Source: a virus. From it: a stretch of DNA of 64,000 nucleotides. Below, in pieces: positions 1 through 64,000 of this stretch. Numbering within the stretch: position 1 is the first letter of the stretch; each line of letters begins with the position of its first letter. The stretch covers positions 135,469-199,468 of the IMG/VR virus record IMGVR_UViG_3300049137_000157; one strand, 5' to 3'. The position numbers and the translations under genes are program-made. The notes below the pieces were generated by a model, which was given only the letters and a program-made list of their open reading frames with translations, was not told the origin of the DNA and ran no database searches.

Positions 1-860
1 ACACGGATGATGGAGGCCAGCGGGAGCTGGGACTTCAGAAGCTCGGCGAGAACCTCGCCGTTCTTCTTCGACTCCTTCATCCTCTGCTCGGCGGTCTCGG
101 CGCGGTCCCGGAGGAACGTGATCGCCTCGGCCAGCTTCTGGTTCTCCTGAACCTGCTTCTTCGACTCGCGCTGCGCTTCCTGGAGCTGCTGCGCCATGCG
201 CGCCACGTCGACCGAGAGCTGGTCGAGGCGGTCACCGAAGGTGTTCTTCATGGAGGCGACCTCGTTGAGGAGCGCTCCGGTGCCGGTGGTGGACGGAATG
301 TTCGACATCTCCGCGCGAGCGGAGGTCGCGGTCTGGTCCGCCGGAGGCGATGCCTCCGACGTGGCCGACTCGGTCATATTGACGAGCCTTCCTCCCGCTC
401 CAGCGCGGGTGACGACATCTACGGACAGGCCCTCGGTGATGGCTCGCACCATCCGGCCTTCGGCCGTTTCCTCGATCTGGCCTGCCGCACGAATCGACAG
501 ACCCACGACCGGGGCGAGCTGGCCCACGAGGGCTTTCGCGTTCTCGGTGAACTGGATGCGAGCGAACAGACCCCGCCCGTCCGGACCTTCCTCGAACTCG
601 GCGTCATCGAGAAGCCATCCCGCGATATCCCGCACGCTCCTTTCGGGGCGCTCCATTTCTTCCGACCCGGTCGGGTGGTCGAAATAGACGTGCGTTCCTG
701 CGCGGAATGCCCGAGGGCCGTCGCGGTGGAGAACTTCAGCGGGATAGAAACCGCTGGACCCCTGAACGTCGGCCTCGATAAGGCGAGCGCGCCAGATGCC
801 CTTGCCCGAAGACAGGTCGGGCGAGAGAATCGATGACTCCCGCAGCGTTTCCTGGCTCAT
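1..860 (-). CDS. capsid maturation (prohead) protease with C-terminal coiled-coil scaffold, runs off the window edge
   Basis: Not in ORF track; my translation from ATG 860 (GAGGAG RBS): MSQETLRESS..RARLIEADVQGSSGFYPAEVL..HVYFDHPT..ERPERSVRDIAG, then a coiled coil; directly downstream of the portal. Confidence 0.75.
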   Translation of the reverse strand, partial: MSQETLRESSILSPDLSSGKGIWRARLIEADVQGSSGFYPAEVLHRDGPRAFRAGTHVYFDHPTGSEEMERPERSVRDIAGWLLDDAEFEEGPDGRGLFARIQFTENAKALVGQLAPVVGLSIRAAGQIEETAEGRMVRAITEGLSVDVVTRAGAGGRLVNMTESATSEASPPADQTATSARAEMSNIPSTTGTGALLNEVASMKNTFGDRLDQLSVDVARMAQQLQEAQRESKKQVQENQKLAEAITFLRDRAETAEQRMKESKKNGEVLAELLKSQLPLASIIR

Positions 861-927
861 GCGCTCCTCACTCTGCAATGACGAGGTCAGCGTAATAGCA
901 CAAGCAGTAAAAAATCACGGCGGAAGA

Positions 928-2637
928 TTATTCGGAACCCTCGTCCCGAAGCTCGTGGTCGCCCCGGCTCATGGGGTCAGGCTGCTTTGGGGCCGCAGTT
1001 GCCCGGGAATTACCCGCCTTCAAAGGGTTGGGTGCACCCGGACCGCCCGTGCCGCTGTCGGGGTTTCCGTTGGATTCCCCGCCATTGACGGCCGAAGACA
1101 TTTCTTGGATTTTCTTGAAGAGAACGGGCAGATCTTCCATTGCCGGAGCCTTCGCGGCGAAGTCGTTCCACTTTCCGTTCCAGGCGTCCAGCACCATTGC
1201 CCGCGCTTCGTCCCCCGTGAAGAGTCCGAGACGGATCGCCATGTCGAGAGCCTGAAGACGGCGGTGAACCGGCTCCTCGTCGATCTGCGGCCAGCGAATG
1301 CGCACCTTCAGGCCCACCAGCTTGAAGATGGAGGCGAACATCTCGTTCATCACCTTCTGGCGGGCCTGCATCACCAGAACGGTCGAGGTGTCCAGGCTGG
1401 TGGCTGCCGCATTGTTGGCGATCGACGGGTCCTCCGTCAGGGCGGGCAGAGGGACGTCCAGCGCTGCCGCGATCATCGCCGCCAAGGGGCGTCCGGCGTC
1501 GAAGTCGACGGCCGCGCTGCGCCCGACGGCGGTGAGATCCTGACCGGCCCCCAGAACGGCTGAGGCACCGACCGCCAAGCTCTGACCCGTCGCGGGGTCC
1601 ATCCTCGGAGACTGGGCCATCGCAGCCGCTGTGCGACGGACCGAACGCGACTTGTCACTTGTCACCTTCCATGCAAATCGCGCGTACGCCTTTGTGAGGG
1701 TGGCGCAGTTTTCGAGGTATTCCTTGTATGCGCGGGTCCACCAGACGGCGGGAAGCACGTCGGGGACGCCCCAGCGCCAGCCGGTCAGGCGGTTGAAGGG
1801 GACGTGCACGAGGATCTTGTCGTAGTTGACCTTGTCCCCGGCTATCTCCTTCGGCCCCCGGCCTTTCCCGAGCTTCCGCAGACCGGCGGGGGTGGGGTAC
1901 CACTCGTCCTGGAAGGCGAAGTTGGAGACGTTGCCGCCCTCCTGCGACACCTTGTGCCAGGTGCGGCCCCGGGCGGACATCTTCGGGTTGGTGACCGGGG
2001 ACGTCTCGACCCCGGTGTCCAGGTCCAGGTCGAGGGTCCAGTCGTTCCAGGTGCGCCGGATGAAGAGCAGACTCTCCCGGTTCCCCCGCTGTGAGACGCC
2101 TTCGGACACCTCGTCGAAAGGGATTCGCTGGATCTCCTTGGTGCGTCGGTCCACCAGAAACTGGAGGTTCCCGTCGGTGGCCGCCGTCGACTCCAGTTCG
2201 AGCTGCGCCAGGGTTCCGGTGAGAACTTCTTCCACGCCCTCGGGGAGTTCTGGTTCGAGGTTCACCGTGCGCGGGCGTCCGGGGCCTGCCATGAATTGCG
2301 TCGGAACGACGGAGACGCCACTGCCCCAGATGTAGCCAGTGCGGACTTTCAGGGCCCGCTCGATCAGGGGATTGATGGTGGCGACAGCCCTACAGAGTTC
2401 GCTGGCCCGCTTCAGGCCGTCCAGGGTGAAGGAGTTCGCGTCTTCGGCGAAACCCATGAGGGGCTTCCAGCCGATGTCCTCCAGTGCGAGCTGCGCCCTG
2501 CCGAACTCCCCGGCCTCCCGCATCTCGTCGGATATGAGACCCGTGAGTTCTTCGTTCCGCTGCTCCAGGTTGGTCACGAAGGTTTCGATCTCGCTGATCG
2601 ACATCTCGTTGAGCGGCTTGGACGTCTGCATGGCCAC
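928..2637 (-). CDS. phage portal protein
   Basis: 569 aa between TerL and protease; NPLIERALKVRTGYIWG and WRWGVPDVLPAVWWTRAYKEYL motifs typical of actinophage portals. Confidence 0.8.
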   Translation of the reverse strand: MAMQTSKPLNEMSISEIETFVTNLEQRNEELTGLISDEMREAGEFGRAQLALEDIGWKPLMGFAEDANSFTLDGLKRASELCRAVATINPLIERALKVRTGYIWGSGVSVVPTQFMAGPGRPRTVNLEPELPEGVEEVLTGTLAQLELESTAATDGNLQFLVDRRTKEIQRIPFDEVSEGVSQRGNRESLLFIRRTWNDWTLDLDLDTGVETSPVTNPKMSARGRTWHKVSQEGGNVSNFAFQDEWYPTPAGLRKLGKGRGPKEIAGDKVNYDKILVHVPFNRLTGWRWGVPDVLPAVWWTRAYKEYLENCATLTKAYARFAWKVTSDKSRSVRRTAAAMAQSPRMDPATGQSLAVGASAVLGAGQDLTAVGRSAAVDFDAGRPLAAMIAAALDVPLPALTEDPSIANNAAATSLDTSTVLVMQARQKVMNEMFASIFKLVGLKVRIRWPQIDEEPVHRRLQALDMAIRLGLFTGDEARAMVLDAWNGKWNDFAAKAPAMEDLPVLFKKIQEMSSAVNGGESNGNPDSGTGGPGAPNPLKAGNSRATAAPKQPDPMSRGDHELRDEGSE

Positions 2638-2652
2638 ACAATAACGGTGGAA

Positions 2653-2958
2653 TTATCGACGTGTTTTCCGGATGGACGGACGTCCTTTGTTCAACCAGAT
2701 ATCCAGAGATTCAGCCAGCATTGTGACTGCGCGAGACAGGGATCCGACATTTTCCTGGGGCTGCTCAAGGAGTTTCTCAACAACTCGAAGATAACTGTGA
2801 CACACCTCCTGTTCGGCAGACCCTTCCGGGTACTCGGAGATCCGCTGTGATATTCGGCTTCTCGCGGCATGCGCCGGGTTGAACACGTTGACTCCCGAGG
2901 AGGTGACGAATCCGCATCTGGTGAGTTCGTCCTGCAAGTTGACGGGAAACGCAGACAC
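2653..2958 (-). CDS. hypothetical protein
   Basis: Fills TerL-portal gap; no clear RBS. Confidence 0.35.
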   Translation of the reverse strand: MSAFPVNLQDELTRCGFVTSSGVNVFNPAHAARSRISQRISEYPEGSAEQEVCHSYLRVVEKLLEQPQENVGSLSRAVTMLAESLDIWLNKGRPSIRKTRR

Positions 2959-2988
2959 GCCGTCAGCGGATAGCGGATCGAGGGTGGG

Positions 2989-5343
2989 TCAGTACGGCGA
3001 AATGGAGTACTCCGAGTCGTCGTCGTTCAGGGCGTCGAGGACGTCGTGCACCGAATCCGAAACCGTGTCGCCGACGTCCAGGAGGCTGTCCGAGACGGGG
3101 GCGACCGCGTAGGCGATGGCGTCGGAGTAGTCGGGGGAGCGGCCGTGCTCTTTCCTCATCTCTTCCTTGGAGAGGATGAAGAGGCGACCGTTCTTGATCT
3201 TGTAGAACACGATCTTCAGGTCGTCGGAAACCTTCTCGTCCGGATCCAGGATCTTCGCCGAACCGTTGCGCATCCTCTGGCGGAGCTGGTCGTACCAGTA
3301 CGCACGAGCGTTGCCGTAGCCGTAGACCGAGCCACCCGTGTTCGTGGGTGGAGCCGCCGAACCGTGCATCTCGTAGACGGTGAACCAGGGCTCCGGCAAG
3401 AGCATGCTCCGGGCGTTCAGGGTGTCGACAACACCGGCACCCAGGCCGACGGCGTCGACCCGGATCTCCACCCAGGGTGCCTTCCGCTCCTCCTTCAGCC
3501 GCTCTGCAATTTCGAGGACCTTGTACGCCGACGAAACGGTGTCCGTGCCGGACCAGCTTTCCTCGACCTTCGCGGTGACTCCCGAGTAGGACGCGACCAC
3601 CGTCTGGTCGGAACCGAAACGGGCGACGTCGACGCCGAGCCGGAGGATTGAGTGGAGCGCCGGAGCGGGGGGTTCGTCCCGGGCGTCGGCGATTACGTGC
3701 GGAGGGAAGAGACTCGACTGGGACTCCTGCGGGAACTCCGCCATGACCTTCGACAGGTAACGAGGATCGTTCTCGCCCCAGGAGTCGAGCCGGTCGGACA
3801 CCCAGTCACGCGAGACCAGGACCTCGTTCAGCAGACGCGGAACAGGCTCCCCGGTGAAGTTCGGGGTGGTGTGGGCCGGGATGGAGATCCGGTTCCACAG
3901 ATGCGCCGTGTTGCTGTCGAGGAAGTTTTTCCCGAATTCCGTGTTCCTGTCGTCCGGGTTACCGATCGCCAGGATGCGGCAGCCCATGTTGGTAGTGATG
4001 GCCTCGACACCCGTCCAGATTTCCTCCGGCACGCCACATGCCTCGTCCAGAAGAGCCAGGACGTACCTGCGGTGAATACCGTGGAACGAGTGACGGTCTC
4101 CCTTGGCGGGTTTGCGTCCGAACCCGACAATTTGGCCGTCTCCGAGCTTCCATTCGTCGGCCTGCGTCACGCGGCCCGGCATGGGGTAGTCGCCACGTGC
4201 TGCCGACGAGTGGTGCTTGCGAATCTCTTCCCAAAGAATCTTGTTCACCTGGGCATAGGTCGGCGCGGTCGAGACAACGATGGCCTGTCCTGGAGGCTTG
4301 GTGGAGACCCACCAACACGCGAGCACAGAGGCGATCATGGAGTTGTGCGTGGGTATCCCGGACTCCCCGCATAGGTAGAGATGATCCGGAGAGTCAACCT
4401 GTATGCACTGAACGTGACGGTCGCCAACGGGCCTCACGTTTACGACACGCCATCCATCATCTCCCCACAAATCAGATCCGGACAGGAACTTGCACTGAGC
4501 CAGGGCCTGTTCGTCCTGATCGACGAGGAGGGTCGTGGCCCTCGTCCCCATCAGGGCAAGGTGATGCAGGTGCGAACCGTAAGACCGCTCTCTTCGGTAG
4601 ACAGTGCGAATTCCCAGAGATTCCAGATGCCTCCTGGCTTCCTCCAGTTCTTGCACCCGACCTTCACGAGACCGCCAGAGCAGACTGGTCCGTCCGAGTG
4701 GGTCGAGCACTCCTCTTTCGCGCAAGAGTTCGGAGATCCACTCGTCCGGGTTCCAAAGCGGACCACGCGACTCCAGATCTGGTATCGAAGCGGGGATCAC
4801 ATAGGAATCACGTGAAGCCGCGAGTTCCCGGGTGGACAGATTCTTGGCTCGGTGATGCCACAGTCCCGTGTGGACCGTCACGCGAGCCCGATCCGAGCGA
4901 AGCTGTATCTGCGCGAATTCCCGGGAAGACAGGACCGGCCATATGTGATCACCAGAAGCCACGATCGTTTCCCGGACCCCGGCGTTCTCCAGAGTGACCT
5001 CGTACGAGTCGGCCACGTGGTGACCTGTGGTGGCCACCACAGGCACGACGCTCCGGTCCGACCCGAGAACCTTCATCCCAGGTCGAATCTCCCCCATGGC
5101 AACCAAACCTGACGGAGTATGAACGGGTTCGTCGAGTCCAAGAGCTTTGCCCGTTCCATGACAGGAGGCAACAACGGTCCTCTTGTTATGGATGAGGGAA
5201 TCACAGATTTCCTGCTGCTTGGACCAGAGGTGAACACCAAGAACATCTCGGGCCCATCCGGCGGGATCATTTGCCCATCCGGCTTGCCGAGCCTGATTGC
5301 GGAAGTATTCCTCGGCACCCGAAAAGATCTTCTCTTCCAGCAT
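2989..5343 (-). CDS. terL: terminase large subunit, intein-containing
   Basis: Start moved to ATG 5343 (GGAGGAG RBS); Walker A SCHGTGK|S, Walker B ALLDEACG, AIGNPD, RNase H nuclease motifs LGVDVARFGSD, VDAVGLGAGV, SPDYSDA. Confidence 0.95.
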   Translation of the reverse strand: MLEEKIFSGAEEYFRNQARQAGWANDPAGWARDVLGVHLWSKQQEICDSLIHNKRTVVASCHGTGKALGLDEPVHTPSGLVAMGEIRPGMKVLGSDRSVVPVVATTGHHVADSYEVTLENAGVRETIVASGDHIWPVLSSREFAQIQLRSDRARVTVHTGLWHHRAKNLSTRELAASRDSYVIPASIPDLESRGPLWNPDEWISELLRERGVLDPLGRTSLLWRSREGRVQELEEARRHLESLGIRTVYRRERSYGSHLHHLALMGTRATTLLVDQDEQALAQCKFLSGSDLWGDDGWRVVNVRPVGDRHVQCIQVDSPDHLYLCGESGIPTHNSMIASVLACWWVSTKPPGQAIVVSTAPTYAQVNKILWEEIRKHHSSAARGDYPMPGRVTQADEWKLGDGQIVGFGRKPAKGDRHSFHGIHRRYVLALLDEACGVPEEIWTGVEAITTNMGCRILAIGNPDDRNTEFGKNFLDSNTAHLWNRISIPAHTTPNFTGEPVPRLLNEVLVSRDWVSDRLDSWGENDPRYLSKVMAEFPQESQSSLFPPHVIADARDEPPAPALHSILRLGVDVARFGSDQTVVASYSGVTAKVEESWSGTDTVSSAYKVLEIAERLKEERKAPWVEIRVDAVGLGAGVVDTLNARSMLLPEPWFTVYEMHGSAAPPTNTGGSVYGYGNARAYWYDQLRQRMRNGSAKILDPDEKVSDDLKIVFYKIKNGRLFILSKEEMRKEHGRSPDYSDAIAYAVAPVSDSLLDVGDTVSDSVHDVLDALNDDDSEYSISPY
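4342..5145 (-). mobile_element. class 3 intein (268 aa) in TerL Walker A, with degenerate LAGLIDADG-like remnant
   Basis: Starts ALGLDEPVHTPSG after GTGK, ends PTHN before +1 Ser; block B GDHIW, block F VQCIQV, block G THN. Confidence 0.9.
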
Positions 5344-5468
5344 GCGTGTCGCTCCTCCCGGGCTTCTCTCCATGCATACTGTCAGTACAGGTACAGTTTT
5401 CAGTAACACCCCCTCCGGATCAGCCGAGCGGCTGGACGGACCTCCACTTCCTCGGGGTGTTGCAATGC

Positions 5469-5516
5469 AAAACCAGAAGCCCGCATGCATCCTTACGGCA
5501 TGCGGGTTTCTGTTTT
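5469..5516. terminator. intrinsic terminator hairpin
   Basis: aaaaccagaagcccgcatgc...gcatgcgggtttctgtttt. Confidence 0.6.
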
Positions 5517-5776
5517 CGGGCAGCCTTCAGATGGAAATGTCGACAGGGTGTAGGTGGAAAAGGGGCCTCCGAGCTGCACCGGAGGGGGTGGGCAGAAGGA
5601 ACGTTTCCTTCGCCTCCGCAAAGATCGAGCGTCGAGCGGTGTCGTCCGAGCGGATGGCCTGGGCCAGTTCAGACCCTACGGTTACCAGACAACTGTCAGA
5701 GCAGTTAAGCCGTTTCGGGTAGGAAAACCCCTGAACCAACTTTCATTCTCAAGCGGCCTGTGCCATTCTGAGGAGC

Positions 5777-6151
5777 ATGATGAAGAACATGTACCCGCAA
5801 GCGTGCAACGTCTGCGATGGTCATGTTTCCGCTGGGGAGGGTCACCTTCGGAAGACCGCGTCATCCGGCTGGAGCGTGACCCACGACACCTGTCCACACG
5901 GACCCGTACAGCACGGCAACGCCAAGGCTTACACCCGGCGAGCAGTCCAAATCATGAATCGCACTGACGCAACTCGTGACGAGATCACAGAAGGTGTCGC
6001 GATGCTTGCCGAACTGATGCGCACCGGGTGGGCTCCTCGTGAATCCTGCGAAAGGGTTGTGCTGAACGCTCGCGCAATCCGTGATTGGGATCGCCTGGGG
6101 GTCGAAATGCTCCTGCACGTCTTCACCCTGGAAGAGTCGGTCTCCTCCTAA
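5777..6151 (+). CDS. hypothetical protein with N-terminal CxxC
   Basis: GAGGAG RBS, ORF track. Confidence 0.6.
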   Translation: MMKNMYPQACNVCDGHVSAGEGHLRKTASSGWSVTHDTCPHGPVQHGNAKAYTRRAVQIMNRTDATRDEITEGVAMLAELMRTGWAPRESCERVVLNARAIRDWDRLGVEMLLHVFTLEESVSS

Positions 6152-6254
6152 GGCTTCTTCAGTCCAAGCATCAACAGAAGTTCCCGAAGTTCCGTCTGAG
6201 CGTTGGGCCGCCCGTACGCCCAGGCCGACGCGGAGAGCATTGCCGATCGCAGGC

Positions 6255-6305
6255 AGCCCTCGCACTCTGTGCACGTGCACGGGGGTGCCGAGGGCTTCTC
6301 TTTTT
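6255..6305 (+). terminator. intrinsic terminator
   Basis: agccctcgcac...gtgccgagggct followed by T-rich tail. Confidence 0.55.
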
Positions 6306-6341
6306 CCGTCATAGACCTACGAGGTTACTGCACTTGCAAGT

Positions 6342-6351
6342 GGCCTAGGTC
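6342..6351. promoter_or_regulatory. GGCCTAGGYC palindromic operator candidate
   Basis: ggcctaggtc upstream of gene at 6445. Confidence 0.5.
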
Positions 6352-6444
6352 ATGTGGTTTCGTAGAAGAGGTCAGGGCAACACACCCCGGTTGACCAACC
6401 GTCAGGGTGCCGCCCGACCTTGACACGGAAACGGAGAAGAAGAG

Positions 6445-6894
6445 ATGTCCAAGGCTTCCATGACCGCCGGTACCGCCCTCCTCGTTACCCTCGCCAGCGG
6501 TGTCACGTTCCTCCTCGCCACCCCGGCCACCGCCGAAGGGATGTGCCCCAAGGGCTGGCACGAGGTGGTGAAGGAGGAGATGATGATGAACTCGGACACG
6601 GACCAGTACGAGCTGGCCACCATCACCGAGTGTGCCAAGGACGAACGTCCGTCCAACATCTCGGTCCGTACTTCCGTCACCGTCGACACCCACCTCCTGG
6701 ACAACAACCTCCAGAAGACCGGCAGCGGCCTGGTCCCCGCCGACCGTTTCGAGTACCTCGGCGAGAAGTTCCCCGGCCCGGACGGCAAGATGTACATCGC
6801 CATCAAGCAGATCACCACCGGCAAGGGCGGCTGGGGCGAGAAGTACCAGGGCTGGATCCCCGTCGAGAACACGATCGACCCGGACATGTTCTGA
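6445..6894 (+). CDS. secreted protein, possible C-terminal SH3b-like fold
   Basis: Signal peptide ending ATPATA; C-terminal YQGWIPVE; high GC3; acggagaagaagag RBS. Confidence 0.7.
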   Translation: MSKASMTAGTALLVTLASGVTFLLATPATAEGMCPKGWHEVVKEEMMMNSDTDQYELATITECAKDERPSNISVRTSVTVDTHLLDNNLQKTGSGLVPADRFEYLGEKFPGPDGKMYIAIKQITTGKGGWGEKYQGWIPVENTIDPDMF

Positions 6895-7325
6895 TGTCCA
6901 CCGTCTTCCGGGCCCGACAGGGGCGTGACCCGAACTTCTGGCCGGTCACCTACCACGTACCTCAGCTCCCCCTGAACGACCTCCAGCAGAAGGTCTCGGA
7001 GGACCTGTTCGGGGTGGCATGCACCGCAGACGGATGGCTCGGCGTCGTCGAGGACATCAAGGACTTCAACGCCCGGCGAAAGTACTCCGGCGTCACGTGG
7101 ACCCTGGGGTACGCCTTTCGTTCCGGACGACGGGGGCTGAAGTCCACCTGGTCCTGGATCCTCCCCGACGGAACCCTCCAGAGAGATCTGCCGGGAGGCT
7201 CCGAGCGCATCTTCTTCAAGGAAGTCTGCCAGGAACTGCTGGACGCCCATCAGGAGCCGGAGCGATTCGGCATCAGGGTGGAGCCGAGCGACTTCGCGGA
7301 CAGGCTTCTGGAGAAGAAGAGCTGA
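6894..7325 (+). CDS. hypothetical protein
   Basis: TGATG overlap with previous gene; high GC3. Confidence 0.7.
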   Translation: MSTVFRARQGRDPNFWPVTYHVPQLPLNDLQQKVSEDLFGVACTADGWLGVVEDIKDFNARRKYSGVTWTLGYAFRSGRRGLKSTWSWILPDGTLQRDLPGGSERIFFKEVCQELLDAHQEPERFGIRVEPSDFADRLLEKKS

Positions 7326-7335
7326 ACAATCGACA

Positions 7336-7367
7336 AGGCCCCCGCCATCGGACCAGGGCGGGGGCCT
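7336..7367 (+). terminator. terminator-like hairpin
   Basis: aggcccccgcc...ggcgggggcct just after stop. Confidence 0.5.
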
Positions 7368-7481
7368 CTCGGGGTGGCGCGGCCGACGACTGCCTGTTAC
7401 ATCCGCCGCGTAGTCGCAGACTGACACTCGAACGCGGCAAACTTACCCAACACCCCGCAAGTACAGAAGGGTTCCCCCCCA

Positions 7482-7871
7482 ATGGCCGATATTTCGAGCC
7501 TGACCGACAACCAGATCGAAGCACTGCTGGAACGAGCGGAGTATGACAGCGAGGCGCGAATCCTGGGTTTCGTCTGGGGCGGTGACCCTGTGCGGTCTTA
7601 CGGATTCATCAAGGATGCCCCGGACTGGTGCACGGGCTACCACGCCTCAGGCGATCTGGTGACCCGAGACTGGTTCCGGCTGGCCGTGAAGGAACTCCGG
7701 AAAAGCCGGGGCAGCCTTCTCGGGGACGAGCCCCGGGTTGTCCGCGCATACTGGGACACTGTGCGGAACGATCCCTCCGAGTGGTCCAACGAGACCGTCC
7801 TGACCCTGGCCTGCGTCGCACCCTTCCTCGGGGTCATGCAGGACATGGTGGACTCGGGTTGGGGCGACTGA
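7482..7871 (+). CDS. hypothetical protein
   Basis: ORF track, codon bias. Confidence 0.65.
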   Translation: MADISSLTDNQIEALLERAEYDSEARILGFVWGGDPVRSYGFIKDAPDWCTGYHASGDLVTRDWFRLAVKELRKSRGSLLGDEPRVVRAYWDTVRNDPSEWSNETVLTLACVAPFLGVMQDMVDSGWGD

Positions 7872-7897
7872 ACGAAAAGGAAAAGGGAGGGTGAAGC

Positions 7898-8311
7898 ATG
7901 CTCAGTGCTGAACTGATCGAACAGGAACCGACGGCACTCACTCCGCAGGACCTGACTCCGGACCTCGGCTGCTACGAAGCCGGATACGACCCGGCCCTGC
8001 TTGGCGGCAGCCACACGCTGGCGGACCTGGTCCGAGCTTCCCGGAATGGGGGGAACCCGCGATGCCGCGAGACCGGCCTCGTGGTCTCTTGCGACTGCTC
8101 TCGCTGGTGGGGTACCCGAGGTGCCCGCGTCTGGCTCCCGTGCTGCGGCAAGGAGCGCCGCAGGGTGCAGAACCGTCAGGTGCTCGTCTGTCCAGAATGC
8201 CGAGTCCAGTGGCGCTACCACTATCTCGACACCGGGGATCACGTCTTCGTGTCTCTCGGGGTCAAGGCCAAGAAGACCAAGAAGGTCAGGATCCCGAGGT
8301 CGCGCCGATGA
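7898..8311 (+). CDS. Cys-rich (zinc-binding) hypothetical protein
   Basis: CDC, LPCC, CPEC; strong RBS. Confidence 0.65.
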   Translation: MLSAELIEQEPTALTPQDLTPDLGCYEAGYDPALLGGSHTLADLVRASRNGGNPRCRETGLVVSCDCSRWWGTRGARVWLPCCGKERRRVQNRQVLVCPECRVQWRYHYLDTGDHVFVSLGVKAKKTKKVRIPRSRR

Positions 8312-8748
8312 ACGATCCGCAGCATCTCCTCGACTGGCTGCTTGCAACCATCCGAGAACGGGAAGAGGCCGCAACGGCTGCGGCTCGACACTATGGCGGA
8401 CGATGGGTGCGGGGAATCCCGGAGCGTCACAAGGACCCTGGTCTTCGCTACGGATGGGACGAGGACTGGGTGCATCTGTCCGAGACGGATCCCCACCTCG
8501 GCTACCAGTGCTTCAGCGACGAGATTGCCGTACTGACGGTTCTTCACGACTCCGAGTCGGTTCTGCGTCGCTGCAAGTCCGACCGGAAGCTCCTCGAACT
8601 CCACGGAGGTCGAGGACACGGATGTCCCACCTACGACTACGACGGGGACCTGGACGAATTCGCCCGGTTCTACAACCATGAAGTCTGTCCAGTGATCAGC
8701 TCCCTCGCGGAGTCATATGGCTGGCGGGAAGGAGAGGGGGAGACGTGA
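8308..8748 (+). CDS. DUF6221-like protein
   Basis: LLDWLLATIRE...VLRRCKSDRKLLELH...CPVISSLAESY pattern; ATGA overlap. Confidence 0.7.
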   Translation: MNDPQHLLDWLLATIREREEAATAAARHYGGRWVRGIPERHKDPGLRYGWDEDWVHLSETDPHLGYQCFSDEIAVLTVLHDSESVLRRCKSDRKLLELHGGRGHGCPTYDYDGDLDEFARFYNHEVCPVISSLAESYGWREGEGET

Positions 8749-8960
8749 ACGACGACGACCTGTGCACTTCGGAATACCCCGGCGACAGCAACTTCGCCGG
8801 ACATCTCTGCAACCTGAAGGACAAGCACGAGGGCAACCATCTGGCACGTGGCATGGTCGGCCCCGGCTGGCGAATGGTCCTCGTCTGGACGCAGGACGGC
8901 AAGATCCTCCCGTACGTCATGGAGAACACGGACGGAGCGAACCATGACCTCCTCCCCTGA
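8745..8960 (+). CDS. hypothetical protein
   Basis: GTGA overlap, RBS. Confidence 0.6.
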   Translation: MNDDDLCTSEYPGDSNFAGHLCNLKDKHEGNHLARGMVGPGWRMVLVWTQDGKILPYVMENTDGANHDLLP

Positions 8961-9273
8961 GAGGCGCACTCGCTGGCCTGCCGCCTTGCACCTTCAGCAG
9001 GCCGCAGATCGCGCCCGGGAGACCCTGCCGGAGTTCGAGACCAGTACGGGGGCTCTTGTTCAGCCGATCGCCGACTGGTTCGACAGAATGGCCAACAACC
9101 TCGCGGCGTGGGCCCCGTACCGCGACCACGAGGGCGGCTACAAATATTGGCAGATGGCGACACGGATGGCCCATGCCGCCCTCGATCTGGAAGTCGAGGC
9201 TGACGTCTGTTCGGTCTGCCACACGCATACCTGGCCGGGCCCCCCGTCTCCCCTAAAAGAGGAGTCACGGTGA
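8944..9273 (+). CDS. hypothetical protein
   Basis: Start chosen at ATG 8944; operon continuity. Confidence 0.6.
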   Translation: MTSSPERRTRWPAALHLQQAADRARETLPEFETSTGALVQPIADWFDRMANNLAAWAPYRDHEGGYKYWQMATRMAHAALDLEVEADVCSVCHTHTWPGPPSPLKEESR

Positions 9274-9557
9274 ACCATCCCGACGTTGCCGTTGTCGACT
9301 GCCACAGCATCGAACTCGACAACGGCGAGAACCTCCGCCATCTCGGCGAAGGGAACTACCTGGAGCTGGACAAACACGTGGCAGGTCTCCGGCCCGGTAC
9401 GTGGCTCGTCACCGGCTACCTGGGTGAGTACAAGGACCAGGCGACCCTCCGCCGACTCACTCACGAGGAGATCGAAGCGGCTTGGCGCAGCGTTGCCCCG
9501 TTCGTCGCCATCCTCGAAGAACACCTGTCGGACCTGGCAACGCCGGAGTCGGGATGA
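9270..9557 (+). CDS. hypothetical protein
   Basis: GTGA overlap, GAGGAG RBS. Confidence 0.65.
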   Translation: MNHPDVAVVDCHSIELDNGENLRHLGEGNYLELDKHVAGLRPGTWLVTGYLGEYKDQATLRRLTHEEIEAAWRSVAPFVAILEEHLSDLATPESG

Positions 9558-9814
9558 GTCGTTGCACCTGCGGTCAAATCGCCCTCGGGGCGATCGCGAT
9601 TGACGTCCACAATTGGGATCCAAGCTGTGTCGAACACGGAATCGCTTCGACCTGGTGGAACTCGACAGATCAGCAATCTGCGCGTGCGATCAGGCGTGAA
9701 CAGTCGATCGATCTTCAGCGTCGTGCACGAGACGTCCGCAGATCAGCTACGTGGGCGAGAGTATCGGCCAGTCATGAAACGCAGGAACCTGCGGAAAGGG
9801 AGAAGAGGGCGTGA
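9554..9814 (+). CDS. hypothetical protein (CxC..HxxxxxCxxH)
   Basis: ATGA overlap. Confidence 0.55.
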   Translation: MSRCTCGQIALGAIAIDVHNWDPSCVEHGIASTWWNSTDQQSARAIRREQSIDLQRRARDVRRSATWARVSASHETQEPAEREKRA

Positions 9815-10077
9815 CAGAAAAGACAGGCAAGCGCGACAGGAGCCCGGCGGACACCCTGGCGGACGCAGCCAAGTTCTTGCGGGAAATGAGGATGATCTCC
9901 AGCGCGTTCACCACCAACAGCTCGACAGCTCGTTACCTGTCCGCGCGAAAGGCCGTTGCTCTCGTTCTCCAGAGCGCGGCAGACGCCTGGGCCGAAGACC
10001 CCGACAACCACCCGGCAAACGACCATGAGGGGGATCTGCTGGCCCTTGCCGAAGACCTGATCAGGGAGGACGGGTGA
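9811..10077 (+). CDS. hypothetical protein
   Basis: GTGA overlap. Confidence 0.65.
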   Translation: MTEKTGKRDRSPADTLADAAKFLREMRMISSAFTTNSSTARYLSARKAVALVLQSAADAWAEDPDNHPANDHEGDLLALAEDLIREDG

Positions 10078-10439
10078 ACCCCACCGACGAGCTTCAGAAA
10101 GCCGCTGCCAAGCTCCGCAAGCTGGCAGAAGAAGCAACCTCCGGTTCCTGGCGACGCATCGGCAAGGGCTATCCCCACATCCTCGCGCAAGGAGAAGGGG
10201 GGCAGTACGTCGAGGAATCGGAAGGGTTGATCTCCACCAACCTCTCGGGAAACCCCGACGCCGACGCCCTGTACATCGAGGTCATGCAGCCGCGTGCCGG
10301 TCTCTCTCTAGCGACATGGCTCGACGTGGAGGCCGCTACATGGGCCGGGGATGAGGTGCACTACGCCTGCAAGCCTGGCACTTGCACTCAGGAAGCCGCG
10401 CTCGACTTCGCGCGCATGATCAACGGAGGAGAAGAGTGA
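10074..10439 (+). CDS. Ead/Ea22-like phage protein
   Basis: DELQKAAAKLRKLAEEATSGSW pattern. Confidence 0.6.
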   Translation: MNPTDELQKAAAKLRKLAEEATSGSWRRIGKGYPHILAQGEGGQYVEESEGLISTNLSGNPDADALYIEVMQPRAGLSLATWLDVEAATWAGDEVHYACKPGTCTQEAALDFARMINGGEE

Positions 10440-10720
10440 CCCCCGTCGAGACACTGCGGTCAGCAGCCGACCGCCTGGAGTCTCTTGCCAAAGCGGCGCA
10501 GAAGGATCTGGAGACCGACGACTTCTGGGCGTGCTACAACCCGGCCACCGCCTGGCGGGACGGCATGACCAATGGCATGGGGGGTGTCACGGGAGATCTG
10601 GCCGGGGCGATACCTCCCGCAGCCGTCGCCCATCTGGTGCACTGGCTGCGAGCGGAAGCCAGACAGCCCAGCGCCAGCCCGTACGCTCTGGCCTTCGCCA
10701 GCCGGATCCACGGAACCTGA
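10436..10720 (+). CDS. hypothetical protein, paralog-like to upstream gene
   Basis: ETLRSAADRLESLAKAA resembles the N-terminus of 10074-10439. Confidence 0.6.
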   Translation: MTPVETLRSAADRLESLAKAAQKDLETDDFWACYNPATAWRDGMTNGMGGVTGDLAGAIPPAAVAHLVHWLRAEARQPSASPYALAFASRIHGT

Positions 10721-10728
10721 ACACGAAT

Positions 10729-10762
10729 AAGGGCGGCCTCCGAGTGGAGGGAGGCCGCCCTT
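10729..10762. terminator. bidirectional terminator at convergence
   Basis: aagggcggcctcc...ggaggccgccctt. Confidence 0.7.
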
Positions 10763-10893
10763 GCGTTTCACGGAAAACCCGGCTTGAGCCACTTTCGTGG
10801 ATGCCGATCTACTGGGCCTGGGCCGTTCAGTCGGCAGACGGACTTTCCTGGGAACTACCGTAACACGACTGGGAGTTTATTCGGTACAAGTTT

Positions 10894-11679
10894 TCACCAC
10901 TTGCGGGGATCGCACGACCTGCCGAGCTTGTTCCAGGCGTCGTCGAACCACGTGTTGGCCTGATCGAACCACAGGTGGTCGTACCTCTCCCGCTGGGGGT
11001 CCCTGGAGAACTGCCTGTCGTTCCGAGGGTGATGGAACAACACGAGACCCGATCCCGTCGATTCGTCCGGTTGGACCGGGTGATAACCGAAGAAGACGTC
11101 CTCTTTGTTGACAATGCCGAGCATGAAGAACTGGGTTCCGTCGTGCACTCGCACCTGGGCACCCCCGTCCCGGATCAGCCCAAGCGTCTTCAGGTTGTCG
11201 ACGAAGGTGACGATGCCGCGAAGGCTCTCCTCCACGTCGAACAGGGTCGACTCCGGCACGAGGATACGGATGAGAATGTTCTCCGGGGTGAACCGTCCAG
11301 AGCGGACTCCCTCGAAAGGTTCTCGAAGAGCTTTGCGGAGCACCTCGGTGGAAGGGCCCGCGAAGTCGATCAGCACGTTCGCGCGGGAGAAGGCCGCCTG
11401 GATGCAGGGCTGGAACCCCTCGGCAACCCCGGATTCCTCTCGGACGAAAGATCCACTGCCTTGGATCGAGTAGATCAAGTCCTGATCTTCGAGGACTCGA
11501 AGGGCTCGCTGGACCGTTGCCCGCGCGAAACCGTAGTGATTCGTCAGTTCCGACTGAGAAGGGAGCTTCCCTCCGGGTGCGATTTTCTTGGTGAGAATGG
11601 CCGCTCGTAGGCCATGGAGCACTTGCTCGTATGGCGCGCGGCTGTCGTCGGGATCCCGAGGTGCAAGGGGAGAAGTCAT
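10894..11679 (-). CDS. GntR-family winged-helix transcriptional regulator
   Basis: KLPSQSELTNHYGFARATVQRALRVLEDQDLIYSIQGSGSFV. Confidence 0.9.
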   Translation of the reverse strand: MTSPLAPRDPDDSRAPYEQVLHGLRAAILTKKIAPGGKLPSQSELTNHYGFARATVQRALRVLEDQDLIYSIQGSGSFVREESGVAEGFQPCIQAAFSRANVLIDFAGPSTEVLRKALREPFEGVRSGRFTPENILIRILVPESTLFDVEESLRGIVTFVDNLKTLGLIRDGGAQVRVHDGTQFFMLGIVNKEDVFFGYHPVQPDESTGSGLVLFHHPRNDRQFSRDPQRERYDHLWFDQANTWFDDAWNKLGRSCDPRKW

Positions 11680-11727
11680 ACCTCGGGATCCTAGACATGC
11701 TTGGCTAGCCTGGCCAGCCAGGTCGAG

Positions 11728-12018
11728 TCACCCTTCGCGCTCCGGCCAATGCCAGGTCCCACCTCGACGATCTTTTGGTGCCTGTGAGCAGGTCTTTCCC
11801 CCGAGGGCCTCGTACTGGAAACACCCCCCTACCGCCAGCGGATGAAGGAAGTCGCCGGTCGGATTGAATACATGCAGACCCACTTGCATCGGCTCTTCGG
11901 GGTTGACCTCGGTCACGATTGCCGACCGACACGTCGCCACATACGCCTGAGTTCCATCTTCCCGGACAGGCGTGCCATGGGAAACGTAGTGAACTATGCG
12001 CCCAATGCTCGGATTCAC
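11728..12018 (-). CDS. hypothetical phage protein
   Basis: MNPSIGRIVHYV...CRSAIVTEV...GTWHWPER, a motif set I recall from actinophage proteins. Confidence 0.7.
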   Translation of the reverse strand: MNPSIGRIVHYVSHGTPVREDGTQAYVATCRSAIVTEVNPEEPMQVGLHVFNPTGDFLHPLAVGGCFQYEALGGKTCSQAPKDRRGGTWHWPEREG

Positions 12019-12036
12019 CAGTTCAGCTCCTTTGCG

Positions 12037-12699
12037 TCAGCTAGCCAGCTTACGCGGTGGCTGAACTCGAAGAACCTCCCACAAAGGACTCTGTCCGGCC
12101 GCCCACATTGCCAGGGCATTCCGATCCACCACATAGAGTCCGTGCGTCTGAGCGAACGTCCAGGCAGGTTTCGTGACCCGGCCGTTCGTCAACATCACCG
12201 GGATGTCCGCGCCGTGCACGGGTCGAGCGGTTCCGTTCAGGGTCTGCATGTCGTGACCACCCACGGGGGAGCCCTGGGCCCCCTGCCGACGGTGCTTGCA
12301 CTGGATCACCCACCGACGACCGAACGGATCCGTGGCGATCACGTCGGCACCCTGATCTCCAGCGCCACCCACCCGTCGGGCATCCCGGCAGCCGTCTCGG
12401 AACATCAGATCCCGGACGGCATCCTCGAACTGACTGTGATGCAGGGAGTCCATCATTGTCAGCTCGTAGCGCAGGCCGCGCGCACGGACGCGGTCCCACT
12501 CCCTCTGCTGGTGTCGCAAATACCAGCGGGCCCCAACCACCCCGCCACCCACAAGCAAGGCGACGAGAATGATCCAGGGGCGCTCTGCGATCCACCGCAG
12601 AATCGCGATGACGACCACGACCCCCAGAACGAGAAGGGCTACGGCTCCGGAGTCGAACTGACCGGACTTGCGGCCCCGCCTGCGCTTCCTCTTCGTCAC
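12037..12699 (-). CDS. Mrr-like restriction endonuclease domain protein with N-terminal TM helices
   Basis: FEDAVRDLM...VGGAGDQGADVIA...VIQCKH (PD-(D/E)xK, Mrr_cat). Confidence 0.85.
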   Translation of the reverse strand: MTKRKRRRGRKSGQFDSGAVALLVLGVVVVIAILRWIAERPWIILVALLVGGGVVGARWYLRHQQREWDRVRARGLRYELTMMDSLHHSQFEDAVRDLMFRDGCRDARRVGGAGDQGADVIATDPFGRRWVIQCKHRRQGAQGSPVGGHDMQTLNGTARPVHGADIPVMLTNGRVTKPAWTFAQTHGLYVVDRNALAMWAAGQSPLWEVLRVQPPRKLAS

Positions 12700-12956
12700 C
12701 GTCCACCTCCCGAGAGATCCACCGGATAGGAGACCTTCGGCATCGGGGGCGACGAGGGAAAGTTCTCCAGCTTGACCGGATAGACGGTCTGACCCCGAGG
12801 GGTGTTCGCCCTCCCGGGGCTGACACTGCTCATCCCGATCACCAGCAGACCGATCGAGACGAAGATAGCCGCCTGTCGTTTACCTCCGGGCCAGTCGCGA
12901 CTGTACGCGGCGACCTTCGTCCCACTGGCTTTGATGTGCGCCTTGACGCTTACCAT
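12696..12956 (-). CDS. small membrane protein
   Basis: One TM segment; 4-bp overlap with next gene. Confidence 0.55.
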   Translation of the reverse strand: MVSVKAHIKASGTKVAAYSRDWPGGKRQAAIFVSIGLLVIGMSSVSPGRANTPRGQTVYPVKLENFPSSPPMPKVSYPVDLSGGGR

Positions 12957-13048
12957 CGGACCCCCCAGACCCGAGTTGAACAGAATGGCAACGTTGAGTA
13001 TCTCAGCAGTTCTTACGCAAGAACAGCGGAATCTGGGGGTCCGAAGGT

Positions 13049-13612
13049 CTACTTCACTTCTTGCACCAAAATATCCCGATTCGTCCAGGACGTCTTACGC
13101 TGAAGGAGACGGAACTCGGTGCCGGACTTCCGAAGCTGGGGGAGCAGCAGCACGCCCTTCCTGACCTCTTCGTCGTCCTCGTTCATGTCGTCCGCGAGGA
13201 GCAGCGCCGGACGTGCAGCCAGCTTCAGCGCCAGCCGGTAGTCCTCCAGGACGACGTCGGCATCGTTCGCTCCGTCCAGGTAGAGGATGTCGAACTCGGC
13301 CTCCTGGGCGATCAAGTCCAGCATCCTGCTGTGCGAGTCCCCCTGGAGGAGGGTGCACGTGGAGATGCAGGACTTGCCGCGCTCCTCCATCACGCGCTGG
13401 GCGACCGAGGTGTCCAGGTCGATGCCGGTGTAGGTGCCGCCGTACTCCATGGCCAGCGTCATCAGCGCCGGAGTGGAGTGACCGTCCCCGTCCGCGTACT
13501 CGACGCGGGCGTCACGGATGACGCCGACTTCGAGAATTCGGGGCGAGGACTTGCCGGTGCGCCGGAGGAATTCCGGAATCTCCGTGCGGAATATGTCTTC
13601 GATCGTGGTCAC
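13049..13612 (-). CDS. class I SAM-dependent methyltransferase (Methyltransf_24-like)
   Basis: ILEVG, YTGIDLD, QGDS, DILYLDG, LLLADD. Confidence 0.8.
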   Translation of the reverse strand: MTTIEDIFRTEIPEFLRRTGKSSPRILEVGVIRDARVEYADGDGHSTPALMTLAMEYGGTYTGIDLDTSVAQRVMEERGKSCISTCTLLQGDSHSRMLDLIAQEAEFDILYLDGANDADVVLEDYRLALKLAARPALLLADDMNEDDEEVRKGVLLLPQLRKSGTEFRLLQRKTSWTNRDILVQEVK

Positions 13613-13628
13613 GGAAAAAGAGTACTTC

Positions 13629-14210
13629 TTACTCGACTACCTCACCCTCAATGATGGGGCGAAGCTCCACCGGTCCGGCCCCTCCACCCATGGCGACAAG
13701 AGCGGCCGAGTTCTGTGCGATGGCATCAGCGGCCATGGCCGGGAAAGTCTGATTCCACATCTCCTCGACCGAGTCCCGGGCCTCGTCCGGAATGATTTCG
13801 ATGATCTTCTCCAGCATCCCGACCCGGATCACGTCGATACAGGTGGTCACAAGCTGGGTCTGCGCCTGGGTCAACCGAACCTGTTCATCGCGCAGACGGT
13901 CCTTCTTCAAGTCCATCAGTTCAGTGATCTCACGGACTGTGTCGATCAAGTTCTTGACGTTGCGTCCCTGGGTGAGAAGGTCACCCGCCATCACCTGATT
14001 CCAGAGCGCGGTGATGACGTGCTCCAGACGTCGGAGCTGAAGCATGCGCATCTGAACGACGGACATGGACGTCGCCTGCTGCTCCAGGTACGCCGTCATC
14101 CGCTCGTGGACGGCCTCGATCTCCATGCCGACACGGGCGGAGATCTGCGCCAGCGTCATGCCCTGAGCGGCGTAGTCCACCATGACTTCGGCGAGAGAGT
14201 CATGCGCCAT
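13629..14210 (-). CDS. HTH protein, probable terminase small subunit
   Basis: N-terminal HTH (GMTLAQISARVG) plus RRLEHVITALWNQVMAGD pattern seen in actinophage TerS-like proteins. Confidence 0.55.
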   Translation of the reverse strand: MAHDSLAEVMVDYAAQGMTLAQISARVGMEIEAVHERMTAYLEQQATSMSVVQMRMLQLRRLEHVITALWNQVMAGDLLTQGRNVKNLIDTVREITELMDLKKDRLRDEQVRLTQAQTQLVTTCIDVIRVGMLEKIIEIIPDEARDSVEEMWNQTFPAMAADAIAQNSAALVAMGGGAGPVELRPIIEGEVVE

Positions 14211-14299
14211 GAAGGATCCTTTCCGTCTGACGAAGTACTTCTATTGTCAGACTCCTTGTCGTATGCTTGATGGACGGAAAGACTTCAGGAGGAGAAAAC

Positions 14300-14527
14300 G
14301 TGAGCAACAGCAAGCCCGGTCTCCACCGAGCGACCGTCAACTTCTCATCCCGTTCCTGGCAGGCAGTCGAGCACGCCATGGAACTGCGAGGAGACAGCCA
14401 GACCGAGGTCCTCAACTTGGCAGCACGGGTTCTCGACCACATCGAGACCCAGCAGCACACCCGAGGCAAGGTCCTCTTCTGGGGTGATCCGGACGGAAGC
14501 AACCTGGAGCGTCTTCACATTCTGTGA
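14300..14527 (+). CDS. small ribbon-helix-helix-like protein
   Basis: GGAGGAG RBS before GTG 14300; RATVNFS...SQTEVLNLA. Confidence 0.55.
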   Translation: MSNSKPGLHRATVNFSSRSWQAVEHAMELRGDSQTEVLNLAARVLDHIETQQHTRGKVLFWGDPDGSNLERLHIL

Positions 14528-14538
14528 AAGACGGTCGG

Positions 14539-14730
14539 CTACCGGACACTACGCTTCCGAGGGATCGACGAGGACTCCCTGTCCTCGCGTCCCCGTCGAT
14601 CCCTCTTCACCACCTGGATGCCATTCTGATAGATCGGGTGGTTGATGCCGTCCAGCAGGCGTTCGTACCAGTCGGCGACCATGTCGTTGTCCAGGTCCAC
14701 CCGGATGACCAGTTCCTGCATGTCGCTCAC
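14539..14730 (-). CDS. hypothetical protein
   Basis: GTGA overlap with upstream gene. Confidence 0.5.
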   Translation of the reverse strand: MSDMQELVIRVDLDNDMVADWYERLLDGINHPIYQNGIQVVKRDRRGREDRESSSIPRKRSVR

Positions 14731-15464
14731 TTCTCCGTTTCGTCGACGGACTTCAGGGCCTCTGGGGTCGTATCCCTCAGCGCGTCGCACATGCCGCAGG
14801 AGTAGGGGAGGTCCGTTCGGCCCTGAACCAGGCATTCCTCCAGGTGTCGCTGACGGACGAGAGTCAGAGTTCCCTCGGCCAAGCGGGCTCGCGACAGGAA
14901 CTGATCTCGCTCCGCACGGGCGATGTCCCGCTGGGCGAACACCCCGACCCCCCGACCCGCCTCGTCACCAGCGATTTCCACCGGCACGTATGCAAGTCCG
15001 AGGCGCACTGCGATACGAAGTCGGTGATGGCCATCCCACAGTCGACCGTCCGACCCGATCAACACCGGCATGGTGATGCCGTTCTCCCGGATTCGTCGCT
15101 CCAGGGCGTCCAGATATCCGGTCTGGGCGTGACGGCGGTCGAGATCGGCCCACTCCTCGGCCCACGACCAGTCCCGGGATCCGCACCGGACTTCGGAGAG
15201 GACTCGGTCCAGCGGCCATACTTCGAGGCGTACGTTGGAAGATTTCTCGGAGTCTTCCGCTCGCCACTTTCGCAGGTTCTTGGCGTAGACCACTCCGTAC
15301 GCCAACGCCGAGGCGATGAATCCGTACTGCTCGGTAGTCAGCGCGTAGGCCATCCACAGGGCCTGCGCTCCTAAGCCGACCGCCCAGCCCAGACGGTTCC
15401 GGCGACCTGCCAGGTACAGCCCGAAAACCCCCACTGCCGTGAGGAGCCAGCTCCAGAACTGCAT
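14727..15464 (-). CDS. PnuC-like membrane domain fused to ParB/Srx-like domain
   Basis: TGATG overlap; N-terminal TMs (WSWLLTAVGVFGLYLAG), then IRENGITMPVLIGSDGRLWDGHHRLRIA. Confidence 0.7.
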   Translation of the reverse strand: MQFWSWLLTAVGVFGLYLAGRRNRLGWAVGLGAQALWMAYALTTEQYGFIASALAYGVVYAKNLRKWRAEDSEKSSNVRLEVWPLDRVLSEVRCGSRDWSWAEEWADLDRRHAQTGYLDALERRIRENGITMPVLIGSDGRLWDGHHRLRIAVRLGLAYVPVEIAGDEAGRGVGVFAQRDIARAERDQFLSRARLAEGTLTLVRQRHLEECLVQGRTDLPYSCGMCDALRDTTPEALKSVDETEK

Positions 15465-16336
15465 CAGAAGGTGACACCTACCTCGGCCCAGGCATCCTTC
15501 ACAGCCGGACCCATGTGGCCGCCGCCCGAGTGGTACCAGGTGCGGTATGCCATGTCGCGGAACGAGGCGTACGGGGTCATGTCGGCGAGAGCCTTCCGCC
15601 ACATGGCCAGGGGGCGACCCCACGATTCTTCCCCGGTCGTCTCGCACAGCAGGGCGAAGGCCCGGTTCGGGATTCCGGAGTTGATGTGCACACCGCCGTC
15701 GTCGAAGGAGCCTTCGACGTAGTCCCTCATGTGTGCGGGCTGGGGGTCCTTGCCCATCGTGGGAGAGTCGTAGGCGGTACCGGGGTTCAGCATGTCCCGG
15801 ACGCAGGTCGTTCCGTCGAGGAAGACTTCCTGTCCCATCTTCCAGTCGTGCGGGTTGCCGGAGAACTTCTGCTGGAGGCACACACCGAATACATCTGAGA
15901 CGTGCTCGTTCAGCGCGCCGGACTGGGCTCGGTAGACCAGGTTCGGGCCGCGCGATACCAGGAAGTGTCCGAACTCGTGGGCGTAGACGTCCCGGGACTT
16001 GGTGAAATCACCGTAGATCTTGCCGTCCCCGGTGCCGAACACCAGGTAGGTGCCATCGAAGAAGGCGTTGGCGTAGTTCCTGCCGTAGTTGATGACGGCG
16101 TCGGGGCAGTCTTCGATTCCGAAGAGTTCCCAGGCTTCCTGCGAGTATTGCTCCAGACGCTCGGCCGCCTCGTCGGGAGAGTCCGCGCTCACCGGAACTC
16201 CGGGGAGTTTCGTCCGCCCGCGCGCATCGAAAATGTGAGTCGGTCCGTCGACAGAAGGATCCTCGGCTCGCCAGGTTCGAGGCTTGATGTGTTCCGGCTT
16301 TCCGCCAAGGTGAGGCGGTATGAAAAAGCAGGTCAT
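15464..16336 (-). CDS. protealysin-like M4 metallopeptidase
   Basis: Propeptide CFFIPPHL, NAFFDG, HEFGH, GALNEHVSD, GGVHINSGIPN. Confidence 0.92.
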   Translation of the reverse strand: MTCFFIPPHLGGKPEHIKPRTWRAEDPSVDGPTHIFDARGRTKLPGVPVSADSPDEAAERLEQYSQEAWELFGIEDCPDAVINYGRNYANAFFDGTYLVFGTGDGKIYGDFTKSRDVYAHEFGHFLVSRGPNLVYRAQSGALNEHVSDVFGVCLQQKFSGNPHDWKMGQEVFLDGTTCVRDMLNPGTAYDSPTMGKDPQPAHMRDYVEGSFDDGGVHINSGIPNRAFALLCETTGEESWGRPLAMWRKALADMTPYASFRDMAYRTWYHSGGGHMGPAVKDAWAEVGVTF

Positions 16337-16448
16337 GCGAGGAGTTTACGAGTCTCGTGCAAAGAATGGTGAGTAAGGTCAACATGCCTTACCTGCTTGA
16401 GAGTTGCTCCCGAACCACGATAGACTTCAGATACGGAGAGGGGGAGAA

Positions 16449-16961
16449 GTGAGCAAGAGAGGTCCGAACGGCGGCAAGCCGCAGTTCTTTCAGCCAGGAA
16501 GCGTCTTCGTTTCCTGGGTCATACGCGTCGGGCTTTTCGTGACGGCTCTCACTTGCATCCCCTTCTATCTCAGTTTCGAGGGCCCTCGGCAAACACTCGC
16601 TCCGGACTACGCGGCAACCGATCGCGCGATGCTGGTGTACCACTCGGGCGGTGAAGTCGATAAGTCGATCGAGCGTTCCGTCGAAGTGATCCTCTACAAC
16701 GACACCTCGACCGCTTCAATTGCGGCGGGCGTCGAACCCATGGAGCGGCACACCGTGAAGATCGCCGCGAAGTGCATGGACGAGAACACCGTGATGCTCA
16801 CAATCAGCTCGGACACTCTTGACCGCTGGATCACGCTCGACGTGCAGGGTGTTCACGCCGAGGCTTCCGAGAGGATCGAGGCCAGTGGCGAAGGGTCATA
16901 CGAAGTGGACATGACAACCTGCTCTCCTTCGGATCTGACCTTCATCCAGCAGGCACCCTGA
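16449..16961 (+). CDS. membrane-anchored protein
   Basis: TM segment VIRVGLFVTALTCIPFYL; GGAG RBS. Confidence 0.6.
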   Translation: MSKRGPNGGKPQFFQPGSVFVSWVIRVGLFVTALTCIPFYLSFEGPRQTLAPDYAATDRAMLVYHSGGEVDKSIERSVEVILYNDTSTASIAAGVEPMERHTVKIAAKCMDENTVMLTISSDTLDRWITLDVQGVHAEASERIEASGEGSYEVDMTTCSPSDLTFIQQAP

Positions 16962-16991
16962 ACACCCCGCAAGCTCACTCTGGAGAACCTG

Positions 16992-17291
16992 ATGAACGAC
17001 TTCGAGTGCCATCCGCAGTTCGGGTACACCCCGGTCACCTTCGAGGCACAAGGCTTCAGGGCGGTTCGATGGTTCGGGGAGGAGAACTGCAAGTACGTCT
17101 TCGCCTTCCTCGGCTTCGAGCACCCGGACGACGAGCTGGACCACAGCCAAATCCACTTCAACTCCACCGACTCGCGCTCCGGAACCGTGACGGCCTACCC
17201 GGGGAACTGGATCGTGCGGGACGGCGCGGGTCTCCACCGTTACACCCATGAGGACTTTCTCAAGAAGGCCGGGATGGCAGATCGTGCCTGA
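16992..17291 (+). CDS. hypothetical phage protein
   Basis: GGAG RBS; AYPGNWIVRDG motif. Confidence 0.7.
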   Translation: MNDFECHPQFGYTPVTFEAQGFRAVRWFGEENCKYVFAFLGFEHPDDELDHSQIHFNSTDSRSGTVTAYPGNWIVRDGAGLHRYTHEDFLKKAGMADRA

Positions 17292-17808
17292 GGTTCCCGA
17301 CCCGTACGACGACAGCCGACTGGACGAGATGCTTCTCCGTCAGGAGAGGCCGAAGATCACGGGCGACGTCAGCGAAGCCCGGGTGGAGATGGAGAGGCTG
17401 GTTGTTCTCGGGCTCCTGAAGAGCATGTCTCCCCCTGAGGCCCGGGTGTGTGCGAAGGCGCTGGTCGGACAGTTCGAATACCGGGTCCGTCAGGACGCCG
17501 AGAAGAAGGCGTTGGCGGAGATTCGCGAAGAACTCCGCGAGTGCGGCATCGAGTCGGCGTTCTTCCCGAGAAGGCTCACCTACACCGTGGTCGCACGGCG
17601 TACGGGGAACTGGTTCGCTCTTGAGGTGCCCGACCTTCCTGGCGTCTTCAGTCAGGTGAGGGAGATCGAACGGGCCAGCGGGGCTGCACGTCAAGCCATC
17701 TCCGCGATGCTTGACGTGGACGTGGACGAGATCCGCGTCAAGGTCCAGCTCGCAAATTCCGAAGATGCGAGTGCCGAAGACTGCGACGAAAGTACACAGA
17801 CAGGCTGA
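17284..17808 (+). CDS. protein with C-terminal HicB-like domain
   Basis: YTVVARRTGNWFALEVPDLPGVFSQVRE..AARQAISAML. Confidence 0.65.
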   Translation: MPEVPDPYDDSRLDEMLLRQERPKITGDVSEARVEMERLVVLGLLKSMSPPEARVCAKALVGQFEYRVRQDAEKKALAEIREELRECGIESAFFPRRLTYTVVARRTGNWFALEVPDLPGVFSQVREIERASGAARQAISAMLDVDVDEIRVKVQLANSEDASAEDCDESTQTG

Positions 17809-17832
17809 CATGCCACACGGAAAGGAGACGGG

Positions 17833-18015
17833 ATGATGGATGGGATCAATCAGAGTGTCTTCTGGGAAGACTTCGCGGAGGACTTGCAGGAACCGGAAGT
17901 CCGCCGCATGTACGTATCGGAGTCCATCCGCATCGCCGCCATCGACCAGGCAGTCAACGCCTCCGGCGGGGAGAACGGCAGTGGCTCGTCGAGGGTTGGT
18001 GACGCAGATCGATGA
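17833..18015 (+). CDS. truncated antitoxin/XRE N-terminal-like peptide
   Basis: FWEDFAEDLQEPEVRRMYVSESIRIAAIDQAVN resembles the N-terminus of actinobacterial HTH antitoxins; no HTH follows. Confidence 0.45.
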   Translation: MMDGINQSVFWEDFAEDLQEPEVRRMYVSESIRIAAIDQAVNASGGENGSGSSRVGDADR

Positions 18016-18377
18016 AAAACCCCTGCATATTCTGCGAAATCGTCGCAGGCCGGGCTCCGGCCACCTTTGTGCAGAAGTGGGACGACGCCATCGCGATCGT
18101 TCCGCTGCACCCGGTTGTCGAGGGGCACACTCTCGTCATCCCGCGAGACCATGTCCAGGACTTCGGAACGGACCCCGACGTCTCCGCCCTGACGATGTAC
18201 AGGGCTTCGGAGCTGGCGCAGGGCCCACAGCCGATGAACGTCATCACCTCCCGAGGGCGGGAGGCCACGCAGTCTGTCTTCCACCTGCATCTCCACCTCG
18301 TTCCGCGAACAGAGAACGACGGCCTCGCCCTGCCCTGGTTCAGTGGACGCCGGAAGAAAGGGAACCCTCATGTCTGA
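18012..18377 (+). CDS. HIT-family nucleotide hydrolase
   Basis: CIFCEI, GHTLVIPR, FHLHLHLVPR. Confidence 0.9.
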   Translation: MKNPCIFCEIVAGRAPATFVQKWDDAIAIVPLHPVVEGHTLVIPRDHVQDFGTDPDVSALTMYRASELAQGPQPMNVITSRGREATQSVFHLHLHLVPRTENDGLALPWFSGRRKKGNPHV

Positions 18378-18642
18378 TCTGCATCTCGTCATCAGCCGAC
18401 CCGCACCGGGGGAGTGGCTGGGGCGCATGGACATCGTCGAGGCCCTGGAGGCGGCAGGCTGGCGGGGCGACGAAGACATGCCCCTCAGCGTCCTGCGTCA
18501 CCCGTCCGGAGCGATCTGGGGTGTAACCGACTCCGGTGACTCCGGGCTCGACTGTCCGAACGGCGCGGTCGTCAGTTTCCCGGCCGATACGCCTTCGATC
18601 GTGGTCATCGCGGCATGCCTGGCGTCGGTCGACGTCGCCTGA
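18370..18642 (+). CDS. hypothetical protein
   Basis: Overlap, codon bias. Confidence 0.6.
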   Translation: MSDLHLVISRPAPGEWLGRMDIVEALEAAGWRGDEDMPLSVLRHPSGAIWGVTDSGDSGLDCPNGAVVSFPADTPSIVVIAACLASVDVA

Positions 18643-18846
18643 TCAGAACAGAGTCGGCTGCTGAGGGTCGCTGGGGCGGAACAGGGCCTCGGCGACCCTC
18701 ACGTGCTGCATGGACCCGGAGCACAGCTTGAGGTCCAATCGCTTCTTCTTGTGGTCGGCCACGCTGACCACTCCCGGACGCTTCGTCGGAGTTCCGCTCA
18801 CACCCCGCTTGCATCCCGGGCAGACGACACGCGGATTCTTCGCCAT
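18643..18846 (-). CDS. small zinc-binding protein
   Basis: CPGC...H...C. Confidence 0.5.
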   Translation of the reverse strand: MAKNPRVVCPGCKRGVSGTPTKRPGVVSVADHKKKRLDLKLCSGSMQHVRVAEALFRPSDPQQPTLF

Positions 18847-18948
18847 TGCCACAGTCTGCACCCTCCCCGAATGGCCCATCCAGGCTGATTGCAGCCAAGT
18901 TGCCGGTCAACACCGGTATCGGCAAGTCTACTTCAGCCGGGAAACGCG

Positions 18949-18986
18949 AAGCCCCGCCGCTAGGATCTCCCCCAGCGGCGGGGCTT
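18949..18986. terminator. terminator hairpin
   Basis: aagccccgccgc...gcggcggggctt. Confidence 0.6.
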
Positions 18987-19024
18987 TGTCAGGCAACGGG
19001 GCCCGATGCGTTGATCGCGCGAAG

Positions 19025-19312
19025 TTACCGTACCCCAAGCTCCCAGCGGACCTGGGCCCAGTCCACCTGGTCGAATGCCTCAGGTGTGAACCTCTGCTGC
19101 AAGTCGTAGAGGCTCGGGATCGCCGACCCCGGGACGTCGTTGGACGAGTGGGCCAGTCCGCACTGGTTGAGACGACAGCGCATCCACTCGGCCAACGTGA
19201 CCTGCGACTCCTCCTCCCGCTGCACAACACAGCGAGCGACAGCAGCCACCTCCACGTCGTGCAGGAGCCAGGCGATCACTTGTGCGGTCGGTTCGTTCTG
19301 CATTTCAGGCAT
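19025..19312 (-). CDS. hypothetical protein
   Basis: G-rich RBS; ends QVDWAQVRWELGVR. Confidence 0.55.
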   Translation of the reverse strand: MPEMQNEPTAQVIAWLLHDVEVAAVARCVVQREEESQVTLAEWMRCRLNQCGLAHSSNDVPGSAIPSLYDLQQRFTPEAFDQVDWAQVRWELGVR

Positions 19313-19340
19313 CTCGTTTCCCCCCCCCCTTCCGACGTGT

Positions 19341-19601
19341 CTACTCGGGCTGCGACAGGACCCGGAAGGAGCGACGACGCACACCCGTCACCCATCCGGA
19401 GCTGTTGAACTTCACAGGCTCGTTCGATCGGTGCACGGTGTACGCGACCCCGTCCGGGTAGTTCTCCTCCGGATCTGGCGTGCCGGGGCGCGGCTCCCCG
19501 TGCTGCATCACCTTGTACTCCGCGTCCCGGTAACGAACGATCGCGCCCACGGGCACAGGGGTGTCGCCTGGCGTGTAGTCGGTCTGATCCTCGTTGCTCA
19601 T
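19341..19601 (-). CDS. hypothetical protein
   Basis: Start at ATG 19601. Confidence 0.55.
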   Translation of the reverse strand: MSNEDQTDYTPGDTPVPVGAIVRYRDAEYKVMQHGEPRPGTPDPEENYPDGVAYTVHRSNEPVKFNSSGWVTGVRRRSFRVLSQPE

Positions 19602-19611
19602 CTTGATCCCC

Positions 19612-20289
19612 CTACAGGACTTCGGTCTCGACGAGATGCGGCTCGTGCGGAAGGGCAACCACGATCCAGTCACCTTCGAGGTTGACGTTCTGGAAGTAGG
19701 ACTGCTGCCCATCCCGAATGCCTCGGGCAACGAGCTTGCGCTGGATCTCCTCGAAGGAGCCGCCCGTCGTCCCGCGTCGGGTCTTCTTACCAGGCACCCA
19801 GCCGCGCTGGACGTGGTAGATGTCCCAACGCAGATCTCGGGTGGGGGCGGACTTCATGTTCCAGACCTCGACGACTCCCGGCCCGAACTCCGCCACCAGA
19901 GCCCTCTTCAGGCGCTCCTCGGCATCCTTCGGGTCGAGCCCGGGGAAGAATAGCGAGCTGGAGACCCGAGATCCGGCGACCGGCATCAGGAACCTCTCCT
20001 CACCGAGCGGGTCTTCCTCGAAGACCTTGTCGGCGTTCACCAGGTATGAGGCTCCGAAGTCGGAGAGGATGCGAACCTGCGGGTCGTTCTCCCGGGTGAG
20101 GTACGTGCCGCTCTTCCCGATCCGGGCGGGGACGAGGAACTCCGGGTCGAGCACCCGGTGGTCCGGAACGAGGACGCGATCCCCCTCGGAAAGAGACCGG
20201 ACCTGCTCCAAGGTCAGCGGGGTGACGCGCACCTTCTCGGCCTGGACCGGCATCGACTCGGCCGTGCGGGCGTTGTCACTGTCAGCCAT
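19612..20289 (-). CDS. hypothetical protein
   Basis: GGAGG RBS, codon bias. Confidence 0.7.
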   Translation of the reverse strand: MADSDNARTAESMPVQAEKVRVTPLTLEQVRSLSEGDRVLVPDHRVLDPEFLVPARIGKSGTYLTRENDPQVRILSDFGASYLVNADKVFEEDPLGEERFLMPVAGSRVSSSLFFPGLDPKDAEERLKRALVAEFGPGVVEVWNMKSAPTRDLRWDIYHVQRGWVPGKKTRRGTTGGSFEEIQRKLVARGIRDGQQSYFQNVNLEGDWIVVALPHEPHLVETEVL

Positions 20290-20428
20290 TTTTCCTCCTG
20301 TGTGGAACTGGGGGCTTCCCGGTTCCCTCGCGGATGGTGCGGCCGGGGGTTTCCCGGACGCTATGGATGAGCCCGGAAGCCGACCCTGTCAGGTGGGACA
20401 ACTTCCGGGCTCGAAACCAACATAGCAT

Positions 20429-20438
20429 GGCCTAGGCC
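20429..20438. promoter_or_regulatory. GGCCTAGGCC operator candidate
   Basis: Intergenic, TAGCAT immediately 5'. Confidence 0.5.
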
Positions 20439-20457
20439 GTGCCGGGAATTCCGGATC

Positions 20458-22275
20458 TCAGTTGGTCTGGTAGTTCGGCAGGTGCGGTCCGATGTGTCCG
20501 ATGTAGATCAGGCCGGTCTCGCCGCTGGTGTCGTCGTGGAAGTGCATCCGAGGGGCCGGAGGCTTACCGGACCCGATCCGGATGTGTGCCTCCATGAGCA
20601 CAGTGCCCGACGGGTCCACCTCCAGTGGAACGGGAAAGACGCGGGCGGTGCGGAACTTGGTGTTCATCATGACGCCCTTCGACTCCACCGCCGAGTACCG
20701 CATCCGAGGGATCACGTGCTCGGCTTCAGGGTCCTGAAGGTAGGCCGCGAAGTGGGGAACCTCGCCCGCGCCCCGCTTGTCCTTCATTCCGGCGTACTCG
20801 TCCAGAGCAAGCAGCGACTCCCAGGTGCGCCGGACCCAGGTCCTCTCCTGGTCCTGGCCGCGCAGCTTGCCGATCCCGTCCTCGACGCGGCCGAGCCGAA
20901 TACTCTTCAGTCTGTCCGCAGCGGACAGGAGTTCGTCCCAGGTGTCGGGCGTGAACTCCTCGGTCTTCGTCTCCATGAGGACGCTGCTGCCCAGCCGGGC
21001 CAGCTCCCTGCGCAGGGAGAGGTTCTCCCGTCGCGCTGCGAGCAGCTCACGATGCTGCTCGTCGAGCAGATCCTCCGCCAGCTCCGCGCCCTCCTGTGCC
21101 TCCTGGAGAGCCTCGGACAGCCGTTGTGCCTCCCGAGCCGCACGATCACCATCCAGGCGCTCCTGAAGCTGCTGAACGTCCTTCAGGAGCTTGGTGTGAT
21201 GCTCCTTGGCCTCGCGCTCCCTGTCCAGAGCCTCGTCAAGAAGCCCTCGCATGGTGTCCCGCTCCTGCTCGAACAAGGTGACCGAGGTCTTCAGGTCGTT
21301 GACCTGAGTCTTGAGGTCTTCCACCTCGGCCCGGGAGGCCCGGAGGTCTTCGGCGTTCTTCTTCGCACGCTCTTCCTCGGTGAGAAGCGTCCAGTGCTGG
21401 TTTATATCCCGCACGTCCGAGGGGTCGATCGCCATCACCTGCTCGTTGAACATGTCCGTGAGTACGGACGCGAGTTCCCGGACATCTCCGCCCTTGCTGA
21501 AGGGCATGTCCCGGGAAAAAGACAGATGGCTTTTCTCGATCCCTCTCCTGCGCCAGCTTGCAAGAAGAACCGCAGTGCCACATTCCGGGAGATGCGTACC
21601 GAACCGGGGGAGGATTTTCTTGTTGAGGATGTCCCGAGCCCCGTCGTCGACGGCCCGGATATCAAAGACCCGGCCGTACATGCTGTTCGGCAGACGCGGA
21701 ATGAGGGGGTGAAGCTGAGGCCCTCTCCTCATGGCAGCGTGCAGATCATCCAGATCCATGGGGTCATGAGTGATCACAGCGACGCCCCACTGCATCTCCG
21801 ACAGTGCCTGGACGACGCTATGGAAAGGGGAGATCGTCAGGCTGTGAATCAGGTTCGGGGTCATGTAGTTGAGCTTCAGGTACCCGGGCTTGTGCTTACC
21901 CCCCAGGAAGAAGCTCAGCGGAGATGGCCAGTGCGGGTTCCAGGGCCGATCCGCCTTCGCGTAGACCTGGAAGATCCCCTTCAAGGGGTTCGCCGTCGCG
22001 TCGTACTCCTCGGGCTCGATGTCCGGCCTCGGCTCTGCGAGCTGGTGGAGCGCCCCGAAGCGTCCACGGATGGTGGCCCCATCCTCGGTCGTCCAGAGGG
22101 CGTCGTAGTTCCACCACTGACCCTCGCGGGCCTCGGACCGGGGGCCGTGCTGGAGAACTCGGACGTCACGTTCCAGACGTTCAGCCATCCAGGAGATCTC
22201 CGGCATGACGTCCAACGTGCCGATCGTGCCCCAATGGTTGGGCTGTACCTCGACCTTGCTCTTCAACTTCCTCAA
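20458..22275 (-). CDS. 605-aa protein: N-terminal domain, long coiled coil, C-terminal RelE-like (putative) domain
   Basis: Heptad-rich middle; C-terminus PRMHFHDDTSGETGLIYIGHIGPHL. Confidence 0.75.
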   Translation of the reverse strand: MRKLKSKVEVQPNHWGTIGTLDVMPEISWMAERLERDVRVLQHGPRSEAREGQWWNYDALWTTEDGATIRGRFGALHQLAEPRPDIEPEEYDATANPLKGIFQVYAKADRPWNPHWPSPLSFFLGGKHKPGYLKLNYMTPNLIHSLTISPFHSVVQALSEMQWGVAVITHDPMDLDDLHAAMRRGPQLHPLIPRLPNSMYGRVFDIRAVDDGARDILNKKILPRFGTHLPECGTAVLLASWRRRGIEKSHLSFSRDMPFSKGGDVRELASVLTDMFNEQVMAIDPSDVRDINQHWTLLTEEERAKKNAEDLRASRAEVEDLKTQVNDLKTSVTLFEQERDTMRGLLDEALDREREAKEHHTKLLKDVQQLQERLDGDRAAREAQRLSEALQEAQEGAELAEDLLDEQHRELLAARRENLSLRRELARLGSSVLMETKTEEFTPDTWDELLSAADRLKSIRLGRVEDGIGKLRGQDQERTWVRRTWESLLALDEYAGMKDKRGAGEVPHFAAYLQDPEAEHVIPRMRYSAVESKGVMMNTKFRTARVFPVPLEVDPSGTVLMEAHIRIGSGKPPAPRMHFHDDTSGETGLIYIGHIGPHLPNYQTN

Positions 22276-23660
22276 CTCCTTTCGGGGACCATCCTCTCAT
22301 CCCCGCCACCCGGACGGGCCAGCACCGGGTAGTGAGCTGTGACCTTCTCTCGAACAAAGGTTCGGCCCACGTGTAGGCTCAGCGCGAGATTTTTTCGCCG
22401 GACGGAGTTCGGGGCTCGACCCTCTCCTGGGGTCTTCTGGAGGAAGTTGCCCACGGAGCCCACGTGTAGACGGACACACGCCTGTAACCAGGACCCAATT
22501 TCTAAACTCTCGCGCAAAACTGGTTTTCTCATACACGCATCCTTTTTCCTTTCCTTCTCGCGCGCCGCTCGCTTTTCTCTCTCGCTCCCTTTCTCGCTCA
22601 CTTTTCTTTCTCTCTCACTCTCACATTGTCTGTGCTTATTCCTTTTCATTCTCTCTCGTGTGCCTGCCTATCTCTCGTGTGCTTATCCCTGTCGAATGCC
22701 TAGGCATATCCCTTTGCCTTCCTGCTGGCACCCTTCCTCTCTTTCTCCCGTGTCCTTTCCTGTCTATTGCTCATCCATTGCTCACCCTTTCTGAGTGGAG
22801 AAAAACACGAGAGAGATACGAATAGGGGCACGCCTATTCGCTTTCGATTGCCGCGCCCCTGCCCGCCCCTTTCCCCTTCCATATTCCTCACGTATTGCTA
22901 GGCATGGTGGAGTGATACGGGTAGGGAAAGAGGCACGAGAAACCGACGTGTACCGATATCCGATAGGGCGCGCCCATTCCTTTCACGTCGTCGCTCCCTT
23001 TCCTCCCCGTTCCTCTCTCTCGTGTCCTTTCCTTTCGTCGTCCCTTCTCCCTCCCTTTGCCGCGTCTCCTTTCCTCTCATGTCCCCTGCCCTTTCCTTTC
23101 GTTCCTCCCTGCCTTTTCTGGGGTGCCGAAATACCGGTGAGAGGAACACGCGTGTTTGCGCTGCATTCCTAACGGGCGTGCTCCGATGTTTCGCCTAAAG
23201 GCATGATCATCCTTGGGCCTAGGGCTTGCTACAGAGAGCAATACAAAGAATCCCTGTACGCCTCCCTGCCCGCTCCACTCCCCGCCTAGGTCGAATGGCG
23301 CGCCCCGTGACCTATCCGTCCGCCCCTGCCCTCCCCCCGGCATTCCTCGCACCTTCCCTGCCTTCCCTCCTCCCTGCCTCTCCGTGCCATTCCCCGGCAT
23401 GTCATGAGGCATGGGACCCGGTCGACCTAGGGCCGGAATGCAGGGACCGGGAGGGGAGGAATACCGGGAGAGAGAAAGAACGGGGGACCTAGTCGCATAG
23501 GAAGGGAGCAGAATTGATACATACGGGAATCAAAAAACTTCCATCCATACCCCAGCTCTCTATCTCTCTTCAATTCCTCTCCCTTTCGGTAGACGTCATC
23601 CCTTTCCCTTTCAAGGGTGATCTTGGGTAAGGGTCCGGGGGTGCCTAGATCATTTGGTAG

Positions 23661-24222
23661 TGATCACGCCCCTGACCTGCACTTTCTTTCTCTCTCGCGT
23701 AATCCCTCCCCATCCTGGGAACCAAGATCACCCGGGTGTCGGAGACCAAGATCATCGAGCCGGTGAGTCTAGTTCGAAGATCATGAATATCCGCAGGTCA
23801 AAGGCGTGATCACGAACTCAGGTCCGTGACTTCGATGAGTGTCTATATCCGCAGGTCAAGCCATGATCACGATTTCATCCGTCCGCCGGATTCTCTGTTT
23901 CGATGAATGTGAATATCCGCAGGTCACAGCCTTGCTCAACATCTCCGCCGACAGGGTGGCTGAGACTTCGGCAGACATCGATATTCGCAGGTCAGAGGCA
24001 TGATCACGATCCTCAAGTCCCCTGCATCGATATACGTCTATAACCGCAGATCAGAGCCTTGATCGTGAAATCAGAGTGTTTCAAGATCCTGATTCGCATG
24101 GGCAAAAAACCCGTTCGCATGTCCCGCATTGTCCGATTCGCATGGGTTCGATGTCATAGGTCGTTCACCCTATCTGACCTGGGAAAACAGGAAGTTGGAA
24201 AAAATCTCAACGCTCTGACCTG
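23661..24222. repeat. iteron-like array: five direct ATATCCGCAGGTCA-(N5-6)-TGATCACGA-type units plus inverted copies
   Basis: Units at 23787, 23845, 23913, 23981, 24040; inverted TGACCTG at about 23673, 24175, 24216. Confidence 0.8.
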
Positions 24223-25018
24223 GGCTTTCCCGTTGTCAAGACTCATTTTACCAATCCTTTGCCTTTTTTCTTTTTCCGCTGGTCACAGCGTTGATCGTTC
24301 GCGAGAGGCCAGAGATCAACAGTCTCGGATGTCCGGTTCTGACACGTTCTGCACACCCGAATTAGCATGTCCGCAAAGGTGACGATCTTGTTTGCTGCGC
24401 TATGGTCCTGGCGTTCCACTTCGCAAGCACGACACGGAGTGGAGCGACAGACCCAGACCTAGCGTCGCCGGATACGCCCCCGTGTGAGTGGCGGAACCGA
24501 TGAGCGCACGAGACGGAAGCGGGTCGACGGAAGCGCCGGGCGGGATAGACGCTCGGAAATTCCGGGGCAGGGAAAAAATCGCACACTCGCTTTGTGAGCG
24601 AGGAGGGGCAAGGCACCGGCCAGAACGGGTGTCACTCAGAAAGGCGAGCGATAACCACGTCTTTGTGGTCTGAGTCTTCAGTGAGTACCGGTCACTAGTC
24701 GCGAGAAATGCGGTGCCAGCAACAACGGCACACGGAGGGTTTCCCCCCGCATCATGAACGCGAGGAATACCCGGCGGAAAGCTGAGAGATACCAGCACAA
24801 GACGCGCATTGCGAGGACGCGAATAGCGTGAAGGGAAAAGCCCCGGTGAACACACCCGGGGCAGTCTCCGGAACTCCACCGGCACCCCCTCCGACCCAAT
24901 CTGAGACGTGAACCCATGCGGATACGGCATGGTTACGCGGACTCTCCGGCGTGGTGCCGGGGTGACGTCCGCACGGTTCGGATACGCACATGACCGGGTG
25001 GCACCGGTCGCGTATCGG

Positions 25019-25046
25019 CGCTCCCCCCGCGTGGCGGGGGGAGACT
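25019..25046. other. strong GC hairpin
   Basis: ctccccccgc-gtg-gcggggggag. Confidence 0.5.
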
Positions 25047-25115
25047 CGTTCTAGGTAAGTCCCCAGTTTTATGGGTGCCTTCCTTTGGGCGAATGTGGGG
25101 ACCGGGCATATCCGG

Positions 25116-25246
25116 CCGTCGACGCGTTTACGTCGTCGACGCCGATTGCTGATGTCGACGCTTTACGTCGTCGACACGCGTTATGTCGTTGACGCCGAAT
25201 GCTGCTGGCACGCTTTGCGTTGCTGGCACGAAAGGACGTCGACGCT
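25116..25246. repeat. cluster of GTCGAC/GTTGAC-based repeats
   Basis: gtcgacgc(g)tttacgtcgtcgac twice plus further copies. Confidence 0.65.
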
Positions 25247-25288
25247 TTGCCCGGTCGCTGCATTGACCTAACGGAAAGGAAAAGTGCC

Positions 25289-25459
25289 ATGACCGTTCGT
25301 CTCGCTTCCGGAGAAACCATCACGGTCCGTCCGGATGGTTTGGTCATTTGGCGGCGTAAGCGTTCGGAAGCGCGTAAGAAATTCGCCAATTACGACGCGG
25401 CGTGCGCCGCTATTCAGGGTGCGGCATTCGGCCCGGACGTTCGTTTCGTCTCGCAGTAA
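25289..25459 (+). CDS. hypothetical protein, first gene of the plus-strand array
   Basis: acggaaaggaaaa RBS. Confidence 0.6.
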   Translation: MTVRLASGETITVRPDGLVIWRRKRSEARKKFANYDAACAAIQGAAFGPDVRFVSQ

Positions 25460-25508
25460 TGCAATCGTCGTCGACGCGTACCGACGTTGACGCGGAAAGG
25501 AAAAGATC

Positions 25509-27929
25509 ATGGGTGACATTCTCGCAAGGGCAAGCAAGGGTGCGGGTAAGGGTGCGGAATTTCGTCTCTCCGGCGGACAGGGCACATGGCGCGCCGTTCT
25601 GTCTTTCGACATGAACGGAATCGGTTCCGCTTTGGTGGAAGCGATTACGGCCGAACTTGCCCGGCAGGGTTACGCGGATTTTCGCGTTATCCGGTTCGAC
25701 ATGGAAATTTCGCATCCGTCGTCGGACCCTAAGGCGTGGGCCGTTTCCTTCCGGTTCGCCATTGCGGACACGGAGGGGACCGAATGGGGTCCGTGGCTTC
25801 CGTACACGGTGCACACGGGATCCCGTGGCGACGCTTTGGCGGACGCAATCATCACGTGGACTACGCGAGAAATGAACGGGATCCTTTCTCGCTTTTCCCT
25901 GCCTAAGCCTGGTCGGTGGCTTGACGCGGACGGAAACATGACGGACGTCGACCCTGCGGGAATTCTCGCCCCGGTCGTCGACGCTCCCCCGGCGGACATT
26001 CCGGCGGACCCCGCTCCGGTCGTCCCGGTCAACGCTCCGGCCCCGGTCGTCGACGTTCCGGTGGGATCCCTTTCGGGTGACACGTGGGACGCGCCCGGGA
26101 GTGACGCGGTCCGGATTCTCTCGGTGCTTGCCCCGTCCGGCGAAATGGTTGCGCAGTACGGAAAGGTAGGCGCACGCATTCGGCAGATTGCCAGCAACGA
26201 AAGCGACGCGCCCGGTTGCCGCGCGGCAATCATGCTCGCTTTCGGCATAGAGGAAATGCCGGACGTTTACGTTTCCCTGGGAAGGGTCCGGAAGTCTAAG
26301 GCACGCCCGGTTACGTTGACCGTGGACTACGCCCGGAATTCCCGCGACATGCACACGGTCCGCGTGGACATGGGGGAAGACACGGGAGATGCGGCACTGA
26401 TCGCTCACCGTGCCTTCCGGGCATTCGCCGTGATGTGCGCCAACGGGACCATTGCCAAGATGCTGCGCACGGACGGACCGGGGGAAAAGCTGACTTCCCC
26501 CACGCTCCGGAAGCGTCATCAGGAACAGGCACGGGAAGTCATGGCGGACACGCTTGCCGCATGGGGTGAGTCCCCCGTGGCGCGTCGGGTGATGGACGCC
26601 ACGGAAGCGGCCCGGAAGGCTCTTGTGTCCACGGAGCGCAAGCGCCGGACCGCCCGGAAGGCTGCTACTCCCGAGACTCCCCCGGCGGACGCTCCGGCCG
26701 CACCTAAGGCAACCTCCCCCCGGAAGACTCCGGCCGCTAAGTCGACTCCCCGGAAGTCGACCGCCCGGAAGGGTGCCGTTAAGTCGACCGTACCCACGAG
26801 TGAGGTTTGCGCGTCGACTGGCCTCACGTTCGCCGAAATGCGGGAAGCCACGGGGCGGCATTACGCGAATGGTCAGCCGCTGGCAAAGGAAATGCAGGAA
26901 CTTGCCGCACATGAGGCGGCACGGGAATCCGCTCCGACCCGTAAGCGGACGCGTAAGAATGCGGCCCCGGTCAGCAAGGGCGACGCGGACGCGGTCGTTT
27001 ATGTCAAGTGTGAGGTTAAGCGTGCACACCGGGTCCCCCCGGTGCCGGGGTCGGACGTGCAGGAGAAAAGCAAGTCCCCTAAGTCTCTCTCCCTCTCCGG
27101 TGTGAAGGGGCAGTGTCCGGAATGCCGGGGCATAGTTGACCTTGTGGGCACGTCCGCCGGTAACGCATATCTCGACTCGCATTACGTGGGGGGCGTGAAT
27201 CCTCCGGCCGGTAAGGGACTCAAGTCCCGGACCATTCCGGCGACGGATCACGGTTCGGTCCCTGGGTCCCCCGCAAAGGCTGACAAGCGGCGCGCAAAGG
27301 AAGTCGACGATTTGCGCGCCGTTGAGAACGTCAAGGAACGTGCTCGGATCCAGAAAAAGACTCCGAGCAAGCGCGCGCTTGCCAGTGCGGCGGCGCGGGA
27401 AGTGCAGTCGCGGGAAAAGCTGCTCTCTCCGGACGCGTCGGCAAAGGGTGAAGGTTTGGGGCAGCGTGGTCACGGGTCCGTGGACGGGTCCGCCATGGTG
27501 ACCAGTCACACACTCCCCCCGGTTCAGGTGAAGAACGGGAACGGCACGTGGGCACTTCCGGCGACGCTTTCCCCCGGCATGGACCCTGCCGTTCGTGGCG
27601 AATGGTGCCCCGTGTGCAATGCCGCCAAGCGGGACGCGCACCGGGGCAAGTCTCCGGCGTGGCGTCGACGTCACTCTAAGGAAGTCGCTAAGTGGCACGC
27701 GGTCGAAAACGCGCGTAAGGAAAATGCGCGGAACACGGATGCGGCGCGCGCGGAGCGTATGAACCGGATCGCTGGAAAGTCGGAGCGTAAGCGCGTGTCC
27801 ACGGGTCGCATTCGTGAGGGAGTCATTCCCAAGAGTGAGGCGCGTTCGGAGGAATTCGCCACGCTGGATGACGCTTTGGCGGGAACGGATTGCATCCGTC
27901 GGACGTCTGGCGACGGCCGGAAGGTATGA
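25509..27929 (+). CDS. 806-aa basic protein with Lys/Ala/Pro S/TPRK repeats and Cys/His clusters
   Basis: cggaaaggaaaa RBS; KATSPRKTPAAKSTPRKSTARK; CPEC..H, WCPVC. Confidence 0.8.
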   Translation: MGDILARASKGAGKGAEFRLSGGQGTWRAVLSFDMNGIGSALVEAITAELARQGYADFRVIRFDMEISHPSSDPKAWAVSFRFAIADTEGTEWGPWLPYTVHTGSRGDALADAIITWTTREMNGILSRFSLPKPGRWLDADGNMTDVDPAGILAPVVDAPPADIPADPAPVVPVNAPAPVVDVPVGSLSGDTWDAPGSDAVRILSVLAPSGEMVAQYGKVGARIRQIASNESDAPGCRAAIMLAFGIEEMPDVYVSLGRVRKSKARPVTLTVDYARNSRDMHTVRVDMGEDTGDAALIAHRAFRAFAVMCANGTIAKMLRTDGPGEKLTSPTLRKRHQEQAREVMADTLAAWGESPVARRVMDATEAARKALVSTERKRRTARKAATPETPPADAPAAPKATSPRKTPAAKSTPRKSTARKGAVKSTVPTSEVCASTGLTFAEMREATGRHYANGQPLAKEMQELAAHEAARESAPTRKRTRKNAAPVSKGDADAVVYVKCEVKRAHRVPPVPGSDVQEKSKSPKSLSLSGVKGQCPECRGIVDLVGTSAGNAYLDSHYVGGVNPPAGKGLKSRTIPATDHGSVPGSPAKADKRRAKEVDDLRAVENVKERARIQKKTPSKRALASAAAREVQSREKLLSPDASAKGEGLGQRGHGSVDGSAMVTSHTLPPVQVKNGNGTWALPATLSPGMDPAVRGEWCPVCNAAKRDAHRGKSPAWRRRHSKEVAKWHAVENARKENARNTDAARAERMNRIAGKSERKRVSTGRIREGVIPKSEARSEEFATLDDALAGTDCIRRTSGDGRKV

Positions 27930-27947
27930 CGTCGACCTAGGTCGACG
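27930..27947. promoter_or_regulatory. 18-bp perfect palindrome CGTCGACCTAGGTCGACG (operator variant)
   Basis: Directly after stop of the 806-aa gene. Confidence 0.55.
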
Positions 27948-28020
27948 CGGCACAGAAATGCTTTACCGGGTCCCGTTCATTCCGGCGGGACCCGGTCCGG
28001 AAAGGTGAGAGGAAAAGATC

Positions 28021-28356
28021 ATGACCACTTTCAGTGACCGTGTGCGGGAAGTCGTCCGGGACACGGCCGGAGCGATCGGCGCGGTACTGGACGTCACGCC
28101 TGGCCCGGTCGTCGACATGCCGCGCGGTCCGCGCGTCACGCTCCGACTGCCGGACGGGGGACGCGTGAACGTGTGCGGCGTGGTCGACCGCCACGGGGAC
28201 CCGGTCGACGTCGTCCGCGCGTACGTGTTCGGCCCGCCTCGCGTCGACGACAACGGGCGTAAGTGGGAGCGGCTGGTGCCGGATTACCGGTGCGACGCGG
28301 TGGGACCGGACGCTATCGCGGACGCGTTCCGCTCCGTGCTGGTGCGGAACGTCTGA
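28021..28356 (+). CDS. hypothetical protein
   Basis: Purine-rich RBS, high GC3. Confidence 0.7.
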   Translation: MTTFSDRVREVVRDTAGAIGAVLDVTPGPVVDMPRGPRVTLRLPDGGRVNVCGVVDRHGDPVDVVRAYVFGPPRVDDNGRKWERLVPDYRCDAVGPDAIADAFRSVLVRNV

Positions 28357-28453
28357 CACGCCCCGCGTGATCGTGATCGGTCCCCCGCCGGGGGAGGGTT
28401 CCCGCCCGGGGGACCGGTCACGGCTGCACGGTGCAGTCACGGAAAGAGGAACC

Positions 28454-28840
28454 ATGATCATCAACAAGTCTCACGAGGATGCCGGTTACGGAGCGGCCGT
28501 GATGGCGGCTGCCGCCACGGTCGCCGGGATCATCGCCGCCACGTTCGACGGATGTCCGGCGGGGGTGCGGGCGGCCCTGCCGGACCGGGACGCGGAGTGG
28601 CACGCAGACGTCTACGTCGGCCCGTACACGGTCCGGGTGATCGGCGCGCCGGACACGTCGACGACCGTGGCGGAGTCGGTGGAGATTCACGTTCTGTGGT
28701 CGGACACCGGCCGTCCCGCCACGTGCGGCCCTACGGGGACGGACGCAAACACGGACGCGGGGGAGTTCTGCACGTGGCTCGCCTACACGGACGGAATGGA
28801 CATTGTCGTCCCTCCCCCGGCGGGTCGCCTGTTCGTCTGA
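28454..28840 (+). CDS. hypothetical protein
   Basis: acggaaagagg RBS. Confidence 0.65.
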   Translation: MIINKSHEDAGYGAAVMAAAATVAGIIAATFDGCPAGVRAALPDRDAEWHADVYVGPYTVRVIGAPDTSTTVAESVEIHVLWSDTGRPATCGPTGTDANTDAGEFCTWLAYTDGMDIVVPPPAGRLFV

Positions 28841-28928
28841 CGCTTTCGTGCGGGCGGGGCGGTGTTTCCGTCGACGCGGGAATGCCGCCCGGTCCGCATG
28901 GTGCGGGCCGACGGAAAGGAGCAAGGAA

Positions 28929-29189
28929 ATGGGCAGGAGTGGCAGGGGAATTCCGGGCACGGTCACGGTCCGTCTGGCGACGCCGGACGTGCGGGCCGTG
29001 ACGTTCTCCGATCGGGGGACCGTGTACACGGAAAACCGTGACGGGAGCGTGAACCGGGAGGCGTACGGGAACCCCGTGGACCCGGTGCACGTCGACCCGG
29101 TCCGTGCGGCGGCTCCGCTCATCCGGGAAGCAATCCGGAACGGTGTGTTCGCCGGAGTCGGTACGTGGTTCGAGAGCGGATCCCGCTAA
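28929..29189 (+). CDS. hypothetical protein
   Basis: acggaaaggag RBS. Confidence 0.65.
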   Translation: MGRSGRGIPGTVTVRLATPDVRAVTFSDRGTVYTENRDGSVNREAYGNPVDPVHVDPVRAAAPLIREAIRNGVFAGVGTWFESGSR

Positions 29190-29229
29190 CCGGGTCGCGT
29201 AGCGGCATGGGGTAAGGCACAATCAGCAA

Positions 29230-29241
29230 CGGCCTAGGCCG
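29230..29241. promoter_or_regulatory. CGGCCTAGGCCG operator candidate
   Basis: Intergenic 12-bp palindrome. Confidence 0.55.
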
Positions 29242-29261
29242 AACGGAAAGGAAAAGGGATC

Positions 29262-29510
29262 ATGGCGGTATCGCTGGCAAAGATCACGGGTGGAGACGCG
29301 GCGAAGATCATCCAGGCGGCGCGGGAAGTCGGCGCGAGTCGCGGTGAGTCGCACGGCATCCACGCCGCGACGTTCGGTGGCGTGGTGGAGCCGGACACCC
29401 CGGACATGCCCGCATCGTTCGCCACCATGGCGGGCGGGACGGACGTCCGCCGGGTGTACGGGGACGCGTACCGGGAGGCGGCCCGGAAGGCGTACCGAGC
29501 GAACTTCTGA
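29262..29510 (+). CDS. hypothetical protein
   Basis: acggaaagg RBS. Confidence 0.7.
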   Translation: MAVSLAKITGGDAAKIIQAAREVGASRGESHGIHAATFGGVVEPDTPDMPASFATMAGGTDVRRVYGDAYREAARKAYRANF

Positions 29511-29618
29511 TCACGGCGCGGCATGGGCGGGACCGGCGACCGATAACCGGGATCCGGTCCCGTCCATGCCGTTCTGTCATCAGAGAACGGGACGGCAACA
29601 CGGAGAGGAAAAGATCAC

Positions 29619-30008
29619 ATGAACAACGCTCGCATGGCTTTCGCGGGAATCCTGGCAGGGCTGGTCATCCTGTTCACGCCGACGGCGGCGGGAGCGGTCG
29701 CGCCGGTCAAGTCGGCCGGTAAGGCGGTCGCGTCCGTTTGCCTCACCGGCTCCCGCGCCGATGCGGAGTACCGCCGCAAGTGCATGCGCTACGGGACCCG
29801 CGCCGACGGGGTCCGCATGTGGTTCGACATGGGCCGACGGGAGCGCGTCACGGTGTGCGCGTCGGCGCGCCGCATGGGGCTGCGGACGGCGGTCCGGGAG
29901 TCCGTCTACGACGTCGCGTACGACACGTTCCACAACCACAACACGGTCATCGGCGGCGCGATCCTCGCGGCGCGTTTCGACTGCCGGTACATGATCCGGC
30001 GCGGCTGA
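29619..30008 (+). CDS. secreted protein
   Basis: Signal peptide ending TPTAAGA; four Cys. Confidence 0.7.
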   Translation: MNNARMAFAGILAGLVILFTPTAAGAVAPVKSAGKAVASVCLTGSRADAEYRRKCMRYGTRADGVRMWFDMGRRERVTVCASARRMGLRTAVRESVYDVAYDTFHNHNTVIGGAILAARFDCRYMIRRG

Positions 30009-30031
30009 CATTCACGGAAAGGGGATCACGG

Positions 30032-30199
30032 ATGAAGATCCGCAAGGGCTGGAAACTCATTTGGGAGAACGGCACGGAGTGGCTGGGGGACTGCCCGGTA
30101 TGGGCGGCTCAGCTCCTCCCGCCGGGCGCGCGGATCGTTCCGATTCGGCTGATGGGGCCGCGCCGGGGTCCGTGCAACTGTCCCGGCGGACACTCGTAA
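30032..30199 (+). CDS. hypothetical protein
   Basis: acggaaagggg RBS. Confidence 0.55.
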   Translation: MKIRKGWKLIWENGTEWLGDCPVWAAQLLPPGARIVPIRLMGPRRGPCNCPGGHS

Positions 30200-30301
30200 T
30201 TCCGTGATCCGGGAGCGTGGATAGGGTCGCCCGCCCATGGCGGGCGGCCCGGTCGACGCGGCGGAATTCGGGAGCGCGTCACATCGGAAAGGAAAAGAAT
30301 C

Positions 30302-30727
30302 GTGGAGCACATGGTTATCGGCAAGTTCCGGATGCCTACCGAGCGCGTGGACATTCGGGAGCTGGTGCGCGGGGACCTGATCGTCCGGGAGATCGACGGC
30401 GGACACCTGATCACCGTGGCGGAAACCTCGGCGTTCACGTACGACGGTGTCCGGCGGCTGATTCACGACAACACGGAGGCCCGTGTGTGGGCCGACGACG
30501 ACGGCATGGTGCGCGTGGCGCGCGCCCCCTTCCACACTCAGCGCGTCGGGAGGACGTCCATTCGGGGCGCGTGGCACCTGCTGGACGCCGGGAGCGATGA
30601 CGGCATGTGCCCTCCGTCGCGCGGCAAGATCACGGACCGCTGGGAGTCCGGAACGGCGGTCTCCGGGATCACGTGCCGGGGATGCGTCGCAACGTTCGGG
30701 ATCTTTTCCCGGACGCTGGTCGGCTGA
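30302..30727 (+). CDS. hypothetical protein with C-terminal H..C...CxxC
   Basis: cggaaagg RBS. Confidence 0.7.
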   Translation: MEHMVIGKFRMPTERVDIRELVRGDLIVREIDGGHLITVAETSAFTYDGVRRLIHDNTEARVWADDDGMVRVARAPFHTQRVGRTSIRGAWHLLDAGSDDGMCPPSRGKITDRWESGTAVSGITCRGCVATFGIFSRTLVG

Positions 30728-30748
30728 CGACAGGAAGGGGATAGCGGC

Positions 30749-30991
30749 ATGTGGGGAATCGAGACATCCCAGCGTTTCGGGCCGAATCGGATCGGCGAGA
30801 TCCTGGCGGCCGATCAATTGGGGGAGTTCGTCGGAATGCGCCCTCGGATCACGACGGAATTGCGTGTGACCGGCGTAACGGAGCGGGCATTCGTCGGGTG
30901 GACGATCGTCGGGACGACCGGGTGGGCGGACGTCACGGAGCATGGCACCGTGACCGGCGTCGGAGTGTGGGTGCCGATCCTGCACCCGTGA
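30749..30991 (+). CDS. hypothetical protein
   Basis: RBS, codon bias. Confidence 0.65.
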   Translation: MWGIETSQRFGPNRIGEILAADQLGEFVGMRPRITTELRVTGVTERAFVGWTIVGTTGWADVTEHGTVTGVGVWVPILHP

Positions 30992-31060
30992 CGTGACGGC
31001 ATTCCGGGAGCGTCTTTCATCCCTCCTGGCCAATAGGCGCACGGGACGAAAGGGGACGGA

Positions 31061-31192
31061 ATGGAATGCGAAGGATGCTACGGGCCGGATGGTGAAGTTG
31101 TATTCGACCCGTACGACGTCGATGTGTTGGGGATCCTCACGAAGCGCGTGCTGTGCCCGGCGTGTTCGGGAACGCGGGCGGAGGACATTTGA
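31061..31192 (+). CDS. 43-aa CxxC...CxxC peptide (not in ORF track)
   Basis: MECEGCYGPDG...VLCPACSGTRAEDI; gaaagggg RBS. Confidence 0.55.
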   Translation: MECEGCYGPDGEVVFDPYDVDVLGILTKRVLCPACSGTRAEDI

Positions 31193-31202
31193 CCGGGCGG
31201 GT

Positions 31203-31242
31203 TTCGGGAGTGCGCGGGGCGGGAGTTCCGTGCACTCCAGTG
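31203..31242 (+). ncRNA. TTC-hairpin-(A)GTG intergenic element, representative copy
   Basis: ttcgggagtgcgcgg...ccgtgcactccagtg; near-identical copy at 31834-31869. Confidence 0.55.
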
Positions 31243-31276
31243 GTCCGCATGGGTCGGACGGAATCGACGGAAGGGA

Positions 31277-31813
31277 ATGGGAGACATGGCGCTTTTCACG
31301 GAGTACCCGGGTCGGGAGCGGAATCCTCTCGGCGGCCAGGAGTCGGCGGAGTGGGACGCGTGGATCCGGGAGGCGGCGCGCATGGCGTCGGAGGCTCGGG
31401 AGGCGTTGCGGGACATGCCGTTGACGCACGACAACGGCAAGGTCAACGTCCTGCGATACATGTCCGTCAACACGGAGCGGGAACACTCCGGCGTTCTGGC
31501 GGAATGGGAGTCCGTTCAGCGTCGGGACCGGGCGGGTGACACGGGGGCGCGGGATCGGTTCGAAGTGGGCCTGATCTCCCGGGTGATGTCGGCGCACGGC
31601 GCGGCGGAGTTCGCCCGGCAGCAGGGGTACGGCCCGGACGACACGACGGCGGGCGGTCGGCCCATGGCGGACGTGTCCGGGGAGTACATGCGGGCGTGCA
31701 CGATCCTCGCCCGGTACGTGGGAGTCGACCCGATGACCGTGGTCACGTGTGACGGGGACCAGGCGAGGCTGTCGGCGCTCCGGCCGTTCGGGACGGACCG
31801 CACGGACGGCTGA
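31277..31813 (+). CDS. hypothetical protein
   Basis: acggaaggg RBS. Confidence 0.7.
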   Translation: MGDMALFTEYPGRERNPLGGQESAEWDAWIREAARMASEAREALRDMPLTHDNGKVNVLRYMSVNTEREHSGVLAEWESVQRRDRAGDTGARDRFEVGLISRVMSAHGAAEFARQQGYGPDDTTAGGRPMADVSGEYMRACTILARYVGVDPMTVVTCDGDQARLSALRPFGTDRTDG

Positions 31814-31903
31814 CATCTGCCGGAGCGTCGGGTTTCGGGAGTGCGCGGCTTTGGTCGTGCATTCCAGTGATCCGAAAGGTTCGGACGGAAAGGGGCAAGG
31901 GAA

Positions 31904-32437
31904 ATGCGGGTATTCGGGTATGAGGTGCGCACGCGTAACGTCCGGGAGTCGCGGACGGACGTGCACCGGCTGGAATTCAGCGCGCCGGACCACCAGACGG
32001 CCCAGGCGTGGCTGACCGGGTGGGCGGGAGTGACCGGCCGGGAGATCATCGACTGGGAGCTGATCGCGGACGGCTGCACCTTCCGGGAGCAAGCGGCGCG
32101 GGACCTGTCCGCCATGGCGGAGCGCATCGCGCCCGCCTACAACGCCGCCATGGTGGAGCCGGTGCACTCCGGGGAGTACATCGTCGGGAAGATGTGGCTC
32201 CCGAACGGGTGGGGCGTGTCGGTTTCCTCCAAGATCAGCGAGAACCACTGGGTGCGGTCGGAGTTCGTCACGATCCGGGAGGACCCCACGGACCGGCACG
32301 GATTCGCGATCGACTTCCCGCTTCCGGAGTTCCCGGTCGCGGGGGGTGCGGCCCCGGAGAATCCGGAGGCGGACGGGGAGATCCGGCGCGTACTGGACCT
32401 GCTGTCGAAGCTGCCCCCGGTGTTCCCGGAGGCGTGA
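31904..32437 (+). CDS. hypothetical protein
   Basis: acggaaagggg RBS. Confidence 0.7.
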   Translation: MRVFGYEVRTRNVRESRTDVHRLEFSAPDHQTAQAWLTGWAGVTGREIIDWELIADGCTFREQAARDLSAMAERIAPAYNAAMVEPVHSGEYIVGKMWLPNGWGVSVSSKISENHWVRSEFVTIREDPTDRHGFAIDFPLPEFPVAGGAAPENPEADGEIRRVLDLLSKLPPVFPEA

Positions 32438-32538
32438 CCGGCGGGCGCGGCGGGACGGGAGCGTACGGCTTGACCGGCCGTGCGCTCCAGCCTCTCCGTG
32501 ATCACGGTTGGGGACGGAATCGGAAAGGATCAAAGAAC

Positions 32539-32961
32539 ATGGGTGAGAACCTGCGCACGTACAAGCTGTCGGACAACATCTCGGTGGAGCTGCCGAGCGG
32601 GACGGAGATCGTCACCCTGGGGGCCCGGTCCGGCAGCAAGGCGGGATGGTGGCACTACGCGGACGTTCTGGCGGCCGGGAAGCCGTTCAGGACGTCCGGC
32701 TCCCTGTGCGGCGGCCCGGTCAGCTACCGACAGGACATCGGCCGACTCGACACGTCGTGGCGGGAGAGCCTGCACTCGGCGGACTACGTCGTGTGGTCCT
32801 ACTGGACGCCGATCGCGTGGCGGACGCCGGACGGGTGGGTGATCCCGGCGGCCGGGACGTTCGGGAGCGGTGTGGAGTCGTCGACGACCGTCGCGCAGAT
32901 CAACAAGATTCGGACGGCGGTCGGCAGCTTCACGGAGTACCGGGAGCGCGTGGACGGCTGA
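32539..32961 (+). CDS. conserved phage protein (YVVxSYxTPIAW motif)
   Basis: YVVWSYWTPIAWRTPDGW...STT. Confidence 0.7.
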   Translation: MGENLRTYKLSDNISVELPSGTEIVTLGARSGSKAGWWHYADVLAAGKPFRTSGSLCGGPVSYRQDIGRLDTSWRESLHSADYVVWSYWTPIAWRTPDGWVIPAAGTFGSGVESSTTVAQINKIRTAVGSFTEYRERVDG

Positions 32962-33033
32962 CCTTCGGCGCGGCGTACGGGAGCGGGCAGAATGCGGGAA
33001 TGTCTGCCCGCTCCCCCTTTCGGGGCGTACACT

Positions 33034-33043
33034 GGCCTAGGTC
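33034..33043. promoter_or_regulatory. GGCCTAGGTC operator candidate abutting TACACT -10 box
   Basis: tacact-ggcctaggtc. Confidence 0.55.
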
Positions 33044-33066
33044 AACGGACAGGAGAGGAAACGGAA

Positions 33067-33693
33067 ATGAACGACGCCGAATACATCGACCTGGAAATGA
33101 GCAAGGCGGTCCGGGAGTCGGTGGAGACCGTGAACGTCAAGGCCCGGTCGGACGCCGGGGAGTCCCGTTGGGTGGCGATTCCGGCGCGCGTGTTCAACGC
33201 CGCCGTGGAGTCGATGATGGAGGAGACGAAGATCATGGACGACGAGACGTACGTCTTCCCGCACTGCCGGGAGCGCCGGGCGGCGGGCATCGAGATCGAC
33301 CACGGCGTGGCGCGCACCATCGCTTCCTGGTACCACAACGGCGGCATCACGGCGACGATCGCCCTGTCGTCGACCGGCACCATCACGGACGACCTGACCA
33401 TGTTCATGCTCCACGAGGGCGACTACGACAGTCAGCCGGAGGACGACCGGCTCGCCCTGGACATGCTGTGGTCGTACGTCGAAGCGCGGCGGCGTGCGGG
33501 AGACACCGGCAAGGTCCCCGGATGGGACAACATGTGGGCGGACTCCCTCGGCGGGACGCCGGGAGTTCCGGCGGCGTCCGTGACGCACCACGACGGCACC
33601 CCGAACTGTGGGAGGCGGGCGAAGGTCGACCTGGCCACGAAGGTCGGCAAGCACATCACGTGCCCGTACTGCTACGACATGGTCAACGGCTGA
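33067..33693 (+). CDS. hypothetical acidic protein with C-terminal zinc ribbon
   Basis: HH..C...CPYC. Confidence 0.7.
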   Translation: MNDAEYIDLEMSKAVRESVETVNVKARSDAGESRWVAIPARVFNAAVESMMEETKIMDDETYVFPHCRERRAAGIEIDHGVARTIASWYHNGGITATIALSSTGTITDDLTMFMLHEGDYDSQPEDDRLALDMLWSYVEARRRAGDTGKVPGWDNMWADSLGGTPGVPAASVTHHDGTPNCGRRAKVDLATKVGKHITCPYCYDMVNG

Positions 33694-33710
33694 CCGGGAG
33701 GGTGGAGACA

Positions 33711-33974
33711 ATGGCAGTCGAGTACGCGGACCCGTCTTTGGTGACGGAGGTCCGGGAGACGGACGTCCCGATGTCCGGCCAGACCACGAGTGGGTACGGC
33801 GGGCAGATCCCGACTCGCCACATGATCAAGTACGCCGGGGTGTGGCGACGCGTCTACGCCATGTCCTACGGCAACGGCGGGATCGCTTACGTCAAGGTCG
33901 GGGGACGGAACGTGACTCTGGACGCGGACACGGAGCACCGGCTGACCACGGGCGAGAGGGAGAAGGAAGCATGA
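33711..33974 (+). CDS. conserved phage protein
   Basis: GYGGQIPTRHMIKYAGVWRRVYAMSYGNGG. Confidence 0.7.
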   Translation: MAVEYADPSLVTEVRETDVPMSGQTTSGYGGQIPTRHMIKYAGVWRRVYAMSYGNGGIAYVKVGGRNVTLDADTEHRLTTGEREKEA

Positions 33975-34309
33975 GCAAGATCACGGGTCGGGAGCCCAAG
34001 CACTGGCACGACGAGAACGGCAGGCACCTGATGCCGGATCCCCGGCAATTCGCGGCCCCGCAACCGGTCATTCGGGACGGGTCGCCGACCGGCGAGATGT
34101 CGGGCAACAGCAAGGGGAACATCTGCCACGGGGATCCGGACCTGGCGGCGTACTGGGATCACCTGGACGAACACGACCGAGAGGTCCCGGAGCGGCGGCC
34201 CAACGACTCTCCGAAGGTGCGCGCTCTGTTCGATCAGATCGAGAACGGGGAGCGCACCATTTCCACGGCCCGGGAGTTGATCCGGACTCTCCGGCAGGCC
34301 GGGGAGTGA
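33971..34309 (+). CDS. hypothetical protein
   Basis: ATGA overlap. Confidence 0.6.
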   Translation: MSKITGREPKHWHDENGRHLMPDPRQFAAPQPVIRDGSPTGEMSGNSKGNICHGDPDLAAYWDHLDEHDREVPERRPNDSPKVRALFDQIENGERTISTARELIRTLRQAGE

Positions 34310-34406
34310 CGGAGCGGTGATCTTCGGGGGCGTTCCGGTTCGCCGGGACGTACCTCGTGGGTTCCCGGTTCGGGAGCATGGACTGAACAGGAAAAGGGAG
34401 GGTGAC

Positions 34407-34625
34407 GTGGCTGCGGCCGACAAGATCACCATGGATGGGGAGCACGGGAAGTACGTAACCCGGGTCGGTGCATTGGATCTGATGATCCTCCGGTACCTGC
34501 CCGCGTCTCTCGAATCGCTTCGGGAGTTGATCCGGGAGCGTCAGGGGGATCCGGGATACTCCGTGGCCACGGTGACGGAGGCGCTGATGATCCTGGCCAC
34601 GCTCGACGGACACGGACTGATCTAG
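34407..34625 (+). CDS. hypothetical protein
   Basis: GGGAGG RBS. Confidence 0.55.
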   Translation: MAAADKITMDGEHGKYVTRVGALDLMILRYLPASLESLRELIRERQGDPGYSVATVTEALMILATLDGHGLI

Positions 34626-34647
34626 TCGACGGAACAGGAGAGGGAGC

Positions 34648-34986
34648 ATGGCGAAGAGTTCGATCATGTTCGCTTGTCGGACGGACGACGAGGCGTTCTA
34701 CCTGCTGCGGGCGGTCCGGGAGTACGGAAAGAACCTGGACGATCCCGCCGGGTACGCGCCCGCCAGCGAAGAGGGTGCGGGCTTCGGCTGGGATGCCGTT
34801 GTGCGGGCGGCCCTGGACATGGGACGAGGATCCGTCACGCACATGTCACTGCGCATGGCGAAGGCGTTCCTGGACGCCATCACGGCGTACCGGGACTGCA
34901 CGGTGAACCGGGACGACAACGTGCACTACGTGGAGACGTTCCACACGTTCTCCACCCTGATCGAAGAGGCGGAGGGTGCCAAGTGA
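34648..34986 (+). CDS. hypothetical protein
   Basis: RBS, codon bias. Confidence 0.7.
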   Translation: MAKSSIMFACRTDDEAFYLLRAVREYGKNLDDPAGYAPASEEGAGFGWDAVVRAALDMGRGSVTHMSLRMAKAFLDAITAYRDCTVNRDDNVHYVETFHTFSTLIEEAEGAK

Positions 34987-35447
34987 TCTACGTGCTGATC
35001 ATGGAACCGTGCTGTGAGAAGTCGGCCCCGTGGTACGTCCCGCAGCCGCAGCCGTACTACGTGCGGACGCCGGGGTGGTCGGACTCGTGCGACCACACGG
35101 ACAAGCGGGTGCCGGTTCTCACGGAGCACGCGGACGCCGAGGGCGCACGAGAGCGTCACTCCCTGACGCTGGGGTCCCGCTGCCTGGAAGGCTGGATGTG
35201 GGAGGGTGACCTGCCTCCGGAGGGGGAGCGCTTCCGGATCACGTCCGTCGGCGGGTCCCACCTCACCGGTCTCCTGCACGGCAAGCCGAGCGACATGTGG
35301 TTCCCGACCGCCGATCTGGCACGGGAGCACGTGAACCGGCAGCGGGAGTCCCTGTACAACATCGTCGGGGACCGGGACATGGTCGTCCGCTGGTCGTCGT
35401 ACAACCTGCCGGTCGGGACGGCTCTGGAAGTGGGGCAACCGGCGTGA
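34983..35447 (+). CDS. hypothetical protein
   Basis: GTGA overlap. Confidence 0.65.
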   Translation: MIYVLIMEPCCEKSAPWYVPQPQPYYVRTPGWSDSCDHTDKRVPVLTEHADAEGARERHSLTLGSRCLEGWMWEGDLPPEGERFRITSVGGSHLTGLLHGKPSDMWFPTADLAREHVNRQRESLYNIVGDRDMVVRWSSYNLPVGTALEVGQPA

Positions 35448-35599
35448 CGCGGCGCAGCAACGTGATCAATCCGGGCGGCAAGGGGCCGCGCGTGTGGTGC
35501 GGTCGCTGCAAGGGCTGGGTGTGGACGCAACAGAGGCCGTGGCCGAAGGCCGGTTACGTGGCCAAGCCGCATCAGCACGACGCCGGAAAGATGGGTTAG
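35444..35599 (+). CDS. small CxxC..H protein
   Basis: GTGA overlap; WCGRC...KPHQH. Confidence 0.5.
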   Translation: MTRRSNVINPGGKGPRVWCGRCKGWVWTQQRPWPKAGYVAKPHQHDAGKMG

Positions 35600-35601
35600 C
35601 A

Positions 35602-35793
35602 GTGGCTTTCGTGATCGCGCGAAAAGACGGGGTCACCTATTCCTCCGAGACGGCGGCATGCCTGACGGTGGCCAGTAGCTACCAAACCCCGGTGAGGTGG
35701 GTTCGGGAGGACCCGTTCATCGTCATTGAGTACGACGGAGGGGCGAAGGTGACGTTCCCGATGGCGGACTTGATCGAGATCGTCGAAGGCTGA
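35602..35793 (+). CDS. hypothetical protein
   Basis: Fills gap; start uncertain. Confidence 0.5.
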   Translation: MAFVIARKDGVTYSSETAACLTVASSYQTPVRWVREDPFIVIEYDGGAKVTFPMADLIEIVEG

Positions 35794-35879
35794 CGGAGCG
35801 TCGGCTTTCCGGCGGGCACGGGAGCGATTCCGTGCACGTCGGTGATCCGGAAGGTCCGGAACGGAAATGGAGAAGAGAC

Positions 35880-36599
35880 ATGACGCGTATCGAGCGATCG
35901 ATCGTCACGGACATGGACGTGATCACGGAGAGTGACTTCGAGTCCGTCAACTGGGGCGACGCCATCACCAGCGCGATCCCCGAGGGGCGCACCCGGGAGG
36001 ACATGATCGAGTCGCACGACTGGGTGGAGGGGGAATATCTCCGGCCCAAGTTCGACTCTGTCGCTGCGTTCAAGCTGCACCGGTCGACGCTGGACAGCGG
36101 GCAGGACGACGACCACGGGAACGTGATCGACTGGCACCGCTGGTCGGCCCTGTTCCGTGACGTCACGGGAGTGGACGGCGGCCCGTGCGCCATCCTGCAC
36201 GCCGATCCGCAAGGGTTCGTGTCGGCGGAGTGGTACGAAGACCCGGCGGAGGCGGAGAAGGCGTGGGCGGAGCTGGAGGAGGAGTGGGACGCCTACGAGA
36301 CGTCGTGGGAGCACGAGGGTTCCATCCTTTCGGGGACGACGCGAGAGCGGGATCGGATTCCTGCGTTCTTCGCAGCCCTGCTGCGGGTCGACGGACATCG
36401 GGCGGCAACGTTGGCTCGGAAGTACGGATACAACCCCGAGCTGTCCGACTCATGGATGGACTCCACGGGGCCGGATGCCCGGGAGGAGTTCCTGAACGAT
36501 CTCGACACGGCCCTCAACAACGCCGCGCCGGAGACGCACTACTTCGGAACGGCCGAGGGGAACGATTCCGACTTCGGCTTCTGGCGGATCGACGACTGA
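35880..36599 (+). CDS. acidic two-domain phage protein with YFGxxxGxxSDFGFW motif
   Basis: GSILSGTTR..IPAF...APETHYFGTAEGNDSDFGFW. Confidence 0.75.
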   Translation: MTRIERSIVTDMDVITESDFESVNWGDAITSAIPEGRTREDMIESHDWVEGEYLRPKFDSVAAFKLHRSTLDSGQDDDHGNVIDWHRWSALFRDVTGVDGGPCAILHADPQGFVSAEWYEDPAEAEKAWAELEEEWDAYETSWEHEGSILSGTTRERDRIPAFFAALLRVDGHRAATLARKYGYNPELSDSWMDSTGPDAREEFLNDLDTALNNAAPETHYFGTAEGNDSDFGFWRIDD

Positions 36600-36685
36600 C
36601 GGAGCGCCGCTGTTCCGGGGAGCACGGAAGCAATTCCGTGCCCCTCGGTATGCCGGAAGGTCCGGATAGGAAAGGAAGTGTGCGC

Positions 36686-36865
36686 GTGGCTTTCACCGTG
36701 ACTCACGACGAGGATTCGGTCCAGCTCATGGACGACGGGGATGAGATCGTGTCCTGGACGATGGCGGAGTGGGAGGACGACCCGGCCCTCCCGCTGGCCA
36801 TCACCAACGCCATCAAGATCGGATACGAACAGGGTCCGGATGCTGTCCGTGCCCTGATCGACTGA
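36686..36865 (+). CDS. small acidic protein
   Basis: ggaaagg RBS. Confidence 0.6.
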   Translation: MAFTVTHDEDSVQLMDDGDEIVSWTMAEWEDDPALPLAITNAIKIGYEQGPDAVRALID

Positions 36866-36884
36866 CGGAAAGGGAGAAGAGGGC

Positions 36885-37316
36885 ATGACGCTGGACGCCT
36901 GGACGATCACCGACGTGGACGGCAAGTGGGACTTTCGTGTCGTCGTGGAGCCGGACAACAACACGGAGCACCCGAGGGACCACGCCGACGTCTACGACCC
37001 GGACTTCATGGAGCGGGAGAACGGCCCGGAGTCGGCGCAGTGGGCGCGGGACGCCCTTGCCGCCTACGACCGGGGCGAGTGGCAGTGGGTGACGCTCGCC
37101 GTGACGCCGGAGCTGAAGAGCAGCGGCGTCACGTTCGATGGGGCCACGGCATCCGTCGGAGCCTGCGACTGGGGGTGGCTTCCCGGCGGCCCCGACGACA
37201 AGGGAGTCTGGACCAGCAACCGGGACTACGCCCGGGAGGCGTGGCTCAACGACCTGATCGACGAGTCTCGGGGGATCCTGGAGGACAAGCTCCCCAAGGT
37301 CCGGGACGCTCTCTAG
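36885..37316 (+). CDS. acidic phage protein
   Basis: acggaaagggagaaga RBS; YDRGEWQWV..ASVG. Confidence 0.75.
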   Translation: MTLDAWTITDVDGKWDFRVVVEPDNNTEHPRDHADVYDPDFMERENGPESAQWARDALAAYDRGEWQWVTLAVTPELKSSGVTFDGATASVGACDWGWLPGGPDDKGVWTSNRDYAREAWLNDLIDESRGILEDKLPKVRDAL

Positions 37317-37368
37317 AGGATCCACCTGCACGAACCTGAACACCCGACACGGAATGGGAGAAGAGAAC

Positions 37369-37584
37369 ATGCCGAAGTACGACCGCGACAAGGCCCGACT
37401 GGTGCACGAGGAGACGGGTGAGGAGATCATGCCGGGGAGCGTGGTGCCGGACTTCCGGGGCAACGACACTCGGTTCGACTTCATCTCGATCCTGCCGTCG
37501 CCCGGCAAGAGCGGCAAGATCATCTGCGGTGACCGGGAGTACTACCCCGGCGTCCTGAACGCCCGCATCGAGATCATGAACTAG
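37369..37584 (+). CDS. hypothetical protein
   Basis: RBS; REYYPGVLNARI. Confidence 0.7.
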   Translation: MPKYDRDKARLVHEETGEEIMPGSVVPDFRGNDTRFDFISILPSPGKSGKIICGDREYYPGVLNARIEIMN

Positions 37585-37624
37585 TAGCACTTCGCCCGTC
37601 AGCAGCAGACCGAGGGAGAAAATC

Positions 37625-37801
37625 ATGATGGACGCTGTCGACCAGAAGGTGCAGGTCATCCGGGACGGACAGGGGTGGTCGGACGAAACACTCGGAGCCC
37701 TGGCGATGAACTTCATCAGCGCCGACCCGGATCTGACCGAGCGGTTCATCGCGCGCCTGCGAGAGATCGCCGCCGAAGAGAACGAGTCCGCCGAGGGCTG
37801 A
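37625..37801 (+). CDS. hypothetical protein (not in ORF track)
   Basis: gagggag RBS, high GC3. Confidence 0.6.
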   Translation: MMDAVDQKVQVIRDGQGWSDETLGALAMNFISADPDLTERFIARLREIAAEENESAEG

Positions 37802-37825
37802 CGCATCCCGCACGGTGATCGAACG

Positions 37826-37860
37826 GGGCGGCCGGGAGCGAGGAGCCCGGCCGCCCTTTT
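37826..37860 (+). terminator. intrinsic terminator
   Basis: gggcggccggg...cccggccgccc-tttt. Confidence 0.7.
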
Positions 37861-37957
37861 GGATCCCTGATTCGGGAATTCCATCGCAGGTTTCTGCAAA
37901 GAGATCGCACCTGTCGGTTGTGAATGGCACAATGAGGGCTCGGAAAGGGAGAGGGAT

Positions 37958-38551
37958 ATGTGGATCAAGGACTTGCGGCCGATGTTCGGTCCGAGGGTGA
38001 CGGTGCAGACGGAGAACGGTGTCCGGTACGGCCTCGTGCGCGTCCGGTACGAGAACGGACACGTGAACGCCGGTCACTGTGAAGTCGAGTTCACGGACGG
38101 CGACCCGGCATTGATCCCCTTCGAGGCCATCACGCCGGGACCGAACGCCATCGACACCCCGACGGGAGTGACCTTCCCGGACATCCGGAAGGCGTACCGA
38201 CCCCTGTTCCTTGGGGACACTCGGCTGCGCCACGTGTCGGGGGTGAACCTCACCATCCCCGGCGACATGGAGGCGCTGCGGGAGCTGCGGGAGAAGCTGC
38301 GGGACGGCATACACCTGCACGTGACGGACCACGACTACGGGAACCGGAGCGGGGAGCGGGTGATCACGGGGATCAACGACGCCGGGATGTGGTCCACCCT
38401 GACTCCGCGCCGCAAGACGGCGGTGGAGAGCCATCTCATGTGGCCGGAGAACGACTTCATCGTGGACGGCAACACGCTCCACATCGAGAAGCCGTACCAC
38501 GCCTACACGGGCGGCCGGGCGAAGATCCTGACGCTCATGTTCCACGTCTGA
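37958..38551 (+). CDS. hypothetical protein
   Basis: cggaaagggagagg RBS. Confidence 0.75.
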   Translation: MWIKDLRPMFGPRVTVQTENGVRYGLVRVRYENGHVNAGHCEVEFTDGDPALIPFEAITPGPNAIDTPTGVTFPDIRKAYRPLFLGDTRLRHVSGVNLTIPGDMEALRELREKLRDGIHLHVTDHDYGNRSGERVITGINDAGMWSTLTPRRKTAVESHLMWPENDFIVDGNTLHIEKPYHAYTGGRAKILTLMFHV

Positions 38552-38569
38552 TCGGGAGGGAGAAGCAAC

Positions 38570-38983
38570 ATGTACAGGGTCGAGAAGAGAGACGGCAGTG
38601 AGACCGTCGAGTTCGGGACGGTGACCGAACTGGCCGAGTGGGCGATCCGGGAGCGCGTCTTCGATCACCGGACCGGCGGCGTGCCGTACCCGACCCGGCT
38701 GGAAGACGTGTACCTGGGGTCGCGCAACCACGACCCCGGGACGGACTACTACGTGATCGATCGCTTCGCGGGCTGGGAGGTCACTCCCGATCACCTGGCC
38801 GCACTGCGGACGGAGAAGGTGCGTCTTCAGGCGGAGGCCGAACAGGCGGAGATCAACGCCGGGTGGCGCACGGTGGAAGAGATCCCGTACATGGACAACT
38901 CCGTGGAGGCGATCCAGGAGGACAAGAACGGGAACCGGCGGCGCGTGACGGTGAAGCCGCCGAGCGGCGACGCCTGCTTCTGA
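38570..38983 (+). CDS. hypothetical protein
   Basis: RBS, codon bias. Confidence 0.7.
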   Translation: MYRVEKRDGSETVEFGTVTELAEWAIRERVFDHRTGGVPYPTRLEDVYLGSRNHDPGTDYYVIDRFAGWEVTPDHLAALRTEKVRLQAEAEQAEINAGWRTVEEIPYMDNSVEAIQEDKNGNRRRVTVKPPSGDACF

Positions 38984-38999
38984 CCACACGAACGGGAGG

Positions 39000-39293
39000 G
39001 TGAACATGTACGAGGAATCCGCACTGCGTGAGGCTCGGGCGCACCGGGACCACGGGTCCATCATCAGCGACGAGGCCGCTCGGTCGCTTGCCGACATGTG
39101 GCGGTCGAGCGCCCTGTCCGCATCGGTGAACCGACTGGCAACGGAGGGTGAGTGGTCCCTGGATCTCGCCTCCGACCTGAAGAGACTTCGGGACCGGGTC
39201 TTGACTGATGGCCGGAGCGCGGGAGAGGTCACGGAACTGTGCTCCGAGCTGGACGCCCTGATCGCCTGGGCAGAGCGTAGGAACAACGCCTGA
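39000..39293 (+). CDS. hypothetical protein
   Basis: RBS; ISDEAARSLADMW resembles part of 33067-33693. Confidence 0.65.
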   Translation: MNMYEESALREARAHRDHGSIISDEAARSLADMWRSSALSASVNRLATEGEWSLDLASDLKRLRDRVLTDGRSAGEVTELCSELDALIAWAERRNNA

Positions 39294-39358
39294 CCCGGCA
39301 CGCTTCGGGGGAGCACGGGACCGTCCCGTGCTCCTCCGTGGTTCATCGGGAGGGTGGA

Positions 39359-39487
39359 ATGGAAAGCCAGGAACGGACGCCGGGCCGGGTGCCGGAAGAG
39401 TACGCCCGGCAGTACTGGGAGTGGATGGATCGGGAGCTGGACGAGTGGGAGCCCGGTCCCGATCCACTCGACGACACGGAAATGTGA
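39359..39487 (+). CDS. 42-aa acidic peptide (not in ORF track)
   Basis: MESQERTPG..YWEWMDRELDEWEPG; GGGAGG RBS. Confidence 0.5.
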   Translation: MESQERTPGRVPEEYARQYWEWMDRELDEWEPGPDPLDDTEM

Positions 39488-39504
39488 TGGAGAGGGAGAA
39501 GAGG

Positions 39505-39888
39505 ATGGACGACAAGCCGACGCAGGACGTCTGGCGGGTGACGATCGTGCACATGACGAACGAGCGGGCGGGACATCATCAGAGGGGCTTTCTGGTCTGC
39601 CCGTACCCGATGACGGCATTCGAGGCCGTCGACCAGGGTGTACGTCGGGAGGTCGCCGAGATCGCCAAGATGGAGTCCTACCTCCCGAACGAGATCCACG
39701 TCACGGCGTGGCGATCTAGGAGCAAGGGCCGTCAGCGCGGTATCGAGCACGCGTGTGCGGCACTCGCCTCGCTCGACAAGGACACCGGCCAGTACCTGCG
39801 ACACGAACCCTGGGTGGCGGACAGCCACAGGGTGCCGGTCCTGGAGACCGTGAACGGGATCGATCTGCTCGACGTCGAGTGGACCTGA
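39505..39888 (+). CDS. hypothetical protein
   Basis: gagggagaagagg RBS. Confidence 0.65.
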   Translation: MDDKPTQDVWRVTIVHMTNERAGHHQRGFLVCPYPMTAFEAVDQGVRREVAEIAKMESYLPNEIHVTAWRSRSKGRQRGIEHACAALASLDKDTGQYLRHEPWVADSHRVPVLETVNGIDLLDVEWT

Positions 39889-39950
39889 CCCCGGCGACGT
39901 AGCGACATCCAGTACAAGAACGCGACGACCGGCGAGTGGGAGGGCATCTG

Positions 39951-40331
39951 ATGCCGTACGAGGTTCTGATCATCAACGACGGCAACACCGAGGACGCGCA
40001 CCCCGTGTGCGACGAGACGGTGTGCGCCGAAATCATCCTGAAGTGTCTCGGGGTTCCTGCCACCGTACTGGCCGAGGTCGATCCGACCGACCCCGGCACG
40101 CTGGACCTGGGAGACGACGTGTCCGTGGAGGTTGTTCTCCACGGGGAGCAGGACTCGTGTACGTGGTGCGTCTGCTGCGGCAAGTTCATCCAGCACGGCA
40201 TCCGGTACGAGGGCGAGGACGTCGGCTGTCGGCACGGCGAGGACGAGAAGCCGGATGACTTGGATCGTCCGTACATCGACTTCGAGGACAACCCGGTGAT
40301 GCGGGAGTACCTGTCCGGATCTCGGGACTGA
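39951..40331 (+). CDS. acidic protein with CxxCxxC
   Basis: Codon bias. Confidence 0.65.
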   Translation: MPYEVLIINDGNTEDAHPVCDETVCAEIILKCLGVPATVLAEVDPTDPGTLDLGDDVSVEVVLHGEQDSCTWCVCCGKFIQHGIRYEGEDVGCRHGEDEKPDDLDRPYIDFEDNPVMREYLSGSRD

Positions 40332-40366
40332 TCAACCGTACGAAAGATCGACGAGAGGGGAAGTAC

Positions 40367-40591
40367 ATGTCTGCTGCCGACGCGGTGGAGATGGGGGACC
40401 TGGACCTTGGCGTCCGAATGGTCGTCAAGACGTACGACATGAACAGCGGCACGACCGAGAACGCGTGGGACGTTCTCGTGGAGAGGGGGGCACACGGCGA
40501 TCTCGGAGTGGCGTTCGATCTCCTGGCGAACGCGGTCGGTGAGGGCAAGGCGCGGGAAATCCTGACGTCGATCGGCGTCGATATCCCCTGA
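40367..40591 (+). CDS. hypothetical protein
   Basis: RBS. Confidence 0.65.
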   Translation: MSAADAVEMGDLDLGVRMVVKTYDMNSGTTENAWDVLVERGAHGDLGVAFDLLANAVGEGKAREILTSIGVDIP

Positions 40592-40673
40592 CCGGGAGGT
40601 GCCCTAGGGTGGCTGGGCTTCGGCCCGGCCGCCCGGGAGTGCCGCCGGTCAGGCGGACGGAAAGGAGAAGGAA

Positions 40674-40919
40674 GTGGCGTTCAAGTTCAAGGTCACCCGT
40701 CTCGCCGACGGGACGACTAAGGAGATCGTCCGGGAGTCCGATCCGGCCGACGACAGGGACCGGCTGTTCACCGAGGTCTACCGCACTCTGCGGATGTTCA
40801 GTGCGTTCGTCAGTTCGTACACGGCGCACGACTATGCCCGACGGATCGTGGAGATCGAGCCGGGGACGGAGTCCGGGACCATCCTGCCGGGGTGGATCTT
40901 CCGGATCGATCAGGTCTGA
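40674..40919 (+). CDS. hypothetical protein
   Basis: acggaaaggagaagg RBS. Confidence 0.7.
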   Translation: MAFKFKVTRLADGTTKEIVRESDPADDRDRLFTEVYRTLRMFSAFVSSYTAHDYARRIVEIEPGTESGTILPGWIFRIDQV

Positions 40920-40946
40920 CGAGAGCAAGACGGAGAGGGGAAGACG

Positions 40947-41390
40947 ATGAGTTTCGTGCTTTCTGCGGTACGTCCGCCGGAGGGTGAGGCCCAGTACGGC
41001 AAGGCTCTGGTGCCCGAACAGGACCCCTTCACGGTGGTCGGATCGGCCATCCGGATGGTGGTGTGGGTGTTCGCGCAGCAGTCGGCCCCCGTCACGGTCG
41101 GGGAGGCCCGGGAGATCGGGCGGAACCTGATGGACGCCCCTGGTCGAGAGATCCGACACTCGGGGACCGGCTTCACGTTCCGACTGCACAAGGTGGGTAA
41201 GTACGGGGAGGTCCCGCACCCCTGTCCGTGCGATGACGACGGGAACACCTGTGGACGTCTGGTCCTGCCGACGGATCACGCCCTTGCCGCCGACGAGGAC
41301 GCCTACTGCCTCGGGTGCTACCCGTGGGACCGCAACATTCCGGCATGCCTGCCGAAGAGCACGGGACACGCCACCAACCCACTCGACTGA
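40947..41390 (+). CDS. two-domain protein; N-terminus paralogous to 40674-40919, Cys-rich C-terminus
   Basis: Shared A+E+GR.+...PG pattern; CPC..C..YCLGC. Confidence 0.65.
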   Translation: MSFVLSAVRPPEGEAQYGKALVPEQDPFTVVGSAIRMVVWVFAQQSAPVTVGEAREIGRNLMDAPGREIRHSGTGFTFRLHKVGKYGEVPHPCPCDDDGNTCGRLVLPTDHALAADEDAYCLGCYPWDRNIPACLPKSTGHATNPLD

Positions 41391-41428
41391 AGATCCCCGC
41401 CGATCGGCGGGGCGGAAAGGAGAAGGAC

Positions 41429-42037
41429 ATGAACGAGATCATCGAGACGACGGAGGACGGTCGCTACCGAGTGCGGCTGTTCCGTGACGAGGACGCCGGA
41501 CCCGCCAACCCCCGCACCCGGGACGACACCAACCTGGTCAACGTGATCACCCTGTCGGGGCAGGGCTACATCAACGTCGACGAGGACTTCGGCCCGCTCG
41601 CCGAGAGCTGGGAGCGGGTGAAGGACCACCCGAACGCGGTGGAGGTCTTCACGCGGTACGCCACGTCCGTTCACGGAGCCACGGTCATGTACGACCGACC
41701 GTACGACGGCGCGGATGCCATCTGGTACTTCATGCCGGAGAAGCTGTCCGAGGTTGGCCCGCACATCACCGCCGAGATGGTGATCAAGGACGAGATCGAG
41801 GAGTACCAGCGCTGGCGGGAAGATGAGATCTACGCCTACGTCGTCGAGGAGAACGTCCTCCGCGTGAAGGTGGACCGCAGCACCATGACCCCGATCCCGG
41901 GGTCCGGCGTCGAGCGGTGGGAGAAGGTGGACGAGGCCCAGGAGTGGGGGCTGCTCGGGTACGAGTCGGCTGCCGAGGAAGCCCGCCTGGCCCTGATCCC
42001 CTACGGCGGCAAGTTCAGCAGGAAGGCGGAAGCGTGA
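41429..42037 (+). CDS. acidic phage protein (DED..NPR...EEY..W..E+Y motif)
   Basis: ggaaaggagaagg RBS. Confidence 0.75.
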   Translation: MNEIIETTEDGRYRVRLFRDEDAGPANPRTRDDTNLVNVITLSGQGYINVDEDFGPLAESWERVKDHPNAVEVFTRYATSVHGATVMYDRPYDGADAIWYFMPEKLSEVGPHITAEMVIKDEIEEYQRWREDEIYAYVVEENVLRVKVDRSTMTPIPGSGVERWEKVDEAQEWGLLGYESAAEEARLALIPYGGKFSRKAEA

Positions 42038-42441
42038 TGACGGAGACGTTCCCGGAGTACGTGAGGGCCGACGAGAGTCGGATGATCGGCACCGTGGTCA
42101 GTGTGCGTCCCGGAGAGGGGTCCTTCGAGGTCGAGTGGGAGGACGGCCGGTTCTCCCGCGAGAGCCTGTCGGGTGCCGGTTCGGACTGGCTTCCCCTTCT
42201 CTCGCGCAAGACGGCGGAGGCGTGCCTGGCGGTCGTTCAGCAGTACATCGACCGGACCGAGGGCGAGGGTTGGGAGCCCAAGCTGTACCCGCCGGGCCAC
42301 GAGGGACCGTTCTGGGTGGTGTCTCTGGAATGCCAGTCGGACTGGGCGATCGACATCGGCAGCGCCGAGGGGATCACGTGGCCGGACGGAGTGTTCCCGG
42401 AGGCCGTCGCGTCGTGGTGCCTCGGTCTGCACGTCGCATGA
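42037..42441 (+). CDS. hypothetical protein
   Basis: TGATG overlap. Confidence 0.65.
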   Translation: MTETFPEYVRADESRMIGTVVSVRPGEGSFEVEWEDGRFSRESLSGAGSDWLPLLSRKTAEACLAVVQQYIDRTEGEGWEPKLYPPGHEGPFWVVSLECQSDWAIDIGSAEGITWPDGVFPEAVASWCLGLHVA

Positions 42442-42525
42442 TCGCGCCGTGAGCTTCGGGCGCGCACCGGATCCCGAGAGGGTCGGGTGCGCGTCCGTGT
42501 CCTACGGACGGAAGGGAGAAGAGAG

Positions 42526-42861
42526 ATGCACGAGACGAATCCGTGCGGGTGCGATGTCCTCAAGATCGGGGACTGGTTCACCGAGCTGGGATCGGAGTAC
42601 GTGGTCCTGGCGGTCCAGTACTACGAGGTGGCCGGAGGGGAGTCCCGGGGGTTCGTTCTGGGGTTCGCCCCGGACATCCACGAGTACCGGGTTTGGGAGA
42701 TCGACGAGAACGGCGTCCGGATCAGCCGGAGGCGGACGAACATCGAGGACAACGCGTTGAACGACTACGCCGTTCTCTCGGTGACCGCCCTGTACACGGC
42801 GAGGAACCGGATGGCTCCGAAGCTGACTTTCGGCCACGTCACCGACCGGGACGTGCTGTGA
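42526..42861 (+). CDS. hypothetical protein
   Basis: acggaagggagaaga RBS. Confidence 0.7.
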   Translation: MHETNPCGCDVLKIGDWFTELGSEYVVLAVQYYEVAGGESRGFVLGFAPDIHEYRVWEIDENGVRISRRRTNIEDNALNDYAVLSVTALYTARNRMAPKLTFGHVTDRDVL

Positions 42862-43139
42862 CTCGGTTCGACGACTTCCGGATTCAGCCGCCCGAGGAGT
42901 GGGGGCGGCTCGACATCGGGGAGGACGACTCGGAGGCGTACGCCGTATGGGTGGCGGCGGACGACGTGGAACAGGCCCGGACGGCGTATCTCTCGTACCG
43001 TGCGGCCGACGACGAGTACGCGATCCAGATGCTGCGGATGGGCTGCATGCGGGGCACTCTTCGGGAGGCCCGGAAGGCATCCGAGAACCGGCCGGGGACC
43101 CGGGTGTTCCGGGTCTGCAACGACCCTTCGAAGACGTGA
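42858..43139 (+). CDS. hypothetical protein
   Basis: GTGA overlap. Confidence 0.6.
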   Translation: MTRFDDFRIQPPEEWGRLDIGEDDSEAYAVWVAADDVEQARTAYLSYRAADDEYAIQMLRMGCMRGTLREARKASENRPGTRVFRVCNDPSKT

Positions 43140-43153
43140 GGAGAAACGGCGGC

Positions 43154-43321
43154 ATGGGTGACACGACCGACTACAGGGTCGCTCAGATCCGGGACCTCGG
43201 GAGCCTGGACGACGGCGGACGGATCAAGCTGATGACCGACACCGGCCAGACGCACTGGAACCGCATGTCGGCCGACAAGATGCGGCGCATCGCCGCCATC
43301 GTGGCCGAGCCCGAGGGCTGA
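43154..43321 (+). CDS. hypothetical protein
   Basis: GAGGAG RBS; IKLMTDTGQTHWNRM. Confidence 0.6.
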   Translation: MGDTTDYRVAQIRDLGSLDDGGRIKLMTDTGQTHWNRMSADKMRRIAAIVAEPEG

Positions 43322-43339
43322 CGAAAGGAGAAGAAAGCG

Positions 43340-43582
43340 ATGTTCGACCGCGAGGACATGATGGACATGCAGTACCGGGAGGAGAACCCCGGATACGAAC
43401 GGGAGGTCGGCCTGACGGCTTCGGATCTGGAGGACTGTGATCCCGAGATCGCACTTCTGGTGGCCGACAAGTACGCCCACGACAACAAGCGCCGTCGGGA
43501 CGGCAACCTGCGAACCGAGAACGACTTCCTGCGGGGACTCCTGGAGGAGAACGGCATCGAGATCCCGGAGGGGGAGCACTGA
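43340..43582 (+). CDS. acidic protein
   Basis: acgaaaggagaaga RBS. Confidence 0.7.
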   Translation: MFDREDMMDMQYREENPGYEREVGLTASDLEDCDPEIALLVADKYAHDNKRRRDGNLRTENDFLRGLLEENGIEIPEGEH

Positions 43583-43815
43583 TGGGTCGGACGATCCACC
43601 TGAAGCCCGGGGAGCGGCTGCGCGTTGTGACGCCCGGCGGCGCGGTCGACATCGAAGATTTGCCGAGCGTGCACGAGAGCGGACAGGACATCGTCCGCGT
43701 GGACGTGATCACCGACCGGAACCCGGTCACCCCGATGAACCGGGGCAAGAGCTGGGAGCTGATCGAGGACGACCCGACGGGTGTTGTTCGCATCCTCAGC
43801 AAGCCGACCGACTGA
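43582..43815 (+). CDS. hypothetical protein
   Basis: TGATG overlap. Confidence 0.65.
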   Translation: MGRTIHLKPGERLRVVTPGGAVDIEDLPSVHESGQDIVRVDVITDRNPVTPMNRGKSWELIEDDPTGVVRILSKPTD

Positions 43816-43832
43816 CTGACGGAGGGGACCTC

Positions 43833-44213
43833 ATGCTGCACATGGCCACGTTCACGGGAGTGGAACCCGCTCGGGCGACGTTCCTGGCGGTGTTGGACAC
43901 CAACGCCGAGGATCACCGGGGACGGATCATGGGACGGATCTTGTTCTTCGACCTGCGCTACCCGGATCACGTCGGGAAGTACCCGCACGTCAGCGTCCCG
44001 TTCGACGTGGCGGGGCAGTTCGTCACGGAGGCTCAGCCCGGTTCGATCCACGAGAGCGGATACAAGCTCTACGCGCCGGGAGGTCGGTTGATCCTCTGGG
44101 GGACGGACGAGAGCTGGGCGATACCGGCCAGCGAACACCACCGCTTGTCGGAGTGGGTGGCGGAGTCCTACAGCCGGGAGGGGCGTCTGGTCCCCGAGGT
44201 CGACGACTTCTGA
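43833..44213 (+). CDS. conserved phage protein (F+DxRY...GQFV motif)
   Basis: ILFFDLRYP...GQFVT...LILWG...W. Confidence 0.65.
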   Translation: MLHMATFTGVEPARATFLAVLDTNAEDHRGRIMGRILFFDLRYPDHVGKYPHVSVPFDVAGQFVTEAQPGSIHESGYKLYAPGGRLILWGTDESWAIPASEHHRLSEWVAESYSREGRLVPEVDDF

Positions 44214-44277
44214 CGCTCAGACGGTTCGGGAGTAGGGCAGGGGAGCCATTCCCCTGCCCTTTCCAGTGTCGGTTGAG

Positions 44278-44293
44278 TATGATGGCCTAGGTC
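44278..44293 (+). promoter_or_regulatory. TATGAT -10 box abutting GGCCTAGGTC
   Basis: tatgat-ggcctaggtc. Confidence 0.6.
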
Positions 44294-44456
44294 ACCCGGG
44301 AGGTGGATGGGGATGCGACTGCACGAGGCTCCCGCATGGGTGCGCCGTCTACGAGAGCGACCAGATCTACCTCCCGTCGGAGATCTCCCGGCCGTACGGG
44401 TGGGCCATCATCCGCAAGATCGACACACAGCAGAGCTGAACGGACAGGAGAAGGAC

Positions 44457-44840
44457 ATGATCGAAAACAGTCCGGTGATCGTCACCGAGGACCAGCTCCG
44501 AGAGATCGGGCAGGCAGCCCAGTGGTTCACCAACGGACGGTTCAAGCTGGTTGTCGGGGCGGGATACAGCCCTGACGGCCGGTACATGAACCTCGGTGAG
44601 GGTTCCCCGGCCCTGGCGTGGAACGACCCGGCCGAGGCCGCCGCCTACCTCCTGGGAGCCATGCTCGGAACGGCCTACACGACGGGCGACCTGATCCCTC
44701 AGGAGATCGTGGAGAGCCTGCGTCCGGTCCTCACCGAGCTGGGTATGGCGGGCGGGGAGTCCTCTCCCACCGGCAAGATCATCCCGGCGCGAATTCGGGA
44801 GCTGGAAGCGCTCGGCCGGTGGGACGCCGGTCAGCGCTGA
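44457..44840 (+). CDS. hypothetical protein
   Basis: caggagaagg RBS before ATG 44457. Confidence 0.7.
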   Translation: MIENSPVIVTEDQLREIGQAAQWFTNGRFKLVVGAGYSPDGRYMNLGEGSPALAWNDPAEAAAYLLGAMLGTAYTTGDLIPQEIVESLRPVLTELGMAGGESSPTGKIIPARIRELEALGRWDAGQR

Positions 44841-44874
44841 CCGACCACTCGACAGGAAGAGGGGAGGGAAGAAC

Positions 44875-45246
44875 ATGACGTGGCGTGACAAGGTCCCGGA
44901 GAAGGAACTGCCCCACTGGGAGGCAAGGTGGCAGGACCATCTCGCCCGGGTGCGTCAGGCGTTTCGGAACGGCACCGTCTACGACTACTTCACCTGGGGT
45001 GAGCTGACCCCGGAGGACCGTCGACTCCTGGTCGGCATGGACGCAACCTCGGCCCATTGGGCGGAGACCTCCGAAGGAAACCTCCGGCTGATGCCGTGGG
45101 GCCTGCCCCTGCATGCGAGCTACTGCGACAGCGATTTCCGAAAGGTCGTCTCGGTCGAGAGGGATGTCGTCAGGTACGCCAACGGGATGACCTGGGAGTT
45201 CCGCCCGAACAGCAAGATCGCGGTTCGGTTCACTGTTCAGAAGTGA
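44875..45246 (+). CDS. hypothetical protein
   Basis: RBS. Confidence 0.7.
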   Translation: MTWRDKVPEKELPHWEARWQDHLARVRQAFRNGTVYDYFTWGELTPEDRRLLVGMDATSAHWAETSEGNLRLMPWGLPLHASYCDSDFRKVVSVERDVVRYANGMTWEFRPNSKIAVRFTVQK

Positions 45247-45329
45247 CCTCGCCCCATGCGCTTCGGGCGCGCATCCCAGTTCGGGGTGTGCGTCCGTGCC
45301 GTATCGGACGGGAGAAGGAGAAACCAGCA

Positions 45330-45659
45330 GTGGCTACGTTCGACTACCTGAAGCCTGGCGAGGCCGTGAGACGGGCCTCCCCTCACGCTCGGGACTGGGA
45401 GAACATCGTCGGCTTGAAGGCGGCGGACGCCGGGCTGTTCCTGAAGGACAGGACTCGGGCCGGGTACCTGCGTGAGCCGTCGGATCCGTGGCGGGCTCAC
45501 GCCTACGTGGAACGGTTCTTCCGCGAGATCCAGTCGGTGCAGTGGGCGAAGGACGCCGACCCCGGGGTGGCGGAGGTGTTCTTCACGGACGGGGAGTCGA
45601 CACTCCTGCACAAGTGGGACCTGCTGTGCGTCGAACGACCGATCGATGGAATCAACTGA
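45330..45659 (+). CDS. hypothetical protein
   Basis: gggagaaggag RBS. Confidence 0.65.
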   Translation: MATFDYLKPGEAVRRASPHARDWENIVGLKAADAGLFLKDRTRAGYLREPSDPWRAHAYVERFFREIQSVQWAKDADPGVAEVFFTDGESTLLHKWDLLCVERPIDGIN

Positions 45660-45697
45660 CCGTCGTACCCAGCAGTAGACATGAAGGGGAAGAGAGC

Positions 45698-45883
45698 ATG
45701 GACCTGACCATCGCCAAGGAAGACCTGTCCGACTGGATGGGGCGAAAGGTGACCGACGCCGAGGTGGAGTATCTGGCGGAAACCATCGGGTACTCCAGCG
45801 TTCCGGAGGCCATCGCCACCATCCTGGACGGCATGCCCAGCCACCGCCAGGTCGACGGCAGCGAAGAGGAGGATGGCGAGTGA
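45698..45883 (+). CDS. small acidic protein
   Basis: RBS. Confidence 0.6.
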   Translation: MDLTIAKEDLSDWMGRKVTDAEVEYLAETIGYSSVPEAIATILDGMPSHRQVDGSEEEDGE

Positions 45884-46149
45884 ATAGCGCCCTGGAGGTC
45901 AGCGACGCCGGACGGTACCGCTACAGCTCGACCTACCCGGACTTCCCGGCCATGTTCGAGGGTGAGGAAGTAGGCGTGATCCTGGAGGTCGAAGGAGGCT
46001 TCCGGGCCTACATCCGGCCCGCCGTTCCGGGAGGCGCGCCCTGGTGGGGGCCGGAGAAGGTGTTCCAGTCGACGGCGATCGACGACCTGGAGACGGAGCT
46101 GATGAACCGGGGTGTGATCCCCGTGCGCACCCTCGGGGGGAGGAGCTGA
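45880..46149 (+). CDS. hypothetical protein
   Basis: GTGA overlap. Confidence 0.65.
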   Translation: MNSALEVSDAGRYRYSSTYPDFPAMFEGEEVGVILEVEGGFRAYIRPAVPGGAPWWGPEKVFQSTAIDDLETELMNRGVIPVRTLGGRS

Positions 46150-46319
46150 TGTTGGCGGTGGAAGTGGAGCGCTGCTCCCGGTGCCGACAGCCCTTCGAGA
46201 CGGGAGAGCGCCGCTACGCCGACCCTTGCTGCGGGGCTCCGGACTGCGACGGTCTGATGAACGAGTCGCACTTCCGATGCCTGTCCCGAGTCGACCAGGA
46301 GATCCACCGGGAGTACTGA
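46149..46319 (+). CDS. small zinc-binding protein
   Basis: CSRC...CC..DC...HxxC; TGATG overlap. Confidence 0.6.
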   Translation: MLAVEVERCSRCRQPFETGERRYADPCCGAPDCDGLMNESHFRCLSRVDQEIHREY

Positions 46320-46413
46320 CCCCGTGGCGTTCGGGGGCGTCCGGCTTCGGCCGGGCGTCTCAGTGCCCTACGGGTGAAAGGAAAAGAACACGACCTGAGG
46401 AAAGGAAGCGGTC

Positions 46414-46674
46414 ATGGGTGAAGCGCCGTACGGGATGCCCGCTGCGCAGCGTGGCGGAATCCGCGAACGGGCCAGTGCGGGGGTCATCGGCAAGGTGGAG
46501 GTCACGCCCTGCGGACTCATCGTCCTGCCTCTCGGACGCCTGACGGATCCGGGAGACGGTACGGTCTGGGAACCGACCGGCCGGATCGCTCTCGTACCCA
46601 GCGAGTGGAAGGCTCTGGTCGCCGAGATCGAAGCCAAGAAGGCCGACTTGGGCAGCCCGAACCGGTCGGACTGA
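46414..46674 (+). CDS. hypothetical protein
   Basis: ggaaagg RBS. Confidence 0.6.
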   Translation: MGEAPYGMPAAQRGGIRERASAGVIGKVEVTPCGLIVLPLGRLTDPGDGTVWEPTGRIALVPSEWKALVAEIEAKKADLGSPNRSD

Positions 46675-46698
46675 TCTTGCTGAACGGAAAGGAGAGAA

Positions 46699-47094
46699 GT
46701 GGACAAGCTGGGTGGCTTGATCCGGAGGGACGGGATCGAGGTACAGGCGATCGAGGTACCTCCTCGGAATGGCCGACGCTTTCTGGTCGCACTCCTCAAG
46801 GACGATCGGAAAGGGGCGAACCGCCTCTCGGTTCTCGGCCCTTACGAGGCCCCGGAACCTCCGGACGCTTTCGAGGTGTTGTCGTACCTCTTCCTTGTCG
46901 TCACCGCTTCCGTGGAACGCACCGATTCCTACGAGACGTGGGTGAGCGACGTGTCGGCACCCACGGATCGCAAGCCGTGGGAGAAGTACCCGAAGAGGCT
47001 GTACACGCAGTGGGTAGCGACGGCCGACCGACTGCGCGATTTCCTCGGAGACCGGTACGACGAGTACCGGAACTCCGACCTGGACAAGAGCTGA
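46699..47094 (+). CDS. hypothetical protein
   Basis: acggaaaggagagaa RBS. Confidence 0.7.
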   Translation: MDKLGGLIRRDGIEVQAIEVPPRNGRRFLVALLKDDRKGANRLSVLGPYEAPEPPDAFEVLSYLFLVVTASVERTDSYETWVSDVSAPTDRKPWEKYPKRLYTQWVATADRLRDFLGDRYDEYRNSDLDKS

Positions 47095-47108
47095 GAAGGA
47101 GAAGAAGC

Positions 47109-47309
47109 GTGATCACAACGATCCTCAACACCGCCCGCCAGGAAGATCTGGAGCAGGCTCGGGTCTTCGTGTCCAACCACCTGCACCTCCCCCTGGAGGA
47201 CGTCTCCCGGAAGGTGGCGGTGGCGTACATCTGCAAGCACTTCCGTCAGGGTTCCTACGAGTACTGGGAGGGCTGGGAGGCGATGCTCGCCGCCGACCGC
47301 CGGAACTGA
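47109..47309 (+). CDS. hypothetical protein
   Basis: aaggagaaga RBS. Confidence 0.6.
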   Translation: MITTILNTARQEDLEQARVFVSNHLHLPLEDVSRKVAVAYICKHFRQGSYEYWEGWEAMLAADRRN

Positions 47310-47345
47310 CGCCGGTGTGCTGGTTGCCACACATCTGTAAGCGGC

Positions 47346-47374
47346 TGGACGGCAACGGCCTAGGCCGATAAAGT
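47346..47374 (+). promoter_or_regulatory. sigmaA/HrdB-like promoter with CGGCCTAGGCCG in the spacer
   Basis: TGGACG-17 bp-TAAAGT. Confidence 0.55.
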
Positions 47375-47445
47375 CGGGAGGGTTTCCGGGGGTTGTTCCC
47401 GGCACCCTCCCGACGTCGTATCGGGATCGGAAGGAGAAGAAAAGG

Positions 47446-47877
47446 ATGCTCAGCGAAGATCTTGCCGTCTGGATCCAGGAGGAACCCGCTCTCCTGGAGC
47501 GTGTTCGTCAGTTCATCGAGCAGGACAAGCGGGACAGGAGTTTCATCCTCGGCCCTTGGCTGACGGACGCCCTGTTCGGCATCGGGACTTCGTATCGGGA
47601 ATCCGACCCGGTGCGGGAGGCCCTTCAGCGGGGACGGGACCGCCTTCTCGGCACTTACACGCGAGACGACTTCCAAGGTCTCTTGCTGGACGAGTGGCAC
47701 GAGATCGCTCGCAGCCTGGAGCGTCCCGTCTGTCAGTGCGAGCACCAGCGGCACTTCGAAGGCGGGCTGCACGCCTACCTCAGCGAACATGTACTGGCGG
47801 GTGACCGACGGGCACAGCACGTCGGCCCGATCTGCGACCCGTGCGCCGAGAAGTGCATGAAGGACTACCTGATCTAA
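47446..47877 (+). CDS. helical protein with C-terminal Cys/His domain; paralog family with 47887, 50141, 55899
   Basis: LAVWIQEEP...EWHEIARSL; CQC.H..H...CDPC. Confidence 0.7.
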   Translation: MLSEDLAVWIQEEPALLERVRQFIEQDKRDRSFILGPWLTDALFGIGTSYRESDPVREALQRGRDRLLGTYTRDDFQGLLLDEWHEIARSLERPVCQCEHQRHFEGGLHAYLSEHVLAGDRRAQHVGPICDPCAEKCMKDYLI

Positions 47878-47886
47878 GGAGACGGC

Positions 47887-48207
47887 GTGACAACGGCAAC
47901 CGAAGAGATTCTGGACTGGGTTCGGAACGACCATCCGGTCTGCGATCACCTGGCGCGTGCGGCGGAGAAGAGCAACGGGCCGGAGCGGGTGCAGTGGTAC
48001 ATCACCGAGCTGCTGTACGGGAGCAGCGGGCCGGTGCTGTACCGACGGCGGCATCAGGTCTTCGTCGGCAGCCTGGCAGGCTTCGAGGAGCACCTGCCGG
48101 GTCTGGTGCGTGACCGTCTCGAAGAGATCGGCGCGAGCCTGTCCGAAGTCGACTGGGAGACCGTCGCCCGGGAGGCCCGAACGGTGATCAACGGGGAGGG
48201 TTCATGA
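47887..48207 (+). CDS. helical acidic protein (W..ND...VDW..VA family)
   Basis: ILDWVRND...SEVDWETVAR. Confidence 0.7.
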   Translation: MTTATEEILDWVRNDHPVCDHLARAAEKSNGPERVQWYITELLYGSSGPVLYRRRHQVFVGSLAGFEEHLPGLVRDRLEEIGASLSEVDWETVAREARTVINGEGS

Positions 48208-48539
48208 CCGCACACAACATCGTCGGCGACGACGGAACCATGATCGTCCACCCGCGAACCAAGGAGCACGCACACCGGGGGAACGGATACGCCTGGTGCT
48301 GGCCCTGCGGAGCCTGGGAGGACATCCCGTCCTGGTGGTTCGAGACAGAGGTCGGTCTTCGCCGGGTCATCCAGGCCGCTTACGAGGGCTTCGGCGGACG
48401 CCTCATCGACATTCCGGCTGAGATCTGGCTGGCGATCACCCTCGCGTACACCCGATTCCGCCAGTGGCGGGACTTCGATACTCGGCTCGACTTCTGGCGA
48501 GCCTTCCAAGAAGAACAGCCCCTTCGGGAGAAGACGTGA
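48204..48539 (+). CDS. hypothetical protein
   Basis: ATGA overlap. Confidence 0.65.
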   Translation: MTAHNIVGDDGTMIVHPRTKEHAHRGNGYAWCWPCGAWEDIPSWWFETEVGLRRVIQAAYEGFGGRLIDIPAEIWLAITLAYTRFRQWRDFDTRLDFWRAFQEEQPLREKT

Positions 48540-48823
48540 GTCAGCCGAACCGCTTCAAGGCCACCCCGGAAGAGATCATGGACTTTCTCCGGGAACACTT
48601 CGCGGAGGACCAGCTCGAACCCTTCCAGTGGGCGATCGTCCAGAACGGCCTGCGTGAAGGGGTCGCCGAGATTCGCAACGAGCTGAACCGAGGCGGCTAC
48701 CACACGCTCCTGAAGCAGTGGCACGACGGCTTCCACTACGCCGTCAACATGCTCGACCCGGACGACAAGGAGTACCGGGGCCACTGGCCGTCCAACCTGC
48801 TCGGCCAGACGAAGAAGAAGTAA
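48536..48823 (+). CDS. hypothetical protein
   Basis: GTGA overlap. Confidence 0.65.
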   Translation: MSQPNRFKATPEEIMDFLREHFAEDQLEPFQWAIVQNGLREGVAEIRNELNRGGYHTLLKQWHDGFHYAVNMLDPDDKEYRGHWPSNLLGQTKKK

Positions 48824-48841
48824 CGGAGAGGGAGAAGAAAA

Positions 48842-49165
48842 GTGGATCGCGTTCAGATCACCCGAGGCACCTTCGAGTCGGCCGCCTACGAGTCCGACAT
48901 CGACATCGACGACGACATCCGCTGGGAGGCCGCCGGATCCTTCCGGGGGATGTCCCGGCCGGACTACCAGTACCCCGCGATCATCGTCGAGGGCGTCGGC
49001 ACCTTGGCCTCCTTCGCCGCTAACCTCGCCCTCACCCTGGTCCGGGACCCGCGCCCCGGCGACCCCAGCCCGAGCGTCGTCCCGCGCATCGTGTCCTCCT
49101 ACCGCTCCGACAGCATGGGTCACGACGCGATCTACGGTTTCCCTCTGATCGACATCATCGACTGA
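48842..49165 (+). CDS. acidic hypothetical protein
   Basis: RBS; YRSDSMG...YGFP. Confidence 0.7.
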   Translation: MDRVQITRGTFESAAYESDIDIDDDIRWEAAGSFRGMSRPDYQYPAIIVEGVGTLASFAANLALTLVRDPRPGDPSPSVVPRIVSSYRSDSMGHDAIYGFPLIDIID

Positions 49166-49251
49166 CGGCCCGCCCGGCTTCGGGAGCGGCCCCGGACCCA
49201 CGCCGGGGCCGTTCCAGTGGCCTGACGAACCGAAATTCCCGCACCGAGGAG

Positions 49252-49722
49252 ATGAAGATGAAGCTGACGATCGACCTGGCCCGGAAGGTCCTGACAGGAC
49301 TGGAGGAGAAGCGCTACAAGGTCCACGCCGACGACGAGGAGTTCGCCGACGGCAACCCGGACCTCCAGGACTGGGTGGACACCATCGGCGGAGTCATGGA
49401 CAGCAAGAGTTACGACTCCAACGCAGTCCTCGCCGTGGCCATGTACACCGAGAGCTACGGGGACGACGTCCTCGCCCACGAGTTCGAGGAGTACGTGGAG
49501 AACCGGTACACCGAGTGCTACGGCGACAGCAAGGGTCAGGCCGTCCGGAACTACGCCCAGAACGACGAGTTCGGACTCGGGAGGCTGTACCGGCGACTGG
49601 AGGCGGAGGAAGCCCTCCGCATCTTCCCGTGGGACTGGTACGTGGAGGACAACCCGTCCAACCTCGCCGACATGAGCTTCATCGAGGTCGACGACACCTA
49701 CTACCTGTTCCGGGACCACTGA
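49252..49722 (+). CDS. ArdA-like acidic antirestriction protein
   Basis: Very acidic; FEEYVENRY..DS....IFPWDWY...DMSFIEVDDTYYLFRD resembles ArdA C-terminal domains. Confidence 0.65.
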   Translation: MKMKLTIDLARKVLTGLEEKRYKVHADDEEFADGNPDLQDWVDTIGGVMDSKSYDSNAVLAVAMYTESYGDDVLAHEFEEYVENRYTECYGDSKGQAVRNYAQNDEFGLGRLYRRLEAEEALRIFPWDWYVEDNPSNLADMSFIEVDDTYYLFRDH

Positions 49723-49769
49723 CGGATCCCGGGACTCGCTGAGAACCGAAACGGAGAGGGGAAGAGAGC

Positions 49770-50120
49770 ATGACCGAGCGCTTCTGGGACGAGATGGCCC
49801 CGTACGAGGGACCGAACGGCTACGCCCGCTGCACAGGGGAGGAGGTGGTGGGGTCGATCACGCAGTCGATCGAGTTCAAGCTGGAGACGTCGCTCATGCT
49901 CTCCCGGGTGGGCGTGAGGGAGATGACGGACGGCCGCCGGTACATCCTGGCGATCCGCAAGGCGGGCCACGTCCCCAGTCACGGCCACGCTCGCGTGGCC
50001 ATCCTGCACAGGGGCCACATGACCTTCAAGGAGTTGGCCGAGGACGTCTACCGGCGGGAGAGGGGGTTCATGGACCCCGGCCTGGCCAAGTTCTACCGGC
50101 AGCAGATCGACGCGCTCTGA
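49770..50120 (+). CDS. hypothetical protein
   Basis: acggagagggg RBS. Confidence 0.7.
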   Translation: MTERFWDEMAPYEGPNGYARCTGEEVVGSITQSIEFKLETSLMLSRVGVREMTDGRRYILAIRKAGHVPSHGHARVAILHRGHMTFKELAEDVYRRERGFMDPGLAKFYRQQIDAL

Positions 50121-50140
50121 CACGGAAGGGAGAGGAAACG

Positions 50141-50473
50141 ATGGGTGAGGACTTCGAGAGCTTCGAAGGCCACGAGGGCTACGAGTGGGCGACTGAGGCC
50201 GTCTACGAGTGGGTGGTCAGCGACCGTGTTCTACGGGGTGCGCTACTGGACGTGATCCACCTGCACGCGGGATCCAACTGCGCCTTCTGGATGGCGGAGT
50301 TCCTGTTCCGCGCCCGAGCGGGAGAGGTTCCGTTCGTGAACCAGGGCAACCTCCGGAAGCGCATGCGGGGAGATCTCGGGTCGGCTTCGATGCCGAACTT
50401 CGAGCACGTCAACTTCAAGGAGATCGCCACTCGGCTTCTCGTCGAGACGACTCCGGCAGGGGAGGAGAACTGA
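50141..50473 (+). CDS. helical protein, paralog of 47887
   Basis: ATEAVYEWVVSD...HVNFKEIAT. Confidence 0.7.
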   Translation: MGEDFESFEGHEGYEWATEAVYEWVVSDRVLRGALLDVIHLHAGSNCAFWMAEFLFRARAGEVPFVNQGNLRKRMRGDLGSASMPNFEHVNFKEIATRLLVETTPAGEEN

Positions 50474-50949
50474 TGGATATCGAGATCTGGCGGGACCGGA
50501 ACGGCAACCCGCTGAAGTTCCAGTGGGGCGACCACGTCCGGCGCAACGACCAGGAGGAGGACATCTTCACCCGGGGCTTCATCACCTCCTACACGGAGGC
50601 CGACGACGGCAGCATCTTCTACAGCTTCAACCGGGACAACGTCTACCACCGGAGGGTCGCGGAGAACCTGCTGGAGCTGTCGCCTGAGCGCCGAGTCCAG
50701 TACTCGGCTGTCGGCTACACGAAGGACGGCAACTACGTCAACGTCCCGATGTGGGGCGACTGGATGGACATCCGGTCCGAAGGCCACGAGACGATCGAGG
50801 CTGCCACGGAGGCGGCGTCGAAGCTCTTCGGTCAGGACGAGCGGGTGGCTGTGGTGGAGATCCGGGAGAGCGTCCAGGACATCCCCGGTCGACCCTGGCG
50901 AATCGGCCGTTCGGTGGCGACGGTCAACCGATCGGACGTCAACGCCTGA
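50473..50949 (+). CDS. SH3/KOW-like domain protein
   Basis: KFQWGDHVR..G.I..Y; TGATG overlap. Confidence 0.65.
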   Translation: MDIEIWRDRNGNPLKFQWGDHVRRNDQEEDIFTRGFITSYTEADDGSIFYSFNRDNVYHRRVAENLLELSPERRVQYSAVGYTKDGNYVNVPMWGDWMDIRSEGHETIEAATEAASKLFGQDERVAVVEIRESVQDIPGRPWRIGRSVATVNRSDVNA

Positions 50950-51036
50950 CGGGTGAGACACCCCAGGGTGGTCGAGCTTCGGTCCGACCACCCGAGAGTG
51001 CCGACCCGGGCACGAAATAGAAAGGTAGAACTCCAT

Positions 51037-51438
51037 ATGACGTCTCTTCCCGCTTACGAGGCCGCACGAGAGCACCTGCGGACCTCCGTCCGGCAGATCC
51101 TGGACGAGCATCTGGTGTCGGGGATCTCCAGTGACGAGGCCGAACTGCGGATCATGAACGCAGCGCAGGACTGGGTCATCCGGGGGTACGTGATTGGCTC
51201 CCAGCCCGAGTCCTCCCCCTGCACGGGCAATGCTCTCGGCATCAACACGGTGCACCGTAGCTACGCCCCGAACGGCTGGGAGGGCATCGATCCGGCCGAC
51301 ACCCCGGACCCCGGCCCGTTTACCGTCGGCGAGCACGTCACCTGCCGATACTGCGGCCGGGAGGCGGAAGTGGTCAAGGTCAAGACGCACGAGCGCGAGA
51401 CCCTGACCCAGTACGTCGGCTGGCTCGGCGAGCACTGA
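51037..51438 (+). CDS. protein with C-terminal zinc ribbon
   Basis: CTG..H...CRYC. Confidence 0.65.
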   Translation: MTSLPAYEAAREHLRTSVRQILDEHLVSGISSDEAELRIMNAAQDWVIRGYVIGSQPESSPCTGNALGINTVHRSYAPNGWEGIDPADTPDPGPFTVGEHVTCRYCGREAEVVKVKTHERETLTQYVGWLGEH

Positions 51439-51469
51439 CCAACCAAGACGAAACGGAAGGGAGAAAAGG

Positions 51470-51913
51470 ATGAGCGGCTGGATCCTGGTCCGCAAGGACC
51501 GGAAGGGCATCACGGGACAGTGGATGGCGTCTCGCGAGGAGGCAGCCAACACCGTCTGGATGGCGCTGGAGGTGGACGATGACCTTCCGGAGCGTGTGCT
51601 GGAGGAGATGGTTCACGACATCGAACACGGAGAGGTCGGCTCGGTCGCCTTCCACAAGGACACCCCCGAGTTCCGGATCATCCCGGCGCACCGCACTTCG
51701 GACGGAACCCCGATCACGCCGGGTCTGCGGGTCAAGAACAACGACATGGACACGGGCACGATCGAGCCCGAGCAGTTCATGGACACTGGCCTGATGTCCC
51801 CGGGCGGCAAGTACTTCGAGGGTTGGTACTACGTCACCCGGGACCGCGACGGTTACAGCGGCAAGCAGTTCGACGGCGACCGCCTGAAGGCGCTGTCGGA
51901 GACCGGGCGATGA
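51470..51913 (+). CDS. hypothetical protein
   Basis: acggaagggagaa RBS; FDGDRL end. Confidence 0.7.
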   Translation: MSGWILVRKDRKGITGQWMASREEAANTVWMALEVDDDLPERVLEEMVHDIEHGEVGSVAFHKDTPEFRIIPAHRTSDGTPITPGLRVKNNDMDTGTIEPEQFMDTGLMSPGGKYFEGWYYVTRDRDGYSGKQFDGDRLKALSETGR

Positions 51914-52452
51914 GCGGCTGGAAGTACGACGCCAAGCAGGACGATCCTCTGACCGCCTTACGCATCCCGGTGGTGACCAGTCGGAACCCCGACTGGGCGT
52001 ACCTCGCTGCGTACCTGGACGTCGCTCCGGTGAGTTCTTACCGGCTCAGCCCGCCGATGGGATCGGCTGCCCGGCCCACCGACCTGGAGGCCCGTCAGAT
52101 CCAGAGCTTCATCGACGAGTACCGGGAGCACTGGTACCGGCCCCACTTCAAGGAGAAGCTGCTGAGCCAGCCCCTCGACGTGGACGGCGGAGCCCAGACG
52201 ACGATCTTCATCAAGTACGGGAAGGGGGACTGGGCCTACCGGATGGCCCAGTGGACACGGGGGCACCTCTACACCCCGCCGTACCCGGCCTGGCGGGAGG
52301 AGCACCCCGAGGAGAGCGGAACGTACCCGCTCACGCTGGAACAGGTGATGGATCTCCGGCACACCATCGACGGGAGGCGGCCGATTCCGCGCTGGCGGGA
52401 GTGGAAGGCGGCACATCCCGAGATCTTCCCCTCTGCTCCCACCAGCGCCTGA
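51910..52452 (+). CDS. hypothetical protein containing a TTA codon
   Basis: ATGA overlap; TTA at 51958-51960. Confidence 0.7.
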   Translation: MSGWKYDAKQDDPLTALRIPVVTSRNPDWAYLAAYLDVAPVSSYRLSPPMGSAARPTDLEARQIQSFIDEYREHWYRPHFKEKLLSQPLDVDGGAQTTIFIKYGKGDWAYRMAQWTRGHLYTPPYPAWREEHPEESGTYPLTLEQVMDLRHTIDGRRPIPRWREWKAAHPEIFPSAPTSA

Positions 52453-52504
52453 CCGAAGTACGAGACAAGATCCACGCGCAAGAGATCGGAAAGAGGAGCG
52501 GGAG

Positions 52505-52855
52505 ATGCTGAAGAGGGAGATTCTGGAAGAGCTGCTGAAGAGAGACCTTGCGTCGCTGGAGTACCCGCACTCACCGCTGGGGAGTGGCATCGAGGGATGG
52601 AAGGTCTTCTCCTTCCCCACGTTGGGTGAGGCGGAGCTGTTCTGGGCTTGGCCCGACGATCGAAGGATGGCGGAGTCGGGGGAGAAGCGCAGCCCCTTCG
52701 ACAATTCGATCCGGACGAAGCGACTGACGCGCATCCTCGAAATACTCCGGGAGCGGGGATACATCGCTGAGATGAACTTCGCCTTCGAAGGATCCGAGAT
52801 GCAGTTTCCTCCTTCCATCACCATCACGCGGGTCCCGTTGACCCCCGTCGACTAG
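52505..52855 (+). CDS. hypothetical protein
   Basis: gaggag RBS. Confidence 0.65.
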   Translation: MLKREILEELLKRDLASLEYPHSPLGSGIEGWKVFSFPTLGEAELFWAWPDDRRMAESGEKRSPFDNSIRTKRLTRILEILRERGYIAEMNFAFEGSEMQFPPSITITRVPLTPVD

Positions 52856-52873
52856 AACAACCCAGAGGACGAC

Positions 52874-53119
52874 ATGAGCGCACTGGAAGGGTTCCCCCTC
52901 CCCGTCACGGCCCGACACGACGAGAACGGCAACCACATCCCGCCGTACATCAAGGAGTGGCGGGAGGCGGCGGATCCGGACTCACCCCGACACGACCCCG
53001 AGCGGGGGATCCGAGGCTCGGAGGTGGAGAGGGATCAGAAGCAGCAGCTCCAGTTCCACGAGCACCTGAAGGAGCACCGTCGACGGGGGGAGCCCGCCGT
53101 CGTGATCGAGAACACCTGA
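52874..53119 (+). CDS. hypothetical protein
   Basis: RBS. Confidence 0.55.
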   Translation: MSALEGFPLPVTARHDENGNHIPPYIKEWREAADPDSPRHDPERGIRGSEVERDQKQQLQFHEHLKEHRRRGEPAVVIENT

Positions 53120-53145
53120 ACAGCCCAGGGAGGAGAAGCAGAGGT

Positions 53146-53406
53146 ATGAGCGAGAAGCTGAACCTGGACGCGTTGGCGGCGTGCGGAGACCCCGAGCTGG
53201 ACGCCCGGCCGGAGGTTCAGGACGTGACCTCGGAGATGATCCGGGACTGGGTTCTGGAGACCAAGGAGTTGACCATCCCGGAGAGCGCCACCGCGTTCGC
53301 CGAGTGGCTGGACGAGTTCTGGACCGCCCGCAACGAGGACGCCGACCTGACGAACGGCGAGGTCATCCTCGGCGCTCTGTACGACTGGCGGGGTGGCCGC
53401 AAGTGA
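53146..53406 (+). CDS. acidic protein
   Basis: GGAGGAG RBS; VILGALYDWRGG. Confidence 0.7.
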   Translation: MSEKLNLDALAACGDPELDARPEVQDVTSEMIRDWVLETKELTIPESATAFAEWLDEFWTARNEDADLTNGEVILGALYDWRGGRK

Positions 53407-53431
53407 ACTGACAGAACCACGAAGGGAGAAG

Positions 53432-53896
53432 ATGAGAAACGTGGAGACATTGGGGTGGGGGCTCATGGAGAATGGGCCTGCCCAGTCCGTACTGCGGAAG
53501 GTCGAACAGGAGCCGACTCCGGAAGATCGGATCGAATACCTGATGCGCGAGATGCGGCAGTTCTTGCCTTCCGACAACGATCCGCCGGACAGGCCGCACG
53601 GGAAGTTCGACACGGCGCTGGAGCTTTACACGCAGCTCCAGCGGGCCGTGGGAGCGGCAGCCATCACCAGTGATTCCGTGTGCCGAGAGGGTCGTTACAC
53701 GGGACACGGGGATCTGCTGGGTCGGGTCCCCCGGGAGGCGGTGAAGACGGCTCAGGCCGTGGTTCTGTTCGCCATGGACCTCCAAGCGCGGACAGATTTT
53801 CCGAAGTGGGAGTCGCCTTCCTACGCGTACGCCCACATCCGGGATCTGGAGCTGCTGCACCAGGGCCTGTTCTTCCGTACGTACGACGTCGACTGA
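53432..53896 (+). CDS. hypothetical protein
   Basis: gaagggagaag RBS. Confidence 0.65.
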   Translation: MRNVETLGWGLMENGPAQSVLRKVEQEPTPEDRIEYLMREMRQFLPSDNDPPDRPHGKFDTALELYTQLQRAVGAAAITSDSVCREGRYTGHGDLLGRVPREAVKTAQAVVLFAMDLQARTDFPKWESPSYAYAHIRDLELLHQGLFFRTYDVD

Positions 53897-53991
53897 CCTT
53901 GCTCGGCCGGTCCTGCCCTCCCCGTCTCGTACGGGGAGGGTGGAATCCGCCGAACATCCGACGGAGAAGCAGCCGGAAAGGATCGAGAAAC

Positions 53992-54174
53992 ATGGCCGTG
54001 GTCGCCGACTGGTACGAAGCGAAGTCCGACAGCTACGAACCTCAGCAGTTCCAGGTTCTGAAGCGAAGCATGGGCGGGGCCCACTCTCACGAGCTGAGCA
54101 AGTACGGAACCAAGGAGGCCGCCGAGAAAGTGGCGGCCTTCCTGAACGACATGCGGGAGCACGAGGTCCGGTAA
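53992..54174 (+). CDS. hypothetical protein
   Basis: cggaaagg RBS; KEAAEKVAAFLN. Confidence 0.65.
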   Translation: MAVVADWYEAKSDSYEPQQFQVLKRSMGGAHSHELSKYGTKEAAEKVAAFLNDMREHEVR

Positions 54175-54206
54175 CTCCCGGACCGACCGAGGGGAAGGGG
54201 AGGGTG

Positions 54207-54458
54207 ATGAACGACCGGGCTGCGGTGAACCGGATCTACAGCGACTACCGATACGAGGTGCCGGACCCGTACGGCTTCGCCGTCACGTACGCGTACCTCG
54301 TGGACGACAAGCCGTCGCTGGACCGGCTGGCGAGGAACTGGAAGATCCGAAACCTGAAGGAGAAACGCCAGGAACTCGCCGCCAAGATCGCCGAGCTGGA
54401 AGAGGAGATCGACAGTGTCGACAACAAGCTGAACGACCTGATGCAGGGCGAAGACTGA
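54207..54458 (+). CDS. coiled-coil protein
   Basis: LKEKRQELAAKIAELEEEIDSVDNKL. Confidence 0.65.
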   Translation: MNDRAAVNRIYSDYRYEVPDPYGFAVTYAYLVDDKPSLDRLARNWKIRNLKEKRQELAAKIAELEEEIDSVDNKLNDLMQGED

Positions 54459-54475
54459 TCGGAGAGGGGAAGAGG

Positions 54476-55000
54476 ATGGGACAGCCGAGCGGATGGGTGC
54501 TCGACGGCGAGGTCTACGACGACAACGGGAACTACGGCGGTGACGCCCAGATCGGGCCCTCGTTTTACGCCCGGTTCCTGCACCCGGATTACCCGGGTTC
54601 CCGGTACGAGATCAACATGTACGCCATCGCCCAGGACTATTGCCAGGCGGATGCGCCGCAGCAGCCCAAGTGCCCGCACGAGGGTCCACAGAAGACGTGG
54701 ACGGAGGAGATGCGGCGGGAGCATCTGGCCTGTGCGTGGGTGCCGGGCACGGTCGGCGTTGAGATGCAGTGCACCTGGCGGACCGGCGGCGGACTGAACG
54801 AGGACGGGCGCTACGAGTCCGACGATTCGGACGAGATCCTGTACGACTCCACCATCGGCCCCCTGGGGGACTTCCCCGGCGAGACGCTGGCGGACCAGGT
54901 GGACGCGGCCACTCGGTACGCCCGCGAGTACCGGGACTACTGGGTGAAGAACGTCGGCGACGCCGACTTCTTCTCGTGGGACGGGGAGTCCAAGAAGTAG
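54476..55000 (+). CDS. acidic hypothetical protein
   Basis: RBS. Confidence 0.7.
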   Translation: MGQPSGWVLDGEVYDDNGNYGGDAQIGPSFYARFLHPDYPGSRYEINMYAIAQDYCQADAPQQPKCPHEGPQKTWTEEMRREHLACAWVPGTVGVEMQCTWRTGGGLNEDGRYESDDSDEILYDSTIGPLGDFPGETLADQVDAATRYAREYRDYWVKNVGDADFFSWDGESKK

Positions 55001-55007
55001 GGGTGAC

Positions 55008-55193
55008 ATGAGTCAGACACCCGAAATCCGCATGGTGAAGCTGTTCCGTTCACTCAAGCGGGATCCGGCCTACCAGCATGACCGTCACAAGGGCTGGATG
55101 CCCGGACCGTACATGGTGGTGGCTCAGAATTTCGGCCGACCGGTCAAGGAAGTCCGGGACATCATCGCGATCTACAAGGGGGAGGAAGTATGA
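55008..55193 (+). CDS. hypothetical protein
   Basis: ORF track, operon continuity. Confidence 0.55.
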   Translation: MSQTPEIRMVKLFRSLKRDPAYQHDRHKGWMPGPYMVVAQNFGRPVKEVRDIIAIYKGEEV

Positions 55194-55441
55194 ACGGGGC
55201 CTACGAGGGTTTGGGCCCGGAGGAGCTGCCCGAGGGGGCCGTCGTCCGGGACGAAGTGGTCAGGTACCACCTGATGGACGGGGCGCGGACGTTCGTGGCC
55301 CCGGGTCGTCGGGTGATCGATCTACCGGGGTGGACCTGGCGCGCCGCCCGGCCGGAGGAGTGCGAGAACGGCACGTGGGACGGCAAGTGGATCGAGGGCA
55401 AGGTGCTGCTGTGCACCGGCTGCGGTCTCGACTGCACCTGA
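55190..55441 (+). CDS. hypothetical protein ending LLCTGCGLDCT
   Basis: ATGA overlap. Confidence 0.65.
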   Translation: MNGAYEGLGPEELPEGAVVRDEVVRYHLMDGARTFVAPGRRVIDLPGWTWRAARPEECENGTWDGKWIEGKVLLCTGCGLDCT

Positions 55442-55504
55442 TCGACAGAACGGCGGCCGGAGCGGGGTGAACTCGCTCCGGCCTTCCGGAGAGGAGAGGA
55501 CAAG

Positions 55505-55720
55505 ATGCAGGAACAGCAGTACGGGATCCGGTTCGAGCACGTCGACGATCCGGAGAAGGGGGAGCCTTTCTACCGGATCTTCTTCTTCGACGCCGAGATC
55601 GGCCGGATCGAGGACGGTGACCGGCGAACCGGTGGCGAGGTCTACTGCGAGAAGGAGTCCTACCGGCGGCGCGCAGAGCGGGCGATCCGCCTGTTCTGGC
55701 AGATGGCGGGGGAAGAGTGA
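55505..55720 (+). CDS. hypothetical protein
   Basis: gaggagagg RBS. Confidence 0.65.
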   Translation: MQEQQYGIRFEHVDDPEKGEPFYRIFFFDAEIGRIEDGDRRTGGEVYCEKESYRRRAERAIRLFWQMAGEE

Positions 55721-55902
55721 GTGGCACCGGACGGAAGTGCAGGTACTGCGGAGCGAGCAATTTCGTTCCGATGGTCGTTTCGTCTGCGCGAACCCACAAC
55801 GGCCCGTGCGACGAGAGGTGCAAGACGCCGGGGCTTCTGTGCCTGAACTGCCGAGTGCACACGACGACCTCGCAGGAAGAGATGGAAGGGAAGAAGACGT
55901 GA
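55717..55902 (+). CDS. small zinc-binding protein
   Basis: CRYC...H..C...C...CLNC. Confidence 0.55.
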   Translation: MSGTGRKCRYCGASNFVPMVVSSARTHNGPCDERCKTPGLLCLNCRVHTTTSQEEMEGKKT

Positions 55903-56453
55903 ACACGACAACCAGGAAGATCATTCACTGGATCTGGGCGCAGCCCGCGCTGGCCACCCGGATCCGGGAGATCTGCACCCGAGGGCCGTTCGACTGCGAC
56001 GGCGTCAAGTACCTCAAGACGGAACACGCTCTCGGATGCTGGATCTCCGACTTCGTCCACCCGGAGGACCGGCGCAAGCCGGGCGTCGAGTGGGGGCACC
56101 TTGTTCGGCATGGGGTCAGCGAGGACTGGGCTGACGCTCTGCATGCCGAGCTGACCGAGGGGCGCGCTCCCGGAGACGAGGCTCTCTGGCTGGCCGAGAT
56201 GGACGAGTCGATGATCTACAAGGCCCTGATGGGTGGCGAACACTCGGGTGTCTTCGTCCACGCCACGGTCAAGGGCATCGACCCGGCCAACCGGTACGAG
56301 GTCACCGGGGCGACGACGGTCCGCCGGGCGAACTCGGACGACCCGTCCGGGATCCTCCTCACGGAGAGCGAGCGACAGCTCTGCCCCGAGCCCATCGACC
56401 GGCCGTGCTCCTGCGAAGTGGAGCAGGTGGAGGCATCATGCCGTCTGTGCTGA
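55899..56453 (+). CDS. two-domain hypothetical protein
   Basis: GTGA overlap; N-terminus resembles 47446 family. Confidence 0.65.
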   Translation: MNTTTRKIIHWIWAQPALATRIREICTRGPFDCDGVKYLKTEHALGCWISDFVHPEDRRKPGVEWGHLVRHGVSEDWADALHAELTEGRAPGDEALWLAEMDESMIYKALMGGEHSGVFVHATVKGIDPANRYEVTGATTVRRANSDDPSGILLTESERQLCPEPIDRPCSCEVEQVEASCRLC

Positions 56454-56758
56454 GCTGCACCTGTCGTCCCGGCGGAACGGTCAAGGGGACGAAGCAGGAG
56501 ACCCTCGAACAGGAACTTGCTCCGCTCTACGAGATCACCGTCGAGGAGGTCCACGCCCTGTTCGATCTGATAGATGACGTCCTGTGTTCGTCTCTGGACG
56601 AGGCCCTGGAGGACTCGGACGAGGGGGGCGATGGACCGGGGCGGACCGCCCGCTTGATGGCCGAACGGTCTGGACGTCCAGTGGGATGGATCGAAAACTT
56701 CCTCGCCTCGTGGGAGTTCCTCAACGAAGCGCTGGACCGGAAGGGAGGGTCTCGATGA
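56438..56758 (+). CDS. acidic protein
   Basis: GGAGG RBS. Confidence 0.6.
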   Translation: MPSVLSCTCRPGGTVKGTKQETLEQELAPLYEITVEEVHALFDLIDDVLCSSLDEALEDSDEGGDGPGRTARLMAERSGRPVGWIENFLASWEFLNEALDRKGGSR

Positions 56759-57129
56759 GCATGCCGACTCCGCAGGCGGTGAGCGCCTTCCTCGGGGGCT
56801 TGTACCACCGGCACAGCAAGGGCCACGCCATGCGGCACGAGGGTGGCTGGGTACCGATATACCCCGGCTTCGAGGTGACCCGGGGCTACGGCCTCCCCGG
56901 ACAGGTCCGCCATGTCGCTGTTCGGTACGTTCTCGGCAGCCGGGACGAGACTCTCCCGCCGGGGAAGCAGAAAGAACTCACCCGGGAGTGGCTGGAGCGG
57001 TACCGGGAGCGCCTCATGGAGCGCTACCAGGTCACCGTGGGAGAGGACGAGGCTGGTGCCTGGGAGGTTCTGCTGGTCTGGTCGAGGGATGAAGACCTGT
57101 CGGCCCTCTTCGACAAGAGTGGCGATTGA
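56755..57129 (+). CDS. hypothetical protein
   Basis: ATGA overlap. Confidence 0.7.
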   Translation: MSMPTPQAVSAFLGGLYHRHSKGHAMRHEGGWVPIYPGFEVTRGYGLPGQVRHVAVRYVLGSRDETLPPGKQKELTREWLERYRERLMERYQVTVGEDEAGAWEVLLVWSRDEDLSALFDKSGD

Positions 57130-57131
57130 GA

Positions 57132-57160
57132 TAGACCCAAGCGGCCTAGGCCGATAGAGT
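57132..57160 (+). promoter_or_regulatory. sigmaA/HrdB-like promoter with CGGCCTAGGCCG in the spacer
   Basis: TAGACC-17 bp-TAGAGT. Confidence 0.55.
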
Positions 57161-57187
57161 GGCCCCCGGAACGTTCCGGGGGCCACT
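57158..57187. repeat. 30-bp perfect palindrome
   Basis: agtggcccccggaacgttccgggggccact. Confidence 0.9.
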
Positions 57188-57224
57188 GGTCGTTTCGGAA
57201 CTAGAGGAAAAGAGGGAGGGTGTG

Positions 57225-57467
57225 ATGAGCGGGGTCTACAATCTCACGGCCCAAGACTTCGAGGCTGCCACTCGGGATCTCCGACATGCGGCAGACCGAC
57301 TGACTCACGGAGAACGGCCGACGGGACTCGCCGAAGAGCTGGCTGCCCTGATGGCTGAGGTGTTCCATCGATGGGCCCGCATGGGTCACTACAACAGCCA
57401 CATCCTGGCACGGGACGGCGGCCCGCAGACCGTGGCGCTCGCCCGACACATCCTCAGCCTGCCCTGA
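57225..57467 (+). CDS. hypothetical protein
   Basis: gagggaggg RBS. Confidence 0.6.
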   Translation: MSGVYNLTAQDFEAATRDLRHAADRLTHGERPTGLAEELAALMAEVFHRWARMGHYNSHILARDGGPQTVALARHILSLP

Positions 57468-57488
57468 AGGACGGAAAGGACAAGAAAC

Positions 57489-57797
57489 GTGAGCAAGCCC
57501 AAGGTTGACCGCTTCGACATCATGAGCGGAGACAAGCATCCCCGCCGCCTGTGCTCCTTCCCCGACACCGAGATCGGCACGGAGCGCGCCCGACAGTACA
57601 TCCAGGAGTACAACGACGGCCTCATGAAGCGCCTGGACCTCACTTCCGAGGACCTCACGCGAACCGGCCTCCGGGACTACGACCTGCTCCGCCGGATCGA
57701 CACCTACGTGGAGCATCTGGCGTATCCGCAGCCCGTCCATCCCGTCGAGGTCGTCAAGGACGAGGACCCGATGCCCGAGATCCAGTACTCGTTCTGA
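57489..57797 (+). CDS. hypothetical protein, paralog of next gene
   Basis: SFPDTEIGTERARQY...DEDPMP. Confidence 0.7.
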   Translation: MSKPKVDRFDIMSGDKHPRRLCSFPDTEIGTERARQYIQEYNDGLMKRLDLTSEDLTRTGLRDYDLLRRIDTYVEHLAYPQPVHPVEVVKDEDPMPEIQYSF

Positions 57798-57813
57798 CCC
57801 CGAGAGGGACAAC

Positions 57814-58161
57814 ATGTTCAGCATCGAGAAGCTGCGGCAGGAAGCCAAGTTCGTGGACGTCACCACATGGAGCGACGAGATCGAATACGCCCTCTTCCGG
57901 TTCCCGAACGACGAGATCGGTCATGCTCGCGCCGTCGAGTACCGGAACGCCTACAACGCCTCCCTGAAGACGGCGATGGGGATCACGGACGACGACCTGG
58001 AACTCCAGTCTCCCGACTGGAACCAGCGACCTGAGGAGTACGACCAGGCGATGCACGCCGAGCTGTACCGCCTCCGAACGGCGGGGCTTTCGTACTACGT
58101 GGGACCCCAGGTCATCGGCAACGACGACCCGATGCCCACCGACTACCCGCACGACCACTGA
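57814..58161 (+). CDS. hypothetical protein, paralog of previous gene
   Basis: RFPNDEIGHARAVEY...NDDPMP. Confidence 0.7.
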   Translation: MFSIEKLRQEAKFVDVTTWSDEIEYALFRFPNDEIGHARAVEYRNAYNASLKTAMGITDDDLELQSPDWNQRPEEYDQAMHAELYRLRTAGLSYYVGPQVIGNDDPMPTDYPHDH

Positions 58162-58172
58162 GGGAGAACCGC

Positions 58173-58481
58173 ATGTCCGAGCTGACTCGAAAGACCACGC
58201 ACTACATCGTCCACCACACGGTCGCGGACCCTGGTCCGAACTCCACCTACGGCACGTCGGCCCCGTACTCCGGGGAGCGTGCCCTGGAGCGAGCGATCAA
58301 GGCGGCCCACGTCGAGATCTCATCCCGTCGTCGGGCCTTCGTCACCGCCCGCGACAAGAACTCGGCCATCCTTGCCGTCATCCCGGTCGTTGACTACCCG
58401 GTGGCTCAAGAGACCCACGTTCCCCTGCACGCGCAGGACGCCATCACCGGCCTCTTCGAGGCCATGGACTGGACGGTCTGA
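58173..58481 (+). CDS. hypothetical protein
   Basis: gagggag RBS. Confidence 0.7.
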   Translation: MSELTRKTTHYIVHHTVADPGPNSTYGTSAPYSGERALERAIKAAHVEISSRRRAFVTARDKNSAILAVIPVVDYPVAQETHVPLHAQDAITGLFEAMDWTV

Positions 58482-58491
58482 CACCCACGAA

Positions 58492-58553
58492 CCGGCACGG
58501 CCGAAACCCCTTCGGGGGTCGGCGGTATGGGGCCGCCCTGATGAGTCCGTCGG
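58492..58553 (+). ncRNA. type II hammerhead ribozyme
   Basis: GAAA 58503-06, stem III CCCC-UUCG-GGGG, GUC cut after 58520, stem I GGCGGU/GCCGCC, CUGAUGA 58538-44, imperfect stem II. Confidence 0.8.
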
Positions 58554-58568
58554 AGAAGGAGAGAAAAC

Positions 58569-59057
58569 GTGAAGAAGATCAAGGTTCGCCCGATGACGGG
58601 CGAGGAACTGCTGAGCCTCGGCGAGAGCGACTGGACCTACGTTCCGGATCACGGTCGCCGGGACGCCCTCGTGCCCGCCCGACTGCACCAAGGACTCCTT
58701 CCCGGCGAGGTGAAGGCCCTGGAGAAGTACATCGCCGACGGCGCGATCGTTCCTTCGTTCGGCATCCTCACTCTGTACGGCTCCCTGTACTCGGCACGGG
58801 CGACGGAGTTCTTCGTCGAGGATCCGGAGGGCGAGGAGCGCCCGGTGATCGAGACGGTCGGCACGCAGGTGTCCATGGCGATCTACGTCCCGGGCATGGA
58901 GGGGCCTGACGTGCTGGAGCGGATGCGCAAGGCGCTGCGGGCCGAGTTCGGCGCGGGTCTGCTCCAGCTCCGCCAGGAGACACACCGGCCGGTGCCGGAG
59001 ACGGGACTTCCTCCGGTGCTCGGTGTACCGAACGGGCACATGCCGGAACTCATCTGA
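58569..59057 (+). CDS. hypothetical protein
   Basis: aaggagag RBS; flanked by the two ribozymes. Confidence 0.7.
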   Translation: MKKIKVRPMTGEELLSLGESDWTYVPDHGRRDALVPARLHQGLLPGEVKALEKYIADGAIVPSFGILTLYGSLYSARATEFFVEDPEGEERPVIETVGTQVSMAIYVPGMEGPDVLERMRKALRAEFGAGLLQLRQETHRPVPETGLPPVLGVPNGHMPELI

Positions 59058-59058
59058 C

Positions 59059-59123
59059 CTGACCCGAGGCCGAAACCCCTTCGGGGGTCGCAGCGTGAGG
59101 CGCTGCCTGACGATGGCCGTCAG
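59059..59123 (+). ncRNA. type II hammerhead ribozyme
   Basis: CUGAC-(CCGA bulge)-GGCC-GAAA, CCCC-UUCG-GGGG, GUC cut after 59089, stem I GCAGCG/CGCUGC, CUGACGA-U-GGCC-GUCAG. Confidence 0.88.
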
Positions 59124-59143
59124 TAAACGGAAAGGAGACAGGG

Positions 59144-59389
59144 ATGTCGGAGATCAGGGTCGAGTACAAGGGGCTGGTGTACGGTCCGATCGATCTGACG
59201 GACGCGGACGGCGGCACGGTCTACATCGAGCACAAGAGCGTGGCCGGGATGCGGACCATCGTCACCCTGGAGGTCCGGGACGACGGCGGACTCGACATTC
59301 GCGAAGGCATCACCCCGGACGACGGTCACAGCACGCTCCTCGGCAGCATCAACCGCTACGGGATGAAGCTGGAGGGGAAGACGGAATGA
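59144..59389 (+). CDS. hypothetical protein
   Basis: acggaaaggaga RBS. Confidence 0.7.
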   Translation: MSEIRVEYKGLVYGPIDLTDADGGTVYIEHKSVAGMRTIVTLEVRDDGGLDIREGITPDDGHSTLLGSINRYGMKLEGKTE

Positions 59390-59697
59390 ACGGGCAGGAG
59401 TCGATCCAGAACGAGGCCGAAACCGCGAGTGGCTATCTGAATAGCGTGCTCCGCTATATGCAGAACGGGGGCAAGCTGACCAGTATCGAAGCCACTGCCG
59501 CCGAAACGCTGCGCCTGCACGCCGAAGAACTGGGACACGGCCTGGAGAGCCCCGTGAATGCCAGTGTGGGGGCGTCGATACTTCGTGCCGCCGTAGAACA
59601 CCTCCGTCTTCGCCACAACAACCTGGCCGCCGATGAGGTCTTCCGTGACCTGATGGACATGGCCACCAAGCTCGGACAGGAAGGTCGTAGCAAGTGA
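59386..59697 (+). CDS. hypothetical protein
   Basis: ATGA overlap. Confidence 0.6.
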   Translation: MNGQESIQNEAETASGYLNSVLRYMQNGGKLTSIEATAAETLRLHAEELGHGLESPVNASVGASILRAAVEHLRLRHNNLAADEVFRDLMDMATKLGQEGRSK

Positions 59698-60179
59698 CGG
59701 CGAACGAACAGATGCAGTTGATGGAGAACCTCCTCGCCGGGTTGTACACCGGCATGTACGAGGCCATGGCCCCTCGGGAGCGTTGGGCCGAGGGCGACGA
59801 GGGCCTTCAGTGGACGGTGAACGAGGTTGCCCGGCTCGCAGGTGCCTTCGGTCATGACGACCTGCTGGCAGTCGCGAAGCACCTGAAGGGGACTTCGTCA
59901 TCCGTGACGATCAACTCCCTGGAGACCTGGCTGGAGGCCCACTACTTCGGCGCTCACGCGACCTCCGGGGAGGCCCTGAAGGACTTCGCCAAGCGCATGC
60001 CGGACACCGCGATCGGTTCGCTGTACGCCGAGATGGACGAGATGGGGGAGGCCGAGGACTTCGAGTGGGAGACGATGGCCAAGTCGCCCATCCCGAAGGC
60101 GATCGGCCTCTACTTCGTCACCCTCGACAACGAGACCGACGACGTCTTCCTGTTCTGGGACAAGCAGCGGGCCTCGTGA
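59694..60179 (+). CDS. ArdA-like acidic protein, paralog of 49252
   Basis: WLEAHYFG..SGEALKDFA...LYAEMD...FEWE...VFLFWD aligns with 49252 C-terminus. Confidence 0.55.
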   Translation: MTANEQMQLMENLLAGLYTGMYEAMAPRERWAEGDEGLQWTVNEVARLAGAFGHDDLLAVAKHLKGTSSSVTINSLETWLEAHYFGAHATSGEALKDFAKRMPDTAIGSLYAEMDEMGEAEDFEWETMAKSPIPKAIGLYFVTLDNETDDVFLFWDKQRAS

Positions 60180-60448
60180 ACAGACACATCCCGTTCCGTG
60201 AGGGTCGAAAGCTCCGCATAGACGGTGTCACCTGGTACTGCCAGTCTCCGGGGTCCCTCTGGGAGACCCGGCCGGAAGATGACCAGGAGTGTGGCTTCCA
60301 GCTCTTCTGGACGGACGGTCCGGCCTGGTGGCTGATCTGGCCCGAGGGCGGCGAGAGCCGCATGTCCGAGATCGGCCTCAAGATGGCCATGAAGACGGCT
60401 GCTCCGTACGTGCGCGGAGAACTTGGTCCGGGGGAGTTCCCGGACTGA
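60176..60448 (+). CDS. hypothetical protein
   Basis: GTGA overlap. Confidence 0.6.
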   Translation: MNRHIPFREGRKLRIDGVTWYCQSPGSLWETRPEDDQECGFQLFWTDGPAWWLIWPEGGESRMSEIGLKMAMKTAAPYVRGELGPGEFPD

Positions 60449-60482
60449 CCGACCAAGCAAAGCGACGAAAGGGAGAAGAAAC

Positions 60483-61112
60483 GTGAACGGCAAGACATCC
60501 ACGACCGGCTTGGTGCTGGAGACGACGGACGAGGAGATCGAAGGGCGCGTGGTCTTCCGGTTCGAGCTACCGGAGGGGGTGGTCCAGGACGGCGGCCCGA
60601 GCGGGGTGGCCTTCGTGAAGAACGGCGACAGTGCCGTCTTCACCTACGGGTGGAAGGGACGGCCTTGGCTCGCCCGCAGCATCCGCATGTTGTCTCCCAG
60701 CGTCCACTCGTTCCTGACGACCGCCAAGACGCTGATGGACCTGAACTTCGACGCGCTCAGCATCGCCGAGATGGACCGCCTGAAGCGTCAGCTCGAAGAC
60801 CTTCGGGTGGAGGCGCTGGATTGGGCGTCCTTCTGGAATGATCACCTCGGGTACCGGCTCTCGTTCCAGCGAGGTGACCGGGTGCAGATCGACGGCGAGG
60901 ACCTGATCGAACCGTCTGTGCCGGTCGCCAAGGAGGGCTATCTCCACGGCGTCAACGTGACGGACAAGGGTGTCGTGTACACGATCCACACGGAGGGGCG
61001 CGGCATGCAGGCCGCTCTGCGTGGAGCCTCGCTCAAGCGGCTGTCCGACAACGGCCATCGGGAGTGCAAGTTCGAGGCCGAGCCGTGCACCGTCTGCGGC
61101 TTCGGCGGCTGA
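60483..61112 (+). CDS. multi-domain protein with SH3/KOW-like domain
   Basis: SFQRGDRVQI..G...VVYTI; C-terminal H.EC...C..C. Confidence 0.7.
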   Translation: MNGKTSTTGLVLETTDEEIEGRVVFRFELPEGVVQDGGPSGVAFVKNGDSAVFTYGWKGRPWLARSIRMLSPSVHSFLTTAKTLMDLNFDALSIAEMDRLKRQLEDLRVEALDWASFWNDHLGYRLSFQRGDRVQIDGEDLIEPSVPVAKEGYLHGVNVTDKGVVYTIHTEGRGMQAALRGASLKRLSDNGHRECKFEAEPCTVCGFGG

Positions 61113-61131
61113 GACAACGAGAGGAACGGCG

Positions 61132-61344
61132 ATGAAGTACACACTCCGAGATGCCAGCGGAAACGTTCTGGGATCCTTCGAGGTCCCCCCGGGATCCGAC
61201 CAGATGATCACCCTGTACAGCGAAGGAGAGGGCGACCCGGACAGCGAAGCTCTCGTGAGCATCCACACCTTCTGCGACGGCGGCATCTCCGTCTGGGATC
61301 CCTCGGCACCGCCTGAGGCGGACCCCGTGTTCCGCTCGCGTTGA
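61132..61344 (+). CDS. acidic small protein
   Basis: GAGG RBS. Confidence 0.6.
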   Translation: MKYTLRDASGNVLGSFEVPPGSDQMITLYSEGEGDPDSEALVSIHTFCDGGISVWDPSAPPEADPVFRSR

Positions 61345-61464
61345 TCGAGCAGGCCCCCTGGCGTCCGGGCTTCGGTCCGGACGTCGGAGAGTCGGCTTGA
61401 CCGGCGAAAAGGATATCCGAGACATTCTTCGGAAAAGAGGACAGGAAAAGAAAAGCACGGGAGG

Positions 61465-61878
61465 GTGATCATGCTGGACTGGTGGACCGTCCCGGGTGGC
61501 AGCGTGGGCATTTCGAACTTGGACTTCAAGGTCGAGATCTACAGAAAAGACTCTGCATCCCATGGTGATCACCCGGAGTTCTGCACCGAAGCCGACCTGG
61601 CCTTGTACCGGATGGGTGCTTGGTGCCATGTCTTCGTTCGAGTGATCCCCGTCGACATGGAGCTGACGGACTACCCGCACTGCATGGCACAGGGTGAGGA
61701 GGTCTGGGGCGAGATGGCGGAGGGGGTTCGAAGTGACCGTCTGGAGATCATGCCCACGGTAGCCTCCCTGGCCTGCACCGCCGCCTTGACCCTGCGACGC
61801 TGCGGGTTCCCGGTCGCCTTCGATCCGGGAAGCGAGTTTGCGAATTTCTTCGCAGGATTTCGCGATCTAGCTGCATGA
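61465..61878 (+). CDS. hypothetical protein
   Basis: gggaggg RBS. Confidence 0.55.
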   Translation: MIMLDWWTVPGGSVGISNLDFKVEIYRKDSASHGDHPEFCTEADLALYRMGAWCHVFVRVIPVDMELTDYPHCMAQGEEVWGEMAEGVRSDRLEIMPTVASLACTAALTLRRCGFPVAFDPGSEFANFFAGFRDLAA

Positions 61879-61932
61879 TGGTGTGAGGGCACCAACGGAA
61901 GCGGCAACGTAGACTCCGGGAAAGGAAAAGGT

Positions 61933-62145
61933 ATGACACAGGGCGAGAAGAAGAGTCCGGCGGAAATTTTGGCCGGTCTCGTGAAGAACCAGGTGTCCTG
62001 GGAGCGAGACATGGGACGCAAGGACTCTTACGCGGAGCGAGTGGCTGTCGGCATTGCCGTCGACTTCGCCAACGCCATGCTGGAGCAGGATCCGAGCTTC
62101 GACAAGCGAGCGTTCCTTCAGTCCTGCAAGCCTGACAACTACTGA
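61933..62145 (+). CDS. conserved small phage protein
   Basis: FANAMLEQDPSFDKRAFLQSC (NP.FD..RF..AC-like). Confidence 0.7.
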   Translation: MTQGEKKSPAEILAGLVKNQVSWERDMGRKDSYAERVAVGIAVDFANAMLEQDPSFDKRAFLQSCKPDNY

Positions 62146-62165
62146 CACGGAAGAGGAGAAGAAGC

Positions 62166-62618
62166 GTGAACGAGAACGTGGCAGTTCCGCTGCATGTATG
62201 GCAGGACGCCTTCGAGACGGCCGAGACTCTCGACTGGGACCCGGAGGCGGCCCAGTGGGAGGACGGTCCGGTCTGCAACTTCATCGCTCTCCAGTACAAG
62301 CACCACCCCAAGGTCAACCGTGAGCCGAACATCCTGGAGGGTGCCCTGCGAGCCCTTGAGGAGGTGGAGTTCGAGCAGGTGACTCCGGCTCTCTTCCGAA
62401 CCGTTCTCGACGGCTACGTGAAGTCGACGACCGCCGATTTCGAGGCTCTCGTCAAGGTGCACCTGGCCAGTCAGTTCGACCTGCACGTCAGCCTCCCGGG
62501 CAGTCCGACCGAGGACGACTACCGCGAGTGGTATCTACACAAGGTCGCCGACGACGACGTGGCCTTCGGCGAGAACAGCTCGGGTCAGGCCCACTGGTTC
62601 AAGCGGCACGGATGGTGA
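62166..62618 (+). CDS. acidic protein, weakly ArdA-like
   Basis: FRTVLDGY...DFEALVK...DYREWY...AHWF. Confidence 0.6.
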   Translation: MNENVAVPLHVWQDAFETAETLDWDPEAAQWEDGPVCNFIALQYKHHPKVNREPNILEGALRALEEVEFEQVTPALFRTVLDGYVKSTTADFEALVKVHLASQFDLHVSLPGSPTEDDYREWYLHKVADDDVAFGENSSGQAHWFKRHGW

Positions 62619-62956
62619 CGGGCATGGAGACCGGCTTCCTCATGCCCGGCGGTACCGTCCGCCGATGGGCTTTCGACTTCCACGAGAACGACACCCCGCA
62701 CGAGCCGCAGTTCCTCCGCACGCTGAGCGACGACAGCCGCGAGCTGATGACCTTCGAGGCGTTCTTGCACCTGGCCTCCGGCATCCACGAGGGCAAGGTC
62801 CGTCAGCAGGAGGCGTGGCTGCACCTGTACATGTTCACCCCAGATCACCGGCTGGTGCCGGTGACGCTGGACTTTCGGGAACAGGACGGCATCCCTCAGG
62901 GGTGGGTCCGGGACAGCCCCAAGGACTCCCCGATCTGGTCGTTCGACATTCTGTAG
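62612..62956 (+). CDS. hypothetical protein
   Basis: Overlap, codon bias. Confidence 0.6.
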   Translation: MVTGMETGFLMPGGTVRRWAFDFHENDTPHEPQFLRTLSDDSRELMTFEAFLHLASGIHEGKVRQQEAWLHLYMFTPDHRLVPVTLDFREQDGIPQGWVRDSPKDSPIWSFDIL

Positions 62957-62982
62957 AAGCCTGCATCGAGAAAGGGAACAAA

Positions 62983-63219
62983 GTGGCCACGTACTTCATC
63001 GCCGTTCAGCACGGAGAGCCCCGAGAGGTTCCCGAAGGTGTCGTCGAGGCGTACCTGGAGGATCTCGCGACCGAAGGGACGGAGCCGCCCTGGGACCACC
63101 TGCTGATCATGACTTCCGAGATGCAGTACCCGAAGCCGTGCCAACTGGTGCTCAAGGGGAACCCCCGAGCCTTCCGGTTTTACGTCGGGAACCTCTCCAT
63201 GCACGAGGTGGAGGTCTGA
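62983..63219 (+). CDS. hypothetical protein
   Basis: gaaaggg RBS. Confidence 0.6.
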   Translation: MATYFIAVQHGEPREVPEGVVEAYLEDLATEGTEPPWDHLLIMTSEMQYPKPCQLVLKGNPRAFRFYVGNLSMHEVEV

Positions 63220-63220
63220 C

Positions 63221-63487
63221 GTGCCGTCGATCTACTCCGGATCGGAAGCGGCCCGGCGACTGGACTGGTACCTCCAGGCGGGCCACGGCAAGCCGGTACG
63301 TACGAACGCCACGGACGGCGTCAGGCGCATCCTCACGTCCATGATCCGGGCCCTCGACGACACCGGGGACACCGAGGTCATAGAGGGGCGTCTGGAGGAG
63401 GTTCTCGGCATCCTCGGGGCCGATCCCACAATGAAGATCGTTCTCGCATGGGGCGAAAAGGGCCTGGTCACCATGTGGCGAGGCTGA
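63221..63487 (+). CDS. hypothetical protein
   Basis: GGAGG RBS. Confidence 0.65.
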   Translation: MPSIYSGSEAARRLDWYLQAGHGKPVRTNATDGVRRILTSMIRALDDTGDTEVIEGRLEEVLGILGADPTMKIVLAWGEKGLVTMWRG

Positions 63488-63533
63488 CAACAGAAGCGGC
63501 CGAGAAGGTCGCTCACCGGAAAGGAGAAGGAAC

Positions 63534-63773
63534 TTGATCTACTGGGTTCAGTACAAAGACCAGACGGTCAGCCCGGACTCGGACGAGGCCCTGCGGAACC
63601 TGCTGCACATTCTGTACGCGGCCACTCTGCCGGATGTTGACGCGGCCACCTCCGAGGCGCGCGCCCAGGAGGCACTGGAGTTGATCCAGCGTCGGGAGGA
63701 CCCCGAGGACGGCGTGGACATCACGTTGCCGGACGGCTACATCGTGAACATCAGCGGAGAGGGTGGGTTCTGA
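63534..63773 (+). CDS. acidic small protein
   Basis: ccggaaaggagaagg RBS, TTG start. Confidence 0.6.
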   Translation: MIYWVQYKDQTVSPDSDEALRNLLHILYAATLPDVDAATSEARAQEALELIQRREDPEDGVDITLPDGYIVNISGEGGF

Positions 63774-64000
63774 TGGCCAATAGCTACTACACGATCGAGG
63801 CGGGCAAGAACGTCTCGCACACCTTCGAGAACGACCCGACGAACCTCGCCTTCTACCTCCTCGGCCTGCTGGAGGGGGACGGGCGGCCGTCCAACGACGC
63901 CCTGGCTTTGGCGAACAGCGTCGTCAACCATCTGCGTAGCAGGGGTCGCTACCCGGACGGTCGGGTGACCGTTCTGAGTGACGGCCGAGAGGTCCGCGTC
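63773..64000 (+). CDS. hypothetical protein, runs off the window
   Basis: TGATG overlap, open to edge. Confidence 0.55.
   Translation, partial: MANSYYTIEAGKNVSHTFENDPTNLAFYLLGLLEGDGRPSNDALALANSVVNHLRSRGRYPDGRVTVLSDGREVRV

Follow-up and report, generated by a model that had tools for sequence, protein, structure and literature searches.

The phage carries a block of about 131 small co-directional genes, ~52 kb long, in which two classes of sense-strand RNA elements occupy the same slot at gene junctions: proximal helices of ~25 bp with a UUC...GUG core and, further downstream, type II hammerheads. Judging from the sequence, the transcripts of this array are probably cut into pieces by the two hammerheads and the long-hairpin family. 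The best explanation, which we favour with moderate confidence, is an accessory block expressed as long early transcripts, processed at ribozymes and hairpins, with a role in takeover or counter-defence. The window (the whole stretch of DNA that was analysed, 64,000 nt) holds approximately three quarters of the block. This 199-kb Streptomyces phage is a distant relative of cluster BM. An earlier note on this DNA was confirmed in part in its observations and supported in part in its interpretation.

Extent and gene content of the array

The start of the array comprises the following features:

22267..25288, no strand: gene-free region upstream of the array (0 genes called; GC 0.57-0.59)
25289..25459, plus strand: 56-aa first gene of the array; a purine-rich ribosome-binding site precedes the ORF
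25509..27929, plus strand: second array gene (gene call), a large basic protein of 806 aa, pI 9.8
28021..64000, plus strand: 95 remaining small array genes (gene calls; the last crosses the contig end)
31061..31192, plus strand: 43-aa ORF with two CxxC pairs, zinc-ribbon-like, from a gap-ORF scan and missed by the gene caller

The co-directional array at 25289-64000 is real, and 97 plus-strand genes were counted where the earlier note had about 85. A codon-score gene caller returned an unbroken plus-strand run of 95 genes between 25509 and 63773, with no minus-strand gene inside it; the 56-aa gene and the 43-aa ORF complete the 97 genes and 96 junctions used below. As had been noted, most products measure 50-200 aa (89/95; median 109 aa). 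A 127-bp repeat is common to the two contig ends and one gene spans the join, past which 35 further small plus-strand genes (genome 35-13527) run collinear with the array of phage Frankenweenie.

The absence of replication and structural genes was likewise upheld by the Pfam and PHROGs matches of the 95 window proteins. At gathering score, Pfam matched 0/95 array proteins of the window and 1/131 of the whole array, and the eight PHROGs matches among the 95 are all of unknown function; in the comparison set, 45 of 203 non-array proteins have a Pfam family at E<=1e-5. For these 95 proteins, neither an anti-defence nor any other function was recognised in Pfam or PHROGs, and no takeover or anti-defence family was recognised among the array proteins. 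The proposed acidic character stands, since a pI below 4.5 is found in 29/130 array and 21/216 other proteins (p=0.002), but the bias is modest (median pI 5.12 versus 5.66). Zinc-binding proteins are not enriched, contrary to the previous reading (zinc-ribbon pattern in 3/130 versus 6/216). Paralogy is limited to a single pair in the set of 130 array proteins, which weakens the proposal of exchangeable cassettes.

Reading the sequence of the gene-free region revealed low GC and pyrimidine-rich tracts. A ~60-nt repeat is present in five to six copies at 23759-24073, repeat families D1-D5 and D7 were mapped in the region, and five GTCGACGC words within 25118-25477 cluster just ahead of the first genes. 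We place the region at a terminus because the right end of relatives is gene-free over 2.5-2.7 kb; the physical ends of the genome and the first promoters probably lie within the region. In BM phages the ends are defined and carry terminal repeats of ~1 kb (PMC6687918, PMC10652959). No Pfam match was found for the 56-aa first gene; the first genes of the relatives, Frankenweenie gene 366 and Kradal gene 337, have a similarly small size. The large promoter-proximal gene is also kept in these relatives, as the 806-aa protein is 30-32% identical to its counterparts across 420-461 aa. In a set of 1.84 billion proteins it matched 26 representative clusters, the conserved part being residues 630-775, and it had 0 Pfam and 0 PHROG matches.

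Annotated cluster BM Streptomyces phages carry the same block at the right genome end. The arrays of Frankenweenie (OQ921725; genes 255-366, 112 genes, three with a named function) and Kradal (MK620894; genes 236-337, 102 genes) are built like this one, their genes reading from the gene-free end into the genome. The likeness extends to position, strand logic, order of the first genes, ~22% of the proteins (shared and collinear), the hairpin family, the hammerheads and the GGCCTAGGCC sites described below; neither record annotates any RNA element. However, Frankenweenie has a homologue for just 39% of the non-array genes of our phage, an ADP-ribosyltransferase and a phosphatase annotated in the arrays of both relatives are absent from this array, and only here does an integrase adjoin it.

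RNA elements at the junctions

The junctions had been described as reusing four parts, namely an operator-linked promoter, a flanked hairpin, a hammerhead and a purine-rich start sequence. All four exist, but their reuse is not general: recurring elements other than the ribosome-binding site occupy 23/96 junctions. Fifty junctions are at most 30 nt long (20 overlap or abut, 30 measure 1-30 nt). Among the 39 of at least 40 nt, hammerheads account for two, strict flanked hairpins for ten, loose flanked hairpins for four, a second hairpin class for three, exact operators for three and variant operators for two, one of which shares its junction with a loose flanked hairpin; 16 are unclassified. 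The coding strand is G-rich, a bias that alone favours G.U pairing in the sense transcript, and the sense fold is the better one in 29/39 spacers of any kind.

The purine-rich start sequence is present but general. A GGAG/GAGG/AGGA core precedes 112/130 array genes (upstream purine fraction 0.76) and 161/216 others (0.67), counts to be read knowing that the gene caller itself used the ribosome-binding-site signal in choosing starts. Consensus scans gave no excess of canonical terminators (11 versus 8.9+/-3.1 expected; 13 versus 11.1+/-4.1) or of sigma-70-type promoters (0 and 2 versus 1.7 expected); the promoters named here were read by eye. With few promoter-like sites and no surplus of terminators in the co-directional run, the suggestion of long units is supported. 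Other elements in the spacers are:

29231..29240, 47357-47366 and 57143-57152, no strand: exact copies of the operator-like GGCCTAGGCC palindrome, a genome-wide motif
33034-33043 and 44284-44293, no strand: copies of this genome-wide motif with one mismatch
27934-27943, no strand: copy with two mismatches, found by eye
40602..40640, 50961-50999 and 61354-61392, plus strand: second hairpin class, ending in GAGAGUG (repeat family D6)
37825..37860, plus strand: G+C-rich hairpin followed by TTTT, the sole terminator-like site seen by eye on the array strand

The last of these was read outside the scan list, as the consensus scan asks for five T. All three D6 hairpins lie in intergenic spacers, 10,359 and 10,393 nt apart. 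The operator does not hold up as a part specific to array junctions: GGCCTAGGCC has 16 exact sites genome-wide, where our estimate from composition gives a chance expectation below one. Nearly all are intergenic, and the sites fall between or just after -35/-10-like hexamers.

The flanked hairpins are confined to the proximal part of the array:

28845..49219, plus strand: flanked-hairpin zone, only in the proximal 24 kb of the array
28845-28903, 31203-31242, 31834-31869, 34323-34359 and 35807-35844, plus strand: strict flanked hairpins 1-5 (descriptor)
39304-39340, 42455-42499, 45262-45298, 46330-46365 and 49179-49219, plus strand: strict flanked hairpins 6-10 (descriptor)
Spacers 32438, 32962, 36600 (~36613-36652) and 44214 (44225-44268), plus strand: four loose flanked hairpins (looser match)

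In each, a UUC...GUG core (U.G, U.U, C-G, often G.A) separates an outer helix from an inner stem that is variable and 12-16 bp long. Requiring at least 12 pairs, the descriptor found ten plus-strand copies in the array, none elsewhere on that strand and one on the minus strand, compared with a mean of 0.5 in 20 shuffles. The outer helix, which is not part of the descriptor and is thus independent, is 75% paired versus 46% with shuffled partners; pairing of the inner stem was required, which makes its percentage partly circular. Frankenweenie and Kradal have eight flanked hairpins each on the array strand. The helix has a median of 25 pairs, starts 5-21 nt past the previous stop codon (11 nt for the hairpin at 31203 when the 43-aa ORF is counted) and ends 19-49 nt before the next start. 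The RNA parts proposed for the junctions are genuine sense-strand elements in a fixed slot between stop codon and next ribosome-binding site, a sequence pattern that fits the processing of long transcripts.

Two other roles were considered for these hairpins. They may act as intrinsic terminators or attenuators without a U tract, so that short separate transcripts or a read-through gradient would result rather than nuclease sites. Being G+C-rich sense-strand hairpins directly after stop codons, in an array where terminators of the canonical U-tract type are not enriched, they have the right placement for it, and Ingham et al. reportedly described in 1995 functional terminators lacking poly-U tails in the early region of Streptomyces phage phiC31. 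However, the 19-49 nt to the next start codon are too short for a promoter and leader, and every gene further along would fall silent if termination were complete; a terminator needs neither the conserved U.G/U.U/C-G core nor a covarying outer helix, and self-cleaving-type ribozymes take the identical slot further along. We regard termination as unlikely. The second role is that of attC-like sites in an integron-like cassette array, folded as single-stranded DNA and used by the adjacent tyrosine recombinase. The gene for a tyrosine integrase (PF00589 plus an N-terminal SAM-like domain; genome 14497-15603) does lie just past the distal array end, and small, co-directional, mostly promoterless genes with hairpins of conserved flanks and variable stems recall such arrays. 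Yet the structure appears selected in sense RNA, which is more stable than antisense in 25/25 copies across three phages (G.U pairs 98 versus 16); a hairpin occurs at just 10-14 of the 96 junctions; the integrase is distal and convergent with the array instead of divergent at its start; and Frankenweenie has the hairpins, although its authors report no integrase (PMC10652959). This role is very improbable.

Further downstream, two hammerheads bracket a single gene:

58487..58560, plus strand: hammerhead 1, type II topology (descriptor), core 58503-58544, predicted cleavage after GUC at 58520
58569..59057, plus strand: 162-aa gene between the two hammerheads (gene call)
59057..59129, plus strand: hammerhead 2, type II topology (descriptor), core 59072-59113, predicted cleavage after GUC at 59089

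Hammerhead 2 scored 80.9 bits with model R1 (E=6e-22), and its hammerhead fold (-30.8 kcal/mol) lies close to the MFE of -32.0. Hammerhead 1 is the weaker copy (R1 54.4 bits, E=9e-14; Rfam Hammerhead_II 22.7 bits versus a gathering score of 37); stem II is weak and the hammerhead fold, at -25.2 kcal/mol, is 6 kcal/mol above the MFE of -31.2. Rfam at its own threshold called neither. The descriptor gave eight matches in three phages, all intergenic and on the coding strand, versus one in 20 shuffles of this genome, and in the rest of the three genomes the model gave no comparable match. The covariation score was 0.427 versus 0.135 in shuffles (0/500 reach it; slid controls <=0.114). As pairing of stems I and III was required by the descriptor, their percentages are partly circular; independent support comes from stem II and from 12 matches outside the training set, two in contig L131 and ten spread over five further complete viral genomes. 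Of four copies folded, two have the hammerhead fold as MFE, both from relatives and neither from this phage, and in most copies a competing hairpin of CUGACGA with a downstream GUCAG opposes the active fold. The bracketed 162-aa protein has eight homologues (46-58% identity); in L131, where a homologue is 51% identical, a hammerhead is again found 3' of the gene. Its AlphaFold2 model (pLDDT 74.8; residues 1-95 confident) matched only Tudor/SH3-like barrels, at background level, in the sole fold attempt.

Alternatively, the array may be non-essential accessory cargo that shares no early programme, its genes being switched on at differing times by numerous weak promoters, with the RNA elements as selfish or neutral passengers spread by recombination. 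Its genes had been proposed to be exchangeable cassettes, but array turnover is not special, because 28/130 array and 46/161 other small genes have a Frankenweenie homologue (p=0.18); this equal turnover suits cargo, as does the small share of junctions with a recurring element. The hammerheads point the same way: two syntenic junctions have a conserved gene on the upstream side (72-75% aa identity) and an unrelated one downstream, and non-syntenic hammerheads of different phages have nearly identical flanks. Against this, all eight genomes examined share the architecture and first-gene order, with hairpins upstream and hammerheads reaching furthest downstream, and the single strand, the 50 short junctions and the generally strong ribosome-binding sites argue for operon-type expression. 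We hold cargo to be improbable, slightly more so than termination.

Proposed expression of the block

From the gene-free end region through the tiny gene and the large basic protein to the ~130 unrelated small genes, host RNA polymerase would transcribe the block as a few long units, some of whose promoters may be overlapped by the phage-wide GGCCTAGGCC operator. The hammerheads would cut themselves, leaving an upstream RNA that ends in the stem III hairpin and a downstream RNA with a 5'-OH and the stem I hairpin at its start. The long hairpins would be cut or bound by a factor specific for double strands, of which host RNase III is the simplest candidate; this would parallel the T7 early transcript. 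The helix length of ~25 bp fits this enzyme because its ideal substrate measures 22 bp (PMC3867540); the Streptomyces RNase III is AbsB (PMC2936110), but no phage-encoded RNase III was found among the Pfam families of this phage's proteins. Gene-sized or group-sized mRNAs with hairpin-protected ends may result. Early expression of the block, for host takeover or counter-defence, is suggested by its position beside the gene-free genome end, as in relatives, and by analogy with other phages. The sequencing runs that hold the stretch are three DNA and zero RNA runs.

Comparison with known systems

The layout is a variant of arrangements known in phages. Gene-flanking phage hammerheads have been in print since 2011; new here are the flanked-hairpin family and its position upstream of the hammerheads. 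In Perreault et al. (2011; PMC3088659), clustered hammerheads of prophages flank one gene or a short block of genes and are proposed to cut long phage transcripts into gene-length mRNAs. Shared features are the type II topology, the location between co-directional phage genes and the pairs bracketing one gene, as at 58569-59057, Kradal gene 249 and an ORF in L131. Unlike those, the hammerheads here are few and far between (two in 52 kb, and 1-3 in each of seven related genomes), belong to a lytic-type group of large Streptomyces phages and share their slot with a non-ribozyme hairpin family. Literature searches found no publication on hammerheads in this phage group.

In T7, a 7-kb early precursor RNA carries five RNase III signals (PMC3867540), which lie between genes and form irregular helices about two turns long, interrupted by an internal mismatch, as do the flanked hairpins. 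They are spaced along a long early host-polymerase transcript; the same is proposed here, with cleavage predicted, but in an actinomycete host and with 10-14 sites rather than five. The UUC...GUG core has no checkable counterpart in the T7 signals. Rhodococcus phage WC1 also has a long run of small genes, mostly of unknown function, at one genome arm; their early expression was measured (PMC10986025), whereas that of the BM arrays is predicted.

The blocks of SPO1, T4, T5 and WC1 are all smaller than this array of ~131 genes. In SPO1, T4 and T5, early or host-takeover blocks of small genes of unknown function lie at one arm or end and are expressed first. Temperate actinophages have dispersed operator sites, such as the conserved inverted repeats of phiC31 and the stoperators of L5. 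With these, GGCCTAGGCC shares a short conserved sequence in many intergenic copies at or near promoters throughout the genome, but it is a perfect 10-bp palindrome with 16 exact copies, a putative operator in a phage whose relatives are described as lytic.

Extent of the array and its relatives

The window forms the final 64 kb of a viral contig of 199,468 bp, which is classed in IMG/VR as complete with direct terminal repeats. Since a 127-bp repeat is common to both contig ends and one gene spans the join, the contig start is arbitrary. Terminase, portal and protease genes of the Streptomyces phages Kradal, EhyElimayoE, Quantum, Frankenweenie, JustBecause, Kela and Satis are matched by the left 24 kb of the window (76–78% identity, 9–17% query coverage), whereas the array region shares only one 123-nt piece with the same phages at the nucleotide level. 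The matched phages (Kradal, Frankenweenie, Satis etc.) belong to cluster BM, i.e., siphoviruses with prolate heads, genomes of 184–200 kb and defined genome ends with terminal repeats of approx. 1 kb (PMC6687918, PMC10652959). When physical ends were sought by blastn of window 20000–26000 against Frankenweenie, no match was obtained at E ≤ 1e-3, and their place in this phage is read from gene order only. No tRNAs were found in the window. Window positions 56500–61500 were contained in three soil-metagenome DNA sequencing runs, two of them possibly being its source, and in no RNA run.

At 65% G+C, a raw ORF list is uninformative (408 ORFs of at least 40 aa overlap 20000–64000) and, therefore, a codon log-odds gene caller was trained on 48 long ORFs with high GC3. 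Its output is an uninterrupted series of 95 plus-strand genes (25509–63773) without any minus-strand gene; two extra small ORFs with good ribosome-binding sites (25289–25459 and 31061–31192) bring the total to 97. The genes have a median length of 109 aa and are preceded by a gene-free gap of 3.2 kb. Thus, the 39-kb co-directional array of small genes claimed in the earlier note, there with about 85 genes, is borne out. Since another 35 small plus-strand genes extend the block from the contig start to genome position 13527, and since the shared genes are collinear with the array of Frankenweenie (its position 197 kb down to 150 kb), we take the true unit to comprise approximately 131 genes in 52 kb.

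Equivalent arrays in two annotated cluster BM phages
Frankenweenie (OQ921725): genes 255–366 (112 genes), all on the minus strand; three named functions; gene-free right end of 2.7 kb
Kradal (MK620894): genes 236–337 (102 genes), all on the minus strand; one named function and a phosphatase note on one more; gene-free right end of 2.5 kb

Read inward from the right end, both arrays start with a gene of 57–59 aa followed by one of 513–587 aa in the GenBank annotation, and the 806-aa array protein of our phage is 30–32% identical to these large second genes. The comparison with related phages, suggested earlier as a check, accordingly reveals an equivalent architecture with shared genes in collinear order. 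The array as such is already visible in public annotation, and the BM phage announcements PMC6687918 and PMC10652959 contain no description of it or of its RNA elements. Large actinophages give a quarter of their genome over to such arrays of 100 or more tiny genes.

Just past the distal end of the array and convergent with it, a tyrosine integrase is encoded (PF00589 with a SAM-like N-terminal domain; genome 14497–15603, minus strand). As Frankenweenie has no integrase according to its authors (PMC10652959), the carrier may be a temperate relative or may have gained the gene. Elsewhere, genome 124823–125920 holds an ATP-grasp enzyme with a Strep_pep precursor peptide, a graspetide cassette.

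Protein content and gene turnover

Of the 131 array proteins, just one has a Pfam family at gathering score, namely a PadR-like regulator encoded in the wrap-around part (genome 1277–1555, plus strand), which is a candidate binder of the GGCCTAGGCC palindrome; a ProQ-C-like match fell just below the threshold. Eight of 95 array proteins match PHROGs, every one of them without assigned function. Outside the array, a Pfam family at E ≤ 1e-5 was assigned to 45 of 203 proteins (calls of at least 60 aa, one 583-aa protein left out). The array matches agree with the earlier statement that replication and structural genes are not recognizable in the array. Takeover or anti-defence families were likewise absent among the array proteins of this phage in Pfam and PHROGs; in the relatives, the array annotation includes an ADP-ribosyltransferase and a phosphatase. 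A search of 5.8 billion sequences gave two relatives for one of the best-conserved array proteins, and the large first protein (806 aa) has 26 representative clusters among 1.84 billion. The array is, in this respect, a rich and compact store of unexplored small proteins.

The proteins had been described as often strongly acidic or zinc-binding. An acidic shift is indeed significant (median pI 5.12 in the array vs. 5.66 elsewhere, Mann–Whitney p = 1e-4) but modest, with a pI below 4.5 in 29 of 130 array proteins compared to 21 of 216 others. Zinc-ribbon patterns, on the other hand, are not enriched (3/130 vs. 6/216). Growth of the array by duplication can be ruled out, because a single paralogous pair exists among 130 proteins. 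A homolog in Frankenweenie was found for 28 of 130 array genes and for 84 of 216 other genes (p = 9e-4); when only small genes are compared, the difference shrinks to 28/130 vs. 46/161 (p = 0.18). Judged by these homology counts, high turnover belongs to the small genes of this phage generally and the array is not special, which speaks against the proposal that its genes behave as exchangeable cassettes.

RNA and DNA elements at the junctions

Among the 96 junctions, genes overlap or abut in 20 cases, whereas 30 spacers measure 1–30 nt, 15 measure 31–60 nt and 31 exceed this length. Among the four junction parts named earlier, the purine-rich ribosome-binding site is the general one, and every other element occurs in a minority of junctions. 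For the operator GGCCTAGGCC, 16 exact copies were counted genome-wide, almost all of them intergenic and placed between −35-like and −10-like hexamers or just past a −10-like hexamer (hexamers judged by eye). The window’s array part has three exact and three variant sites, the wrap-around part has five more, and six were found in Frankenweenie. Because the motif is genome-wide and present in Frankenweenie too, its distribution identifies it as a putative phage-wide regulatory site and not, as had been proposed, as an operator-linked promoter module of the array. Consensus scans revealed no excess of sigma-70-type promoters over expectation. The same is true for terminator-like sites, i.e., a G+C-rich hairpin plus U tract (11 vs. 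8.9 ± 3.1 and 13 vs. 11.1 ± 4.1 expected); by eye, a hairpin followed by TTTT at 37825–37860 appears terminator-like. The word GTCGACGC is not enriched window-wide (15 vs. 9.6 ± 3.2 expected) and clusters locally only.

Further sequence features
25118–25477: five GTCGACGC words ahead of the first two array genes; one more after the 806-aa gene at 27934–27948
23759–24073: five to six copies of an approx. 60-nt repeat, spaced 58–68 nt, in the gene-free region; each copy consists of a conserved ATATCCGCAGGTCA word and a palindrome-like TGATCACGA word; the repeats adjoin long pyrimidine-rich tracts (22500–23600) and may be packaging, origin or end-binding sites
40602–40640, 50961–50999 and 61354–61392: second hairpin class, ending in GAGAGUG, with near-equal spacing of 10,359 and 10,393 nt
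28357–28453, 29511–29618, 30200–30301, 53897–53991 and 55442–55504: very stable spacers (−33 to −56 kcal/mol) which fit no family treated here

An exhaustive hammerhead descriptor (GAAA, closed stem III, UH, closed stem I, CUGANGA) had exactly two hits in the 199-kb genome, 58503–58544 (copy 1) and 59072–59113 (copy 2), bracketing a gene for a 162-aa protein (58569–59057). Frankenweenie and Kradal contributed three hits each, again within their arrays. Each of the eight copies is oriented like the coding strand and lies in a spacer between annotated or called genes; 20 shuffles of the genome gave one hit in total. The window pair and the six copies of the relatives have the cores CUGA(U/C)GA, GAAA and GUC (GUA in one copy), and their alignment shows conserved flanks forming a long stem II, which is broken by a 4–5-nt bulge, lies outside the descriptor and is 81% paired. 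Paired cells amount to 86.6% compared to 68.2% in shuffles, with two-sided changes at 11 pairs; in stem I, both sides changed at six of seven pairs, although pairing of stems I and III is required by the descriptor itself. Covariation of the whole structure is 0.427 vs. 0.135 in shuffles, none of 500 reaching the observed value, and at most 0.114 in slid controls. The copies thus combine a type II architecture (stems I and III loop-closed, stem II open) with covariation. Type II hammerheads typically have a pseudoknot between loop I and the 3′ tail, according to PMC3088659.

A covariance model built from the eight copies found no other strong match in the three complete genomes (next best E = 1.4e-3), but it detected untrained copies elsewhere: two in the 1.4-kb metagenome contig L131 (E = 3e-14 and 5e-17) and ten in five other complete viral genomes of 187–260 kb. 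The first L131 hammerhead lies directly 3′ of a 51% identical homolog of the bracketed gene, and the L131 pair brackets the next ORF. The copy at L131:304–380 carries an A-to-G change at core position 6 (CUGGCGA) and may be less active for this reason. A sequence pattern of this subtype occurs in 106 IMG/VR stretches, making it a widespread phage hammerhead. Rfam had no match in the window at gathering score. With RF02276 (Hammerhead type II), copy 1 reached 22.7 bits (gathering score 37; E = 2.6) and copy 2 was not listed at E ≤ 10. This sub-threshold hammerhead is the only ribozyme at E ≤ 10; the five other matches are to fragments of microRNAs, leaders and RNase P and do not rise above chance. 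Most copies have an inserted U between core and stem II. A literature search, outside whose coverage lay about 1.7 million PMC articles and subscription journals, found only an unrelated paper on aminoglycosides and no report of hammerheads in Streptomyces phages or actinobacteriophages.

The predicted active fold is above the minimum free energy by 6 kcal/mol in copy 1 and by 1.2 kcal/mol in copy 2. In most copies, the core CUGACGA and a downstream GGCCGUCAG can form a hairpin excluding the active fold (window 59106–59124), and an upstream CUGAC competes for the GUCAG used by the GGCCGUCAG-side hairpin; these competing hairpins could act as a folding switch. Reading the cleavage products from the sequence via type II topology, the upstream RNA would keep the stem III hairpin at its 3′ end, and the downstream RNA would open with the stem I hairpin, 48–54 nt before the start codon.

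Protein structure prediction with Foldseek had been recommended for the array and was applied to the bracketed 162-aa protein. Only residues 1–95 are modeled as a confident fold (pLDDT above 88). Foldseek found no match at E ≤ 0.001 in PDB or in BFVD, where the best hit (0.013) was an uncharacterised Erwinia phage protein, and the ESM Atlas gave no usable match. VIA-align scored Tudor domains best (Z = 6.4, the background stated for the tool being 7–8); hence, the modeled fold resembles Tudor/SH3-like barrels at background level only, and no function is assigned to the protein. Relatives of the bracketed gene were absent from viral contigs and present on one short contig among metagenome contigs. 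The model of a 202-aa protein (41429–42037), based on a three-row alignment, has a pLDDT of 55.7.

The second RNA family consists of flanked hairpins, defined as TTC, 0–2 nt, a stem of at least 12 pairs with at most one mismatch, a loop, 0–2 nt and GTG. Ten copies were found between 28845 and 49219, all intergenic and on the plus strand; the remaining genome has none on the plus and one on the minus strand, and shuffles average 0.5. At a threshold of nine pairs, the array strands of Frankenweenie and Kradal hold eight copies each. Together with 15 copies of the relatives having at least 12 pairs, a set of 25 was analyzed. The sense fold is more stable than the antisense fold in 25 of 25 copies (mean difference 10.3 kcal/mol, Wilcoxon p = 6e-8) and G·U pairs number 98 in sense vs. 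16 in antisense, which argues that the structure acts in the transcript and not in DNA. Anchored on TTC/GTG, the inner stem is paired in 21–25 of 25 copies at positions 4–14, with several pair types at most positions and three nearly equal types at position 6. An outer helix, absent from the descriptor, is 75% paired; shuffled partners pair at 46%, and none of 300 shuffles exceeded 56%. Counted over its full length, the helix comprises 22–35 pairs (median 25) and has a conserved U·U mismatch across the 25 copies. A cmscan of the region against Rfam left the UUC...GUG family unmatched.

The helices start 5–21 nt past the previous stop codon and end 19–49 nt before the next start. Strong termination would silence the downstream genes, since 19–49 nt leave no room for a promoter. 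Moreover, downstream of the hairpins come GUG and another small hairpin instead of the T runs of intrinsic terminators. RNase III substrates, as described in PMC3867540, are helices that span roughly two turns (22 bp) and frequently contain an internal loop or mismatch, and the 25 helices have this length and an internal mismatch; an RNase III exists in Streptomyces (PMC2936110). Because the length fits a two-turn substrate and the arrangement recalls the signals of phage T7, we infer that the hairpins are cut by RNase III. Alternatively, they may bind or stabilise, or partly attenuate. An integron cassette array was also considered and rejected: the sole tyrosine recombinase is past the distal end and convergent with the array, which starts in a gene-free region, and in contrast to attC-type sites, the hairpins occupy only 10–14 of 96 junctions and their pairing relies on G·U in sense RNA. 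Three cases, two of hammerheads and one of a hairpin, agree with junction elements as mosaic boundaries; no claim is made because almost any junction is a boundary when 22% of genes are conserved.

Order of the elements and comparison with known phages

In this phage, every flanked hairpin is upstream of both hammerheads. Most hairpins of Frankenweenie and Kradal are promoter-proximal and their most distal elements are hammerheads, with one (Frankenweenie) and two (Kradal) hairpins downstream of the first hammerhead. A pattern for one hairpin subtype gave 24 matches in five further genomes vs. one for the reversed control, and the clean hairpins (by eye) of all five share the strand of the hammerheads and precede them. 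These eight genomes are not independent observations, as the phages may share ancestry.

Tentatively, and with the odds clearly against it in our own estimate, the UUC...GUG hairpins could be a new, uncatalogued class of RNA-processing signals, equivalent to the hammerheads, in a 50-kb super-operon of 130 genes with two zones of RNA punctuation. Hairpins depending on host or phage factors would mark the 24 kb transcribed first, and factor-independent ribozymes the remainder; the zones would then differ in message lifetime or timing. No RNA polymerase, RNase III, RtcB or polynucleotide kinase is Pfam-detectable in the phage genome. Pfam did identify a Ro-like TROVE protein, an RNA ligase, a cold-shock protein and several ProQ-C-like proteins, which could form an RNA-handling toolkit for ribozyme-cut ends. 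Genes bracketed by two hammerheads might be freed with 5′-OH and cyclic-phosphate ends, to be handled by the phage RNA ligase and the Ro-like protein. The TROVE and ligase (PF09414) genes are two genes apart (genome 33753–35399 and 35896–36666, minus strand); ProQ-C-like proteins number three in the genome, the near-threshold match within the array being a fourth.

If the hairpins are processing signals, BM phages would offer a tractable system, as phages are in culture, Streptomyces laboratory hosts are at hand and an RNase III mutant exists. Such a system could show how a 50-kb transcript is split into stable units, by a host nuclease in one zone and by ribozymes in the other. The RNA elements would also be useful parts for insulated multi-gene operons in Streptomyces.

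The array shares some features with early or host-takeover modules: a position at the inferred genome end, a single strand and small, mostly uncharacterized genes. In SPO1, T4 and T5, early genes lie on one arm and mostly lack a known function. The same is described for WC1 in PMC10986025. Given the position beside the genome end as in the relatives, the operon-like build and the analogy with WC1, T7, SPO1, T4 and T5, the array may be expressed early. The early precursor RNA of T7 has five RNase III signals (PMC3867540), which the arrangement of the hairpins recalls. Ribozymes flanking single phage genes, together with a proposed role in transcript processing, are described by Perreault et al. 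(2011; PMC3088659), and the hammerheads resemble these. New here are the UUC...GUG hairpin family and the conserved way in which, within a very large array, it is positioned with respect to the hammerheads.

Follow-up and report, generated by a model that had tools for sequence, protein, structure and literature searches.

The eleven hairpins that lie on the sense strand at positions 31203 to 49219 of the window, i.e. of the whole stretch of 64,000 nucleotides analysed here, constitute together with one degenerate copy a real family as judged by covariance models, and we are on balance inclined to regard them, from their sequences, as candidate sites at which host RNase III would process the message between cistrons, as in phages T7 and SP82. 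The notion that they are RNase III signals stems from a small mismatch box at the foot of the hairpins, which shares its letters with an internal loop of the Streptomyces rpsO-pnp hairpin that this enzyme reportedly cuts.

A family of intercistronic hairpins

The hairpins are found between small genes in the 199-kb genome of a large Streptomyces phage (65% G+C) and are confined to one 18-kb block of its small-gene arm. The initial annotation had described at least eleven intergenic hairpins with conserved TTC...(A)GTG flanks, and all eleven are indeed present where it placed them, with the sequence TTC[G/C]GG...(N)GTG, the only exception being the copy at 36613, which ends in GTA. Each of the eleven is preceded by a TGA stop codon, and all copies lie on the coding strand between a stop codon and the next ribosome-binding site, a polycistronic context that is read from the gene layout rather than from mapped transcripts. 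The order of the unit is stop codon, a spacer of 9-13 nt (in 24 of 34 copies compared from four phages), UUC, a G+C-rich upper stem with its loop, GUG, 10-30 nt and the ribosome-binding site. The start codon follows GTG at a distance of 18-50 nt in the same 34 copies, the upper stem spans 13-16 positions in 29 of them, and the loops vary freely in both length and sequence, being formed by 3-7 nt or by an inner hairpin. The element ACGGAAAGG, previously listed along with the motif, turned out to be the ribosome-binding site used generally throughout the arm.

A covariance model built from the eleven copies gives these 28-50 bits and the next match in the window 20 bits, while a second model built from the 34 copies recovers the same eleven and in addition a degenerate copy at 32451-32496 on the plus strand (21 bits; 20-21 bits overall, E about 0.014-0.023), whose stem GGGAGCG.../...CGCUCCAG is recognizable in the sequence and lacks the TTC foot. 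The exact UUCG/AGUG box is found in copy 1 (31203-31242, 49-50 bits, and evident from the sequence), copy 2 (31834-31869, 40-44 bits), copy 8 (44225-44268, 25-28 bits), copy 10 (46330-46365, 44-45 bits) and copy 11 (49179-49219, 40-45 bits), all like the remaining copies on the plus strand. The variable pair of the box is G-C in copy 3 (34323-34359, 30-32 bits) and C-G in copy 4 (35807-35844, 48-49 bits), and the GUA end of copy 5 (36613-36650, 42-44 bits) replaces U.G by U-A; copies 6 (39304-39340, 49-50 bits), 7 (42455-42499, 44-47 bits) and 9 (45262-45298, 37-38 bits) complete the set. On the 3' side of copy 8, at 44278-44293, the sequence TATGAT-GGCCTAGGTC resembles a promoter or operator. 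As to the pairs of copies that had been called near-identical, the basal 12-15 bp of the stem are indeed common to both members and the loops differ; for 35807 and 36613 the flanking DNA is without similarity.

The family extends to the cultured relatives Satis, Kela and Frankenweenie, which have 9-14 matches to the model each (E<=0.1), located in the small-gene arm and, except for a few weak ones, on the coding strand. Three IMG/VR contigs hold 3-9 copies each and a fourth has one borderline match; the family comprises more than 50 natural variants, which come from six phage genomes or more. Elsewhere in the 199-kb genome the eleven-copy model detected no further copies (best score 17.5 bits), and Rfam 15, searched with positions 28-64 kb of the window at the gathering score and at E<=1, gave no match for the hairpins. 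We likewise found no description of the motif in the literature, and a search for work on hairpins in BK-cluster phages returned nothing relevant. A strict pattern of the commonest hairpin subtype has no matches in 301 Streptomyces genomes, and a covariance model search of three such genomes was empty, a weak negative given that the scoring covered only 150 out of about 22,000 candidates. It should also be mentioned that a loose pattern without the TTC anchor mostly hit chance matches in IMG/VR, where the model confirmed only 4 of 80 loci, and that scanning for TTCSGG plus a fold is useless as a detector, since everything folds at 65% G+C.

Covariation, mismatch box and outer helix

The proposal that the stems covary across copies is borne out by the 34 copies, in which 10 of 13 stem pairs show compensatory changes, the covariation score is 0.556 as compared to 0.197 in shuffles (reached in 0 of 500) and 0.07-0.15 with slid partners, and 95% of the cells are paired as opposed to 76% in shuffles. 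The reverse strand scores only about 19 bits against about 49 bits for the sense strand, and G.U pairs are frequent in the stems; taken together these two observations suggest that selection acts on RNA rather than on DNA.

The six letters UUC...GUG are fixed in the family and meet at the foot of the stem whatever its length, forming the pairs U.G, U.U and C-G followed by either G.A or a Watson-Crick pair. This last, variable position, i.e. the nucleotide after UUC and that before GUG, is G-C in 14 copies, C-G in four, A-U and U.G in one each and unpaired in 12, the unpaired state being G.A in the copies reading CCAGUG. Among the eleven copies of the window six have a Watson-Crick pair instead of G.A, which leaves only U.U beside U.G.

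The second short hairpin that had been described behind most copies is present in only about half of them, and its structure is no stronger than that of shuffled sequence (mean z -0.39). More often, the segment downstream of GTG instead forms an outer helix with the one in front of TTC, and the flanks of a copy pair better with one another than with those of other copies (0 of 2000 permutations). Since the segment 5' of UUC pairs with the segment 3' of GUG, the whole element can be regarded as a single, irregular helix of about 25 bp that has the box at its centre, although several copies have a short or imperfect outer helix. Folds that include the flanks have z-scores of -3.2 to -5.7 (-3.4, -3.2 and -3.6 for copies 4, 10 and 11), and in the case of copy 2 the region 31820-31890 folds at -40 kcal/mol with a z-score of -5.7 and contains a helix of about 25 bp, flanks included. 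The hairpins hence have the build of RNase III signals, i.e. about two helical turns, at least 20 bp and a central internal loop.

The host rpsO-pnp hairpin and competing explanations

In the rpsO-pnp hairpin, an autoregulatory site of RNase III (AbsB), the enzyme of S. coelicolor reportedly cleaves either side of a [4/4] internal loop (Chang et al. 2005, as summarised in PMC10126417), and judging from this review and from our own fold the loop in question appears to be an AGUG/UUCG box. In 29 of 30 Streptomyces genomes the sequence of the hairpin is ...UCGGU-AGUG-GC...GC-UUCG-AUCGA..., the box being invariant and the tip variable, and conservation down to the letter extends well past the box. 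The host and phage hairpins are both G+C-rich and intergenic, span about two turns and carry a central 4x4 box with U.G, U.U, C-G and G.A, and the same '.(.' signature is seen in the host hairpin and in the phage folds that include the flanks. The strands are however swapped, in that UUCG belongs to the 5' arm of the phage hairpins and to the 3' arm of the host hairpin. Outside the box the sequences are not alike, the hairpin is present once in the host as opposed to eleven times in the phage, and the G.A of the host is replaced by a Watson-Crick pair in the six phage copies mentioned above. After rotation the helix on the G.A side measures 11 bp in the host and 12-15 bp in the phage, and that on the U.G side about 10 and roughly 5-13 bp. 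When host loci totalling 167 kb are scanned with a simple descriptor of the box, nothing but those 29 rpsO-pnp hairpins is matched; the phage genome yields 8 of the 11 copies, as compared to 0-3 matches per shuffled genome, and no box in the host orientation. By our own arithmetic the six fixed letters would match by chance, in either orientation, with a frequency of about 5e-4. In its letters the box matches the rpsO-pnp internal loop with the strands swapped. The box is absent from the 16S rRNA processing stem of one Streptomyces genome, and it is therefore no general RNase III determinant; neither the review nor the papers examined give a consensus for Streptomyces RNase III sites, and the paper on RNase III and AdpA gives no site structure.

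If the elements are RNase III signals, they would act as RNA within long transcripts of the small-gene arm, which is probably early or accessory, and host RNase III would cut the polycistronic message between gene groups at the boxes. In the host the AGUG strand receives the primary cut, and as this strand is on the 3' side in the phage, a stable hairpin would remain on the upstream mRNA as a 3' cap, while the downstream part would be set free carrying a short leader, as is the case at T7 R1.1. Neither a phage-encoded RNase III nor a sigma-70 region 2 was found, and the search for a T7-type RNA polymerase (PF00940) in the phage was likewise negative, if weakly so given that its control was silent; presumably host enzymes are used. 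Two equivalent junctions of the same arm hold what the initial annotation called true ribozymes, which are better described as candidate type II hammerheads, since one reaches 22.7 bits where the gathering score is 37 and the other is without an Rfam match; their presence would fit selection for cutting between cistrons.

Of the alternatives, the one that fares best, unlikely as we consider it, is that the hairpins are left uncut and serve as terminators or attenuators without U-tracts, or as barriers by which the upstream cistron is stabilised against 3'-5' exonucleases. The hairpins are of high stability (mean -28 kcal/mol) and begin as close as 9-13 nt past the stop codon, and strong hairpins, with or without the box, are found in nearly every long gap of the arm; those lacking the box at other junctions imply that a generic hairpin function may be enough. 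There is also a precedent in the early region of phage phiC31, which, to go by the title of a paper by Ingham et al. (1995), reportedly has Rho-independent hairpin terminators without poly-U tails. On the other hand, a role in punctuation requires neither the UUC/GUG box nor the outer helix, and the U-tract is missing, as had been pointed out previously, there being no T-run after any of the 34 copies. A terminator scan found none at the hairpin sites, and no promoter or terminator consensus was found in the arm. Furthermore, recombinant mycobacterial RNA polymerase does not terminate at hairpins without U-tracts, and it has been suggested that nucleases may account for the earlier reports to the contrary (PMC3993855). 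The hairpins as plain terminators find little or no support.

It is less probable still that the box is recognised by an RNA-binding protein encoded by the phage, such as a translational regulator or antiterminator, and that the likeness to pnp is a coincidence or reflects other mimicry, e.g. of PNPase. Such recognition would agree with the restriction of the motif to one lineage and to one 18-kb block, and with the juxtaposition of the fixed letters irrespective of stem length, and the conservation of the host hairpin far past the box could likewise reflect a protein other than RNase III. However, no candidate protein was identified, the arm genes are almost all ORFans (Pfam searches with six of them and four larger genes of the window gave no match except a weak one to a portal protein), and RNase III is the only factor with a reported activity at this loop.

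The notion that the junction modules are mainly recombination linkers for the swapping of gene cassettes, similar to PeSL or attC elements, with the RNA structure being secondary, seems improbable to us to an even greater degree. It rests largely on one anecdote from Satis and Kela, which share an identical hairpin within an 82-nt block (4 mismatches) that extends exactly from stop codon to ribosome-binding site and is flanked by unrelated genes on both sides; four other hairpin pairs show homology on one side only. PeSLs of T4-type phages have the same stop-to-ATG layout and mediate shuffling, but a strong sigma-70 promoter is part of them and transcription ends at their stem-loop (PMC2839356), whereas the modules described here have no sigma-70-type promoter. 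Breakpoints coincide with 48% of the junctions that carry the hairpin, as compared to 41% for the other long gaps and 32% for the tight junctions, which is no clear enrichment; the comparison has a window-size bias in favour of the long gaps. The phage furthermore lacks a Y1 transposase gene (PF01797), and the G.U pairs and the strand specificity point to selection on RNA. The flanks TTCSGG...CNGTG are also unlike the attC core of integrons, RYYYAAC...GTTRRRY. Finally, although hammerhead-like cores occur at two junctions of the same arm, it is very improbable that the hairpins represent a novel type of small self-cleaving ribozyme in the hammerhead slot, since only six nucleotides are fixed, all within a regular helix, the loops (3-7 nt or an inner hairpin) vary freely, and there is neither a conserved junction or pseudoknot nor an Rfam match. 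Of the three functions initially put forward, RNase III sites have gained specific support from the rpsO-pnp box, while self-cleavage and recombination or single-stranded DNA sites have not.

Implications and relation to known systems

A 4x4 box kept constant on stems that vary freely, together with the same box in a hairpin that is reportedly cut, amounts to a testable recognition rule and would supply ready-made parts for cutting synthetic operons in Streptomyces. RNase III processing would also explain why the junction modules show better conservation than the genes between them. A more far-reaching idea, which we regard as speculative and rather unlikely, is that the phage copied the RNase III determinant by which the host PNPase is autoregulated, reversed it so that the main cut falls 3' of the hairpin, and spread it over 11 junctions. 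This would tie the expression of accessory genes to the state of host RNase III and PNPase, or alternatively the many copies could titrate the host RNase III/PNPase circuit during infection. In that event the box would be a cleavage code of actinobacterial RNase III, portable and dependent on orientation.

Several repeated intergenic structures resemble the hairpins in part. The terminators of the phiC31 early region are likewise intergenic, without U-tract and from the early region of a Streptomyces phage, but their reported function is termination as opposed to the processing proposed here. The REP elements of enterobacteria, which in E. coli can stabilise upstream mRNA, are also repeated imperfect intergenic palindromes with a conserved foot, but REPs are scattered over host chromosomes, where RAYT transposases mobilise them; the phage lacks the Y1 transposase and, as described above, the commonest subtype of our hairpins has no match in 301 Streptomyces genomes, so that they do not belong to the REPs or REPINs. 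The PeSL cassettes are likewise conserved modules that run from stop to ATG and contain a stem-loop and a Shine-Dalgarno sequence; they too are located in a plastic region next to ORFans and occur in identical form between unrelated genes. They differ by their promoter, which our modules lack except for a possible one after the copy at 44225; no promoter-like site is present at 31-40 kb, and the short distance from hairpin to ribosome-binding site likewise sets the modules apart from PeSLs. Close parallels, besides the host hairpin, are the RNase III signals of coliphage T7 mRNAs (R1.1 type) and of the early mRNA of Bacillus phage SP82 (Panganiban and Whiteley 1983), which are repeated intercistronic hairpins of long phage transcripts and are built in the same manner from an upper stem, an internal loop and a lower stem. 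These signals are read by host RNase III, which is only predicted for the present hairpins, and they belong to hosts of another phylum and have other sequences, whereas the box described here copies a known host site. If the prediction is correct, it would extend the processing of early messages known from T7 and SP82 to large actinophages.

The hairpin family and its structure

The virus record (199,468 bp with terminal repeats, the window being its final 64 kb) encodes a portal protein whose counterparts in the cultured Streptomyces phages Frankenweenie, Satis, Kradal, Kela and JustBecause (185-200 kb) share 72-73% identity with it; hardly anything can be aligned at the DNA level. From about 28 to 64 kb the genes are all small, all on the + strand and mostly without family matches, and they form overlapping or tightly packed runs. 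The gaps between these runs measure 60-160 nt, except for one of about 300 nt, and nearly all of them hold a single strong hairpin followed by ACGGAAAGGAG, the ribosome-binding site used arm-wide. The 11 intergenic hairpins reported by the initial annotation (window 31203-49219) are present as described. Covariance model R1, which is based on these hairpins, scores the 11 copies at 28-50 bits, the next window match (at 32451) at 20 bits, the same sites on the reverse strand at about 19 bits and nothing in the remaining 135 kb of the genome above 17.5 bits, while a model built from 34 copies (R2) recovers the 11 copies and the degenerate copy at 32451-32496. At E<=0.1, R1 has 9 matches in Satis, 12 in Frankenweenie and 14 in Kela, all the confident ones (E < ~0.01) being in the corresponding small-gene arm and on its coding strand. 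In IMG/VR, R1 has 9 matches in a 187-kb contig, 9 in a 168-kb contig and 3 in a 77-kb contig, with one borderline match in a contig of 34 kb. The commonest stem subtype is found twice in this arm, once or twice per examined stretch of the relatives' arms and in none of 301 Streptomyces genomes. The hairpins form a genuine, lineage-specific family that has not been catalogued.

The stem covariation proposed earlier is borne out by the 34-copy alignment, since the true pairing scores 0.556, whereas shuffles score 0.197 (0/500) and slid partners 0.07-0.15; 95% of cells are paired vs 76% in shuffles, and compensatory changes are seen at 10 of the 13 pairs. U6, U7, C8, G69, U70 and G71 are invariant. 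The base 3' of UUC covaries with the base 5' of GUG (G-C 14, C-G 4, A-U 1, U.G 1), the 12 copies unpaired at this position being the G.A of CCAGUG copies, and because of this covariation the stem foot, here called the box, reads U.G, U.U, C-G and then G.A or a Watson-Crick pair. The full UUCG/AGUG box occurs on the + strand in five of the 11 window copies (31203, 31834, 44225, 46330 and 49179), and the G.A mismatch is absent from the other six. The upper stem spans 13-16 positions in 29/34 copies with a mean free energy of -28 kcal/mol; most loops have 4 nt, and their sequence is free. Furthermore, nucleotides 5' of UUC pair with those 3' of GUG in an outer helix, own flanks pairing better than flanks mixed between copies (0/2000 permutations), and when the flanks are included, the fold is a single irregular helix, about 25 bp long and centered on the box (z -3.2 to -5.7). 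The "second hairpin" previously described downstream, present in about half of the copies and no better structured than shuffled sequence, arises when the downstream flank pairs in another way. G.U pairs are frequent and the strands asymmetric, which points to the element acting as sense-strand RNA. All 34 copies follow a TGA stop codon, which lies 9-13 nt before UUC in 24 of them, and the next start codon follows GUG after 18-50 nt; the outer helix would lie within the footprint of the terminating ribosome and the main hairpin just past it.

Candidate transcription signals and other RNA elements of the arm

At a strand switch, window 22000-25500 has a lower G+C (0.57-0.59), and a promoter-like divergent pair at 24128-24157 (-) and 24339-24368 (+) lies upstream of an 806-aa ORF (25509-27929) without Pfam match. 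The palindrome GGCCTAGG(C/T)C is found at 29231, 33034, 44284, 47357 and 57143, and also at 6342 and 20429, adjoined by TANNNT hexamers (before, TACACT and TATGAT; after, GA-TAAAGT and GA-TAGAGT), and such sites probably combine an internal promoter with an operator. Immediately 3' of the palindromes at 47357 and 57143 is a strong hairpin that would sit at the transcript 5' end. Other arm junctions carry hairpins without the box, and a second hairpin family (40589-40676, 50947-51039, 61342-61473) has the tip GGGCUUCGGYCC and a 3' arm ending in G(G/A)GAGUG(C)CG, its foot being unlike that of the R1 family. Type II hammerhead-like cores (GAAA, CCCC-UUCG-GGGG, GUC, CUGAUGA or CUGACGA) occur in stop-to-RBS gaps at 58499-58555 and 59059-59123, the initial annotation having spoken of true ribozymes at two equivalent junctions; the first scores 22.7 bits for RF02276, below the gathering score of 37, and the second has no Rfam match. 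No phage-encoded RNase III or sigma-70 was found, nor was a T7-type RNA polymerase detected, in a search whose control was silent.

Putative processing by RNase III and alternative functions

We read the R1 hairpins as putative processing signals for host RNase III, the most likely of the functions considered. Long arm transcripts, probably starting at a few internal promoter-like sites with GGCCTAGGYC palindromes and also in the A+T-richer divergent region around 24 kb, would be cut at the box. Provided that the enzyme handles the AGUG strand in the same way as in the host hairpin, it would cut mainly just 3' of the phage hairpin, which would be kept on the upstream message as a 3' cap, and the downstream message would be freed with a short leader. 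The hammerhead cores at two arm junctions fit selection for cutting between cistrons.

Terminators without poly-U have reportedly been found in phiC31, to judge from the title of a 1995 paper, and the hairpins might likewise be plain terminators, or barriers to exonucleases, instead of sites of cutting. This seems rather unlikely; against terminators, no T-run follows any of the copies, as noted from the outset, and hairpins without a U-tract do not stop recombinant mycobacterial RNA polymerase (PMC3993855). A barrier role alongside cutting is possible. Recognition of the box by a phage RNA-binding protein is less probable again, no candidate for such a protein having been found. Recombination linkers, also suggested initially, draw support from one striking case, an 82-nt block with 4 mismatches common to Satis (L004:32130-32230) and Kela (L009:8245-8345), which spans exactly stop codon to ribosome-binding site, includes an identical 38-nt hairpin and is flanked on both sides by unrelated genes; the closest analogue would be the PeSL cassettes of T4-type phages. 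Breakpoints are however not clearly enriched at R1 junctions, where neither a promoter nor an integrase-type core was found; a Y1 transposase was not found either, and we regard this function as slightly more doubtful still. That the hairpins form a new self-cleaving class is highly improbable, as the invariant letters number only six and lie inside a helix.

Likeness to the host rpsO-pnp hairpin

RNase III of S. coelicolor prefers G-C duplexes and cuts the rpsO-pnp read-through transcript on both sides of the [4/4] internal loop of the intergenic hairpin, primarily on the 5' side (review of Streptomyces RNases, PMC10126417). The first host site compared with the phage box was this hairpin, and in 29 of 30 Streptomyces genomes from which the region was retrieved it reads GCCGGUC-C-UCGGU-AGUG-GC...loop...GC-UUCG-AUCGA-A-GACCGGC, lower stem and box being letter-identical and the tip differing in length and sequence (L137:1945-2010, L138-L165). 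The duplex element 5'-UUCG-3'/5'-AGUG-3' is identical in host and phage hairpins, and in the RNAfold structures of both, one G-C pair is flanked by unpaired A and U. Across 167 kb of host DNA a simple box descriptor matches the 29 pnp hairpins and nothing else, and in the phage it matches 8 of the 11 copies, vs 0-3 matches per shuffled genome, and by our own arithmetic the six invariant letters would match by chance, in either orientation, with a probability of about 5e-4. The box is however absent from the host 16S processing stem and is therefore not a general determinant; the RNase III option of the initial annotation has the identity with the rpsO-pnp loop in its favor, and this stem, the six window copies without G.A and the boxless hairpins at other junctions against it. 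The putative determinant is unusually explicit and testable. AGUG lies on the 5' arm in the host and on the 3' arm in the phage, and after rotation the G.A side measures 11 bp in the host and 12-15 in the phage, the U.G side about 10 bp and roughly 5-13, respectively.

Follow-up and report, generated by a model that had tools for sequence, protein, structure and literature searches.

Type II hammerhead ribozymes that flank genes in phages have been known since 2011, when Perreault et al. proposed a processing role for those that flank single prophage genes (PMC3088659). For type II hammerheads in prophage-like contexts, cleavage in vivo has been demonstrated in Desulfovibrio vulgaris (PMC8782182). 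The motif, its phage context and the gene-flanking arrangement are thus already published, and the two ribozymes described here, which we call HH1 and HH2, resemble the published family (RF02276; PMC3088659) in their catalytic core, in the circular permutation that leaves stem II open, and in an intergenic phage context in which several copies flank single genes. They differ from it in apparently lacking the pseudoknot between loop I and the 3' tail that is the hallmark of the Rfam RF02276 consensus; the subclass of HH2 has a GGCC/GGCC stem II, usually an extra U after A9, and a pairing between tail and core. Within this subclass (GGCC...CUGANGA-U-GGCC; at least 119 IMG/VR contigs, as well as Burkholderia phages) HH2 is a typical member. 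HH1 shares its 5' half and core-tail hairpin with the subclass, but lacks the extra U, carries GUCC rather than GGCC on the 3' side (one mismatch), has a longer and bulged stem II, and has C in place of A before GGCC.

Two further systems bear comparison. RiboJ is an engineered insulator that places a hammerhead and then a hairpin before the ribosome-binding site, so that the upstream context is removed and the ribosome-binding site exposed. The predicted 3' products of HH1 and HH2 have the same layout; unlike RiboJ, the two ribozymes are natural, of type II and known from sequence, and their second hairpin would be built from the ribozyme's own core. With the hammerheads of viroids, satellites and retrozymes they share a paired arrangement of cuts that would give a unit-length RNA with ligatable ends. 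Here, however, the setting is that of DNA phage genes, with neither a rolling-circle template nor a unit repeat, no ligase is encoded, and the two ribozymes differ in ancestry.

The window, that is, the whole stretch of 64,000 nucleotides analysed, is the last 64 kb of a complete virus record of 199,468 bp with direct terminal repeats, whose closest named relatives are the Streptomyces phages JustBecause, Kela, Frankenweenie and Quantum (184-200 kb). Beyond about 55 kb, the plausible genes of the window all lie on the + strand and are small and tightly spaced, and scans of the window gave no promoter-like site in 54-64 kb and no terminator-like site around 58-59 kb, a picture consistent with long polycistronic transcripts. 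A terminator reading of the HH1 region itself was rejected, since stem III lacks a trailing U-run and the scan gave no terminator. Both ribozymes are placed between small phage genes, in the spacer that separates a stop codon from the next ribosome-binding site (Table 1).

Table 1. Features of the HH1-HH2 locus, in window coordinates.
Feature	Position	Strand	Basis or remark
Upstream gene, 102 aa	58173-58481	+	TGA stop 58479-58481 within CUGAC 58478-58482
Probable decayed 5' half of ancestral HH1	58483-58496	+	three-way alignment, ~12/16 matching positions, one gap
HH1, type II hammerhead	58492-58553	+	core, descriptor, R1 model
HH1 stem II, 3' strand	58492-58502	+	
HH1 GAAA	58503-58506	+	
HH1 stem III, CCCC/UUCG/GGGG	58506-58519	+	closing pair A58506-U58519
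HH1 predicted cut	between C58520 and G58521	+	C17 = C58520
HH1 stem I	58521-58537	+	6 bp including one G.U pair
HH1 core CUGAUGA	58538-58544	+	
HH1 alternative hairpin, core CUGAUG with tail CGUCGG	58538-58553	+	6 bp (two G.U); MFE folds
HH1 stem II, 5' strand	58545-58553	+	
Flanked gene, 162 aa	58569-59057	+	GTG start behind GGAG-rich ribosome-binding site
HH2, type II hammerhead	59059-59123	+	73.9 bits with R1
HH2 distal CUGAC	59059-59063	+	
HH2 GGCC, 5' side	59068-59071	+	followed by GAAA and stem III
HH2 predicted cut	between C59089 and G59090	+	
HH2 stem I	59090-59106	+	
HH2 core CUGACGA	59107-59113	+	followed by the extra U
HH2 GGCC, 3' side	59115-59118	+	
HH2 GUCAG	59119-59123	+	
Downstream gene, 81 aa	59144-59389	+	ORF list

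Judged by its sequence and predicted fold, the 62-base element HH1 of this 199-kb Streptomyces phage is a genuine type II hammerhead that is predicted to cleave itself. Stems I and III are closed and stem II is open, the topology that defines type II. Every position of the hammerhead core is as expected (C3 U4 G5 A6 N7 G8 A9, G12 A13 A14, A15.1-U16.1, H17), and each of the three helices has a Watson-Crick pair beside the core. Stem III consists of a 4-bp CCCC/GGGG helix and the A58506-U58519 pair, 5 bp in all, and stem II runs from G58545-C58502 through a U58546.C58501 mismatch and four pairs to a 2-nt bulge and CGG/CCG. The same core is found in HH2, where N7 is C. All of the HH1 elements named by the first-pass annotation lie where it had put them, the C-U mismatch of stem II included, and a single gene does lie between HH1 and the copy at 59059. 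The block of 22 nt that it described as common to the two copies occurs exactly twice in the window (58499-58520 and 59068-59089) and in 0 of 100 shuffles; the identity in fact extends over 23 nt.

Two features of HH1 are less favourable. The position 5' of its GGCC strand is C, where the family has a nearly invariant A, and inspection of loop I revealed no evident tertiary partner, so that HH1 may cut slowly or fail to cut. By eye, we found no consistent pairing of loop I with the tail in these elements, the partner of the tail being the core. One Burkholderia copy would allow loop I to form 5 bp with the bulge of stem II, a candidate contact that we dropped because it fails in the window and in Quantum. 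HH2 has both the near-invariant A before GGCC and an invariant U that opens loop I, and these two might form a tertiary contact.

Statistical support for both elements comes from a family model built independently of the window. A pattern scan of IMG/VR for the layout GGCC-GAAA ... CUGANGA-U-GGCC, which gave the viral contigs counted above, yielded 114 distinct elements among the matches listed; 60 of the listed elements were aligned (alignment A2), and a covariance model (R1) was built on A2 and the hammerhead structure, with no window sequence in its seed. On the 64-kb window R1 scored the HH2 copy (59062-59126) at 73.9 bits (E 2e-19) and HH1 at 30.7 bits (E ~8e-7), a difference of 43 bits, these E-values being rough because calibration was short. 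Over the whole 199,468-bp genome the model gave no convincing copy beyond these two. A descriptor comprising the core and at least 5 bp in stems I and III likewise found two sites in the 199-kb genome, HH1 and HH2, and none in 40 dinucleotide shuffles. Across the 60 sequences of A2, changes on both sides of a pair were seen at five of the six stem III pairs and at all six stem I pairs; pairing holds in 93% of cells, a figure that drops to 71% on shuffling and to 27-45% on sliding the partners. The positions without variation coincide exactly with the catalytic ones. The stems of HH1 itself are uninformative on covariation because they do not vary among its three orthologues. At the gathering threshold Rfam called neither ribozyme in a scan of the whole window; in a 1-kb scan RF02276 (Hammerhead_II) gave HH1 22.7 bits (E 0.061) against a cut-off of 37, and HH2 was absent from its list at E<=10.

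The placement of HH1 and HH2 is that of their family. In most listed members the stop codon of the preceding ORF lies 0-6 nt from the first stem II strand or overlaps it, and roughly 20 viral contigs among the matches listed carry same-strand hammerhead neighbours about 240-1600 nt apart, which makes the 569-nt spacing of HH1 and HH2 an ordinary one. Relatives have two to three such elements apiece at varying locations, and the R4-like phage Paedore (MH001460.1) has between 9 (model) and 13 (descriptor) hammerheads among its early genes.

The Paedore elements (L008, record 42,000-51,000, minus strand) sit between almost every pair of early genes and are unannotated in the record; they are of the classical type II kind, their GCCAGCC tail being compatible with the loop I pseudoknot known from the literature. 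Similar BLAST matches within unannotated spacers came from many R4-like Streptomyces phages. BLAST matches in Mycobacterium phages were set aside, being 23 nt long with an E of 6 and located within integrase genes. Two weaker R1 matches in the window were rejected as active hammerheads, as the core is broken in both: one at 15349-15403 (17.3 bits; GGAA, CUGUGGA) and one at 60197-60292 on the + strand (17.6 bits, E ~0.005; CGGAAGA). The latter takes up the whole interval from the stop of gene 59694-60179 to the following ribosome-binding site and has GAAA and GUC with imperfect stems; it may represent a third ribozyme, now decayed, in a slot of this kind. Another conserved element, distinct from the hammerheads, occupies that stop-to-ribosome-binding-site slot in eleven intergenic spacers of the early region (window 31203-49270, +). 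It consists of TTCGGG or TTCCGG, a variable hairpin of 12-16 bp and (A)GTG, after which there is usually a second, small hairpin and then the ribosome-binding site, and it could be another RNA-processing signal.

HH2 has close relatives well beyond the Streptomyces phages. Its stem I, core and stem II (window 59086-59125) share 95-97% identity over 37-40 nt with intergenic elements of the Burkholderia phages BcepB1A, BcepF1 and Bups phi1 (L001-L003); the stem III of those copies is longer than, and completely unlike, that of HH2. The BcepB1A copy falls within the annotated CDS gp71 ('pyrophosphatase' in RefSeq), whose annotated start is probably mis-called. In the window, the CUGAC that holds the stop codon of the 162-aa gene is tandemly doubled (CUGAC CUGAC, 59054-59063), and two metagenome contigs with homologues of this gene (L132 and L133) have a single CUGAC followed by CACAA and GGCC.

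The history of HH1 is more composite. JustBecause gp295 and Frankenweenie gp323 are orthologues of the gene upstream of it (75-78% identity), and each is followed by a type II hammerhead whose CUGAC overlaps the TGA stop. In a three-way alignment the 3' half of HH1 matches the JustBecause and Frankenweenie element in stem I (GGCGG/CCGCC), core, GUCC and tail. The 5' half differs: GGAY-GAAA and a stem III of 25 nt occur in the relatives, and the window has the 22-23-nt block that is identical to HH2. Next to it, the segment listed in Table 1 as a decayed half resembles the former stem II strand, GAAA (shortened to GAA) and the beginning of the former stem III. From this alignment we infer that HH1 was rebuilt, its 5' half having been overwritten by a short conversion tract from HH2 while the old half decays. 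Convergence is a possible alternative origin of the 5' half, which we retain because the same string (GAAA, CCCC-UUCG-GGGG, UC) is found again in four Paedore hammerheads. The difference in stem I between HH1 and HH2, which had been read as compensatory change under selection on structure, does not bear that interpretation: the two 3' halves differ in ancestry and are not orthologues. The covariation that speaks for the structure is that of A2.

A feature that HH1 shares with its subclass is a second, mutually exclusive fold. Among the 113 listed family members with a readable tail, 51 have xUCAG as the five bases after stem II, and in all 51 the base x is the Watson-Crick complement of N7 (C:G in 40, U:A in 10 and G:C in 1), N7 being the sole free position of the hammerhead core. 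The members L081 and L089, whose stem III is identical and whose stem I is nearly so, differ in precisely the double change at N7 and x. Together with G8 and the last C of GGCC, the xUCAG tail gives a 6-bp hairpin that buries C3-G8 and so excludes the active fold. Among the matches listed, CUGAN also occurs 3-7 nt upstream of GGCC in 27 of the 51 elements with an xUCAG tail as against 12 of the 63 without one, and the TGA of this CUGAN closes a long open frame in 22 of the 27. The core-tail hairpin of HH2 is perfectly paired; in that of HH1 two transitions away from the orthologues, of C7 to U and of a tail A to G, leave all six pairs in place, two of them as G.U. By nearest-neighbour energies the active fold of HH2 is at -29.6 kcal/mol with the distal CUGAC/GUCAG extension and at -24.8 without it, the alternative being at -26.5; in HH1 the two folds are about equal (active -25.2, alternative -25.6 kcal/mol). 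The isolated 3' products fold as stem I followed by the core-tail hairpin with the ribosome-binding site unpaired, a state that makes up 92% and 43% of the two ensembles.

We propose, tentatively and at slightly less than even confidence, that the subclass carries a three-way switch. The xUCAG tail would pair either with the upstream CUGAC, usually the one containing the stop codon, thereby extending stem II and favouring the active fold, or with CUGAN of the catalytic core, giving the inactive hairpin, so that cleavage would be limited co-transcriptionally. In the literature searched we found no description of the covarying core-tail hairpin or of the stop-codon overlap, and both may be new observations on this subclass.

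The position of the single mismatch in HH1 raises the question whether this ribozyme still works. The U.C mismatch falls precisely where imported GGCC is set against ancestral GUCC, and in Frankenweenie stem II (GGAC/GUCC) is paired throughout; the patch might therefore have crippled HH1, leaving the mismatch and costing it the distal A, so that HH2 alone cleaves and the 162-aa gene remains joined to the upstream cistrons. The low R1 score of HH1 relative to HH2 and an alternative fold as stable as the active one are in keeping with such a relic, as is the sub-threshold Rfam score, and the two broken-core sites show that decay occurs in this genome. Yet all the catalytic nucleotides of HH1 are intact and its 10.1-11.1 pair, beside the core, is G-C; orthologues persist in two phages. 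The screening of Perreault et al. 2011 rejects core-adjacent or multiple mispairs, of which HH1 has neither (PMC3088659), and single stem II mismatches are seen in natural relatives as well, for example in the copy on contig L133. Furthermore, the retention of core-tail pairing through the two transitions suggests continued selection. Weighing these points, we consider a crippled HH1 unlikely and expect that HH1 probably does cleave.

Searches of Pfam and PHROGs gave no family for the 162-aa protein or its five neighbours, the 102-aa and 81-aa proteins included, and tblastn of the 162-aa protein against 50,697 phage records gave no match; its nine homologues (46-58% identity) are all on metagenome contigs. 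The C-terminal 60 residues are highly conserved, and the N-terminal part is confidently modelled as a small beta-rich domain (AlphaFold; mean pLDDT 74). A Foldseek search of the PDB with this model gave no match at E<=0.001, just weak rows of SH3/Tudor-like barrels on which we do not rely. Across five contigs with homologues of the gene, a hammerhead starts at its stop codon in two and lies one small gene further downstream in one; two have none nearby, which indicates that the ribozyme is dispensable for the gene, and none of the five has a hammerhead upstream. The neighbours of the gene differ in all six contexts, none being common to the window and the others, and neither the 162-aa gene nor the 81-aa gene has a counterpart after the hammerhead in JustBecause or Frankenweenie. 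These comparisons tie each ribozyme to the gene that precedes it and whose stop codon it overlaps, HH1 being inherited with the 58173 gene and HH2 with the 162-aa gene. What looks like a bracket round the 162-aa gene is thus two consecutive modules, each of a gene and its 3' ribozyme.

On one of the metagenome contigs, the place that corresponds to HH1, upstream of the 162-aa homologue, is taken by a plain long hairpin closed by CUGACCG/CGGUCAG (L135:2415-2480). Its flanking words are those of a hammerhead distal stem II, and the ribozyme core is absent.

An alternative would be a role mainly at the level of DNA, in which the elements serve as short shared boundaries that promote recombination and the exchange of modules between phages, ribozyme activity being secondary. 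The different genes that follow HH1 in the window and in JustBecause and Frankenweenie, the changing neighbours of the 162-aa gene, the 22-23-nt tract apparently copied between the HH1 and HH2 sites and the near-identical 38-40-nt segment shared with the Burkholderia phages could all be read in this way. Nevertheless, the stems covary with pairing kept and the invariant positions are the catalytic ones, which points to selection on RNA rather than on DNA identity, and some 20-40 nt of identity is short for homologous recombination. We therefore hold a primarily DNA-level role to be highly improbable; the two roles are mutually compatible.

The best explanation of the locus, and in our judgement a likely one, is that HH1 and HH2 cut a long transcript into single-gene messages, serving mRNA processing and insulation. 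From family membership, each ribozyme would be expected to fold and cut itself during transcription at the site given in Table 1. In the type II layout stem II alone joins the two products, which would thus separate easily, and the upstream mRNA would be left with the stem III hairpin and a 2',3'-cyclic phosphate at its end. The downstream mRNA would carry a 5'-OH and have the stem I hairpin as its first structure, and the freed core would refold with the tail into a second hairpin directly ahead of the unpaired ribosome-binding site. This second hairpin would prevent re-ligation and supply a defined, protected 5' leader, the net effect being to uncouple adjacent cistrons in stability and translation. 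The 162-aa gene would accordingly be expressed from a monocistronic RNA of 569 nt (58521-59089), and the 81-aa gene would come first on the RNA downstream of the HH2 cut.

That two cuts would release this 569-nt RNA agrees with the first-pass annotation; its further reading, of an excision unit or circle, is not supported. If both ribozymes cut, hammerhead chemistry would leave the unit with a 5'-OH and a 2',3'-cyclic phosphate. Such ends are substrates of RtcB, and one could envisage that the unit is circularised, by a host RtcB or by hammerhead-catalysed ligation, into a circle that is translatable or regulatory. The phage genome, however, has no RtcB, in a search whose control was positive in 10 of 14 reference genomes, and the product ends have no complementarity that would bring them together. 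HH1 and HH2 belong to separate gene modules with different histories, so they were not inherited as a pair round a cargo, and the RtcB circularisation suggested earlier finds no support. Perreault et al. 2011, who raised the possibility of circles for such arrangements, looked for circular and spliced RNAs arising from tandem hammerheads in prophages and saw neither (PMC3088659). We regard a circular product as very improbable; processing into monocistronic mRNAs is the simpler and most likely reading.

In the literature searched we found no mention of hammerheads in actinobacteriophages. Hammerheads of large Streptomyces phages and a big metagenome subclass both fall below the Rfam threshold and are therefore overlooked by phage annotations. 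Should the switch exist, cleavage would be confined to a short co-transcriptional window, and a ribosome terminating on the upstream gene could gate it; refolding in a 'cleave-and-lock' manner would make cleavage irreversible and at the same time provide the following mRNA with its 5' leader. A connection between cleavage, translation and the design of mRNA 5' ends is suggested by the core-tail hairpin together with the stop-codon overlap. With two unequal ribozymes on either side of one small gene, in a phage family that can be cultured, this locus offers a test case for the function of bacterial hammerheads.
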